Notes: generated by a model from the letters alone, not told the origin. 63,900 nucleotides of DNA, filler included, from Octopus bimaculoides (GCF_001194135.2; 8 parts of 6 records of this genome joined end to end with filler, not necessarily neighbours in it), one strand, 5' to 3'. Positions 1 through 63,900 are shown, counted from the whole stretch's first letter. Translations and numbers: made by a program.

Positions 1-116
1 TCAATAATTGATCTTTACAGCCGTATGAGCCCTTGCAGCATCCCTTCTGCTCTTCTGGAAACAGGTTGTTATTTTCCAGGTGTTTACTCACTCTCTGCGA
101 TATTATTGCAGTAAAG

Positions 117-157
<41 letters not shown>

Positions 158-545
158 CATTATCATTTTCTCTTTATCACAGGTTTTGTTGGAGCTCCTT
201 CTGGAGGCTTGCATGCGTAGTCGGCTAACTATCTGCAGTCTACGGTACCATATTGTTCGTTCTTTTCAGCTAATACTTTCCTGATTATTCTGGCCGTGCC
301 AAGGAGGCAAACCTTTTGTAACAGTTCTACTGGGCACTCTATTCCAATGTCTTTGTATTTCTCTTGATACCTTCTGATACTGTTCCCAAGGACTCAAAAT
401 AATTGGCACTACCTTCATCTTCTTCATTTTCCATAGCCGGGCTATTTCGTACTTTAGAGGGTTGTATCTATCAATCTTTTTGCCTTCCTTCTTGACTATT
501 CATGGGTCAAAGGGGCATGCATATCAGACCGGACCTAGTGGTGGT
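117..545 (-). mobile_element. R4/Dong-like non-LTR retrotransposon, decayed 3' end (RLE domain C-terminus) with (TAA)n tail
   Basis: Minus translation ...YACPFDP*IVKKEGKKIDRYNPLKYEIARLWKMKKMKVVPII... resembles the C-terminus of restriction-like-endonuclease LINEs. It runs into (TAA)n at about 117-165. Confidence 0.7.
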
Positions 546-578
546 GGAGAAGGTGCACCACATATGCTAACAACAGCA

Positions 579-579
<1 letters not shown>

Positions 580-640
<61 letters not shown>
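580..640. repeat. (CAA)n microsatellite
   Basis: About 20 perfect CAA units; source of the poly-Q and poly-C pseudo-ORFs. Confidence 0.95.
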
Positions 641-642
<2 letters not shown>

Positions 643-664
643 CGTTTTTACTATAGTACAAGGC

Positions 665-875
665 TTTTCTACTAAAGGCACAAGGCCTGAAATCTGTGGT
701 GAAGGGGACTAGATGATTACATCGATCCCAGTGCTTCACTGGTACTTAATTTATCGACCCCGAAAAGATGAAAGGCAAAGTCGACCTCGGTGGAATTTGA
801 ACTCAGAACGTAGCGACGGGTGAAATACCGCTAAGCATTTCGTCCAGTGTGCTAACGAGTCAGCCACCCTGCCAC
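665..875 (-). mobile_element. tRNA-derived SINE with Deu/Nin-type central domain
   Basis: Minus strand has a Pol III-like head, then GTCGACTTTGCCTTTCATCTTTTCGGGGTCGATAAATTAAGTACCAG, then a tail ending GCCTTGTGCCTTTAGTAGAAAAG. Related copies lie at about 9397, 36313, 36575, 40760 and 41345. Confidence 0.8.
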
Positions 876-884
876 TTTAATCAA

Positions 885-2690
885 TAATAATAATAATGAC
901 AAAAATCTTCATTAACCACAAGGTCTCCAAGAAATACAATGAACTATAAAATTACATCGGCAAAATGACTTACAAATACTTATAAGCAGGATAAAAAATT
1001 AGAGAAAAACAAGGCGTATAAAAAAAGACGTTTTACAATTAAAATGAAGGCAAGTCTAACACTTATGAAAGAAAAGATAATTACACGGCACAAATAGACA
1101 TCAATAATTAAAACAAATAAAACATGGTAGACATTTATGGATCTCGCCTACACACAATATGAAACTGCATTCACGTCTCTGCCCACCAGTAATCGGTTGT
1201 GCTGGAGGCGTGTGCACCAAAAGCATTTTCTGATTTGGGATAGGAAAAAGTACGCCATCAACATAATAAACGTTTTATTTCATAATAAATGTCTTCTTTT
1301 GTTTTAATAACATCCTGTCCTTTGGGTGTCCCTATATTCAATCCCAATTGCTACTCGGTGATCAACATATTCCCGCAAATGCCGATGCATCACCATGTGG
1401 GATCCTGTCGATCCTGCCGATCCTGGTTTGATCTTCGAAAGACGGCATAATACAATACATTGTTCTTCTCGTCATTGTCATCATTGTTGTTGGGAAGAAA
1501 AGCATCATTGTTATTCCGAGAAGGGTTCTCTCCTTTTATTATTTTCCGCTGGTGTTCCCCATCTATTTTTGGAGGACTTCTTTATCCTCCTTCCGTCTGC
1601 GTTCTCACCCGACGGTTTATAAACTTCATTCTGCAACCATCTTTTCCCCAGCGTTAGAAGAGACTGGAGAGATGCCGCTGCTAGTTAGTGTTGAGGGGAC
1701 TGGGATCTGCTGTTGTTGTATCTACTGTAAACTACTATCTTCTTCCATCTCTCCTCAATACTGCCACTGGTCGTAATCAGAGGGAAAAGTCCCTAAGTTC
1801 CAGGTCAGCTCCTGGAAATGAAATTTCGACCGGCGATGCTGTTGCAACGAAGCCTCTGTACCCCTTGCTGTTGTTGATGCTCTTTTTGCTTCTTTTATCG
1901 GTAGTTCTTGCTGCTACATGTATAACAGCCAAGTCTCCTGCTCTGCTTTGCTGTCATTCTTATCGCATTACTTCTCGAGTTGTAGTTTTCAACACTCTTT
2001 TAAAATCTTATCATTGTGTTGTTTTGAAATGTATTCATTCATCTCACTGTTATTTCTTATAACAACGGCGAAGTTGATGGAGTTTGGCTGTTTTTGCTGA
2101 TGTTAGTGCTGCTGTTATTGCTACTGTTTAATTACTTCGTTTGTGTTTGTGTGATTGTGGATTTGGCTATTGTTGTGAATTTGGGTACAGTTGTTGTCTT
2201 CGTGGTTGTGCTATGATTAAGGTGACTGCTTTCAGGATTTTGTAGCTCCATCTTTCTGTCTCCTCTTCCTCCTCATTATTTGACGAGAAATCGGAAGAGA
2301 AGTTGGTTGATGCATGTGTATTTATCTGTCTGATCTTGTTTTGAAGGTGATGACAGTAACCCCTTCACTTCCTTGGTTGTAGTTTGGATATTTCGCGTCA
2401 TTGCTGTTCATGCTGCCACTGACGTTTATGTTGTCGCTGTTACTACTTCTGTTGCTGTTGTGGCTGTTATTATTCATCTTGTGGTAGTCATCATCGTGAA
2501 ATTATCAGTAAGTCTCTCTGCTCGCGGACTGATAGTTTGGTGCGAGCGTAAGTGTAACACCTGGTCCTTTTTTCTTCTTTTGTAACTCTTATTGGTACCC
2601 ACTCTCCAAGTAAGCGGGGCTGGAGATCTACTGCATGCGTTCCACAGTGAGCAGCGTGTGTACTTCTATTCTGAGCTCTGCAGAATTCTG
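885..2690 (-). mobile_element. Decayed Tx1/L1-type ORF1-like element with 3' UTR and (TTA)n tail; no ORF2 seen
   Basis: Low-complexity N-terminal region, then an RRM-like stretch weakly alignable to ORF1 at 23871-24137, then a KCFWC..H knuckle, then a T-rich 3' UTR ending CCTTGTGGTTAATGAA before (TTA)n. Confidence 0.4.
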
Positions 2691-2850
2691 AAAGGAGTCC
2701 AGTTTATGCCGATAGCAAAGGGGAACAATTTTGAACATAATTTCTGTTGAGTTTGAATTTTCACTTGACTTAGGTTAAAACTATCATGCTGATTTCAAAA
2801 CTACTGTCAGTTTTCTTCTATCATGTCAATTTTTTTTTTCTACATCTTAC

Positions 2851-3038
2851 TTTCTGAATAAGCACAATTGCATTGTTCGTCCGTATGTAATGGGGCTTGG
2901 CAGCTGCTTTTATTATTTTATTGATAACACTGGAGAACATATTCGAAAAAACTTGCAGACAAATTCCACAAATAAGAAACATGTATGATGCCAAAGACCA
3001 CAGAAATGTGTTGTTTATAAAAATCATGACATTTAAAA
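2851..3038 (-). CDS. Candidate internal exon (188 nt) of an unidentified membrane protein
   Basis: Acceptor ctttcattattttcaatctaaccAG and donor AAA|GTAAGA enclose the open frame LNVMIFINNTFLWSLASYMFLICGICLQVFSNMFSSVINKIIKAAAKPHYIRTNNAIVLIQK (phase 1 to 0). Confidence 0.5.
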
Positions 3039-4289
3039 CTGGTTAGATTGAAAATAATGAAAGTTGCTCAAGTTTGATGTTTTTTATTTACTGAAAATAC
3101 TTAAATCATGACTTTTTTTTTTCATTTTTGTAGTTGACGTAAAATTAATGAAGCGAATGTCATCTATCCCCAACCTTGATCTCTGACATCATCCGACAAA
3201 TTCCACCAAGATGACGTGAATCAGCCAAGCTTTATCTGCTAGAAATAGCAATCTAAATGCTTTTAAATCAGATCCCAATGCTGGATGTTCAAGAACCAAA
3301 TGAAAGGCAGATTTTCAATCTCGGGGCCATCCTGATTCCAAATGGTATAATATGTCTATGTAAAGCTTAATGTAGGTTGAGATATAGGGGTCCCAGATGG
3401 ACAGACAGAATTTCGCTTTTATTACTACAGATGATATTGAAAGACTATGTTTTCAAAGTTATGTCAAGCTCCTTGCATGGGTCTGCATTAAGTTCAGCCA
3501 AATCTATCCTTCAAAATGATAGCGAAATTCTTTTTTTCGATAGTGACAAACAGGTTGCTGTCTGCCAGTAGAGAGAGAAAGAGTAAGGAATGCACGATGT
3601 TGACTAGAAAGGAAGAAAGGATAAAGGTGGCTCTGCTCTGATTGACTGTCTGCAAATAAGTTCATTACTGGGGTCCGGAACTCTCGCGGGAAATAATTTC
3701 GTGAACTGGAAGAAAAGGACTTATGAAAGTGTGCCAATAATAATAAAAACCGTTATTTGTAAACAATGAATGAATTGATACCAGAGCTACTTATCTAAAT
3801 TGGATGTGACTTTCCTTTCCTGGCAACAAAGTTTAAACGTGGCATAATAACTTCAACTTTGTAACTTGTATAGATAGAGGATAGGTTCCTTGTGATATCA
3901 AGAGTTGCTGTCAGGCACTTAAAAATCACGATGCTATGATGATATTGTATAAAACAGTATTCATTTTGTTGACTTAAGTCTGCTGACAATATTTACAAGT
4001 AGCGACTATACTACTTGAAAACAAACAGTAAACTTAATTGTTGATTCTAAATGCTTTAAAGTGTGTTGGTCGTATGTTTTATGGAGATAGACAAATCTAT
4101 ACACTCGTCATAGTAAACAAGAAATATGAATGCCAAACATTCATTTTCCTTTTCTAGTATAAAGTGAAAAATTAAATCGTTTACTTCATTCATATTTGGT
4201 TGAGTTAATTGACATAACATACACTCAACGTTCTCTTCATATCGGTTTACGCTTGATCCAGAACTGCAGCTCAGTCAAAGAGAGTTGTG

Positions 4290-5432
4290 GAAAATCTTGT
4301 CTGACAAAAGACGACAGCACCTGTTCACCGTCAAGGAAGCGCTGAAGATGTCGCCGCCTCAGTGCATGTCTGCGCATCAGCATCCACAGCATGCCCAGCC
4401 CTCCATTCAGCGGGTGTTGACAGCAAATGGAGGGCCTGACCAGTGGAACGCGACCCTTTCACAGAAAGTAGAAGAGTATGCACTCCAGTTTGGTCAGATG
4501 TAAACTGGGACAAGGCACGACAGTCAAGCGGTAACATATAATGGAGGCGATGTAAGCATCCACCTCTGCCCGAACTTTCAGGGATAGCTTTTTCCCGGCC
4601 CATTTCTGGATGATTGGCTACACTGCTCGTCACCTCGTACCAGTTCTTTTTCTGCTGAAAATCCGGACCAAACCAGACCCCTAGCAATTTAACCGGTCAC
4701 TCTGTCCAGCGTCCAACCACGTTATTGGACGGTATGGACCTGACTCTTTAGGTGCCAAGTTGCGGGCCATTGACTTTCATGGTTAATTTTTGCGCCTGTC
4801 ATTGCATCTGCCTCGTATTCTTTTAGAGCAGTGCGGACTAGGTCTTTGTACCTAGTGTTCGACACCATGACTGTGATGTCGTCTGCGTATGTCGACACAG
4901 TTCTCCCACGTCCTATTTTGCATGGGATGCCTCTCAACGCCTCCAATTTCCGCAGTAGTGGCTCTACAGCCAGTACATACAGAAGAGTCGAGAGCGAACA
5001 CTCTTGATGGCCCGAAGGCATGATGCTGAATGGTTCTGATGCACATTTACCCGAACTTCCGAGCAGATGTCACTGTACATTGCAGCGATCCTGTTACGGA
5101 AAAAGCGGGACTGAAGCTGGCAGCCGCGAGAGCGGCCCCAAGTGGTCGACCCATCGTGGTCGACTCATCGAAAGCTTTAGATTGAACCAAATTGATTAGG
5201 ACCCTACCAATGTTATCCTCTTTACCCACCCTATTTATGATGTATCGCATGAAGTGGAACCTGTCGTGGATGAATCTGTTTGTGGTGGAGCATATTTGCA
5301 CATTATCATCAATTCCTCGACGACATGTGCCAATCTTTTTGCTAACACCTTGGCCAAAATTTTGAAATTTGCACTCAGCAGCATTATGGGCCTAAAATTT
5401 TCTATTTGATCCCCCTTGTTTTAACACTTTTA
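4290..5432 (-). mobile_element. Tx1/L1-clade reverse transcriptase fragment (frameshifted)
   Basis: NFRPIMLLSANFKILAKVLAKRL, QSKAFD, LYVLAVEPLLRKL, YADDITV and LGVWFG motifs; homologous to 21379-22468. Confidence 0.9.
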
Positions 5433-5539
5433 ATTTGAAAAAAATTTCTCTCTTCATTTTTTGAAACAATATTCCTACCTCTATTTAGAGTTCCTGCATT
5501 AAAAATAAAATTTTCTCTGAAGCTTCAGCTGGTAAAAGC

Positions 5540-6290
5540 TAAATGAAACGCCCGTAATAGGTGAAAGTAAAAGCCAGTAGTGACTCAAAAAACCTGGGTT
5601 GAAAGTAGAAATAAAAGGTCTGATACGAGTTGCACTAGAACGCTGCATAGCCGTAAACAACTATAAGACTAAAATAGTTGGGACATCTAGACGATGCAGC
5701 TAGTTGAATGAAACGGTTAACAAAATAGTCTTCGATTGCCCAGGCCTTGTACAATCCGAATTTATACTCAGACACGACACGATCTAATCAGTTTCTATGA
5801 TAACTAGACAAGATGCCAACATTTCGATATAAAATTGGACGAGAAAGTGTACAGACGCAAATCAATCACCGTAAATGACAATGGCCTTGATACAATAATT
5901 TGGAATATACCAAAATGACAAGATCAAGTTTAAACATTCAGCTGGAAAGATAATAAATACATGCTGATAGACATCGTGATCTCCTTTGAGGAAAGAATTG
6001 TACGAAAGAAATTGAAGAAACTATACAAGTATAAGAACACTGAAATTGAAATAAACTGATGTCAAATATGAAAGTAAAAGCACCACAAGTAATGATTAGA
6101 GCAATAGATATGAGCCAAAAAATATGAGCAAAAATATATGAACCATATCAGGACTCAAAACGTTACACAGTCAAAATGTAACTCCCACTGGTAAGAAGAT
6201 AGCTTTTAAAATGGATAGCAGAACCTTAAAGCGTTACTTTGGTATAATGGTAACATATCTGTCATGTCTAAAGAACATTCAGGATCGAAT
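5540..6290 (+). mobile_element. R4/Dong-like LINE fragment (zinc-finger and RLE region), decayed
   Basis: Translation GLIRVALERCIAVNNYKTKIV...ETVNKIVFDCPGLVQSEFILRHD...MLIDIVIS...K, broken by stops. Confidence 0.65.
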
Positions 6291-6496
6291 CGCACGACCA
6301 GCCTTTAACAATTTTTTTTTACATTTAATTTGTTTTTTACCAAAATTCTACGTGCTTTTATTTATGGCTTCATAGGCTTCGAGTTCCACCATTAACAATA
6401 AAATAAAATAAACGATTTATTTCATATATACATACTTGCATAATTTAATTGACCGAACAAGTGAAAACTAATGTCAGGAATTCCATCTGAGATTTG

Positions 6497-6641
6497 TATG
6501 TATGTATGTATGTATGTATGTATGTATGTATGTATGTATGTATGCATGTATATATGTATGCATGTATGCATGCATGCATTTATGTATGTATGTATGTATA
6601 TATGTATGTATGCATGTATGTATGTATCCATCCATCCATGC

Positions 6642-6683
<42 letters not shown>

Positions 6684-6685
6684 AC
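6497..6685. repeat. Compound (TATG)n/(TCTA)n microsatellite
   Basis: Read directly; source of the MYVC and IYLS pseudo-ORFs. Confidence 0.95.
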
Positions 6686-7068
6686 ACGCACGCGTATATA
6701 TATCTAGTTACAAAGAGAAAAATCTTCATGTAGTTTATATGCAGCAAATCTTTTCGTGCAAATCTTTTCGTCCACCCATCTTCAAGTTGCACTCACGAGA
6801 GGAATTGAAGTCAGCACTGCAAACCAAAGTGACATTCATCAGTTACATAGTATTGTCACTGCTATACCCGAGCCATCTAGTAGCTAGTCTCTACGAGGTC
6901 ACCCCAGATGCCAGAAATATCAACCATATATCCTTCTACTTACACTCACCTTCTAAAAAACATAAAATAAAACAGGTGGATGCATTGGAGTATGTAGTCC
7001 TAGATAGGCCATGCCTCAAAACGATGGGATAATCCCCTCGATCACAATAGCAATTAATGAGAAAATTA

Positions 7069-7274
7069 CGAGGGGATGCTGAAAAGTTCCTGGCTTTGGG
7101 TAAAAGAAAATACAGGAGGATCAGTTAATTATGATTTTATTGAACATATTCCCCTCTCAGATTCACACACTTATTGCAACGGTTCTAAGTCCTCTAAAAG
7201 AACTCGGAATGTTGGACCTCCAACCAGGCATTTCGTGACACCCTTCAAGCCAGGAACTTTTCAGCACTCTCTCG
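7069..7274 (-). mobile_element. Mariner-derived MITE
   Basis: TIRs CGAGGGGATGCTGAAAAGTTCCTGGCTT / AAGCCAGGAACTTTTCAGCACTCTCTCG, TA on both flanks; second copy at 12162-12378. Confidence 0.85.
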
Positions 7275-8036
7275 TATTCTGAATGGAAATATCAAGTCAA
7301 GATTTCCTTCCTATGAAACGTGAGAAGAGAATACCGTAGAATAGTGTCTTGCTCAGAGAAGTTTGTGCCTAATTCGCAAAAGGCCACAGAAACCAGAAAT
7401 AAGCACAAAACGCAGGGATCTAAGTGATACAGAAAACAGATAGATTAGTTTGGATTAGTTAGATAGTGTTACTGAGATTTGATAAAGGAATATTCGGCTT
7501 CAAATCAAGTCTCTCAACTACGAACATTAGCCAAATGTTAGAAACAAATAACGAGCCAATTAAGGAGATTCCCAGTAGCGTAGCTAGGGTGAGGGTGATG
7601 GAGGCGACACTGTTATGGGGCGATAGTTTTGCTGCAAGTCGACGCAGTATATAGTATAAAAATGTTCTGTAAACATTCAAACATCGTCACTGTTTTTCCA
7701 AATCCTGCTGCATTTCACATGGAATTTTTGACCCTCTAAAGTCGTCTTCATGTATAAGTCGACGAACCTTCTTTGGTTGTAAATTATGGTTCGAAAAATT
7801 TGACTTGTATGCCAGAAAATACAGCAAGCCTATTGAGGGGGTGGGGGGAAGGTGTGTGTGGAAAACTCAAAAGCTTACCCCGAGCGGCACACTCTAGCCA
7901 CGCCATCGACGACTTCATGTAATCAATCGACTCGTTAGAAATAACAGCAAAATTCTTTCTTATTTATTGAGACGTACTGGATAACATTATTTATAAAATG
8001 GGGTTGTCATGGCTAAAGTTTTTGAACATAGCTCTA

Positions 8037-8294
8037 CAGTTGGGGTTCTCAACCGGGGTCCATATGGCCCCTGGGAATCCATATGAGATCTTGTTAAAAT
8101 TGATGTGCAATAAATTGCTTATACTTCTACAATACACAAAATGTTTTAATTAATTTTATACAATTCCTTATAATATTCAATTATAAAAATACAGTAACAT
8201 TCATTTTTCTACAGTAAATGTCTATGCAGATCCAGTAGAGTAAAATAATAATCAAAAAGGTCCATAGGCAAAGAAAAATGGTTGAGAAACATTG
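8037..8294. mobile_element. hAT-like MITE
   Basis: Ends CAGTTGGGGTTCTCAACC...GGTTGAGAAACATTG; relatives at 60189-61517 and 62495-62848. Confidence 0.65.
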
Positions 8295-9191
8295 CTTTAC
8301 AGCATCAGGGCTATGCAGGCTTTAGCAACAATTATACCGGTAAGACTAACAGTAAACACATATAGACATCAAAATATGGAACAATAAAACTGATGTATGA
8401 TATCATATGTGTATTTGGCTTCAATAATGTAAACCATGTTTCCTCGTTTCAGATTATGCTAAAGCAAAAATTAAAACATACATTGATGTGTTTAAAAAAG
8501 AAAAAAGAAAATCATTTCCTCTGTTAACTCTTTTAGTTGAATTACGCTGTCTGTAATTCAATTAACTTTAAGAAGAATGAAGACTTTATTAAGATAACTT
8601 AACTGTTATTAAGCTGATAAGTTCAACAGAAGGTTTTCGTTTAGACCAGTTTAAAACGGAATTTGTATCGTAAAACTAGAGGCAATCTCAGACGGGTTGG
8701 TCTCAAAAGGGTTCAGCAAAATGCAGGTGCTGCGGCTGCGTTTACGCAGAGAAGAATTAACCAATTAAATCAGAAAGACTTAATTCAATAAACTTCATTT
8801 CAGTTTACGAAATCAAAATAAGATGATGGTAAGCACACACACGTATAAACAATATGACTCATTTTATGCGTTTCCTCCAACTATTAGTAACAAACACACT
8901 ACTCGTCATTTCTCAACGTCAGTACACATATGTTCACACTCATGCATATACACACATACATACATGTATATGTATTCATACATATATGCATAAATACAAA
9001 TATACATACATACATACAGGCCTGACGTTGCTGTGTGGTAAGAAGTTTGCTTCCCAACCATATGCTTGGGAAAAATGTCCCCTTTGGCAAGTGTCTTCTA
9101 CTACAGCCTCAGGGCCACTAAAGCCTTATTAGTGGATATGATAGACGGAAACTGGAAGAAGTCCGTCGTATGTGTGTATACATTATATATA

Positions 9192-9245
<54 letters not shown>

Positions 9246-10011
9246 NNNNNNNNNNNNNNNNNNNNNNNNNNNNNNNNNNNNNNNNNNNNNNNNNNNNNNN
9301 NNNNNNNNNNNNNNNNNNNNNNNNNNNNNNNNNNNNNNNNNNNNNNNNNNNNNNNNNNNNNNNNNNNNNNNNNNNNNNNNNNNNNNNNNNNNNNNNTAGG
9401 GGAGGGTCGATTACATCACCCCAGTGCTCAACAAACACTTATTTCATTAACCCTGAAAGGATGAAAGGCAAAGTCGACCTCAGCGGAATTTGAACTCAAC
9501 GTAGAGTTGGACGAAATGCTCTTGATCATTTTGTCCGGCGTGCTAATGATTTTGCCATCTTTATACACCCACCCTTGAGTCTTGGGAGGGTCATTATGCC
9601 AACAATAAGAATATTGTAGAACGGAACTTTTCATAGATTGGAATTTAAATCCTAATCTTTATAGAAATTTATTGTTTCAAGAAAACATTGAATTTGAATT
9701 AGTTTTAATTTTTATGATTATAGATAACAACTCGGGCTGTAACTTTTGAGCTCGAGTCAGGCGTGTGTGAACGATGCCGAGAGAACGTCTGACGCGAATG
9801 ATATTTTTTGACACAGGACACCTCTAAGGCGACCGCTAGATGCTGAACGAAAATATATGAGATGCGACCAGGCTCAACAAAAGGAGCCCGAGTTATTGAC
9901 TGCAATTACATACTTGAAGTCAGTGTTGGGAGAAATTAAATCGACATGCAAATACACGTTCACTTTACTAAATTTATACTCGGGCTGTCGGAGTCGCCAC
10001 TGATATATTTA

Positions 10012-10530
10012 TAGGCGCAGAAGTGGCTGTGTGGTAAGAAGCTTGCTTTCCAACCACATGGTTCTGGGTTCAGTCCCTCTGCGTGGTACCTTGAGCAAGT
10101 GCCTTCTACTATAGCTTCGGGCCGACCAAAGCTTTGTGAGTGGATTTGGTAGATGGAAACTGAAAGAAGCCCGTCGTATACATATATATANNNNNNNNNN
10201 NNNNNNNNNNNNNNNNNNNNNNNNNNNNNNNNNNNNNNNNNNNNNNNNNNNNNNNNNNNNNNNNNNNNNNNNNNNNNNNNNNNNNNNNNNNNNNNNNNNN
10301 NNNNNNNNNNNNNNNNNNNNNNNNNNNNNNNNNNNNNNNNNNNNNNNNNNNNNNNNNNNNNNNNNNNNNNNNNNNNNNNNNNNNNNNNNNNNNNNNNNNN
10401 NNNNNNNNNNNNNNNNNNNNNNNNACTAGGCTTACAAAGAATAAGTCTTGGGGTCGATTTGTTCGACTAAAGGCGGTGCTCCAGCATGGCAGCAGTCAAA
10501 TGACTGAAACAAGTAAAAGAATAAAAGAAT
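10012..10530 (+). mobile_element. tRNA-derived CORE-like SINE with internal microsatellite (gap inside)
   Basis: Head ATAGGCGCAG..TGGCTGTGTGGT (A box), GGTTCAGTCC (B box), CCTTGAGCAAGTG; tail GGCGGTGCTCCAGCATGG..GACTGAAACAAGTAAAAG. Confidence 0.85.
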
Positions 10531-10545
10531 ATATATATTTATATA

Positions 10546-11895
10546 CTCGGTTTGGTTTCAGTTCAAAGACTGCGGCTATGCTGGGGCACCGCCATTTACT
10601 TTGCGATACCTTCACTTAACCTCTGATAGGTGACATTTGGTGGATGAGGGAGTTTGACGTTGCTGCCCTCATCTGTGTTTCGTGTTTTGAGATTGGTTCA
10701 TCTGGAACTTTTGACAGAAGGAGATCTAGTTTTGTTTTGAAAAAACCTACATCCACGCCATGCAGGTCTCTCAAGCTTTGTAGGAGGATACTGAAGAGTT
10801 GTGGGTCTTCAAAGCCCAAGCTGTTGCAGTATCTGGTTCTGTATCCTGATGGCAATGTTGGGTCTTTTGGCACTATGCAGTGATATGCCACATTGTGTCG
10901 ATCTTCTTTGTGTAGCTTCGCTGGATTGCCTCGAGTTCCTTCGATAATTTTACACTATTTGGTGACCACAGCTGGGAGCAGTAATCCAGACGGCTGAGAA
11001 CGAAAGTCCTCCAGAGGACCATCATAGTTTCCTTTTCTCTTGTTTTGAAAGTTCGAAGGAGCCATCTGGCAAAGCGTCTGCGTTTTATTGTCAACTGGTA
11101 ATGTGCACCTGGAAAGATGCATTATTACTCAAGTCGAGGCCCAGGCCATGCACTGATTTTGATTCAGGGATTGCAATCCCTCCTGGGTCAGTGTATTCTA
11201 TCTGCTTTTCATTGAACTTCTTATGTTGGTAGCGCAGTGCTTGGAATTTTCCAGTATCAAACTGCACGTTATTTTCCTCAGCCCACCTGTACATTGCTAC
11301 CATATCACGTTGTAGATGCACGACGTCTCCTGGGTTCTGTATTCTCTGAGAGACTTTTGTGTCGTCTGCATAGCTAGCAAGGGTGGCTACTTGAGAAACC
11401 GAGGGCATGTCAGAAAGGGTCACTATGAATAGCTGCGACCCCAGGACAGTGCCCCGTGCAACACCACTCATTATTTATTTTTCCTTGGAGGTGATCCTAT
11501 TGACCACCACTACCTGACTTCTATCTTTTAGAAAGTCATGTAACCATTCTCCAAGTTTTCCAACCACGCCAAGATTATGCAGCTTGTGACAAATAATACC
11601 ATGGCCGACTTTGTCAAAGACTTTTGCGAAGTCGAAGTATATCACGTCCACATTTGAGTTGTTGAGCAGTTGCTTTAGCGCCCAGTCGTAATGCTGCAAG
11701 AGCTGTATCAGGCAGCTTCTACCTGGTCGGAAACCATGTCGGGTGTCAATCGGCAAGTCATTCTCTTCAAGGAATGCAATTAATTTCCTTCGGACTATTC
11801 GTTCCATGACTTTGTTGATTTGTGAGGTCAGAGAGATAGGTCTATAGATCTTAGCATCTGCTCTGCTTCCTCCTTTATGGATTGGGCATATTATA
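10546..11895 (-). mobile_element. 5'-truncated CR1-type LINE: RT domain, ORF2 C-terminus and 3' UTR
   Basis: PIHKGGSR..YRPISLTS, HGFRPGRSC, DFAKVFDKV, GVARGTVLG, YADDTK and SRLDYCSQLWSP motifs; ORF2 stop at 10616. Confidence 0.9.
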
Positions 11896-12161
11896 TGGAT
11901 GTTTCTATGTATATGTAAGTATGCATACATTTATACTGCAGTATCAAGGTTAATCTGGGTTACAAATAAAGAGCCATTCATCAATCATGAGCAAGTATAA
12001 CTATATGATACATATCACGCATTCACGAATTATTCCAGGTGCTTATAAGATTGTGAGAGGACTTAGAAACCTTCACGACTCACATACTTTGTTCCAGTAA
12101 AAGTTCGTGGACGTCACAGCTGGTGGCAGAGAGGATTTCCCCATAGACTAGCTGGCGCCCA

Positions 12162-12378
12162 CGAAGAGGTGCTAAAAAGTTTCTAGCTTTAAGGGTATCG
12201 CAGAATTTCCGGCTGGAAGCCTAACCTTCCGAGTTCTTTTACTAGGCTTAGAAAAACTGAAGGACCGCTGCAATAAGTGTGTGGACCTGAGGGGAGAATA
12301 TGTTGAATATAATCATAATTAACCGATCCACCTGTATTTTCTTTTACCCAAAGTCAAGAACTTTTTAGCTCCTCCTCG
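12162..12378 (+). mobile_element. Mariner-derived MITE retaining the transposase C-terminus
   Basis: Same TIR family as 7069-7274; internal frame LGLEKLKDRCNKCVDLRGEYVEY resembles the mariner C-terminal motif. Confidence 0.8.
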
Positions 12379-13371
12379 TACAGCTGGTACAAAAGCAATG
12401 TAAAATGAAGTGACTTGCTCAGAGACACAATGTATTTGAATCTGTGGGGTTCTTTGATTGGCTCTGGGTGGATGCTCTTCTGTATGAAGGAGACTGTATC
12501 ATCGACGTATTCACATATTTTGTATACCGTGTATAAGCTTAATCTCGTTTCTTATGTAAAACGCAAAATAAAGCGTCTTGCTCAAAGATAGAACATGCCG
12601 CTTCCCAGTCCAGGAATTGAATCCACAATCTCATGATCATGAGCCGACCACTCCTAATCACTAGGGTATGTATTTCCGCAGGGTTAAACATCTACAAGCA
12701 TAACAGTAAACAAATAAAGATATGGAAGAAAAAAACATGTGTTAAAAAGATTTATGACATCATCTGTGTCCGGCTGGAATAAAATATAGTCTTGTTTACT
12801 GACTTCAGATTGCACTAGAACAGGAATTAAGATCTATTAATGTGGTTAAAATAAATAAATAAATAAATATAATTTTTCCTCTGCTAACGGAAGTACAGGT
12901 TCAGGGACTGATTTTACGTGAAAAAGGATTATTAACAAGTGAGATTAGAGATTCTGTTACCTAATCTCCGCTTTAATTTCTAAAATCTGGATGACAAAAA
13001 ATAGGCCTCAAAACTGTAAGTCATTTTTTGTTTTTCCTCTCAATGGCAACAATCAGATCACTCGGGATTGCTCAAGGTCAACACACGCGCTCACGTACGC
13101 AAACACACGCATGCGCACACACACACACACACACNNNNNNNNNNNNNNNNNNNNNNNNNNNNNNNNNNNNNNNNNNNNNNNNNNNNNNNNNNNNNNNNNN
13201 NNNNNNNNNNNNNNNNNNNNNNNNNNNNNNNNNNNNNNNNNNNNNNNNNNNNNNNNNNNNNNNNNNNNNNNNNNNNNNNNNNNNNNNNNNNNACACACAC
13301 ACACAAGCACAAAAGTATGTACAAACATATGTATTTATGTAAAACTATGCATATAAAATGTACGTTGCTGC

Positions 13372-13423
<52 letters not shown>

Positions 13424-13479
13424 ATTTACAAGCAGATATAACCTGGCCTTGCTCGGGATTAAAATGGCATAAATTTTTT

Positions 13480-13765
13480 TTGTCTTGTTTCAGTCATGTG
13501 ACTGCGGTCAGGCTGGAGCATGCCGTTGGTCGAACAAATCGACCACAGGATTTATTCTTTATAAGCTTAGTATTCATTCTATCAGTGTCTTTTGCCGAAC
13601 CCCTATGCTATGGGAACGTAAACACAGCAACATCGCTTGTCAAGCAACGATGGGGGTACAAACACAGACATACACACACAAATATACACAAATATACGAC
13701 AGTCTTCGTTCAGGTTCCGTATACGAAATCCATTCACAAGGCTTTGGTCGGCTTGAGGCTATAAT
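13480..13765 (-). mobile_element. CORE-like SINE, body and tail
   Basis: Reverse complement of the body and tail seen at 14665-15014. Confidence 0.7.
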
Positions 13766-13772
13766 ACACACA

Positions 13773-13850
<78 letters not shown>

Positions 13851-13886
13851 AACAAACACACACACACACATATATATCCATATACA

Positions 13887-14643
13887 CAGGGGTTGGACAA
13901 TATGGAGTAGGACTGCCTTTGGCAGTAATTGCGGCTTGAATTCTACGAGGTATGGGGTCGTACAAAGTTTGAATTGTTTCCAAAGGAATTTTTGTCCATT
14001 CTTCAGCTAAAACAGTCTCCACTTCTTGTAGAGGTGATGGTGGAGGATATCGACTCCTTACTTATATTTTTAAAATGCACCATAAATGTTCAATAATATT
14101 GAAATCTGGGGACTGTGGTGGCCAAATAAGATGTTCAATTTCACTAGAATGTTCCTTGTGCCATTCAGTAACAACTTTAACTGTGTGAAATAGTGCATTA
14201 TCATCCTGAAAGATTGCGTTTCCCTCCGGAAACAGTTCCGCAAATATAGGAGGAATTTGATCGGATAAAATACTTAAATAGTCTGCCATGAAGGGAAACC
14301 ATTGGGCCGGCGGATTTCCAAGGTATAGCCCTCTAGATCATCACAGATCCTCCTCCATGTTTAACAGTTGGAAAAAGGTAGTCTGGGTCAGATGTTTCTT
14401 TTGGCTGTCTCCACTCGTATAATCAGCCGGTGGTCGGAAATAAGGTAAAGGATGAATTTTAATTACCTTTTTCCGATGATATCTGAAAAGAAACAGCAAT
14501 TATAGCAAGACATATTAAGCAACACTAATAATAAATAAAAAAAACAAAACAACAAAAAGAAACAAGCTTTTGATGGTTTTATAAATATTTCAAAATTATG
14601 ATGCTATGAGGCTAGATGTTTCCATTATTTTGTCCAACCCCTG
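13887..14643 (-). mobile_element. Internally deleted Tc1-family DNA transposon with both TIRs
   Basis: TIRs CAGGGGTTGGACAA / TTGTCCAACCCCTG; transposase motifs FQDDNA..H, WPPQSPDFNIIEHLW and RIQAAITAKGSPTPY. Confidence 0.9.
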
Positions 14644-14664
14644 TATATATGTATATATATATCC

Positions 14665-15014
14665 ATAGGCGCAGGAGTGGTTGTGTGGTAAGTAGCTTGC
14701 TTACCAACCACATGGTTCCGGGTTCATTCCCACTGCGTGGCACCTTGGGCAAGTGTCTTCTGCTATAGCTTCGGGCCGACCAAAGCCTTGTGAGTGGATT
14801 TGGTAGATGGAAACTGAAAGAAGTCTGTCGTATATATGTATATATATATGTATATGTGTGTATATGTCCCCCGTAACTTAGCGGTTCGGCAAAAGAGACC
14901 GATAGAATAAGTACTAGGCTTACAAAGAATAAGTCCTGAGGTCGATTTGCTCGACTAAAGGCGGTGCTCCAGCATGGCCGCAGTCAAAATGACTGAAACA
15001 AGTAAAAGAGTAAA
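14665..15014 (+). mobile_element. CORE-like SINE, gap-free copy
   Basis: Head, body, short internal (TA/TG)n and AGTAAAAG tail are all visible. Confidence 0.9.
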
Positions 15015-16102
15015 GTGTATATCCATATATATATATACACACACACACATATATATATACGCACGTATATATATATATATATCTATGTATATATNNNNNN
15101 NNNNNNNNNNNNNNNNNNNNNNNNNNNNNNNNNNNNNNNNNNNNNNNNNNNNNNNNNNNNNNNNNNNNNNNNNNNNNNNNNNNNNNNNNNNNNNNNNNNN
15201 NNNNNNNNNNNNNNNNNNNNNNNNNNNNNNNNNNNNNNNNNNNNNNNNNNNNNNNNNNNNNNNNNNNNNNNNNNNNNNNNNNNNNNNNNNNNNNNNNNNN
15301 NNNNNNNNNNNNNNNNNNNNNNNNNNNNNNNNNNNNNNNNNNNNNNNNNNNNNNNNNNNNNNNNNNNNNNNNNNNNNNNNNNNNNNNNNNNNNNNNNNNN
15401 NNNNNNNNNNNNNNNNNNNNNNNNNNNNNNNNNNNNNNNNNNNNNNNNNNNNNNNNNNNNNNNNNNNNNNNNNNNNNNNNNNNNNNNNNNNNNNNNNNNN
15501 NNNNNNNNNNNNNNNNNNNNNNNNNNNNNNNNNNNNNNNNNNNNNNNNNNNNNNNNNNNNNNNNNNNNNNNNNNNNNNNNNNNNNNNNNTATATATATAT
15601 ATACATACAAATAATATAAATACATCCATATATACATATATACACGTACATACATACATACATACAAACATACATACAGGCAGACAGACAGGCAGACAGG
15701 CAGACAGACAGACACACAAACACATTCTCAGTTTATATCTCTGAGCGAAATATAAAACAGTAGCAGTATGGAACCGTAACATATATTTTCCAATTTAGTG
15801 TGGCGTTGCAGAGAATAGAGCCCAGTAATCAAGTCCCATCATACCATTTATTTTTTTGTGATTGATCTTTGTGGCGCTTCGATCCGCAATGTGTCTTCTT
15901 TTTTGTAAGGGGACCTCAATCGGCAGCAGTATTCGAGGTGGCGCCTAGCGAATGCGAAGAAGAGAAGGATGATGGTTTCATGATCCCTAGATTAGGAAGT
16001 TCTGAGGATCCTTGAGCATTCTGCGGGCAACATCGACTTTTTTGTTGATGTGCACACTCCAACTAAGGTTACTGTCGACAATATATATATATAAGTATAT
16101 AT

Positions 16103-16142
16103 ATATTCACCTGAATCTAAATTTTTTACGGAATATTTATAT

Positions 16143-16182
<40 letters not shown>

Positions 16183-16262
16183 TCACCTGAATCTAAATTT
16201 TTTACGGAATATTTATATAATTATATAAATATTCCGTAAAAAATTTAGATTCAGGTGAATAT
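16103..16262. repeat. Direct repeat followed by a perfect 84-bp palindrome
   Basis: 42-nt unit at 16103, repeated at 16179 and immediately inverted through 16262. Confidence 0.9.
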
Positions 16263-16505
16263 GGTACTTAAATTGAGGCACCAGAAATAAGTATGGTATT
16301 ATCCATACAGTTTCAAAATAATGTGATTAAAATCAAAATAAGCAACAAAGATATCGAAAGTTAATGCAGTACGATCGTTTTATGCGACTCCATTTAATTA
16401 AGCAATGTGAACATTACATCAAATACAAAATGCAGAGCAATCCTCAGCTGCACAAAGATATAGAAATTTAATGAAATTACATTTCAACAGGACATATTCT
16501 TATAA

Positions 16506-17641
16506 CTACATTAAAACTCTCCAAGTAGAAAGGAAGAATTTCAAAAAACCATTTTGACTTAGCCAGACCTTAGCCAGTCTCACAGTATTTGGAGATTTTG
16601 TCCAGATTATGAAGCAATCGTCGAGGTATCTCTTCCATGCCTTTTCAATATACTTCCTAAATTCAGTGCTGTATCTCTCCTCTATTTCTTTGTAGAGTTT
16701 TTGTTCTAAGTATCCCATCACCGAGTTCGCGTAAACGGGAGCAAACCTCGTTCCTATGGCCGTGCCTTTAATTTGGATGTAGTTCTTTCCATTGAAGAAG
16801 GAAGTGTTGTTTTCCAGAATAAGTCTGACTGAGTCTAATACAAATGTCACTGTGAATCTGTTGGGAATTGCTTCTCTGTGTTTATCTACCCAGTATTTAA
16901 TCGCCTTTATTCCTAAATCATGTGGGATATTGGTGTAGAGGCTTACTACATCAAAGCTCAGTAGGATTGAGTTTGTTTCAGTTGTTTTGGGAAGATGGGA
17001 CAGGAAATCGATGTCATCCCGAAAGAAGCTGGGTATATAGGTACATAGTGGTTTCAAAATAATGTCGATGAAATTGCTTAGACGATGGGTAGGGCATGCT
17101 GGGTCAGCTATAATTGGTCTAAGTTTTTAGTCTTTTGGATATAGTAATTTTATATATTCACCTCCTTGTTCTTTTACTGTTGAATATCTTCTGACTTACG
17201 TAGTTTTGGTAAGCGGTAAAAGTTGCTGGGTTTTGGTTCGAAATGGGTGATGTATTCTCTGTCATTGTCTGTGAGTGAGTTGTAGTGTTTTGAAACCAGG
17301 TAGTTGATCTTCTTCATGATGTGGTGGTCTATATTAGAGGGTATTTCAAAACAGAAGGTTGTATCATTAAGTTGGTTCTCAACCAAATCCTTGTAATATT
17401 CCACATCCATAATAAAAATTGCACCCCCTTTATCTGCTTGTTTAATTATTATTGTTTCATCGCCTTGTATGCGTTTAAGTGCAGATATCTCTGATTTGTT
17501 AATGTTAGGCCTAACCTTAGTATTGTGTTTTAGGGGAAAGTTTGATAGGATATCAATATATTGGTCAAGGTTGATATTTCTGCCTTTTTGGTGGGGTGAA
17601 ATTTGATTTATTCCTTACTAAGGATTCTTCGGTCTCATTAT

Positions 17642-17696
<55 letters not shown>

Positions 17697-17925
17697 GTGA
17701 AGAATTCCACAAGTCGCAACCTACGACAGAATTTTGGGATATCTTCCTTTAGTTCATAGTTGCTGACTGTTGGTGTAGGTGTAAATTTCAGGCCTTTTAA
17801 CAGGAGTTGGATTTCATCAGTGTCAAGATCTCTTTTGGAAAGATTAATTATTTTAGGATCTATACGACTAGTTATTTTGGGTATGTTACCTCTTGGAATT
17901 TTTCTTTCTCTGGTGTTTGTTGTCC
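16506..17925 (-). mobile_element. Penelope-like element, RT region (frameshifted, 3'-truncated)
   Basis: KGLKFTPTP, SFDVVSLYTNIPH, GTAIGTRFAPVYAN and WKRYLDDCFIIW motifs; same family as 56350-58560. Confidence 0.9.
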
Positions 17926-18699
17926 NNNNNNNNNNNNNNNNNNNNNNNNNNNNNNNNNNNNNNNNNNNNNNNNNNNNNNNNNNNNNNNNNNNNNNNNNNN
18001 NNNNNNNNNNNNNNNNNNNNNNNNNNNNNNNNNNNNNNNNNNNNNNNNNNNNNNNNNNNNNNNNNNNNNNNNNNNNNNNNNNNNNNNNNNNNNNNNNNNN
18101 NNNNNNNNNNNNNNNNNNNNNNNNNNNNNNNNNNNNNNNNNNNNNNNNNNNNNNNNNNNNNNNNNNNNNNNNNNNNNNNNNNNNNNNNNNNNNNNNNNNN
18201 NNNNNNNNNNNNNNNNNNNNNNNNNNNNNNNNNNNNNNNNNNNNNNNNNNNNNNNNNNNNNNNNNNNNNNNNNNNNNNNNNNNNNNNNNNNNNNNNNNNN
18301 NNNNNNNNNNNNNNNNNNNNNNNNNNNNNNNNNNNNNNNNNNNNNNNNNNNNNNNNNNNNNNNNNNNNNNNNNNNNNNNNNNNNNNNNNNNNNNNNNNNN
18401 NNNNNNNNNNNNNNNNNNNNNNNNNNNNNNNNNNNNNNNNNNNNNNNNNNNNNNNNNNNNNNNNNNNNNNNNNNNNNNNTATATATACCAGGGCTGAAGT
18501 CTGCTCCGGCATGTCATCAGTTATTAAGACAAAACGCTATGAAAAAAACCGTTAAATAAAGGGAGAGGAAATTGAGCATGAGCTTACAGTGAACTCAGTC
18601 AATGATCATGAAAAATGAAACAGTAATGAGTATGTTTTACCTCATGGAAAAGATAACGCTGAAGAGGAAAAGAGCGTATTTCAACGTTTAAATGATTAA

Positions 18700-19500
18700 A
18701 AAAAAAAATAGAGTTAGGGCGAGATAACAAGCTTTGAAGGAAATCGAAAGTCGAAAAATTTGAGAAGTAGTAAAGAAGTTGAATAAACTATCAGCGGAAA
18801 TCAAAATTGAAATACAACAGATGTAAATAACTTAATATGTTAGGAACACTCCGAGCAATCTCTGTTGCTGTTGAAATTCATTAAGTTAAAAAACGAAGGG
18901 CAACAAGAGAAGGTCAAAGACCCACAGAAAAAAAACATTAAGCAGGTCAAAAATGGTTATGGGAGTATGTATGCTACAACTGAAATGAGGATAGCGAAGG
19001 AAAGACATGAGGATTAGCTCAAAAAGAAGTATAAGAAGAAGAACATGAGACAGAGTTACAATATGCTGAAGAAGAGATAAGGAAAAATACGCATTAATAC
19101 AAAGACGGGTAAAAATATTAGACACCGACAAAAAGATAAATAAATCAGTATCAGTGGAACCGGGTTTAAAAAAACTATGTTGTGTATAGTAAGGAAAGAA
19201 TTTTATCTACGGCCAGAAATACTGAAGTAGTCACTGAAACAATATAAGATTTCACGAATAGAAAGGAAAACGATAAGAAAAATATCTGGAAAGAAAAGGA
19301 ACTACATTACTAATTCATGAAACAAATTATGGATGTTGGCAGTGAAGAACGATGAATGTGGCAGAGAAATGGAAACCTGAAACAAGTAAATGAATTCTTA
19401 ATTATAGCTACTTAGGAACAAACCACATGAACGAATTTGGTAAAAGCACGAATTTGATAAAGATTGATAAAAGTCACTCAGCTAATATAGAAAATGTGGA
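18700..19500 (+). mobile_element. Highly decayed LINE (RTE-like) remnant
   Basis: Purine-rich; fragments such as YGQKY..RIERKTIRKISG resemble the RTE post-RT region. Confidence 0.3.
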
Positions 19501-19798
19501 AATGGAGATAAAAGTATTAAACATTTTCTAAGCGAGTGCAGTAAGCTAGAGCAAAATGAGTATAAATTCAGGTATGAAATGTGTCAATAAAACAGTGCAC
19601 TGAGATATTGTATGTACTTCAAATCTAAAGCCTAGTCAGGTCTTTGGTTCAGAAGTAATGCAAAAGTATATCTAAGCGACAGAGGCAGTATTAGTACCGA
19701 GAGGTAATATTTATCCCTTAAACGTAGACATTCTGGCCGAACAAACTATACTGCGGTAGACAACTTGAGAGAATCTCTCGTTAATATTGCCTCTATTG

Positions 19799-19829
<31 letters not shown>

Positions 19830-19838
<9 letters not shown>

Positions 19839-20170
19839 ACACGCTCTCTGGCTAATCACGTCTGTTCTATCACTGTTTTTGTGATTTATCGCTGACGGGG
19901 AGATGATCGTGCAGCCATCCTTGACAAGACCAAAGAAGGTTGAAATCACGTGATCTGGTGTTCTCGGCGCAGGAGGTGGTGGAGAATTACCTCTCCGTTA
20001 GTAATATAAACAAGAGTGCATTTTGCACCAAATGCCAATAGAGTTTCTCTCGTGGTATCTGTCGCAGTATAGTTTGTTCTAACAAAACATCCACGTTTAA
20101 GTGGGTATAATTATTAATGAAAAAGTGGAAGAATATGTGCCAACAGATATGATGTCTATGATAATTTCAT
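19830..20170 (-). mobile_element. Decayed Tc1/mariner transposase fragment
   Basis: Minus translation PRTPDHVISTFFGL resembles the PRSPDLTPLDFFLWG motif. Confidence 0.45.
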
Positions 20171-20229
20171 AACTCCATGAGGTTTCTGCCACTAGACTGA
20201 TTATACTATTGGAGCAAAGAAACCAGATA

Positions 20230-20562
20230 GAGAACAGAAAGAACAAACGATGCAATACAATTAATTTTAATATTCCATTGGTTATTGGGTGGATATCATA
20301 GAAACTGCGAAAATTGAGAAGTATCAGTACTTAGCTAGAGAGATAAAGATATTAAAAAGGACAATGGTAAAAATGGTTCCTGCGATAATTAGTGCACTTG
20401 GCACAAAGCCCAAATTTCTATACGAGTAGCAGGAGGACACTAATGGAGACGCGTATTGTCGATCTACAGAAAAACGCCATCTTGTATTTTGCAAAACCCA
20501 TACATGTCACCAAATCTCAGGATAGCATTTTGCTAATTTGATTAGCATATAATAGCTGTTGT
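20230..20562 (+). mobile_element. R4/Dong-like LINE 3' end
   Basis: KIEKYQYLAREIKILKRTMVKMVPAIISALGT; ends at an (AAC)n tract shared with the adjacent Tx1 tail. Confidence 0.65.
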
Positions 20563-23500
20563 ACAACAACAACAACAATAATTAATTCGTTTATTGTCCA
20601 CAAGGACTTATATAAAGTTACATTAAAACACATACAACAACATAAAAGACGAAAACAGGACGATACAATGGGTTTTACAACGTGTAAACAATATATATAA
20701 CGATTAATGATTAAAAATTAAACAATTTAAAACTCCCAATAGGGAAGGCGCTTTAACGATCCCCGTGGAAAACCCCGCAAAAGCCACGGGTGCTTGAACA
20801 ACAGGACAAGAATTGGTCCTTTTACACTAGCCATTCTTCCAAAAATTCGCCCACCTTTCAACAAACTTGTTACAAGGCAACACTTCCCACTCCACTCTCA
20901 ACTTCCTTTTCAGGTTTCATTTGAAACTGGCCAAAGAGGAAAGTATGTCTTTAGCCCTTTCAAACGGGTCTACCATACTACTTCATACTACAGCCACTAG
21001 AGAAATAAAAATTGCCTGCCCTTCTTCGCCAAAAGAGGGCCGCGGGGCAATTTTCACAACGGATTCAGCTGACAGCCTGATTTGTCCCACAGGCGACAGC
21101 AGGTGTTCGACTTAAACCTACAGGTCAGCAATATTCGGGTACTGGACTAGGGATTGCAGAACGGTTTGATCGTTCTGGGCGTACCTCAGGCGTGTAAAGT
21201 ATATCTCGAACAGGTAGCGCCCCTCGGTAGCACTACCAGGCAATGGATTTCTTGAAGTTATCCATAGGCAAAGGCCCGAAAGTTCTCCGAAACAGACCGG
21301 CTTGTTGAACTTCATCGACGCCCAGCGTTACCCCGAGAACGTCGTCGCACATTCCATCAACTAGCCCTCTACAGAACTCTAAAGTGGAACTAACACTGAT
21401 CGCAGTGCCCGCTCGGCGGACGGCTGTGAGCGCTTGACGGCACTCGAGGTGTCAGGCGCCCCTTCTCGGTCTACGCCTAATCTACGATTGTTAAAGAAAC
21501 GAGCTGTGGAAAAGTGTCTCTTACAAACGGTGACCACACCTGCTGACTGCCAAAGAAACACTGGAGATACCCATGTATGCATCTGCAGTGCATATCTCCG
21601 CATCAGTAACGACGTCATGCCAAGCCCTCCATTCTGCGACTGTTGACAACAGATGGTACGCCTGGCCAGTGGAACGCGCCCCTTACACAGAAAGCGGAAG
21701 AGTAAGCGCACCAGCTTGGTCAACCAGCAAACAGGGCAAGGGACGACAGTCAAGCGCTAATAGATGACGGATTCGATGTGCGCATTCGCCACCTCCGCTC
21801 GACCTTTCAGGAACAGCTTCCTCTCGGCCCATTTCTGGGTAAGATTAGCTACACTGCTCATCACCTCGTCCAAGTTTTTCTCCACCTGACAGACCGGACC
21901 AAACCAGACTCCAAGCAACTTAATCTCCCCAATATACTGTCTGTTCAGCACTCCACCACGCTGTTCGACGGCATGGACTTGCCTCTCCAGGTGCCGAGTT
22001 GCAAGACCACTGTCTTTCCCGCGTTAATTTTTGCTCCTGTCACCGCTTCATATTCCTGTAATGTTTCGCTAATCAGGTCTATATGCCTGTGGCTCGACAC
22101 TATGATGGTGACACCATCAGCGTAAGCAGACACACTTCTCTCACATCCTAGATCACGCGGGACACCCCCTCAAAGCCTCCAACTTCCGCAGTGATGGCTC
22201 AAGAGTCAGTACAGAGAGAAGGGAGGAGAGAGGGCACCCTTGACGGACCGAACACAAAATGCTGAATGGCTCCGATAGGTGACCATTCACCCGAATAACC
22301 GAGCAGATGCCGCTGTACAAAGCAGCGATCCAACCGCAAAAAAACTGGACCGAAACCAGCTGCCTTGAGGGCAGCTGCCAAGTATTGATGGTCGACCCTA
22401 TCAAAGGCTTTAGATTGGTCTAAATTAATGAGATTCTCACCCATGCCAGCTTCTCTATGATGTAGCACATAAGATGGAGATTATCGCGAATACTCCAAAT
22501 TGGCATGGCGCAAGTTTGCGTCACGCCAACCAGTTTGTCTACGACACCGCCCCTTCCCAGCCGACACGGAGATAGAAAAATCTCATATCCAGTGAGAAAG
22601 GCGATGGGTCGGATAGTCTGGATTCACTAATGGCTGTAACGTCTACACTAAGGAACCTCAGGTCATTTAAAAGATGACCTCGTTTCCAAGGCAACCCGAG
22701 GCCCCTGGCATTTGTGCAACCTCTTCTGAGCACCACCATAGTACAATGAATGTAGGATGGAGGAGAGCTGTATTTATCACTGTTGTCTGGCAAGGGTGTC
22801 CACCTGGTCTCTTTTGTAGGTGTTTCTACGATGTTTTTATACAGTCTCTTACAGAGTGTCTTTTCGAAAAACCCAACAGTCTTTAGAAAATTAGTTTTCA
22901 ATGTGTTGTGCTTTTCCTGTTTTAGTTTTAAAATTTGTATGTGTGGTGGTGGTGCATTGTGTGTTGGGAAGACAAAGTCTTCCATTGTGTTGTCTGTGTT
23001 TTCTCTGATGTATTTAACAAGTTGTGTATTGTCGGTGTTGATGGCTGTGAGGTGGGTGGTGTTTGTACAGTCAGTTTATGTTGTGTGCTGCGTCGTTGTT
23101 TGTGGTGGTAATGCTGGTGGAGGTATTGTTGTTGCTGGTTGCTGTGTGTGCGTGTTGCTGCTGTTGGGAAGTCCCTCCTGTTTGTGCCTTCCCCTCTTTT
23201 CTTCCACAGTCTTTTTTTCTTTTCGTAGAGGGAACTGTTTGCCACTCCCGCCTCTTGACCTTACTACTCGAACAGTCCGAGTTGTTTTGGTTGAGAATGG
23301 GAATATTCTTTGGCTCTTCGCTTTGCTGGGGTTCATTTTTTGCTGCTGCTACTGTTACAGTAGCTGTTGGGTCTAGTGTACCTGCTACCGCTGGTAGTGG
23401 TATTCCGGCTGGTGGTGGTGGTGGTACTCCGACTGGTGTTGGTGGTGTACTTCGACTGATGGTGATTTTGTTGTTGCTGTTGTAGTTGGTGGTTCCGTGG

Positions 23501-24734
23501 TGACTTCTGGAGGCGGCGTCGCTGTTGCTGCTGGTGTTTGGGTTGGTTTCTGATGCTGCTGCTGCACTGGAGGTGCCTCCATTTCTGCTGTCGCTTGTAA
23601 TTTCTGACATATTTCCATGTATTCTGGGTAGTCGACCTTGAGGTGCTGATCGTTTCCCCAAAAGTAGCACCTCGGCCTCCTGACCTCCACGGCCACGTGT
23701 AGTCTGGTGCCATCTGGTAATTTTATAAAGTCATCTATTTGGTTTAGGGCCTCTTGCTCAATTTGAACGAGGAGCTCTAACCCCTGACCCGTCTAATTTT
23801 GTTGGTGCAATTTATGCACCTCCACGATTGTGGCGCTATCTTCTATATTAAAGAGGACAGCCGCCACCAGTCAACATATATTTATTTCAGGGGTCACCTC
23901 CCCAATTTCAATTTTTGTCAGGCGCCGACCTAGGTATATCGGTACGAGTAGAAATTCTTCAGTCTTTAGTTGCACTGTGGAATGCTGTTTTACTTCTTCC
24001 TCTGTTGCAAAACGCACTTCCACAGTGCCGAATCGTTTTCCACGCGTTACATAGGTCTTGTCTTTCCAAATTGGTCTAAGTAATATTTCTAGTTGCTGTT
24101 TAGTGGGTTGTTCCTCTTCTTTGTGATGTTTAGGCATTTATACGTGACCGTTTTTCTGTTCGTTTCTCTTATAATTTCTTTCGGTGTGTTTAGATGGATA
24201 TTATTTCCATCTTTCGTTATTAATTCCTTTGATCTTTTATTTCTTCTAGAGAAATATTTATTTTTTCTCTTGTTTGTTTTGTTGCTGAAGCGAAACCGCG
24301 CCCGTCGTTTTGCTTTTAACGTTGTTCGAGTTTTCTTAATTTTCTTTGTTGTTCATGGCGGTAGTAGCATTGGAAATATTTTCTTGTTTACTCGTGTTTA
24401 TGCTGTTATTGGTGATGTTGCTGGTGTTGTTACCCGTGCTTGTCAGAGGAGGGAAATCCTCGCTGTACTGGCCGACAGAACAGCTACTGCCACTCCCATC
24501 GACAGAGGAAGCCATCTTGTTCTTCGTTTGATGATAAACCAAAAGAATATTTTTAAAGGACAAAAAGTCCAAAATTCGTCCCTAAAAGGGGGAACTTTTA
24601 ACAAAAGAATCCCTTCTGCACATCAAAAGGGGTTCAGAAAACAAAATCAGTCAAACAAAACAGTGAAAAACCTTCAAAAAGCCACAATTGTAATACCAAC
24701 TTACGGAGCGCTCAAAATACTTCTTCCTTCGTTG
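20563..24734 (-). mobile_element. Tx1-clade LINE: 5' UTR, broken ORF1 (from about 24515), internally deleted ORF2, 3' UTR
   Basis: ORF1 RRM-like region plus degenerate knuckle RCYFWGNDQHLKVDY; EN start CTNARGL..AISESRL joined at about 22547 to RT (QSKAFDRVDH, VRQGCPLS, YADGVT, LGVWFG); AATAAA before the (TTG)n tail. Confidence 0.9.
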
Positions 24735-25032
24735 ACAACAACAATAATAATTGTTTCGTTTATTGGCCACAAGGGCTTACATAAAATTACATTAAAACAC
24801 ATACAATAACATAAAAGACAAAAACAGGACGATACAATGAGGTTTATACTTCGATGCCAGACTTTGACACATTCGGGTAATCTAGTCGGTACCTGTCAGG
24901 CAACTGAAAACGTGTGAGCAAGTGTTTGAGGCTTTTGCATCCCACTTTCCTATCAGATACTCCCACGCAACCGAAACGTCCATCTAAGACAGCGCTACAA
25001 TCGCCTACTAATACTAAAGTCCGAGACGTTCC
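24735..25032 (-). mobile_element. Second Tx1 copy: APE-endonuclease fragment fused to the 3'-terminal ~100 nt
   Basis: 24735-24839 repeats 20563-20670; 24840-25032 translates LVLVGDCSAVLDG..LLTRFQLPDRYRLDYP. Confidence 0.75.
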
Positions 25033-25132
25033 NNNNNNNNNNNNNNNNNNNNNNNNNNNNNNNNNNNNNNNNNNNNTTAATTAATTAANNNNNNNNNNNN
25101 NNNNNNNNNNNNNNNNNNNNNNNNNNNNNNNN
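25033..25132. other. Artificial scaffolding linker N44-TTAATTAATTAA-N44
   Basis: Identical 100-bp construct also at 32628-32727, 37773-37872, 42156-42255, 45769-45868, 59663-59762 and 61715-61814; the 12-mer has stops in all six frames. Confidence 0.97.
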
Positions 25133-25411
25133 CCACAATCGCAATTTATTTCAATTACTCTTGTGAGGATATTCACGTAAATCATTTTTTTCATTTAATC
25201 CACATTTTAATTTTCGTAAAAGTTTCCAAGTACCAATGAGGCTTTTTGGCGCATCTTCAATTTTCCAATTCATGAGAGGTGTCCAGTCATCATTCATCTG
25301 AGAGTCCATCTACAGAATGTCCTCAGATTTCTATACAGCATATTTTGCTTTTTTCCTTCCAGTATATAAGCAACAATTTCATTCCTGGGCAACGCCGGGT
25401 TGCTCTGCTAG
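25133..25411 (+). mobile_element. Helitron-like 3' terminus
   Basis: GC hairpin CCTGGGCAACGCCGGG followed 7-8 nt later by CTAG|T. Confidence 0.5.
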
Positions 25412-26707
25412 TTCTTGATAAATTGAGCCACAGTTAGCTGTAGTAAACTAACCAGCAGCAAGAAGACAGACAATTTTTAGTGCACCTTTTCTAGCACCTT
25501 CCCAGTATATCCAGGTGACCAGTGCTCAGATACAGGATTCTCCACAGAAAACAGTTCCTGTCAATGAAAACATGTTAGCGATTTTAAGATAAGAACCCTG
25601 TCGCCTTATGTGCAGATTTGTAACTGTATGCTTTCAACCAGTAAAGTTTGCATACATTGCTACGGCTCTATCACCATTGAACTTTTGAAAAGTGATAACT
25701 GTACGATGGTGTTTTCTTGGGGACATCTGTATTTCATTGGATTTCAGTGACAAATGCTTGTACAACACTTTTGCCACTGTCTGGATCAAAATAGTAGATT
25801 CCAGTGACAAGCAAAGCAAGATGACCAGTACTAAGTTGACTGCAGGTTTTATATCAGAGTACCTTCTCCTAGGCTTTTCCTCAAAAGGATACTGCACACC
25901 AGCAGTGGTAAGTCAATTTGAATTCAGAGCTTTATTCTCCTATACTGGTTGTCCTAATCATGGCTTCATTTCAAAACCCAGTCTTCCCCCATCAACAGTC
26001 ATGGCTTTGACAGTGCAGTCAGTTAAGAGACTGCCATTACTATGACCTGATTTTATGTCAGAGTGTCCCTCTCGTAGAAGAGTTGCCTTCACCACAGCTA
26101 ATGAACCTCATCTCCCTGCCCCCAATATACATATGTATACATTAAAAAAAATACATATATATAACATTTGTAATTTTTACAATTTAAAATTGTTTTTTAT
26201 TTATAAAAATAAATAAATACAGATAAATAAATAAATAAATTCACAATTAAAACTATAAATAAAATAAAATAAATAGATATAAATATATAAATATATAAAA
26301 AAATAAATATAGCAAAAATCTAAAAAGATATATAAAAAAATATATATATACACAAATACACACCCATGTACACATAATACTGAATGGCTGCTGACTACAC
26401 GAGTTCTTCCACCCTTTGACAGGTTTTATTTTTTGTCCTGCAGGGAGTCCAACAAACACCCTCCACACCAAGTCAGCTTGGTGGGGTTGCCAGCTTAGTT
26501 ACCGATGACAAGTGCTCTTAACTACTATGCTATATGCCCATGGGCAAGTGCTCTTAACCACTGTGCCATATGCCATGGCTACTAACCCCAAGATTCTGAG
26601 TTCGATTCCAGGCAGTGACCTGAATAATAATAGTAATAATAATAATAATAACAACAACATTGAAAAATACCTTAGGAATGAGAACCCAGGTTTGAAATTT
26701 CCCCAAG

Positions 26708-26751
26708 ACACCTAATGAAGGCTGGAGGGTATATCAGACGAAATGCTGTGT
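26708..26751 (+). ncRNA. Degenerate type I hammerhead motif
   Basis: ACAC-CTAATGA-A-GGCTG..CAGAC-GAAA-TGCT-GTGT; stems I and II are recognisable, but G5 and the cleavage triplet are mutated. Confidence 0.5.
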
Positions 26752-26789
26752 TAACAACAAACAAGATGAGGACAAATATCCGTCAAGTG

Positions 26790-27066
26790 TAAATATAGAA
26801 CTGTATTGCCCCATTTATTCCACAGTCTTCAAAATCATTTGGACGAAAAAAATATAAATTCTGTAGACAAGGTCAGAACAGTACTGGAGTTCAGAACAAT
26901 ACAAGGACAAGTGAATTTTGGAAGAGGGGCCTTGCAAGTCTACCACATAGACAGAAGAGCATTGTAGAAAATGAAGGAGGGTATATTTTAGATTAAAAAG
27001 GAACTTTATCTTAATTTTGAAAAATAAAAGAAGTAAAAAAAACGCATTATTTATGGGATGACCCAA
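26790..27066 (+). mobile_element. Mariner 3' fragment with right TIR
   Basis: Frameshifted HLDEKNINSVDKVRTVLE..ENEGGYILD C-terminus; ends TTATTTATGGGATGACCCAATA|TA. Confidence 0.7.
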
Positions 27067-27205
27067 TATATATATTACACACACACATACATATTTTAAC
27101 TTGGCAGTGAATGTTTTTCTTCGCTATTTTTACTGCAAATTAAATTTTTCAGAAAAAGCAATGACATTTGGAAGGAGAAAAAAAAACAAAAACAAAAATC
27201 TTTAC

Positions 27206-27280
27206 CTTTCTTCCCAATGTGTTGGTAAAAATATTCTAAACTTTCAGCACGGCTTCTTCGACTCATAAATTCAAATATAA
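27206..27280 (-). CDS. Candidate internal exon (75 nt), gene unidentified
   Basis: Acceptor tacttctttttatttcAG and donor AAG|GTAAAG; the single open frame reads IFEFMSRRSRAESLEYFYQHIGKK (phase 1 to 1). Confidence 0.55.
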
Positions 27281-29713
27281 CTGAAATAAAAAGAAGTACA
27301 TGGTAAAATCTGAAGAATCTGGAAACTTCTTGGGGAAAAATATGAATATTCTATGGCAAACTGATGTTAGAGTTCTTTTTTGTATATCTTCTCTAAGATT
27401 GGTTTCTTTTAGCACCAAGAGATCTTTATCTAAATATCTTTACTGATACAATCTCTTGCAGGCTATAAATATACTTGGACCATGAAGGTAACCTTGGTGG
27501 TAAGAACTTGTACCTCATTTTACTAAAATCATCAACAGGTTGGAAACCACCTATGTGAGTATGTGAGCAGGTAGTGTTGTCTAAATTTGGCAGTGTCGTT
27601 GGCTCAGCAGAAAGTCTGAAGACTCCTGGTAGTTATACACTGTAGAATGAAATGCAAGAAAAGTCTTTCATTAAAGATAAATAAGTTAAACCATAATTTC
27701 TAGGAATGATAACAATGCTCTGCTTGCTGGTTTACTATCTTTTAAAACCTTTCACCACCACAACCATCTAGATTCACACAACACAACTCCAAAAAGCATT
27801 TAACTGAAAACCAGATGCAGAGGCTCTGTTCACAAAACTATTGTAGGATTGTAATCTCCAATAGCTACTAAGATTATTCAGCATAAAATGATATTTTATA
27901 TACTAAATATAGCCAAAGGACAAAAATATGAAAATACCTGTCAAGGTAGTGGAGTAGTCCTGGTCACTAAATACAAATATGGTAGAGTCTCACAAATGTA
28001 ATACAGTGGGTGAGTTGATAAACCTCAAGAAATAGAAATTATTGTAATAATTACTAGACAAAAACATCCTCTAGGCAGTCTTTGATTTGCTGATGGTAAA
28101 GAGGAATGCTAAACCTTGTCAATCTTATTGATTGTTGGGTAGGGAGAGGGGCTTTGAAGGTCCTTACGTATAGCCCTCTTTTTCTAGAACATATATTTTT
28201 ATTAAAAAGGGGAGAGAATGTTCACAAGATCTGTTGATTTAAACTTTTGGACAACCTGAGGAACCAGTTTTAGTAAAATGCGCAGAGATAATTTTGAAAT
28301 TAACTTGAATTGACATTAACAATTTTTTCATTATATTTAATTAATGGCTTAGTCAGTGGGTAAAAAGCATGTGGCTTAGTGGAGAGGATGTTGCACACAC
28401 ACTCACTAGATCATGGCATCATGCTTTCAGTTCCCAGACCAAGTGGTGTGTTGTGTTCTTGGGCAAAACACTTTATTCCACATTGTTCTAGTCCACTCAG
28501 CTATACACAAGTGATCCTGCAGTGAACTGATATCTCATTCAAGGGAAATATGATCTCAGTCATTTAGATACCAAGAAAACTAGGTAACCATTCCAATGAA
28601 TCCTAGAACTTGAGGCAGAACTTAATTTTTAGTCACTGAAAGAAAGGAACTGCCAATGACCTATTTCAGAGCCTCTGAGATTGAGATGGAAGAGGTGGAG
28701 AAAGTTATTCTTGGGAAGGAAATTGGTCTAAATACTGTTGAAGATACCCAAGGGTCAGATAGTGGAATTAAACTGAGCTACAGAATACCTCTCTCTTCTA
28801 GCTTACTTGTTTTAGCCATTAGACTACAGCCATTCTGGGGCACCACCTTCAAGGGTTTTAGTCAAACAAATCAACCGCAATAAATATTTTTTTTTAATCT
28901 GGTACTTATTCTATTGACTCTTGTGCTGAACTGCTAAGGTACAAAGATATACACAGATTAACATGGGTTGTAAAGCGGTGGGGTATACACAAGCATGATG
29001 GGATTCTACACAGTATCCATCTATTAAATTCACACACAAAACATTGATTGACTAGGGGATACAGTGGATGACATTTGCACAAATACCGCACAGTTGGACT
29101 GAACTCAAAACTAGGTGGTTGCAACGTGACATTCTTAACAACACAACCATACCTGCACATATATAGGAAAAATCTTATATGGAAATTGTTGTTGTTGATA
29201 TTTAATCCTACTTCAACCTTAAAAGAACATAACTATAAAGGGATGATAAGAGATATGCAGAGATATATATCAAAAAGTGATGCTAAATTATTAGAAGATA
29301 AGAGAGAGATGCAGTGATAAATATTTGGAAGACCTTGAAGGGTCTAATGCCCAATTTTGGAATTGACAGCTATACTGTCCTCAAACTGGACTGCACTGCA
29401 TCTTCCCCATCTAAAATAAGGACACAGTACTGCAACATTCTGAGTTTCAATAATAAGTAACTACAAGTGGTGAACCAGTGTGGACTCAGCCCCAGGCTGA
29501 AACCAGTAAAAGAAACACTATATATATATATATATATATANNNNNNNNNNNNNNNNNNNNNNNNNNNNNNNNNNNNNNNNNNNNNNNNNNNNNNNNNNNN
29601 NNNNNNNNNNNNNNNNNNNNNNNNNNNNNNNNNNNNNNNNNNNNNNNNNNNNNNNNNNATATATGGATAATAACAACAAATGGAGCAAAACGCATGTTGA
29701 TGAAAGTTACTTT

Positions 29714-29805
29714 AATTCCTACATATATGTTTCGAAACAAATGAGTGCCCTTTCACAAAGAAGAAAGGGTTGCTGGAGTCCTCATTTATTTCCCATCAGG
29801 GAGTT
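29714..29805 (-). ncRNA. Type I hammerhead ribozyme candidate (A9G, long stem II)
   Basis: AACTCC-CTGATGG-GAAATAAATGAG..CTCATTTGTTTC-GAA-ACATATATGT-A-GGAATT. Confidence 0.75.
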
Positions 29806-30589
29806 CATAATAAAACATGTAATAGCAAGACAAAAACGAAATAATGGGGTAACTTACGAGCTGAGATGTTACATGGTCAGTGACCATTAGAAGGTTTGTT
29901 TACATAGAGTTATAACGGGCTCAACGATATTGTTCCATGGGCTTTAGGAAGAAGAACACTAGTTTACATAGAAATATAAAGGGAGGGTGTTTTTGATGTG
30001 ATACTAAAGGTTGAGGTCAAAGAGTTATTTGGATATGGGGAGATGATTATAGTGAATGTTTACATATGTGTTTGCTAGCGCGCAGACACATATGTACAAA
30101 CACGTGCGTGTACGCACATACACATGCACATATGCATACACCCATGTACACATACCCACATACACCCATACACATATGTACATACACGCTCACCTATACA
30201 TACATGCCTGTATATATACCTACATTCCTGTATATATACAAACATGCAAATACCCACACCCGCACACACATACATACGTATATATGCACATACACACACA
30301 CACACATGCATGTATATATGTATATACACCTACATATGCTCCATCATTCCCACATAGCTCCATCATTCCACTAGGTTAGGTTCCAAGCAGTATTTTTATT
30401 ATAGTTATTATCAATTTTTCTTTTTTTTTTCTTTTTTTTTTTTACTAATATCCTATGAATAATTTCCACTTCTTCATCCACCACAACTTACCTTTTCCTC
30501 TTCTATAGTTGATTAATTTTTTCCTTCCCATAATTACAGCTAAAGCTACCTTGTATCACCAACTGCTTTGCCATAGATCTGACCTTCTC

Positions 30590-31720
30590 CTTATTAGCCT
30601 GGGCGACCAAGTTAGTAGTGGGGGTGGGTGCGCTGAAAGTGTAGCTGCTAGAATAAGAATAGCCTGGGCAAAGTTTAGAGAGCTCTTACCCCTGCTGGCG
30701 ACAAAGGGACTCTCACTCAGAGTAAAAGGCAGACTGTATGACGCATGCATACAAACAGCCATGCTACATGGCAGTGAAACATGGGCTGTAACTGCTGAGG
30801 ACATACGTAAGCTCGCAAGGAATGAAGCCAGTNNNNNNNNNNNNNNNNNNNNNNNNNNNNNNNNNNNNNNNNNNNNNNNNNNNNNNNNNNNNNNNNNNNN
30901 NNNNNNNNNNNNNNNNNNNNNNNNNNNNNNNNNNNNNNNNNNNNNNNNNNNNNNNNNNNNNNNNNNNNNNNNNNNNNNNNNNNNNNNNNNNNNNNNNNNN
31001 NNNNNNNNNNNNNNNNNNNNNNNNNNNNNNNNNNNNNNNNNNNNNNNNNNNNNNNNNNNNNNNNNNNNNNNNNNNNNNNNNNNNNNNNNNNNNNNNNNNN
31101 NNNNNNNNNNNNNNNNNNNNNNNNNNNNNNNNNNNNNNNNNNNNNNNNNNNNNNNNNNNNNNNNNNNNNNNNNNNNNNNNNNNNNNNNNNNNNNNNNNNN
31201 NNNNNNNNNNNNNNNNNNNNNNNNNNNNNNNNNNNNNNNNNNNNNNNNNNNNNNNNNNNNNNNNNNNNNNNNNNNNNNNNNNNNNNNNNNNNNNNNNNNN
31301 NNNNNNNNNNNNNNNNNNNNNNNNNNNNNNNNNNNNNNNNNNNNNNNNNNNNNNNNNNNNNNNNNNNNNNNNNNNNNNNNNNNNNNNNNNNNNNNNNNNN
31401 NNNNNNNNNNNNNNNNNNNNNNNNNNNNNNNNNNNNNNNNNNNNNNNNNNNNNNNNNNNNNNNNNNNNNNNNNNNNNNNNNNNNNNNGGTGGCACATAAA
31501 AGACACCACTTCGAGCGTGGCCGTTTTCGTGCGGGTGACACGTAAAAGCACCCACTACACTCTCTGAGTGGTTGGCGTTAGGAAGGGCATCCAGCTGTAG
31601 AAACTCTGCCAAATTAGATTGGAGCCTGGTGTTGCCATCCGGTTTCACCAGTCCTCAGTCAAATCGTCCAACCCATGCTAGCATGGAAAGCGGACGTTAA
31701 ACGATGATGATGATGATTAT
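30590..31720 (+). mobile_element. RTE-clade LINE 3' part with (GAT)n tail (gap inside)
   Basis: RIRIAWAKFRELLPLL..MLHGSETW; 3' UTR ends GGAAAGCGGACGTTAAAC(GAT)n; near-identical to 39430-40115. Confidence 0.88.
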
Positions 31721-32422
31721 TATTATTTCTCAGCTAACACCCTATACCTAATCGTAATATTTTTTATAGTCTTAAACAAAACACGTGTGTATTTGGGTAC
31801 ATATATGCATACGTGTGTTTGTGAGTGTGTGTGAGGGTGGACGTGTGTGGGTGTGTGAATGGGTACATGTGTGTGGGTGAGTATGTATATGTGTGTATAT
31901 TTATACATACATACAAGTGTGTATATATATACAAATGGGTGTGCGTGTGTGTATGTGCATATGTAGGTGTGTGCGTGAGTGGGTGTTTGCCCGTTTGTAT
32001 ATATACAGGAATGTATGTATATAAACAGGCAAGCAAGTAAAGGTGCACATGTGTGTGCACATGTATATGTGAAGGTTTCGGTATGGGTGTGTGTGTGTTT
32101 GTGTTTTTGTGTATGTGTGTGAATGGGTAGGTACACATAAGTATATGTATATGTGTATATGTATGTGCGCACATGTACGAGCACGGGGCGTGTGTGTGTG
32201 TGTGTGTAAGGATGCAGGTGCGTGCGTGTATGTATATATATATATATATATAATAATTTTCCAGAGGATGTAGCAACCGTTAGAACTTACCTTAGGGGAT
32301 CATTAACTAGATTCCTTAAGGGTCGTTCTCATAGTTTATATTTATATTATAAGGTTTTTAACTTTTAAATTTTCATATTCAAAAGAGACAGAGACTTTAA
32401 ACTCGATATATCGATTTATTCA

Positions 32423-32506
32423 CCACTCTATGTTAACATTTCTGTGCCAAACTTATCCAGTGACTGGTCCATTGGATTTTGACATTTGGCACTTCTTCAG
32501 GAGTGG
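32423..32506 (-). ncRNA. Type I hammerhead ribozyme candidate with canonical core
   Basis: CCACTC-CTGAAGA-A-GTGCCAAA..TTTGGCAC-A-GAA-ATGTTAACAT-A-GAGTGG; stem I is a perfect 6 bp, stem II has 8 bp, stem III is palindromic. Confidence 0.82.
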
Positions 32507-32761
32507 TTACCATCCGAACAAAACACGAAAAAACACATACATAACTATCATTAAATTCTTAAAATCCCGTTAGATTTCATCTTTGTTATTATAGGGGAGA
32601 TAACTCCTTAATTTTCTATTTTTATTGNNNNNNNNNNNNNNNNNNNNNNNNNNNNNNNNNNNNNNNNNNNNTTAATTAATTAANNNNNNNNNNNNNNNNN
32701 NNNNNNNNNNNNNNNNNNNNNNNNNNNAGAGAGAGAGAGAGAGAAACAAGAAGAGAATATA

Positions 32762-32803
<42 letters not shown>

Positions 32804-33044
32804 GTAGTGTAGTGAGGATAGCAAAAAGGAAGTTGCACCAGCTAACAGTATTGAAGGAAATGGGATGGTTTTATTTCATAAATAAATAAATACACACACA
32901 CACACATATATACATACATATATTTATTCATTTATATGAGTGTGTATATGTGTGTATGCATGTAGCATGTATGTATGTACACATGACCGTTGACTGAACA
33001 CTATTCAATTTTTTTTCTCCGTGTTTTTCTCCTTGTCTCCGTAT

Positions 33045-33081
33045 TCTTTCTGTTGAAGAGCGTAGCTCGAAACGTCAAAGA
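33045..33081 (+). ncRNA. Minimal type I hammerhead motif (A6U) in a PLE pseudo-LTR-like repeat
   Basis: TCTTT-CTGTTGA-A-GAG-CGTAG-CTC-GAA-ACGT-C-AAAGA. Confidence 0.7.
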
Positions 33082-33488
33082 CTTTCCGTATTCCCGAGCG
33101 TCATACTAATATATACTTTTGTTATTTACACCACCTGTCCTCGTCTGTTGTTATTTTTTGTATATTCTCCCCCCTGTATATACTTATACATGCATACGTA
33201 CACATACGCACAGTCCGCCCTCCCATTCACACACACACCTACACACACACACACATATACCAAAGATAACAACAAGTACCGGGCTGCTTGATCTGGAGGT
33301 GCTAAATAGCCGATTTCCCTTCCTTTCGGAATTGTACGCTGCCATTATTATTGACCATTTGCTTTTAGGAAAGTTGTTGAAGTTTTTGACTGAATATCAT
33401 GTTAAATTATCAGCTAAGCAAATTACAAACAACCTACAGGAAATCCTTGATATATTTATATTTATATACACACCAATACGCTACACAC

Positions 33489-33522
<34 letters not shown>

Positions 33523-34418
33523 NNNNNNNNNNNNNNNNNNNNNNNNNNNNNNNNNNNNNNNNNNNNNNNNNNNNNNNNNNNNNNNNNNNNNNNNNNNNNN
33601 NNNNNNNNNNNNNNNNNNNNNNNNNNNNNNNNNNNNNNNNNNNNNNNNNNNNNNNNNNNNNNNNNNNNNNNNNNNNNNNNNNNNNNNNNNNNNNNNNNNN
33701 NNNNNNNNNNNNNNNNNNNNNNNNNNNNNNNNNNNNNNNNNNNNNNNNNNNNNNNNNNNNNNNNNNNNNNNNNNNNNNNNNNNNNNNNNNNNNNNNNNNN
33801 NNNNNNNNNNNNNNNNNNNNNNNNNNNNNNNNNNNNNNNNNNNNNNNNNNNNNNNNNNNNNNNNNNNNNNNNNNNNNNNNNNNNNNNNNNNNNNNNNNNN
33901 NNNNNNNNNNNNNNNNNNNNNNNNNNNNNNNNNNNNNNNNNNNNNNNNNNNNNNNNNNNNNNNNNNNNNNNNNNNNNNNNNNNNNNNNNNNNNNNNNNNN
34001 NNNNNNNNNNNNNNNNNNNNNNNNNNNNNNNNNNNNNNNNNNNNNNNNNNNNNNNNNNNNNNNNNNNNNNNNNNNNNNNNNNNNNNNNNNNNNNNNNNNN
34101 NNNNNNNNNNNNNNNNNNNNNNNNNNNNNNNNNNNNNNNNNNNNNNNNNNNNNNNNNNNNNNNNNNNNNNNNNNNNNNNNNNNNNNNNNNNNNNNNNNNN
34201 NNNNNNNNNNNNNNNNNNNNNNNNNNNNNNNNNNNNNNNNNNNNNNNNNNNNNNNNNNNNNNNNNNNNNNNNNNNNNNNNNNNNNNNNNNNNNNNNNNNN
34301 NNNNNNNNNNNNNNNNNNNNNNNNNNNNNNNNNNNNNNNNNNNNNNNNNNNNNNNNNNNNNNNNNNNNNNNNNNNNNNNNNNNNNNNNNNNNNNNNNNNN
34401 NNNNNNNNNNNNNNNNNN

Positions 34419-34473
<55 letters not shown>

Positions 34474-35093
34474 CATCTATCAGTTAATCAATTAATTTCT
34501 CTATCTCTCTATCTCTCCCTTTTCTCTATCTCCCTTTTTCTCTATCTCTCCCTTTTTCTCTCTCGATACATGCATACATACATACATACATACATACATA
34601 CATACATACATACATACATACATACGCACGCACACAGAGCAATCTTCATTTTAGGATGCTAACACAACCAGTTACTTTTCGAATACTTTTCCCACTATCT
34701 TCTAAGAAAATTGATTGAGCAACATCGTCATGCAATTCTTATTTATTCAAGCGAGAAATTCAACTGACACATTATTGAAATCAGCCGATCTTAAGCGACT
34801 GGACGTTGTTCTAATTTTAAGATTTTCATTTCCCATTGTAGACTTTCTGGAGCTCTTTATGTTGTGTCGTTTCCCCTCCATAATGGGCTCCACTCCAGCA
34901 GAAGTCGAGAACATATAGCTTGATAGCAGCACACCGGATTGCCCGTGAGGACTGCGTAGGACCCCTTTTTCGTCGTTGAATAAATAAAAGGGAATTGTAG
35001 GTTTTATTGTTGTTACTCTTGTTGTTGTTGTTGTGCTTGTTGTTTTTTCATCTTTTTCGTCCACACCTTTTATCGATGCTGCCATTTCCCGAG

Positions 35094-35150
<57 letters not shown>

Positions 35151-35706
35151 CCCAGGATGCAGTACCAGGCAGTGACTCTCATGGCTTCTGATCTTAATTG
35201 ATTGGAAGTGTTATCATGTACATTGTTTTGTCTTGTTATAAAAGATGAGCTACAGCAAATATTCTGCTCAATACCACAGATTTGCTTGTCAGTTATTTGA
35301 CCTTAACCAGTTGAGCATGTCCTTTGGTGGCTGACGATACTTGCATCTCTGATCATGAGCAGAAGTAGTGGGGAGCTTCATAGCCATGTGTTGAGAGGAA
35401 TTCTTTGAAGTTTGAATAATTCACCTTTGGAAACATGGGATTTTTGCTCAACATCCTTAAAAACCTTTACTCAAGGACCATTTGCGTAAGATGGGCTACT
35501 CAACCTGGAGAAAATTCTAACTGGGCCCCACCTGCGAGGTCATGCGCTGTTTACCTTGATATGAGATCACCATGTTGCACACATATGGTTGTGATGCATG
35601 TCCTTGGTGTACCCTTATAAGAAGACGGAGAGTCATGATGGACATACTGGGCTTCGTATATTTTACCCTAGTGTCACTTTGATGGCATGCACTGCTCTCT
35701 CACTCA
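35151..35706. mobile_element. ~555-bp interspersed repeat embedded in (TAA)n on both sides
   Basis: Non-coding, flanked by TAA tracts; recognised from memory as a common octopus repeat; class unassigned. Confidence 0.5.
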
Positions 35707-35744
35707 GTAATAATAATAATAATGATAATAATGATGATGATGAT

Positions 35745-35933
35745 AATGGAGCTGCTATCAGACTCGAAGTTATCCAGAAGACAGCGTTGTTGGGTACAAC
35801 TCGCATTTTAAGGAGAGTATTGTCTCTTTGAGTCAGAGGAGAAGAAGGCACTATTTGAAACCTTTGGTGATTTGTTATTGCCTGCTTTCAAGTAAAGAAC
35901 AACCGGTAATTAAGAACTATCCGAGAGTCTTTC

Positions 35934-35990
<57 letters not shown>
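35745..35990 (+). mobile_element. R4/Dong-like LINE 3' end with (TAA)n tail
   Basis: IRLEVIQKTALLGTTRILRRVLSL*, then a UTR, then (TAA)n. Confidence 0.75.
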
Positions 35991-36232
35991 GACCTGGAAA
36001 CTCGAATGTGGAGTCTAAAAAAAGAAACAATTCCTATCAAAAACACCAGGACTTACAAATATATATAACATAAAGAAAATTGCACTACTGGGCACTGCAC
36101 ACATCCTACGCAAAACACTTTCAATACAGTAAGCATAAGAGCATCACAGCACACCACAGCACATACCCAAGGCACACAGAACTGCGCTCGGTAGTGAAGT
36201 TAAAGCACGTTATAAAAATAAAACTACTGAAC

Positions 36233-36288
<56 letters not shown>

Positions 36289-36310
36289 CAACAACAACAA
36301 CAACAACAAC
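35991..36310 (+). mobile_element. Second R4/Dong-like 3' end (different subfamily) with (TAA)n(CAA)n tail
   Basis: KIALLGTAHILRKTLSIQ*, then a distinct UTR, then (TAA)n. Confidence 0.7.
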
Positions 36311-36312
36311 AA

Positions 36313-36720
36313 TCTTTTCTACTATAGGTACAAGGTCAGAAATTTTGGAGAAGGGGGTAAGTCGATTACATCGATCCCAGTGTTCAACTGGTACTTATTT
36401 TAATCGATCTCGAACAGGATGAAAGGTGAAGTCGATCTCGGCGGAATTTGAACTCAGAACATAAAGACAGACGAAATGCCGCTAAGCATTTGGTCCGGCG
36501 TGCTAACGATTCTGCCAGCTCACCAACCAAAATAATAATAATGACGATGACACTGATAATGATGATGATTTCAGATTTTGACACAAGGCCAGCAATTTGG
36601 GATGGGGAGAAGCAAGTTGATGACATCGACCCCAGTGCTCAACTGATACTTTATTTATTGACCCCGAAATGATAAAAAGTAAAGTTGGCCCCGGCGGAAC
36701 TTGAACTCAGGACAAGAAGA
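36313..36720 (-). mobile_element. Two tandem Deu/Nin-domain SINE copies
   Basis: Both match 665-875 and are separated by an (ATN)n tract. Confidence 0.75.
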
Positions 36721-37590
36721 CGGACGCTAAACATCGTGAGTGCAACACACTTACCACCAGGCCATGAACCTTCTAATAATTCCTAATAGTTCATTGTTCA
36801 TTCCTAAAGAGGTCATTGGGTACTTAACACTAACGATTATTGTTTGACATAATACAGGCTGGATCACAGTAATCTCTGCTTATTCGTTCCAGTTTCATTT
36901 TATCAATTGTGGCTGATAAAACGAAGCAATTTCAATAAGAACAATGTAAATAGCTTGCTTATCAACCACAAGGTTATGGGTTCAGTCCCACTGCGAAGCA
37001 CCTTGGGCAAGTGCATTAGATTCCTTGGAAGAAAGCAACGAACGTATACGAAAACAAGGACGGAAAAAAACAAAAACTCAGAGAAATGTTACACAAATAC
37101 AAATAACAGGTGTCTTTCGACTAAGGACGAATTAAATTAAGCTGGTGCGTGTGGAAGTAAAGCCTTAGGTGGTGCTCCAGCATGACCGCCATCAAATGAC
37201 TGAATTCAGTAAAAGAAATGAATGCAATATATAATCTAAATTATATGAAGACAGAAAATTCCTTAATCTTTAATTTTTTCCTTATGGTAAATATGTTAAC
37301 ACGCCGCTATCAGTTCAGTGGCGCCCTCTATAAGACCTCTAATAGCATTTCTGGCTCGTTTTGCCTATTGTAGCTGAGGATGTCAAAGATAAATAACCCT
37401 TAGCTGATTGAAAAAGATTGAAAAAGAGAACCGTAACTATATATGCACGACAAACAGTCAAATTCTCATAGAAATGGCAGTGACCGTGTTGTATTATCAT
37501 TGCTTAGTCTCACTCAGCCCTGAAAAGGCAGCGCTATATTCGAAGACCATAGCATCAGTGATGGTTCTGAGATTAGAAAAAAAAACAGCC

Positions 37591-37674
37591 AACAACTGAT
37601 GAGGAGTCGTTCTTTATGCTGTTTGTTTTGCTTTCCGTTTGTGTGTTTCGTTGTTCGAAACAATAGTTCATGTT
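37591..37674 (+). ncRNA. Degenerate type I hammerhead-like motif
   Basis: CTGATGA at 37596 and GTTC-GAAAC-AATA-GTT at 37653-37668; stems I and II are poorly paired. Confidence 0.35.
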
Positions 37675-37736
37675 CCAGGGACTCGTGCTTCGTACTTTGT
37701 TGTACACGTTTCATGACGTCCTGTGCCCACATATGC

Positions 37737-37772
<36 letters not shown>

Positions 37773-37872
37773 NNNNNNNNNNNNNNNNNNNNNNNNNNNN
37801 NNNNNNNNNNNNNNNNTTAATTAATTAANNNNNNNNNNNNNNNNNNNNNNNNNNNNNNNNNNNNNNNNNNNN

Positions 37873-37964
37873 AGGAAAGCTGCTCTTGATGAAGCAAAAG
37901 GTCTTTCATGGTATGGCCGGTATTTAGCAGAAGACTACTACTTAGGAAGAGCTATACGAGATCG
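37873..37964 (+). CDS. UGCG: Ceramide glucosyltransferase exon (5' part lost at the linker)
   Basis: RKAALDEAKGLSWYGRYLAEDYYLGRAIRD-R|GTAAAT aligns to recalled human [31 protein letters not shown]; phase-2 donor. Confidence 0.9.
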
Positions 37965-38439
37965 GTAAATTAACTCATTATTTTCTTGGCTGTTGTTAAA
38001 ATGTTCACTTCTCAACTACATGGTTTCCGATTCAGTCCCTCTCTGTTACACAAAGAGGAAAACTGAAGAACTCCTTTGTCTGTGTGTATGTGTGTAGCTC
38101 CAGTGAAGTTATGCAGTGATACTCAAGCATACAACTAGGTGTGCATTGCATCTTATAGCAGGAACAACTGTGAGCTAATGAAGTTCATAGCATAATTTTT
38201 TATTCCTCGTCATTTTAATTTCTTATTACTATTTTGTACTTGACTCATTCTTCATTTTGAGTTCTAACACCAGCTTATTAGTATTGCTATGCCTTAGCAT
38301 CATTTAACATCTGTTTCCCATGCTGACCTGATTGGGACAGTTTGACAGGAGCTGGCACACTAGAGAACTGCATCAGGCTCCAGTTATCTGTTTGGCACTG
38401 ACAAAGGTGATTTTTACATGGTCCATGCATGTATGCATC

Positions 38440-38482
<43 letters not shown>

Positions 38483-38756
38483 GTAAATTATGAGTTAGAG
38501 GTTATGCAACTGTCTAAGGGACAAATGTATCTGTAGACACTACTGGTGTATTACCTCACTATGTTTAGGCCTTGCTTTAAGGGGTTAACAGTAGTTGGTA
38601 ATTTAAATGGTAAAACATGATTTAATATATTCAGATAAGAAAAGAAATGGAGCAACAATTAACAATTAGAAGTCGATCATTAGTATTAAACTATGACCAT
38701 TTAATACCAATGATCAACTTCTAATTGTTAATTGTTGATCCATTTCTTTCCTTATA

Positions 38757-38824
<68 letters not shown>

Positions 38825-38834
38825 NNNNNNNNNN

Positions 38835-38879
<45 letters not shown>

Positions 38880-38989
38880 TGTATATACAAAGAAAGAAAA
38901 AGAAAGATAATAGGTTGACAGGTAAAATTGAAAACTAATTTGTAATAAAATTATATCAGCTAATTGAGATCTTTTATTTCTAATTACAG

Positions 38990-39076
38990 TGGATACAGTT
39001 TGGTGATATCAGCATTCCCTGCTCAGCAAAATGTTGGTCTCCTGTCAATGGCAAATTACAAGGACAGAATGGTCAG
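38990..39076 (+). CDS. UGCG: Ceramide glucosyltransferase exon (87 nt) leading into the (Q/R)xxRW motif
   Basis: cttttatttctaattacAG|...|GTAAAG; GYSLVISAFPAQQNVGLLSMANYKDRMVR aligns to recalled human [29 protein letters not shown]; phase-compatible with the preceding exon. Confidence 0.88.
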
Positions 39077-39392
39077 GTAAAGTAATCTACAATCACCATC
39101 TACCTTTCTGTTAAAGATCAGAGAACTTGAAATAACAGTGGCAACAATTTTTATTAACCCTTTGCTTCTAAAGCATTTTCATAAGTTTATCCTAATTATC
39201 TGTGCTGGTTTTAGACTTTTAGTTCACCTGCTTCATATATTTTGGGGAATATAGAGCTTTTCTTTCATAACTCCTGCCTTACTCTGGTGGCAGAAAAAAA
39301 AATGGTAATGTGTATTATATATAATGAGGCACTGATGCCAAGGAAACATGTTCTGTGGGTGGATTTGGTTGAAAGAAACTGAAAGAATTCAT

Positions 39393-39429
<37 letters not shown>

Positions 39430-39433
<4 letters not shown>

Positions 39434-40115
39434 TAAGTATCTTGAGAGAAAAGCTGAACATAAGAAGCATCAGTAGTGGTGTGCAAGAGAGACGATTGCG
39501 CTGGTTTGGACATGTGGTGAGAATGAATGAGGATAGCTGCGTGAAAAAGTGCCACTCCCTAACAGTTGAGGGANNNNNNNNNNNNNNNNNNNNNNNNNNN
39601 NNNNNNNNNNNNNNNNNNNNNNNNNNNNNNNNNNNNNNNNNNNNNNNNNNNNNNNNNNNNNNNNNNNNNNNNNNNNNNNNNNNNNNNNNNNNNNNNNNNN
39701 NNNNNNNNNNNNNNNNNNNNNNNNNNNNNNNNNNNNNNNNNNNNNNNNNNNNNNNNNNNNNNNNNNNNNNNNNGATGTACCATCCTGAGCGTGACCGTTG
39801 CCAGTACCGCCTGACTGGCCTTGTAGGGTTTTTGAGCGAGATCTTTGCCAGTGCCCCTGGACTGGCTCTTGTGCGGGTGGCACATAAAAGACACCATTTC
39901 GAGCGTGGCCGTTTTCGTGCGGGTGACACGTAAAAGCACCCACTACACTCTCTGAGTGGTTGGCGTTAGGAAGGGCATCCAGCTGTAGAAACTCTGCCAA
40001 ATTAGATTGGAGCCTGGTGTAGCCATCCGGTTGCACCAGTCCTCAGTCAAATCGTCCAACCCATGCTAGCATGGAAAGCGGACGTTAAACGATGATGATG
40101 ATGATGATGATGATA
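39430..40115 (+). mobile_element. RTE-clade LINE 3' part with (GAT)n tail (gap inside), in a UGCG intron
   Basis: RRLRWFGHVVRMNEDSCVKKC; 3' UTR near-identical to 31489-31720. Confidence 0.88.
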
Positions 40116-41775
40116 TATAAATGTGTGTGTGTGTCTACATCTTGATATCACATTGATAGTTGTAAGTGAGCATCACCGTCATACAAGTGGTGTCATTTAT
40201 TTCCAATCTTCTGTGGAAACATGTCTGCCTATAGAGAAAATATCTTGCTTTGGAAAAATGAGGGTTGACAACAGGAAGGGCATCTGGCTGCAGAAAAGCT
40301 TCTCTGGGAAAGTGGATATTTATTCCTTTTATTATGGTATTTCTGTTGAAGTTCAACTACCTTTGTTTCTATTAATTTTGGAAATAATGAAGAATTTAGT
40401 TAAATAACTTTGTCATTATTTAATTAGTTTGGAATTGAAATTAACAAGAAATTTTGATAGAAGGTTTTAATTTAGATTACTTTCAAACAGTGTGTTTATA
40501 TCCTAGAATCAGAATAGTTGAGTATAAAATGTTGTGATAGGGTGATAGTGGCAGCAATTATTGTTGTTGTTCATTATGTCCAGAAATTGATTTTGTGTCT
40601 AGTCAAAAGAAATTAATTAACAATGCCAAAATAACAATCGGTTGAATGATTTGGGCATTGTTTGAACTTGTAATCAATCAGATTACAGACCCAACTCCTT
40701 GTAATACATTTTCATCCATTTTTTTCTGAGTAAATTAAGAAATCTAATCAAAGACAATAATCTTATCTACTATCAGTACAAAACCTGAAATTTTGGGTGA
40801 GAGGGTTTGTCGATTACATTGACCACAGTGCTTGACCAGTACTTATTTTCATCAGCCCCAAAAAGGATGAAAGGCAAAATTGACCTCAGTGGCATTTGAA
40901 CTTAGAGCATAAGAATGGACAGCTTGTAGAGTCCTTTAAGGATGTGCTCTGCCTGAATCTAACTGTGACATTCAGTACAATCATTCTGTTTTGTCTATGC
41001 GTGACCAGATCAGGTATTAGGTGTTTTTGTCTGGTAAATGGTAAGATGGTTCTCATGCAATGTGCCAGCCATACCTTTAGGATTACCAGTATAGTAATTA
41101 CTAGCAGAAAGCCACCCAGAAGATGGAATTTCTGCTAGTAACAAGAGTAATGATTTTTCTACTATAGAAGGGGTCTCCAAAGTAGTTGATATCGACCCCT
41201 GGGGGTCGATGGGACTATTCAAAGGGTCGATAAATGCACATCCACTTAATTATTATTTGTTTACTTTCTTGTACATGCCTAGGGGTCGATGAGAGGTCAA
41301 TGATCTAAAAAGTTTGGGTCTGAAAGTTTGGGTCAGTTATCTAAAAAGTTTGGGCCTGAAATTTTGGGGCATCGACCCTAGTGTTCAACTAGTACTTATT
41401 TCATCGATCCTGAAAGGATGAAAGGCAAAGTCGAATCTGCTGAATGCTGTGAAACATTTTGCTCAACATTCTAACGACTCTGTCAGCTCACCGCCTTGGT
41501 CACTACTTTAGTAAAAACCACTCGTTTCTAGTAATAACTGCTCAGCAGAGTGTTCAACACATATGCTAACTTACGGAGTGACAAGCAAAATTATAATATG
41601 GTGATTAAAGGCATTGAGTTGAAAGAGTCGGTAGAACACCAGGCAAAATGTGAGAGGATCGGTAGAACACTGGGCATATTATGAGTTCTAATTCTATTGG
41701 AGCCAGCGTTGTTTTCACCCTTTCAGGGTGGAGTCATTACTATGACAATCGATGTAGGTTTGTTTACGTTTCCAT

Positions 41776-41924
41776 CAGGGCCGGCTCAAGGTACTGGCAA
41801 CTCGGGCAGTCGCCTGGGGCGCCAAGTAGGGCATGACAAAGACAAGGAAATTTCCACGACCGCCAGCTTGTACACGCCGAAGTTCAGCTTGCCCGGGACG
41901 CCAGTAACTCTTGGGCCGGCCCTG
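41776..41924. mobile_element. GC-rich hAT-type MITE inserted into a SINE
   Basis: TIRs CAGGGCCGGCTCAAG / CTTGGGCCGGCCCTG; 8-bp TSD GTTTCCAT / GTTCCCAT. Confidence 0.85.
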
Positions 41925-43801
41925 GTTCCCATAACTTGACCGTAGGGTGGAGGTCGATATGTTCGACTAAACAGATCAAAGCGGTGGTTCAACAAGACTG
42001 AAATAAGTGAAAGAAAGATGACATTTTAACGCAAAGTTTTAATTTTGATCTTTTCAAAACAAAAAGTTTGTATTGTAGAAGCCAGAGTAGTCTCAGTTCA
42101 GTTTGATAGCAAAAGGATTTTCGCCAGCGAAGTAGAATGTGTGGAGGAGGTAGTTNNNNNNNNNNNNNNNNNNNNNNNNNNNNNNNNNNNNNNNNNNNNT
42201 TAATTAATTAANNNNNNNNNNNNNNNNNNNNNNNNNNNNNNNNNNNNNNNNNNNNTATATATATATATATACGACGAGCTTCTTTCACTTTCCGTCCACC
42301 AAATCCATTTACAAGGCTTTGGTCGGTCCAAGGCTAGAGAAGAAGACACTTGCCCAAGGTGCCACGGAACAACGTGGTTGGGAAGCAAGTTTCTTACCAC
42401 ACAGCCACGTTTTAATTATTTCCAGGATATGAATACCTCTTAAATACCTGTCAACATACAAGTTCCCCGGTTTTATCCAGTGTATCAGTGAAATACTAAA
42501 AGTTATTAGCTTCACATTGATAGATATGGTAGTATTACCATTTACGTATAAGAAAAAGAAGAAAATGAAGAAATTGACTTATAGACATCAATTTATTGAA
42601 ACAAATCCAATTTCGAACAATATCAAACTCATAGAACCTACAATTGTTTCCATGTCCAATTACTTCAAATTATGAAAATTAAATTAAAGATTGATAATGA
42701 ATATAGTTAATTGGACATTTCGCCAGGGTCAGAACTTGATAGAAAAAAATGTGTTGATATATCATCGGTAGACTCGGGCACTTATGCATTCTAACGTATT
42801 TTTTTAAAAAACCGTTACAACCTAGTTCATTAAGATAATGCTTTTGTGGCTATAGAGTTGTTTTGATTCGCATTTCTTGCAATACTGGTGTTGATTAGCG
42901 CCCTTTGTTCACTTTAGTAACGTATATATTTCTGCCTTAAGGTTTTCATTCGAAAAATAACAAATAAAAGCATGTTTGGTCATTTATATAACGCCACAAC
43001 GATTTGTAATTACCGAGAAGTGATTAAGCTAATTAAATAACAATGATTTTTCGTGAGACCTACCGATATAACTCTGTGTGCTGTCTTCAACAGCCATTCT
43101 CATTTGAAGATGGAGAAAAATGGCATTAACTCCCGTAGAATCTGATAGCTTTTTTTCTTTTTTTGTTAGATTTGCCTGCATTTTTGTATAACGCTAGCAA
43201 AAAGTTCTATAAACCATTTGACAAGAAAATTTCAGTTCTCCAATTGATCTGATTGTCTGAGCCACGATTACATGAATTTAATGCCTTTTATAAGAACCGT
43301 GGTCTGAAGTTGGGAAATTTGGTCATCTCATTGCAACATTTTATAAGTTTAGTGTTTGTAAATGCAGTTTTTTAAGATTTGAAATAATAATAATAATTAG
43401 TCAATAACAAATTTCGATATTCATGTCTAAATTTTAAGGATAAATGTTTATGGTAGCATAGCATTGAATTTTAAGGATAAATGTTTATGGTAGCATAGTT
43501 GAATATATAACATTACTGGATTCTCTTTAGTTATTCAAATAAAACTATCATTTATTATAATCCCAGGTTATTAGCGTAAACCGTTAATTGGTCAGGTAGT
43601 AAACTATTGATGGGAAATGAAGTGACTTGCTGTTAGCTTCCTCTTTTAGTTCATACATTCAATGACGCTATCGTTCACTTATACACGGATACATATATCT
43701 ATACACACACACATACACACACACACACGTACATGCATACACATATACATATATACACACACGTATATGCAAACATACACACACGCACACATGCACATAC
43801 G

Positions 43802-43846
<45 letters not shown>

Positions 43847-44266
43847 CTGTATTAGAAAATTATTTCATAAGAGTTATAGTGATATGTAAATAATACGATA
43901 TTTGATAGTCCAATAATTTTCGGTTACATTTGAGTCACTATTTAATCTTAATCTCATGCACAAAATGCTTCTAGATATGATATTCTGCAAGCATAATAAC
44001 GCCATCTATTTTATGGCTATTTAATCACAATGTAAAATGGAAAGATAACTACCAATCGCTTTTGTAAGACTAACTAGAGAAAGGTGGCTGTGATACTTTT
44101 CGAAGAAGCTAATTTTAAAGAAATGAAAAGTTAATAATAAAGAGTAATTTTTGAAGCAATAGGAATTACAGAAATTGCGGTTGTACGAGAATATGTATAA
44201 TTTTCTTTTTTCTACAATCATGCTTATAATATCCTCATTGCCATTTTTTAAATAATTTTTTTCTAG

Positions 44267-44388
44267 GATTTTCACAGGCTTCTGTAACAATAAATGAAGG
44301 AAAGCGGTGGAGCACATCTAATGCCTTTCTTAGACCAACAATGGAGCGAAAAAATTTACATGTTCTGGTCAGAGCTCTGGTAACAAAA
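44267..44388 (+). CDS. GMC-oxidoreductase (glucose/choline dehydrogenase-like) internal exon
   Basis: tttttttctAG|...|GTAAGC; (G)FSQASVTINEGKRWSTSNAFLRPTMERKNLHVLVRALVTK matches the GMC R.ST..A.LRP...R.NLHV....VTK segment (phase 1 to 0). Confidence 0.9.
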
Positions 44389-44673
44389 GTAAGCTTTTAT
44401 CTTGCATTTTCTTCTTTTTCTTCTCTTTCTCTCTCATTCTCTCTCTCACACACACATACATACACACACAAATGCACACACACAAATGCACACACACAAA
44501 TGCACACACACACACACGTACACTAATATCAAATGCATATATTTCTGTCATATCTGAGGTTTACGATATATATATATATATAGTTCAAAAACACAATAAC
44601 AAAAAAACAACAAAGTGAGGACGTGATATGGATAGTATTATTGGACGCTCAGGAAAGGAAAGAGAGAGTGTAT

Positions 44674-44703
44674 GACGTTTCGGGCGTAGCCCTTCGTCGG
44701 AAA
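44674..44703 (-). ncRNA. Minimal hammerhead motif (U4C, eroded stem I) in a PLE pseudo-LTR-like repeat
   Basis: CCGACGA-A-GGGC-TAC-GCCC-GAA-ACGT-C. Confidence 0.6.
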
Positions 44704-46220
44704 GATGGAAAGTTCGGAGAATGGAAGAACGGAGAAAGAGGAAAATGGTACCGATGCCCACGAGGTTACATACATATATACATACGTATGTATGTATGTG
44801 TGTATGTATGTATGTATGTATGTATGTATGTATGTATGTATGTATGAATGTATGTATGTATAATATAATAAATGTGAAGACTAATTTCTGTATCAATGTG
44901 TCACACTTTTACATTTTTATCCCCTCTCTCACTATTCAATGACACTTCCTTGTGCTGCGGTGAGAATAATAGTAGGCATAGAGACGGTGAAGGCCGTGGC
45001 GACGGCAGACAGAGAGAGAGAAAGAAAGAAAGAGAGACAAAGAAAGTTAGGGATAGTTGATGATGTTTTATTAAAAGTAGTTGATAGTGGCAATGGGAGT
45101 AATAATAAGAAAGAGATAGGGCGGGTATGTGAGAGAAAGAGAGAAATGATGTACAGCTTTCCTGGAGAGAAATTCCAGTGGACAGCACACTGAACCAACT
45201 ACTGAACACTATCATTTTTGTTTTATTTTTTGCTTTCTTTAATACATATGTGTGTGCGCGTGTGTGTGTATGGGAGTGGTGTTTGTGTACATATATACAT
45301 ATCTATATACATACACACACACATATAAAATACACTTTAATTGAAAAACAGTTTACCCAGAATTAAACATATTTAATAGAATAAATCTGAATGTCAGTGT
45401 GTCAGTGTATCAAACGTTTTCAACTTTATTCCTAGAGGCCGTAGCTCAACATATACCATTTGGAATCAGGCTGATTTCGTGAGTAAATTAAAAACATTTC
45501 GCGCCGAATCCGGACCTGCAATCCTGAAATTTTGGATTTCTATGTTTTCATTACTGCGATTGTTTCCGGCGATTTTTTTTACATGATTTTTAGCGACGAA
45601 TATGATCATTATTGGGATATGACTCTGATGGAAGCAATTGCAACAAATTCTCCAAAACAATTCCGAGATCTGTTTGTAGATCTCCCCATTTGGAGTTAAT
45701 TGCTTAAAAGCTACATACTAGCTTAAAAACCGCCCTGTCGGGCGGCTTTTAAGTTAGTGTGTAGCTTTNNNNNNNNNNNNNNNNNNNNNNNNNNNNNNNN
45801 NNNNNNNNNNNNTTAATTAATTAANNNNNNNNNNNNNNNNNNNNNNNNNNNNNNNNNNNNNNNNNNNNATTGGGTTTTAAGGATGTTTATTTTATTCAAT
45901 ATTGAAACCAGATGCGTTTGTTACAATAATACTACTTGTTCGGATGCTAATTAAAATGGACACCAATAGATTTTCTTCTATCGATCTTGTGTGGTGTCTC
46001 AGATTATTATCTCTAAGTTCGATGGATCGTTCGTTTTGTAACATTATTGATTTATGTAACAACTATTAAGCATTCGTGAACTCAACCATTATTTTTCTCT
46101 TGATGTATATTGTAACACACACGCACACACATACACATACACTGACACACACACAAATATATATATATATATGTATGCATGTATGTATATAAATAAATGT
46201 ATATGTATATGTGTGTGTGT

Positions 46221-46985
46221 GTACATAATAACTATAATAATATATCATAGTAATATATTCTCCGATTTAAAGCGACATTTATATATAAACAAATTAACTG
46301 AAAAAATTATGAACTAAGCCTAGCTAGATTCGAACCTATATATCAACGCTTACATAGCAACATGCGCATTCAGTTGGGCCAAACGCTCTCAGGCTGAGCT
46401 TAGCTCATCATTTTTCAGTTCATTTGTTTATATATAAATGTCGCTTTAAATCGGAGAATATATATATTATTATAGTTATTGTTGTACTAATAGACTTCCA
46501 TAGTCGCTTTCTCTTCGTAACTTACAAAGCCTTCTGATTTGCTTATAAATACCATATGTAGTATTAGACACTTTAAGTATATATATATATATACGTACAA
46601 TTTGGTTGAAATTGATGGGTGAGCGTTTGGCCCACTCGGTTGCGCATGCAGCCATGTAAGCGTTGATATGTGATTTTGGCTAAGCGTAGTTCATCGTTTT
46701 CCAATCAATTTGTTTATATATAAATGTCGCTTTATATCGGAGAATATATATATTATTAGTAATAAACTTCCATAGTCGCTTTCTCTCCGTAACTTACAAA
46801 GCTTTCTGGTTTGTTTATAAATATATGTAGTATTAGACAGTTTAAGTATATATATATACGTAAAAATTGGCTTAAATTGATGGGTGAGCGTTTGGCCCAC
46901 TCGGCTGCTCATGCAGCCATGTAAGTGTTGATATGGGGTTCGATTCTGGCTACGCTTAGTTCATTGTCTTCCAGTCAATTTGTTT
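46221..46985. repeat. Inverted plus tandem ~268-bp repeat carrying Pol III A/B-box-like motifs
   Basis: Units recur at 46497/46768 and 46614/46879; inverted copy at 46221-46388; TGGCCCACTCGG and GGTTCGA(A/T)TC motifs. Confidence 0.8.
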
Positions 46986-47442
46986 GCCAAAATTTGAACT
47001 CAATATTAAACATGACCAAAAGGTGGTGATCTGGCAGAATCGTAAGCACGCCTGGCAAAATGATCTTTTCGTTTGGAGTTCAAATATCGGGGGTATCGAC
47101 TTTGCCTCTCATCCTTTTGGGAATGTTCCTTTACATACTACAGAAAAGCACACGAGATGCTACATAAAGCTACAAACCGTATGAGCGAAGTACACACTTT
47201 GCCCATTTTGACATCTATCAGTCTTACAGACTATGGTGGAAGGGATCGTCTGTTGAGCTGCTAAAAATGTAGTTTTACAAAAGTGAAGTTAAATATATAC
47301 CTTGCAGTATATATTTAACCAAGAATTGGACTTCCACGTAGTCTCCCGACCTGCCATAATATTCAACCAAATCGCCCTCAAATTAGACACTGCCCTCTTG
47401 AAAAAAGAGGATAAAGCATTATATAGTGCATTCCGAGATATA

Positions 47443-48236
47443 CAGAGTGTTCGGGCTAAATTTGATTATTTTTATGTCTCAGTTTGATGTATTGGTGAAC
47501 AGTCAACGGCGTTGGAGAGCATAAAGATTAAAGTTAAAGTTGGGAAAAAGTTAGCCGACATGGACGACTGGAAGTATCTAGATATTGAGAACCAGTTACT
47601 TGTAGCATGATGTTTTGCGCCGATAAAATACCGACATCGTGATTGCTGCTCAATGATCAGTGAACACTATAAATGCTCTAAGACGTGACATGAACATCAT
47701 GAAACCCAAGATCCCCAAATTGTGATGGTCTTTGAACAGAGCCTAAGGCTCAATTCAGGCGGCTGTAAGTAGCTGCTGTGGTCAAACCATGGCTGCAAAC
47801 GGTTGCTGCTGGACGGCCATATGTGTGGAAGCAGGATTCGGTTCCTTGTCCTACCTCTGGAAAAAGTCAACGGTCGTTGTCGGAGAATTTCTACGACTTC
47901 ACCAACCCTAATTTTGGGTCTCCTAATCCCCCTGATTGTAATCCCGTGGATTACTTTGTGTGGGGCTCGGTTGAAAAAGATACTTACCGCTCTGCCTGCA
48001 ACACAAAGGGAGGGCTGGTGGCCAAGACCAAGGAGGTGTTCGAAGATCTTCCCTGGGACACAGTAAGGGATCTGTCTTGAAGCCATGGTGGAAGCTGAGG
48101 GAGGTTGCTTTAAATAAGCTGTCTCCCCCAGTCATAATCTAGCTCATACTTTTTAGATTTTTTAAAACACATATTTTAATGAAATATGTTTTCATTTTCT
48201 TTCATGCAGACTATCAAATTTATCCCGAACACATAG
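47443..48236 (+). mobile_element. Internally deleted Tc1/mariner (maT/DD37D-like) transposon with TIRs
   Basis: TIRs CAGAGTGTTCGGGCTAAATTTGA / TCAAATTTATCCCGAACACATAG, TA flanks; YVWKQDS and SPNPPDCNPVDYFVWG motifs. Confidence 0.85.
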
Positions 48237-48456
48237 TATTAAGTCTAAAAGGAAATGAGGGATAGTTATTATTGGAACGACTTTGATTTGAGATCTGCTT
48301 GAGTAGGGCTAATCTGAAATTAAACAACAAGGTGTTTTGAGCTAAGTGGACAAGGTTTAAGGTCTGGGTTGTTGACAGATATGGATAAGTCGCAAAAACT
48401 ATGCAATACTATTGACAGAATAGTAATCAATGACTTTTGACTGATCTTTATTTTAG

Positions 48457-48633
48457 TGAGTCAGCCTTTTTCTCTTACATACCTGGGTTTGTGATGGATG
48501 CTTCATATTCGTGCTTGTCTTTCATTTTAAGTGTCGTTACAGCTGTTTATCACCAAATAAGATATTACTTTATATTGATATCACTATTGGCCTTGTTAAT
48601 GGTTGCTATGATAACGAGTAATAACAGCGTTAC
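48457..48633 (+). CDS. Candidate internal exon (177 nt) encoding a hydrophobic segment
   Basis: ctttattttAG|...AC|GTAAGT; open frame ESAFFSYIPGFVMDASYSCLSFILSVVTAVYHQIRYYFILISLLALLMVAMITSNNSVT (phase 2 to 2); no family recognised. Confidence 0.35.
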
Positions 48634-49017
48634 GTAAGTCTTAACCAGGATGTATTGTCGGAAAAACATCTTTATTTTGTTTTACTGAAGGTACTCGTTT
48701 CTTTCCGCTCTGCTAATACTGAAATTTTAAAGCTCGACACGAAAGTTAATAAAGGTATTTATATGTACATACATATATGAGTGCAGTTTGATACGTGTAT
48801 ATAAATGTAGTTTATGCACACACTTGTATAAATGCAGTTTAATTTATAACCCACTACACACGTATATTTAGTGATGACATTTAGCAGTTCAAGTTGAAGA
48901 TATTGACATCTTCGCTCCTTAATCAAAACGAAATTCAATACCATTCTGCTTTATTCTATTCTTCAAAACATAATATCCTAATTTATCTGCTTTCTTTTGA
49001 CTTTAATTTATTCATTT

Positions 49018-49088
49018 ACTTTATTTATTTATTTTCTTAGTTCAGATTTAAACTTTAAATCTGAACTAAGAAAATAAATAAATAAAGT
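49018..49088. repeat. Perfect inverted repeat with 35-bp arms and a 1-nt spacer
   Basis: ACTTTATTTATTTATTTTCTTAGTTCAGATTTAAA-C-TTTAAATCTGAACTAAGAAAATAAATAAATAAAGT. Confidence 0.9.
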
Positions 49089-51206
49089 TTTAAAGTAAAG
49101 AATAGAATTCTACAAAAGCAGTTACGATCTATATATTCCCTGTGGAACATGTCAAAACAAGACAATTTCAAATGAAATATAAAAATGTAAAAAAAGGAAG
49201 ACAACAAAATTGAAAACATTATTCAACAAACGCAAGTCGAAGGAATGTAAAACAAGGTCGGAAGGAAGAGCGAATGAAAGAAAAGATTAAAATTGCTGAT
49301 TTCAGCATGCAAATTCTACAAGAAAATTCCTTTTCGGTTAAGTTATTAACGTTAGATATCAAAAAGTTGCATAAATAAAGGAAAATCATAAGCAGAGTTG
49401 AAATGAAATCGTATTTAAAACAGTAAGTTTTTTGTTTTGTCTTTTTTATACTTGTTTGTTCCCCACATCATTCCGTTCAGCAGAATTTTTCTTTGTTGTG
49501 TCTTTCCAGTATGAAAAAACCGTTCTTTGCAAATAAGGTACCAGTCCAAGCTTAATTTACTAAAAAGAAAAAAATAATCACTATCTTAGCATATTTCTTT
49601 GAAATACCATTTTAGAAAATATGGTTAGTTGTTTCAAAGAATATTTATCTTCTAAAGGAAAATTAAAGGTTAAGATGCAAGCTTAAAGAGACAGCATGTT
49701 CCGATTGCTGTTGTTCTTAAACCCCAGGTCATCCTGGTCGAGCACACGCGTGATCAAGAAAATTCCAGCCGTAACCACCACCGCAAAATTTTCTTTTCTG
49801 AGATACTGTTTCCCGGACTAAATTATCCAATGTATTCTTTTTTCCATTCGGTAGGATGTCATTTGTAGGAATTTGACTGTTGCTTTTAGCATGTCGAAAT
49901 ACCACACAGACGTCTGATAATTGAATAATTGTTGATGCTGTTCCTACCGTTGGCGCTGGTGCTGTTGTTGTTGCTGTTATTTAGTCCCAAGTCAATAGTG
50001 CAGATCTGTGTCATTTTGGAAGTTGCCAAACGACTAAATCCGAAACGCAAATCTCTTCTTCTGGATACAAGGATTTGCTGAAAAGTTTATAAGCTGACCA
50101 AGATACTCTCAAGGAATGTGACCAAATGAGGTTTATTTTACAACATAATCCTCCTTGCAGTCCACATACTTCTGCCTAATAAAGGGCCAGACACTATACT
50201 ACAGCATTCAAAAGTTTGTCGTACGCGTATTGTGTGATAGTCAGAGAATGTACTTTTTATATCATTGTTCAGGTTGCTATTTATTGTGGTCATCTAGTCA
50301 CAGGCCAGCCTTTACATATCAGTCCCTTGATGTTCTAGCTTTGAACATTTGAACACCTATTCCTTTACTTTTTCTTTTCTCTTTTTTCATACGCTATTTA
50401 GCACCACATTCTCCAATATGTTCTAAAAAGCATATTACATGATTTGAGGAGTATTTGTTATTTCTAGCCGGTCCAATAACCACATAGAGGCCTCCCTCTT
50501 ATATGCGTGTACATTCTAATGGTGACTACATTGTGATCATCACCAGAAGCTAAGTGATTCAATTTCAACCAGATAGTTGTTGTTCCATTATTCTTCTGCA
50601 TTTATCATTAATAACAAACATCTCAGCATAATACGTCATTCACAACTGATATACATGTTTTAGAAAATTCCTTTCAGCTATGCAGGTGAGAAAATAGGCA
50701 AAACATGTAAAGTGCGGTCAATAAATGAAAACCAAGAGAACAAATAATGTATTAGCTTACTTAAATTGTTTAATGCTTCTATTATATTTCACGTATTGAA
50801 ATGTTTCAACTAAATTACAATACTCTTAAGGCTGTGTAGTTTACAATCTTACTTTGCAACTACATGGTTTCGGGTTCAGTCCCAGTGTGTGCTACCTTGA
50901 GCAAATCTCTTTTCCTATAACCCTGAGTCGACCAATGCATCCTGAGTGAACTTTGTAGATGGAAACTGTGTGGAAGTTCGTATATATATATATATACATA
51001 CATACATACATANNNNNNNNNNNNNNNNNNNNNNNNNNNNNNNNNNNNNNNNNNNNNNNNNNNNNNNNNNNNNNNNNNNNNNNNNNNNNNNNNNNNNNNN
51101 NNNNNNNNNNNNNNNNNNNNNNNNNNNNNNNNNNNNNNNNNNNNNNNNNNNNNNNNNNNNNNNNNNNNNNNNNNNNNNNNNNNNNNNNNNNNNNNNNNNN
51201 NNNNNN

Positions 51207-51888
51207 ACGAGGGGCTGCGTGCACTCCAACATTTCCTTAACCTTCGATCCAACCCCCAACCCGACACCTCCACACTCGTTCGTCTGGCCGTCTCAACTGC
51301 TTCTCGTTCGCGGGTGATTTCTACCAGCATTTCTCGGGAGTGGCCATGGGAACGAGAACGGGCCCTAACTATGCGAATCTGTTCGTTGGCTACGTTGAGG
51401 CCCAAATATTCTCAAGTTTCACTGGTCCCACTCCCGAATCATATGGCCGTTATATTGACGACTGTATCGGTGCGACCTCACTCTCCCACGAACATCTAGA
51501 CTCCTTCCTCTCTGTTGTCAAATCTTTCCATCCTGCCTTCCACTTCTCTTGCACTATCTCTGACACCTCTGTCTCCTTTCTTGACATTTCGGTCAGCATT
51601 CATCACTCCACTCTCACCACTTCCATTCACTACAAACACACAAACTCACACTCGTACCACAACTTCTCCTCCTCCCGCCCTAAACACACCAATCTTTCCA
51701 TCCCCTATTCCAAATTTCTCCGTCTACGGAGGCTCTGTAGTAACGACCATGACTTTGAGACTCAGTCTCAACTCATGGCTCGCCACTTCATCCTATGTGG
51801 ATATCCCCTCACCACTATCCACACCACCCTTGCCAGAGCACTTCCGTGGATCGTGCATCTGCTCTCTCCCCCCGAACCCACCCCGCCG
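51207..51888 (+). mobile_element. Penelope-like element, RT/thumb fragment (second family), bounded by gaps
   Basis: AMGTRTGPNYANLFVG, YGRYIDDC, FLDISV and SIPYSKFLRLRRLCS motifs. Confidence 0.9.
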
Positions 51889-52346
51889 NNNNNNNNNNNN
51901 NNNNNNNNNNNNNNNNNNNNNNNNNNNNNNNNNNNNNNNNNNNNNNNNNNNNNNNNNNNNNNNNNNNNNNNNNNNNNNNNNNNNNNNNNNNNNNNNNNNN
52001 NNNNNNNNNNNNNNNNNNNNNNNNNNNNNNNNNNNNNNNNNNNNNNNNNNNNNNNNNNNNNNNNNNNNNNNNNNNNNNNNNNNNNNNNNNNNNNNNNNNN
52101 NNNNNNNNNNNNNNNNNNNNNNNNNNNNNNNNNNNNNNNNNNNNNNNNNNNNNNNNNNNNNNNNNNNNNNNNNNNNNNNNNNNNNNNNNNNNNNNNNNNN
52201 NNNNNNNNNNNNNNNNNNNNNNNNNNNNNNNNNNNNNNNNNNNNNNNNNNNNNNNNNNNNNNNNNNNNNNNNNNNNNNNNNNNNNNNNNNNNNNNNNNNN
52301 NNNNNNNNNNNNNNNNNNNNNNNNNNNNNNNNNNNNNNNNNNNNNN

Positions 52347-52380
<34 letters not shown>

Positions 52381-55300
52381 TATATACAAACACATACATA
52401 TATACGTATGTGTAGTATGTGCGTGTAATGTGTGTGTGAGATTCCAAATGTAAGTGTGTGTGTTCATGTATGTGCAAACAAGGCGAGGACAAAAAGAATG
52501 AAGAAATGTAGAGAATGAAAGCAAAAGAAGAAATGAGAAGAATGAAAGAAACAAAGAAAGCGAGTGAGAAAAGAAAAAGAGGCTGGGTGAGAGAGAGAAA
52601 GAGAGGAGCTTCGTATTCAATTGCTTTCAGTCTAAAGAGAAATTGTTTCGAAGTGATTGAGTGTTTTGATCTATTCTTAAACGGAGAGAGTAAAATAATA
52701 CTATATTGGAAAATATACCGTGTGAAATACAATTGCTCAAAAATCGGAAATTTCTTGAAGCATTGTACGATCGATTTATGGCGAACATTAATCATGGTGG
52801 TATATAATTTAAATGTGCTAGCCTCTATGTTATCCTGTATGTATATTATCATGTTACAGAAACAGGCAGTGTTTTGCTATTCACGCTTCTGTATAGCTAT
52901 TATGATAGGCTACATGTTATTACACAAATAATACAGTTTTTTCTTGAACAATAACACATATAATAATATATAATACTTGAATTCTCTACAATAAGTTATT
53001 AAATGGTAGAATTTATGACAAATAATGTGCAGATATAAAATGAGTGAATGAATGAATAAATAAATACAAATAACATAAACGCCTGCTAAATGAAAACGTG
53101 CCAGATTCATCGATAAATTATACCTGTAGTTGCTATAACATGATTCCGGTAGTATTTGTTGTGGCATATTAAATGGTACGGAGTGGATACCATGATACAT
53201 TCTGAGTTTTAATCCTTCTTTCTGCTTTTTGAACACTTCTGAAATTTGGTGGGAGGGGGCTAGTTGATTACATTGACCCCAGTGTTTAACTGGTAGGGCT
53301 TCCTTTAGTTTTCCGTCAAATAAATTTACTTACAAAGCTTTGATCGGCCCGAAGCTATAGGTCAAAATATTTCCCGAAGGTGCCACGCAATGGCACTAAA
53401 CCCGGAACCATGTGGTTGGCAAGCAAACTTTTTACCACACAGCCAACAGTGTGTAATAGCATGTGACAAGGCTTGATTTTTGAGTTTTCAGTTAAAATTA
53501 CAATAATCCTTCTGAGAAGCTTCCATGCAGATCCCGTCCTCCCGATTCTACTCTCAAGGTCTGAGACGAGCCAGTGGTATTGTAAAGATACTTACCCTGC
53601 ATGTCATGTAGTGGGATTGAACCTACGACCTAATAATTGCGAAGTGAGCGTCTTCACCATTCGATTATATATTTCTAGTGTGTCTAGAACCACATTATCT
53701 AATGTAATCTTATTTTTTTAAGATGGAAGGCCGTAAGTTGAAGGAGATTTGATTGCGATTTCTAACGATATTTTAGACAATTTACAGTAGAAAATTTTAT
53801 TGTTTTAAAAATCACATTTCTACTTAAAATGCTTTGATCTTAAAATGCTGGTTAATCGACTGGAAAAATGCAGTAGATTTCGTTACTTATAAACCAAGCT
53901 GGAAAGTTAAAAACAATATTCCGTTGATATTTTTTGTATTGTATTAGCAATTTTTGCTTTGGATGATTTTAGACATCATATATGACTGATTCTGTCTTGT
54001 TTGCCTTAAGAAAATTTGCATAATAAACAAGATAATTTTCATAAAACAAAATGAAAAATTTCTTGATAAATTGTAATTGCTTCATTACATTATCAACTTT
54101 TAGATAAATTTAAAATTAAAACTGCAACACCAAAATAATTATTTCCAATAAAATAATATCCAAACCAGTAAAATAAGTAAACATAATGTAATACCTCAGT
54201 TTTATGCAAATATTTCGATGACATTTAATCTTCTCTCCAATTCGCTTCAAATCCTTTTCCTAACGTTTTACTGTGTGAGCTAAATTTTGAAAATGTTGCA
54301 AATCCACTTCACTGAACTTCTCTAATTATCGTCTAAGGTAAAACAAGCAAAATAACATCTAACGGGATCGAATCAAGCGAATATAATTTCTTATTCAAGG
54401 GTTTATTGGTGTGATGGTTAATACAGAAAAGGTATTAATGATGATTTAATTTTAGCTCATGAAAATCAATACCCGAGAAATGTTTCATACTATTTTATGT
54501 TCGAGTGCCTCACTTGAAAAACATTCACCAATATCTTCTATCTTGATTCCAAATTGGAATGATACAGCATATAATGTGAAAATTGAAACGAAACGACAAA
54601 AAAAAGAAAAGGATATACCGCTAAGCGCAAAGAAACTGAAATACCTTCCAGTTATATATGCTAGAAAAATTGGTATTAAATTTTCAATATGATTAAATTT
54701 TTACTGAATTAGTCAATCAGCGCTAATTGAAACTGGAAAATTTGAGGTTTCTTGAACTCGAGGGTTTCAGCTCGAGTGCACAATTTAGGTGAAGCTATAT
54801 CATAAAAAGCAGCCGTCCGCCGTCCTCATTTCAATGANNNNNNNNNNNNNNNNNNNNNNNNNNNNNNNNNNNNNNNNNNNNNNNNNNNNNNNNNNNNNNN
54901 NNNNNNNNNNNNNNNNNNNNNNNNNNNNNNNNNNNNNNNNNNNNNNNNNNNNNNNNNNNNNNNNNNNNNNNNNNNNNNNNNNNNNNNNNNNNNNNNNNNN
55001 NNNNNNNNNNNNNNNNNNNNNNNNNNNNNNNNNNNNNNNNNNNNNNNNNNNNNNNNNNNNNNNNNNNNNNNNNNNNNNNNNNNNNNNNNNNNNNNNNNNN
55101 NNNNNNNNNNNNNNNNNNNNNNNNNNNNNNNNNNNNNNNNNNNNNNNNNNNNNNNNNNNNNNNNNNNNNNNNNNNNNNNNNNNNNNNNNNNNNNNNNNNN
55201 NNNNNNNNNNNNNNNNNNNNNNNNNNNNNNNNNNNNNNNNNNNNNNNNNNNNNNNNNNNNNNNNNNNNNNNNNNNNNNNNNNNNNNNNNNNNNNNNNNNN

Positions 55301-55577
55301 NNNNNNNNNNNNNNNNNNNNNNNNNNNNNNNNNNNNNNNNNNNNNNNNNNNNNNNNNNNNNNNNNNNATTATATCTAATAAAATTAAAATATTTAAATTA
55401 GTTTATCACAATTTTTAGTAACATTATTGAATTATTTCCGTCATGAAAAGAAGCGTTTAATTTTTTTCCCCATTTAAAAAAATTCATAAATTTAAGTAGG
55501 TGTTTCATTTAAATTTGTCGCACTTGTGATGTTAGCTTAGAGGACTTTGTTTCATCTGCTTTTTTTAATTCATTCCA

Positions 55578-55651
<74 letters not shown>

Positions 55652-56349
55652 CATTATTATTATTATCTTGATCTGTTTGATCTTACTTTTTCCTACAGCT
55701 ATTTTTATATATCCAAAGCTTGTAAACAGATGCGTGATATTTTTTTTTCTTTTAAGAATGGAGCACTTGGTACAATGTTAAATCCTCCAAGACTAATGGG
55801 TTCGATGGAGTTTATTTTGAGCTACAAATTTCACCGAAAATCGTTGACAGTAAAGAAATTACAGAGGTTTGCGACTGTATGTAAAAATGACTGAAAAAAT
55901 GTTTGTGAGACGGGAAATACTTTGCGAGATGAGACAGAGTATGGATGATTAGAAAGCTAGAAACAGATACATTAATTAGGCTTAGCAGATGGTGGTAATT
56001 AAATTCTAACTTCAGAGAGGCATAGGCTGTTATAGTTTCAAGTAGAAGTTTCAGGAACAAGAAAACAGTCCGAGTGTAGACTTGTTGTGATATCGTATTA
56101 GTAATGAGTCTTTGCCAATCATCCGAGTTACATTTTATCACACCGTGAGCAGTATTCGATAGATGCGCAATTCAATTTCAATTTCTGTATGTGATACTCT
56201 CCATTTTTTACGTGTCTTGTGTTGTGCCTGTTAATCTCCGTAAATCTTAATCGTNNNNNNNNNNNNNNNNNNNNNNNNNNNNNNNNNNNNNNNNNNNNNN
56301 NNNNNNNNNNNNNNNNNNNNNNNNNNNNNNNNNNNNNNNNNNNNNNNNN

Positions 56350-58560
56350 TGAGTTCATGGTTTAAAATATTTACAAACACCAAAATTGGTTATGCATTCA
56401 TATTCAGGAGTGGTTTGTATTTTTCAATAAATATATTCTCTCTATTTAAACTTTCTTATATAGAAACTGTTTCCTTGCACTGGTAGATGAGGAAAACCAT
56501 GAAGTTTGGTTGGATATTCCCTGCACAGCTCTCTATGTGTTCACTCAATGGTATCTGTCTATTCCTTGGGAAACGGATCTGTCCCTTATGGCTTATATAG
56601 TTATGTCTACAACATGAATTAAATTTTTCGATTCACAAGATAAATTGGTCTTAATTGTGAATCTCTGTCCATGTTTGAAATGGAATTCCGAACCTTCCAG
56701 TAAGATGAGGCATGTTCCACAATTTAGACGTCCACATTTTTTAATTATTGATTTCTTTGTTGTTGAGTATAGCTTCGCATTTGTCAGAAGTATTTTTAGT
56801 GATTTGGGTTGTTTTTTACATTTGATGAATTTGTGTGTTTGCAGAATGTGGTTCATCTTTGAATCCCTAGTAAACATTGGTAGATTTTGAATAATGGTGT
56901 TGTTTGCTTCGTTGTTTCTAGGGTTGTGTGTCGATATATAGGATAGTATTTTTTGATGAGGTGTGGGATTTCATTTTGTTCCCCTTAGTGTTTTGGTGCT
57001 TACCTTCTTGACACGTTTAATTCCATCATCTATAAGTGAGGGTGGATAGTGTCTCTCGACTACTGTTGTTCTGAGGTCTTTAAGTCGAAGGTCCCGAGTA
57101 TTTGCATCAGAAACTATTATGCAAATCATTTTCGCTAAATTAAAAGGAGTATTTCTTTTGATGCGTTTCGGGTGGTATGAACTAAACAGAAGATATTGCT
57201 TTGAGTCTGTTAGTTTATGATAAATATCGGTTGCAATTTGGTTGGTGCCTTTTTTCTATCAAAATATCTAGGAATGCTAATTGTTCTTTGCTGTACTCCA
57301 TTGTAAACTGAATATTTGAATTTATACTATTTACTAATGATTTAAATTCGAAAAGTTTATTAATGGTCTCATTCCAAATGATAAAGCAGTCGTCCAGATA
57401 TCTTTTCCAGTTTTCTCTTGTATAAAGGTAAAATGGGTATCCATATTTTTGCAGTGATATTTCATATATGGTTAGTTCTAAATATCCCTTTATTAGGTTC
57501 GCAAGAACTGGGGATGCTTTTGTTCCCATCACAATTCCACATTTTTGTCGTTAGTGAGTATCATCAAATAGAAAGTAATTGTTCTGGAGAACAAATTTTA
57601 AAGTTTCAATAATAAAATTCTGGTTCGTGCATTCCGGAAGTTATTCGGGAATAATTTTCCAGCCAGAATTTTATTGTTTCTATTCCATAGTAGTGTGGGA
57701 TATTGGTGTATAAATTAACGATATCGAAGGAAACCATGATTGTCTCTTCAATAATTGTTTTCGGTAAGTGGTTTAGCATATCTAGATCGTCTCTAATAAA
57801 ATTTTTGATATGTTTCAAAAGAGGTCTCAGTAAGATTTCTAGAAAGTTGCTTAGGCGGTGGGTTTCACACGCTGGACCAGCTATAAAGGGTCTTAACTTT
57901 AAATCTTCTGGTGCTTGGATATTGATGTATATGCCTGGTGATTATTTGCAAGCTTCATTAATTATCTGGCACTTATGTATTTTAGGTAGGCCATAGAAAA
58001 TGCTAGGTCTGCATTTAAAGTTCCTTTTCTGTCAGACCTTTTCCTTGTAGATGAATTTAGGGCACAAAATTTTTCATTGTTTTTTGTTGTTTACAGTTTG
58101 CAACTTTTTGGTAGAAAGTATCGTTTTCTAACATTGAGAGTACTAGGTTTTTGTAGTACACTGTGTCCATCAGGACTACAGCACTTCCTTCTTTGATTGT
58201 CAGCTCCTCGTCGTTCTGCAGTTCAATTAGATTGTTTTCCATTCTATATTGTTGAGGTTTGAGTTAATTCTTCGCTTGTGTTAAGTATTCGGGAAATTCA
58301 GGATATAGTCGCGGAAGTCACTTACCGTTTTATTCCTACCTTTAGGTAGAAGATAATTGCTTTTGTTTTTGACCAGTGGTTCATCCTCGTTTTCGTAATC
58401 AACTAATGCTTTTGTAAGCCGTATTTTCTGCAAAATTCCGTAATACTGTCTTTAATTTCATTCTGATTCGATCTACGAAGTGTTGGGGTAAATTTTAAGG
58501 CGGCTAAAGAATGGATGCATGCATTTGTTGTTTTTGAATATTTGTATATGTTTTATTATG
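56350..58560 (-). mobile_element. Near-full-length decayed Penelope-like element (RT plus GIY-YIG)
   Basis: SFDIVNLYTNIPH, MGTKASPVLANL, WKRYLDDCFIIW, FLDILI; Cys-rich linker KKCGRLNCGTC...FTIKTNLSCESKNLI before the GIY-YIG region. Confidence 0.92.
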
Positions 58561-58586
58561 ACATTTTGTATCTTATATTATTGTTG

Positions 58587-58644
<58 letters not shown>

Positions 58645-58951
58645 TATAGGGAGAGAGAGAGAGGAAAGAGGCGGCGAGAGGGGGAGAGAGGGGGATAACA
58701 GAAGTTGGAAAATCTATAGGTAGTAGTTATTCACCATTACACATGTTTCATTTGTTAATAGGAATTACAAATATACACGCACACATATGAATATGAATAA
58801 AAAGAACCATGCACATGTACAGATTTAGAAGGATATAAATAAGTTTATTCATGTAGAGCTTCACAAACATAAGTACATACAAGCATACTCATATATACCG
58901 GTGTATATGTATATATGCATACACAACTCTACTAATACATACAACACATAC

Positions 58952-58985
<34 letters not shown>

Positions 58986-59560
58986 TCACATACATACATA
59001 CTGAGATATATATACATAAAGACATGCACATACACGCACTCATATATATACTTGTACATAGACTCATGTACATACATATACGCGCACACACATACACGCA
59101 CATTCACACACGCACATTTCTATATACACAAATATTCGTATATACTTATATTTATATATACATACAAATACATATACACAATCACACACTCATATATACA
59201 CCCACAAGATCATACATATACACATTTACTTGCATACATCAACACACGCCAAATATGAACGAAGGATATAATAGTTACATGTATCTTTTTGATACGACAA
59301 AAATACAGATATATGTATGAAAAAATATATAAGTAAATATAAAAATAAGACTCAATTTTGCCATGGGAGAAGGAAGAAATATAGATATGTATGTATACAA
59401 ATAACAAAGAACAAAAATATTAATAGTAACCGTAATACCATCTATATGTCTATATGAGTAGACAATCATAAAATCACATACATGTACGTATACAATTTAT
59501 TGGACATAAGCGCAACATTTGAAGAAGTGTGTATGTATATATATATATAGAGAGAGAGAG

Positions 59561-59631
<71 letters not shown>

Positions 59632-59780
59632 CATATATATACATATATACATATGCATATATNNNNNNNNNNNNNNNNNNNNNNNNNNNNNNNNNNNNNN
59701 NNNNNNTTAATTAATTAANNNNNNNNNNNNNNNNNNNNNNNNNNNNNNNNNNNNNNNNNNNNAAATCATAACTCTGTTCC

Positions 59781-60041
59781 GAATCCAGGTAAAAAGTCAC
59801 AGGTGAAAAAGTCACGGAAAAAAAGTCACTGGGGTTTTATCCGGGTGGGGGGTTGTCCGAGGAGGTTTTGTCCTAGTGTGGTTTTGTCCGGTTTCCATAA
59901 ATCAATTGTGACTTTTTTCCTGTGACTTTATTACCGACCACCATAAATTAATTGTGACTTTTCCTGTGACCTTTTTTCCTAGCCGATATATCGTAACTTT
60001 ATTACTGTGACATTTTATCCTGTGACTTAATTACCGGTCAC
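59781..60041. mobile_element. MULE-type foldback MITE with 9-bp TSD
   Basis: CTCTGTTCC duplicated at 59772-59780 and 60042-60050; AAAAAGTCAC repeats on the left and GTGACTTTT repeats on the right. Confidence 0.75.
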
Positions 60042-60188
60042 CTCTGTTCCATCTGGGGACTAAACGAACAACAATTGCAACAACAACGACGAAGATAACT
60101 ACAATAGCGACGACGATTACAACATCAATGACATAATGGATTGTAACTTAGACACAAGGCCAGTAATTTTGAGGGGCGAGGGTTAGAT

Positions 60189-61141
60189 TAGTGGTTCTCA
60201 ACCATTTTTTTTTTGTTCACGGATCCCTTCGATTCCTATTTTAATCGGGTGGACCGATTATAGCTACTGAATGTTTAAGAAAAATCCCATTATATTTCTA
60301 GAATTAAATATTAGGAATTGCCTAAAAAAATGTGAAGATATAGGCACAGGAGCGGCTGTGTGGTAAGTAGCTTGCTTACCAACCACATGGTTCCGAGTTC
60401 AGCCCTACTGCGTGACACCTTGGGCGAGTATCTTCCACTGTAGCCTCGGGCCGACCAAAGCCTTGTGAGTGGATTTGGTAGACGGAAACTGAAAGTCCGT
60501 CGTATATATGTATATATATATATATNNNNNNNNNNNNNNNNNNNNNNNNNNNNNNNNNNNNNNNNNNNNNNNNNNNNNNNNNNNNNNNNNNNNNNNNNNN
60601 NNNNNNNNNNNNNNNNNNNNNNNNNNNNNNNNNNNNNNNNNNNNNNNNNNNNNNNNNNNNNNNNNNNNNNNNNNNNNNNNNNNNNNNNNNNNNNNNNNNN
60701 NNNNNNNNNNNNNNNNNNNNNNNNNNNNNNNNNNNNNNNNNNNNNNNNNNNNNNNNNNNNNNNNNNNNNNNNNNNNNNNNNNNNNNNNNNNNNNNNNNNN
60801 NNNNNNNNNNNNNNNNNNNNNNNNNNNNNNNNNNNNNNNNNNNNNNNNNNNNNNNNNNNNNNNNNNNNNNNNNNNNNNNNNNNNNNNNNNNNNNNNNNNN
60901 NNNNNNNNNNNNNNNNNNNNNNNNNNNNNNNNNNNNNNNNNNNNNNNNNNNNNNNNNNNNNNNNNNNNNNNNNNNNNNNNNNNNNNNNNNNNNNNNNNNN
61001 NNNNNNNNNNNNNNNNNNNNNNNNNNNNNNNNNNNNNNNNNNNNNNNNNNNNNNNNNNNNNNNNNNNNNNNNNNNNNNNNNNNNNNNNNNNNNNNNNNNN
61101 NNNNNNNNNNNNNNNNNNNNNNNNNNNNNNNNNNNNNNNNN

Positions 61142-61189
<48 letters not shown>

Positions 61190-61517
61190 TGTATGTGTTT
61201 GTGTGTCTGTGTTTGTACCCCCATCATCGCTTGACAACCAATGCTGGTGTGTTTACATCCCCGTAACTTAGCGGTTCGGCAAAAAGAGACCGATAGAATA
61301 AGTACTAGGCTTACAAAGAATAAGTCTTGGGGTCGATTTTCTCGATTAAAGGTGGCGCTCCAATATGGCCGCAGTCAAATCACTGAAACAAGTAAAAGAG
61401 TAAAGAGTATATTTGGTAGAAGGATAGCAATTTATTTCACATAAATTTTAAGAAAAGAAAAAAAAATATCTGATATGGACTCTTAGGGGTCATGTGGACC
61501 TTGGTTGAGAACTATTG
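60189..61517. mobile_element. hAT-like MITE interrupted by a CORE-like SINE (about 60340-61410)
   Basis: TAGTGGTTCTCAACC left end and GGTTGAGAACTATTG right end, with SINE head and tail in between. Confidence 0.65.
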
Positions 61518-61814
61518 GGTCAGACGATCTTGTCTTTACATTAAGCCAGTTGGAAGCCCTCATTTGCGACGAATGATACAAGTCAGACGATAGCCTCGCC
61601 AGCAAAAGATGATAGGCTGTCGACCTAAAGCAAGCTGTGCTTCCTCAATTAGGCTCTAATATTCACTATTTTACTTGTCTCAGTCATTTGACTGCGGCCA
61701 TGCTGGAGCACCGCNNNNNNNNNNNNNNNNNNNNNNNNNNNNNNNNNNNNNNNNNNNNTTAATTAATTAANNNNNNNNNNNNNNNNNNNNNNNNNNNNNN
61801 NNNNNNNNNNNNNN

Positions 61815-62014
61815 CTTACTTCCTGTTTCTGTTGTGCCTGTAATTCAAAGGGCCAGCCTTATCACACTGTGTCACGCTGAATATCCCCGAGAACTACGTT
61901 TAGGGTACACGTGCTCTGTGGAGTGCTCAGCCACTTGCACGTTAATTTCAGGAGCAGGCTGTTCCGTTGATCTGATCAACTGGAACCTTTGACATCGTAA
62001 GCGACGGAGTACCA

Positions 62015-62066
<52 letters not shown>

Positions 62067-62075
62067 TTACTACTA
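61815..62075 (+). mobile_element. SINE-like 3' region ending in (TAC)n
   Basis: GC-richer non-coding segment ending GACGGAGTACCAAC(TAC)n; 5' end lost at the linker. Confidence 0.45.
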
Positions 62076-62848
62076 CAAGTCACCAGCAAAACCATCGCAA
62101 CCACTATCACCATCGTAAAGCTGAAGATCCAACCACCACACACTGCAGGCTCACAAAAACCTCGAACAAGATTATCCGAGCGATCAGTAGTAAAATACTC
62201 CCTCAGCAGATGTTGAAAGTCTTTATTAATCCTTTAGCATTCGGATTACTCTGTTAACCCTAGTGTTCATTTGTTCACATTGTTTTGAATTAATCGTGTA
62301 ATTATCTCGTAGCTTCGAGACTTCGATGATGTGATCGTTTATTTTTAGAATGACATTGTGAGACATGTGTGAGAAGTTGGATCTGGTCAGTTTTAACATG
62401 ACAAAGGAGAATATTTGGGTCTGATATGGCACGGGAGACAATTCCAACGAACTAAGTTGATCACATTAATACAAATTTAAGTCGATATATTGTTCAAGGG
62501 TTCTCAACCGGAGTTGATATGACCCCTGAGGGTCCATATAAGATTTGGGGTGAGGGTTCGTGCAACAAAAGAGTAAATTGGGGGAATTACAATAGTATTT
62601 TAAGGGCACTTGAAAAAAATTTGCTTTAGATGTATGTATCAGTATGCTTTGCAAGAAACAACTTAATTTCTTTCTCAAATGTTTTACATAGTTCAACCTA
62701 CACAAATGAATGTGTGAAAACAAAATAGGAATTTTGAAAGAAGTTTCTATAAAACTAGTTTTTAAACATCAAATGGCTATGGCGGGTCCACCAGAAGAAA
62801 ATTGTAATCAAAGGAGTACTTAGATAAAAAAAAAAATGGTTGAGAACC

Positions 62849-63014
62849 ATAGGCGCAGGAGTGGCTGTGTGGTAAGTAGCTTGCTTACCAACCACATGGT
62901 TCCGGGTTCAGTCCCACTGCGTAGCACCTAGGGCAAGTGTCTTCTACTATAGCCTCGGGCCGACTAAAGCCTTGTGAGTGGATTTGGTAGACGGAAACTG
63001 AAAGAAGCCCGTCG

Positions 63015-63051
<37 letters not shown>

Positions 63052-63278
63052 CTGTGTTTGTCCCCCACCCCCAACATCGCTTGATAACCGATGTTGGTGT
63101 GTTTTCGTCCCCGTAACATTAGCGGTTCGGCAAAAAAAGACCGATAGAATAAGTACTAGGCTTACAAAGAATAAGTCATGGGGTCGATTCGCTCGACAAA
63201 AGGCGGTGCTCCAGCATGGCCGCAGTCAAATGACTGAAACAAGTAAAAAGAGTAAAAGAGTAAAAGAGTAAAGAGTAA
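62849..63278 (+). mobile_element. Complete CORE-like SINE, inserted into the right TIR of a hAT-like MITE (62495-62848)
   Basis: Head, body, internal (TA)(TG)n and (AGTAAAAG)n tail; the MITE TIR stops at GGTTGAGAACC. Confidence 0.88.
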
Positions 63279-63614
63279 CCCCTGATATAGAGTCACTATT
63301 CCAGCAACTAATACTCTACTCAGACCAATAAGAATAAAATAATCCAAAACGTCCACTGGTTAATCACGGTTGACTAATAATGTTTTTTACTATCCAACTT
63401 ATCCTTCATTTATTTTATTAAATAATTCTTCCCTTGCATATTTAAGAATTGTTATTATTTATTTTTTGTTTTTTTACCCTTTTTATCTTCTTTCTTTACC
63501 TTCTATGTTATCTTATTTCTATTTTACTTTATTGTATCTTTACTAACATCTATAACTCACTAGCTAAATACATAAGCATCAAGAAAAATATTAACTTTTG
63601 TTCAATAAACTCAT

Positions 63615-63726
63615 AAAGCTGTGACGAGATTCTGCCCTATATAGTTGAAAACGATATCATTTCTTAGCAATTGCTTAGAATTACGTATCACCTAGGGGCA
63701 TGAATCGAAACATATATGTAGGCTTT
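63615..63726 (+). ncRNA. Type I hammerhead ribozyme candidate (C3G, long stem II)
   Basis: AAAGCT-GTGACGA-GATTC..GAATC-GAA-ACATATATGT-A-GGCTTT. Confidence 0.72.
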
Positions 63727-63857
63727 TGGCATCTGCCGTTTCTGTTAGAGCATTACAATTTATAATTTATTTGTATTGCTTTTCTAAAAATAAAAATTCA
63801 GCATCTTTATATCATACCAATTATTTATACATCCATTATTCTCCATTTTCTTTCTTT

Positions 63858-63900
<43 letters not shown>

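Follow-up and report, generated by a model that had tools for sequence, protein, structure and literature searches.

Results

The Octopus bimaculoides DNA analyzed here (GCF_001194135.2; 63,900 nucleotides including filler, referred to as the window) carries seven hammerhead ribozyme folds. In our preferred reading, to which we assign a probability of about 0.7, these are single, mostly mutated hammerheads in short unrelated repeat units that probably represent 3′ pseudo-LTR ends from several families of Penelope-like elements (PLEs), the one at 26.7 kb being a tail likely borrowed by a tRNA-headed repeat. What the data show directly is a topology that exceeds chance, two structural types, two families repeated in sequencing reads, a tRNA-like head, and, for the family at 29.8 kb, a canonical core.

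An earlier note on this DNA had claimed seven type I topologies. Six hold, with C3 of the core at 26712(+), 29799(−), 32500(−), 33050(+), 44700(−), and 63621(+); the positions given previously correspond to their stem I or cut site. A further fold at 42726(−) brings the sites with type I order to seven. The remaining candidate, at 37591(+), was not confirmed by fold, energy, or relaxed score: the region from 37596 to 37670 (+) has both core boxes and no stem I pairs, its score of 8 is chance level (3.2 times per shuffle), and it was in neither covariance model's matches. Stems I and II close the core at 26712, 29799, 32500, 33050, 42726, and 63621, while stem I is broken at 44700. Only at 32500 are both conserved boxes (CUGANGA and GAAA) intact; the six other copies, with mutated cores, carry one or two changes. 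Stem III is a short palindrome in six of the seven folds and is mutated at 26712, and the five self-complementary stems III named in the earlier note are all present in the sequence. No coding ORF overlaps a fold, as had been stated, and the open frames that do overlap are only repeat- or gap-made.

Fold topology exceeds chance. A strict type I descriptor returned 6 sites, of which 5 have a palindromic stem III, compared with a mean of 0.17 and a maximum of 2 in 60 local dinucleotide shuffles. Relaxed scores were 14 to 21 for 32500, 29799, 42726, and 63621; scores of at least 14 occurred at a mean of 0.12 sites (maximum, 1) in 25 shuffles. Folding energy by itself set apart 32500 and 63621 (z of about −2.4), the remaining folds being unremarkable. 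Rfam gave no hammerhead among the best 150 of 160 matches listed for the window or in three local scans. Four folds had been placed 55 to 150 nt before a (TA)n tract. Tracts of (TA)4 or longer do lie 69, 91, and 140 nt after the 37.6-, 44.7-, and 63.7-kb sites; the 29.7-kb site has a TA-bordered assembly gap at 61 nt instead. Relative to a 7.7% background, this proximity gives a P value of ~0.02 (3 of 8) or ~0.002 (4 of 8) with a distance window picked post hoc.

The folds are of two structural types. Four have a stem II of 51 to 79 nt and a palindromic stem III of 8 to 10 nt. The best preserved, identified by descriptor and relaxed score at 32422 to 32507 (−), has an intact core, a 7-bp stem I, a 51-nt stem II, a 10-nt palindrome, and a predicted AUA cut after 32429, and its minimum-energy structure is the hammerhead itself (z of −2.4). 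The same approaches yielded the fold missed previously, at 42635 to 42730 (−), with A6G, a 69-nt stem II, an 8-nt palindrome, and a predicted cut after 42639. Descriptor and folding placed another at 63615 to 63726 (+), with C3G, a 79-nt stem II, a 10-nt palindrome, and a predicted cut after 63720. The fourth, supported by descriptor, reads, and folding at 29804 to 29715 (−), has A9G, a 59-nt stem II, a 10-nt palindrome, and a predicted cut after 29720. DNA reads place it in a unit of ~395 nt (29660 to 30055, −; about 200 to 440 copies) between TA/gap and CA-rich repeats. All 128 DNA reads that cover position 29793 differ from the window there and carry the canonical base; A9G is thus private to this copy, and its "variant core" is decay. 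Similarity between the 29.8- and 63.6-kb folds is confined to the GAAA-stem III stretch. The 8- to 10-nt palindromes form no hairpin alone and have a predicted self-duplex energy of −6.4 to −9.4 kcal/mol.

The three other folds are minimal hammerheads. The fold at 33045 to 33081 (+; A6U, predicted cut after 33076), found by descriptor and covariance model, lies in a unit of ~190 nt between microsatellites (32985 to 33175, +). The one at 44705 to 44669 (−; U4C) was found by covariance model in a unit of ~180 nt between (TATG)n and (TA)n (44582 to 44762, −), where an imperfect direct repeat in the flanks may be a target duplication. These two units share loose similarity only. The third is in the tRNA-headed repeat described below. 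A covariance model built from 13 hammerheads of PLE loci outside the window, in other organisms, ranked 33050 first (E of 2e−6), 26712 second (0.004), and 44700 third (0.09) of 11 matches, these E values being rough. The hammerheads it was trained on, which had been chosen by a pairing descriptor, show covariation: 93% of cells are paired, and both sides have changed in 8 of 9 pairs. The three minimal folds thus resemble hammerheads of bona fide PLE loci.

The tRNA-headed repeat at 26.7 kb, which ends in a PLE-type minimal hammerhead, is the new part of this work. It had been recorded as an ORF-less hammerhead; the topology stands, and what was overlooked is that the fold is the tail of a high-copy repeat. 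The 5′ part of its tRNA-like head, with an A box at 26568, is inverted and duplicated in this copy (26545 to 26574 and 26509 to 26538; 26509 to 26574, −). The 3′ part (26577 to 26622, +), identified by sequence and ARAGORN, has an anticodon-like arm and a B box at 26600. There follow an (AAT)n tract and short body (26623 to 26706, +; depth of ~5,800 in its bin), the hammerhead (26707 to 26752, +), and a 3′ tail (26753 to 26795, +) defined by loose read ends. The hammerhead has an extra A after A9, G5A, U16.1C, a stem II mismatch, and a predicted cut after 26747. Behind 26795, 5,214 DNA reads have loose ends, with copies diverging into AT-rich sequence soon after. From loose ends and opposite-strand joints, 2,614 DNA reads continue at 26577 into the same, normally oriented head. 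When the head was turned back in silico, the A-to-B box spacing was 45 nt and ARAGORN with relaxed settings made a call for 2 of 3 junction choices; on the unaltered window it found 0 tRNA genes, and a tRNA match was likewise absent among the listed Rfam matches. No T4 run occurs in 26577 to 26800, which is compatible with RNA polymerase III (Pol III) transcription.

DNA depth was ~6,000 at 26.6 to 26.8 kb and 140 to 300 at 29.7 to 30.0 kb, versus 0 to 0.4 in most unique bins. For the 26.7-kb repeat this corresponds to ~10^4 copies (8,500 to 9,400, assuming a 2.8-Gb genome [PMC13282606]), a depth that may be biased because the DNA library type is "other." The element shares with tRNA-derived SINEs a head with A and B boxes, a short length (~250 nt), the lack of coding sequence, dispersal, and a high copy number. 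Octopus SINEs named OK, OR1, and OR2 were reportedly described by Ohshima and Okada in 1994. The flanks of this copy have neither a target duplication nor a TA tract, and no partner retroelement sharing the tail was found. The repeat may be a SINE mobilized by a PLE reverse transcriptase (RT).

The window holds three PLE remnants: a broken, 3′-truncated RT ORF with no adjoining hammerhead (16482 to 17917, −), an RT fragment from a different lineage, flanked by assembly gaps (51209 to 51864, +), and a frameshifted RT plus GIY-YIG ORF whose 3′ UTR enters a gap ~50 nt past the ORF (56393 to 58528, −). The proposal that these PLEs mobilized the ribozymes was not borne out. No fold comes closer than 5.1 kb to a PLE ORF remnant, and neither of the two long remnants has a readable 3′ end; in the window, the number of folds less than 5 kb from such a remnant is 0 of 7, and none adjoins a remnant of RT or GIY-YIG. 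No family is therefore tied to a named PLE. Self-comparison found no homology of the hammerhead units with each other or with the window's PLEs, exact-motif scans of viral and metagenome contigs gave 0 copies each, and no PLE relative was found in viral contigs.

We also surveyed 122 loci retrieved with PLE proteins, using the strict descriptor (duplicates and non-RT ORFs are among the rows). A sense hammerhead lay within 700 nt in 16 of 79 ORF rows with room for one; an antisense hammerhead did so in 0 of 79. In a tree that left out 4 of 45 loci for short RT overlap, 7 of the 11 other rows in the clade with two of the window's PLEs had a 6-nt palindrome; the extra A was usually missing, and many were mismatched at the stem II base, like 32500 and 42726. 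The 4-nt stem III type of 26712, 33050, and 44700 occurred in 10 of 30 other rows. A covariance model of the 6-nt-palindrome hammerheads recovered none of the four long folds, and no stem II above about 21 nt was found among hammerheads of the related PLE loci, so that the long folds' assignment to PLEs is by stem III only. The closest named RT relatives are molluscan. A Neptune/Nematis-type C-x4-C-x2-C linker is visible in PLE alignment A1.

Read data cover the 26.7- and 29.8-kb families. At invariant core positions of the folds, 7 of 77 (9%; counted by hand, with GAAA fixed by the search) are changed, each differently, and the reads are mostly <95% alike, a divergence comparable to the core change rate. 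The idea that variant cores make up a ribozyme repertoire is not supported: the one family whose core is covered by the read rows listed, that at 29.8 kb, is canonical. RNA ends did not pile up at the predicted cut sites 26747 and 29720 in two runs, by an insensitive measure that needs a fifth of local depth. RNA/DNA depth ratios were 0.12 to 0.31 for the units and 0.22 to 0.29 for neighboring repeats; short or circular RNA may escape standard cDNA libraries. RNA editing was rejected, A>G counts in the RNA runs (47 and 39) being below that of the DNA run (60).

Discussion

Most likely, the folds are solo, 5′-truncated PLE pseudo-LTR ends, a known phenomenon. The earlier suggestion of solo PLE termini is upheld by type, in that the minimal folds match both the published PLE consensus (PMC4209133) and the PLE-flanking model and the 33.0- and 44.7-kb folds sit in ~190-nt blocks between microsatellites; direct linkage does not support it. 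Like the pseudo-LTR hammerheads described by Cervera and de la Peña in 2014 (PMC4209133), ours are type I, with CUGANGA plus one extra base, G10.1-C11.1, and palindromic 15.2-16.2, and are mostly single, as PLE minimal hammerheads in animal genomes generally are. That paper gives 10-nt palindromes for Aedes and Saccoglossus and molluscan examples from Lottia and Crassostrea; its rows have stem II loops of at most about 9 nt, in contrast to the 51- to 79-nt domains of our four long folds, and the searched part of its supplement has no octopus entry. Octopus Naiad PLEs (PMC8557442, supplement) also target (TA)n, and two cephalopod Naiads bear the label "HHR_half_core." The 3′ ends of three octopus Naiads, compared by eye, were without the window's motifs, and motif searches of that source gave 0 matches, which line wraps can hide; a Naiad origin of the long folds is thus unsupported.

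PLE reverse transcription would start 50 to 140 nt downstream of the cut site and often end early, so that just the pseudo-LTR end remains, in many cases within (TA)n-type repeats. Where source elements carry two hammerheads in tandem, the palindromic stem III would allow cutting as a dimer, a mode established for PLE hammerheads (PMC4209133). The solo copies have no partner in cis and six of seven cores are mutated, which predicts that they are inert. Pol III would transcribe the tRNA-headed repeat into a mostly uncut monomer, offering its hammerhead-bearing tail to the PLE enzyme as ordinary SINEs offer a LINE tail.

We rate other explanations of the set as a whole lower. Chance matches in AT-rich repetitive DNA are very improbable: although Rfam listed no match, most folds are not unusually stable, and 37596 is at chance level, the shuffles, the covariance model, and the canonical base at 29793 speak against chance, refuting it for 32500, 29799, 42726, 63621, and 33050, with a weaker case for 44700. 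Scarcely better are the prospects for active ribozymes with novel cores retained by the host; 32500, with its intact core and hammerhead minimum-energy structure, speaks for them, but the invariant positions change at the rate of read divergence and each differently, and RNA ends did not accumulate at 26747 or 29720, within the insensitive threshold. The units might instead be monomers of non-LTR retrozymes, whose tandem repeats elsewhere would self-cleave to circular RNA that a PLE enzyme pastes in. Retrozymes are noncoding hammerhead units of 150 to 400 nt, probably moved by PLEs (PMC7229834; bioRxiv 10.64898/2026.07.22.740005); according to the preprint, retrozyme families include monomer copies and originate from PLE pseudo-LTRs, mussels contain retrozymes (PMC7229834), and our unit sizes of 180 to 400 nt fit. 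Against this, published retrozymes are defined by tandem units, canonical hammerheads, and circular RNAs, whereas three of our folds are minimal, no fold has a tandem or second copy in the window (the retrozyme-like system considered in the earlier note therefore does not fit the published sense), none of the 15 of 200 joints listed runs back over either hammerhead unit, and RNA/DNA ratios are no higher than those of neighboring repeats. We consider retrozyme monomers unlikely.

For the 26.7-kb element, two alternatives carry similarly low odds. It could be the 5′-truncated end of a longer PLE pseudo-LTR with an inserted tRNA-like piece rather than a SINE, since the upstream 140 nt (26363 to 26508) are repeated too (depth of ~200 to 520) and depth climbs toward the 3′ end. 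The A and B boxes nevertheless keep tRNA spacing, and 2,614 reads enter the head at 26577 versus a depth of 520 at 26494, an at least 5-fold step near the head start that is expected if most copies begin there. Alternatively, an ordinary LINE-dependent SINE could have captured the hammerhead as a passenger: known SINEs depend on LINE enzymes (PMC3531059), LINE RT remnants are present in the window, and the tail was matched to no PLE. The loose ends show no evident tail of poly(A) or tandem repeats (agreement, 0.54), however, and the hammerhead is PLE type and lies ~50 nt from the 3′ end, as in the other units; we doubt that it is a passenger.

A hammerhead-tailed repeat of this kind has partial parallels. 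The SINE-like Sm-alpha and Sj-alpha retroposons of Schistosoma are also short and noncoding, and in them a type I hammerhead follows a Pol III promoter (PMC6765202, PMC8490949, PMC6155905), but Sm-alpha has a canonical fast hammerhead, often in tandem, whereas that at 26.7 kb is minimal and single at its locus. A Drosophila willistoni hammerhead family of 450-bp tandem arrays is labeled "SINEs" in PMC4209133 (Fig. S5). The tRNA-derived SINEs of SINEBase (PMC3531059) share the tRNA head, body, tail, length of <700 bp, and high copy number; the tails listed there derive from Bov-B, CR1, and L2 LINEs, and the PMC3531059 text contains neither "Penelope" nor "ribozyme." Neither octopus PLE hammerheads nor a PLE-dependent tRNA SINE was found in the literature searched; Repbase, Dfam, or the supplements of SINEBase and of the preprint may already describe the family.

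We tentatively go further, with somewhat less than even confidence in the two parts together: the ~10^4-copy repeat would be a SINE with a hammerhead-bearing PLE 3′ end as its tail, moved by a PLE RT/GIY-YIG enzyme and not a LINE, its fold a recognition handle more than scissors; beside it would stand a PLE hammerhead class with a 50- to 80-nt stem II, overlooked by Rfam and published descriptors.

Because hammerheads at PLE ends are already known, seven in 37 kb mainly show the amount of PLE debris. The long-stem-II folds imply an undercount of animal hammerheads; with Rfam, giant squid has 235 (PMC6962438), versus none among the matches listed for this window. A dispersed SINE whose tail is PLE type would broaden the rule of SINE dependence on LINEs. 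It would also supply thousands of natural copies for asking what maintains a slow, dimer-dependent ribozyme in PLEs, a question that PMC8557442 and PMC4209133 leave open. Should young monomeric copies keep the fold although unable to dimerize in cis, the fold would matter for recognition.

Hammerhead folds in the window

The window hammerheads are real and represent a largely known phenomenon, and two variants among them are probably undescribed. One comprises hammerheads whose stem II is long; the other is a tRNA-headed repeat, present in high copy number, that ends in a hammerhead tail of the Penelope-like element (PLE) type. The window spans 63.9 kb (34% GC; 5,980 N) and is rich in dispersed repeats, with 87 rows in its tandem-repeat listing. 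Searched with a type I descriptor, it gave 6 sites, 5 of them with a palindromic stem III, compared with 0.17 per shuffle. A relaxed score of 14 to 21 was obtained for the long folds with core positions at 32500(-), 29799(-), 42726(-), and 63621(+), while scores of ≥14 occurred at a mean of 0.12 in shuffles. We also extracted 24 distinct hammerheads from 122 loci fetched with PLE proteins and built two models, from 13 (4-nt-palindrome type) and 10 (6-nt-palindrome type) of them. The first ranked the minimal folds 33050(+), 26712(+), and 44700(-) first, second, and third in the window; with the second, which cannot span long inserts, 33050 was the sole window match with an E value of <0.1. None of the folds was among the Rfam matches listed for the whole-window scan or in local scans.

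The earlier note had proposed seven hammerheads. Six stand by descriptor, score, and models, and 42726(-) had been overlooked. The seventh, 37596, was rejected, as its core boxes are present without a stem I and it scored at chance level. Another CUGA-like box, also flanked by paired segments, is found upstream of it at 37505-37575; this may be a hammerhead in a more advanced state of decay, belonging to the unit whose end is the (TA)n at 37740.

Two structural types and their probable PLE relatives

In the minimal folds (26712, 33050, and 44700), A9 is followed by an additional A, G10.1-C11.1 is present, and the palindrome is 4 nt long, matching the PLE hammerhead consensus of PMC4209133. The long type has a stem II domain of 51 to 79 nt and a palindrome of 8 to 10 nt, with self-duplexes predicted at -6.4 to -9.4 kcal/mol. 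In a reverse transcriptase (RT) tree of 44 rows, two window PLEs fell inside a 13-row clade (support, 100/99). Since 7 of the 11 other rows of this clade carry 6-nt palindromes, longer palindromes fit the clade that is represented in the window; the 4-nt type was present in 10 of the 30 remaining nonwindow rows. No stem II longer than ~21 nt was found at the related PLE loci examined, so the long inserts are without precedent there or in the accessible supplement rows of PMC4209133.

One further well-supported PLE clade (L058, L060, L063, L065-L068, L072, L073, L075, L076, L084, L087, and L089, all fetched from outside the window) has, 270 to 430 nt past the ORF, a CUGAUGA box and a CGAAACC box along with a stem II that is short. 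Closure by a local NUH/stem I was not detected with the descriptor in this clade, whose motif is possibly an atypical or discontinuous hammerhead. The 45 animal-type PLE loci located in prokaryote genome bins (L001-L045) are most likely host contamination. Two octopus Naiad consensus 3′ ends, in the supplement of PMC8557442, place a GAAA box ~25 nt before CUGAUGA with paired flanks, by eye a putative permuted hammerhead-like order; Naiads are described as without canonical hammerheads.

Three PLE ORF remnants are present in the window, at 16482-17917(-) (3′ truncated), 51209-51864(+) (between assembly gaps), and 56393-58528(-) (ending at a gap), and because of this state the window PLEs cannot be shown to be mobilizers. 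Their nearest named relatives are molluscan RT/GIY-YIG proteins (identity, ≤~70%). The first remnant is broken at its 3′ end, and ~250 nt past this point, 16103-16262 holds a perfect 84-nt palindrome inside a 76-nt duplication.

Core changes

In the established hammerhead numbering, only 32500 has an intact core as read from the sequence. The other copies carry G5A and U16.1C (26712), A9G (29799), A6U (33050), A6G (42726), U4C (44700), and C3G (63621). The "variant cores" of the earlier note are not borne out and are best read as neutral decay: position 29793 of the 29.8-kb family had the canonical base in 128/128 DNA reads and in 29/29 and 25/25 RNA reads, as did a related organism's contigs. 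For the 26.7-kb family, two organism B contig fragments have letters that would reinstate either the palindrome or the pairing in stem II, although each fragment also differs at a further position.

Copy number and RNA

Reads from one DNA run and two RNA runs, and the related organism's contigs, were placed on 26360-30050 only, a region that includes two of the seven folds, 26712 and 29799. DNA depth was ~5,800 to 6,500 across 26608-26855 and 140 to 300 across 29708-29955, with most unique bins at 0 to 0.4. In an assumed 2.8-Gb genome, this corresponds to 8,500 to 9,400 copies of the 26.7-kb element and 200 to 440 of the 29.8-kb family at ≥80% likeness, figures that are orders of magnitude because unique depth was under the expected 0.7 and the DNA library type was "other." RNA depth was the same in both read directions, the RNA/DNA ratio at the hammerhead units (0.12 to 0.31) was no higher than that of neighboring repeats (0.22 to 0.29), and the sole RNA end pile-up (7 molecules at 29935) was not at a cut site. 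These data suggest passive co-transcription of the hammerhead units; short or circular RNAs remain compatible with them.

Known systems and a proposed mechanism

Solo PLE hammerheads number in the thousands across animal genomes (PMC4209133). Retrozymes, as described in PMC7229834 and bioRxiv 10.64898/2026.07.22.740005, are PLE derived and tandem, whereas no tandem arrangement of the units was found in the window. PLEs make up 6.83% of the genome in the O. vulgaris annotation (PMC13282606), in whose supplement neither "hammerhead" nor "ribozyme" occurs.

The folds, their repeat status, the tRNA-like head, and one canonical family core were observed directly. Beyond these, PLE target-primed reverse transcription would start on the 3′ side of the cut site, at a distance of 50 to 140 nt, and would then truncate, leaving solo pseudo-LTR ends, often within microsatellites. 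Three to four of the eight sites lie near TA (background, 7.7%), and PLE targeting is taken up in PMC8557442. Dimers would be cleaved in tandem source elements, and the solo window copies are predicted to be inert. As for the SINE, Pol III would make its RNA, and the tail, left uncut, would serve to recruit a PLE enzyme.

The tRNA-headed element

Upstream of 26577, 2,614 DNA reads continue into a head bearing an A box; in the window copy, the tRNA-like head is inverted and duplicated. With the head turned back in silico, the A-to-B box spacing was 45 nt, and ARAGORN (relaxed thresholds) drew a degenerate tRNA for two of three junction choices. No T4 run was found inside the element. The head is followed by (AAT)n, an ~50-nt body, the minimal hammerhead, and an ~50-nt tail, and 5,214 reads diverge behind 26795. 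DNA depth at 26494 was only 520, so most head-bearing copies lack the upstream repeat. Judged from its sequence, the element has a SINE anatomy and a PLE-type end. No partner PLE was found among the data examined, and the window copy has neither a target duplication nor a TA tract.

The pairing of a promoter with a hammerhead has precedent in the schistosome Sm-alpha repeat, SINE-like, Pol III transcribed, and with a canonical hammerhead (PMC6765202, PMC8490949, and PMC6155905), and in a D. willistoni hammerhead family labeled "SINEs" (PMC4209133). A PLE-dependent tRNA SINE was not found in the literature searched, with several key papers and repeat libraries beyond reach.

Directly upstream of the head, 26363-26508 is moderately repeated (depth, 200 to 520) and may be a source-copy flank, or else the element may exist in a longer form that includes it. 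Abutting the SINE tail, 26803-27071 has an RNA/DNA ratio of 0.7 to 0.9, ~3 times that of neighboring repeats; judging from a family motif, this segment is probably what is left of the 3′ part of a DNA transposon of the mariner type. Further high-copy SINE-like families lie at 28344-28591 and 28803-29163 (~1,400 to 2,700 copies by depth), 10003-10546, 14663-15022, 60324-61412, and 62847-63262; in several of them the middle is TA rich and falls at an assembly gap.
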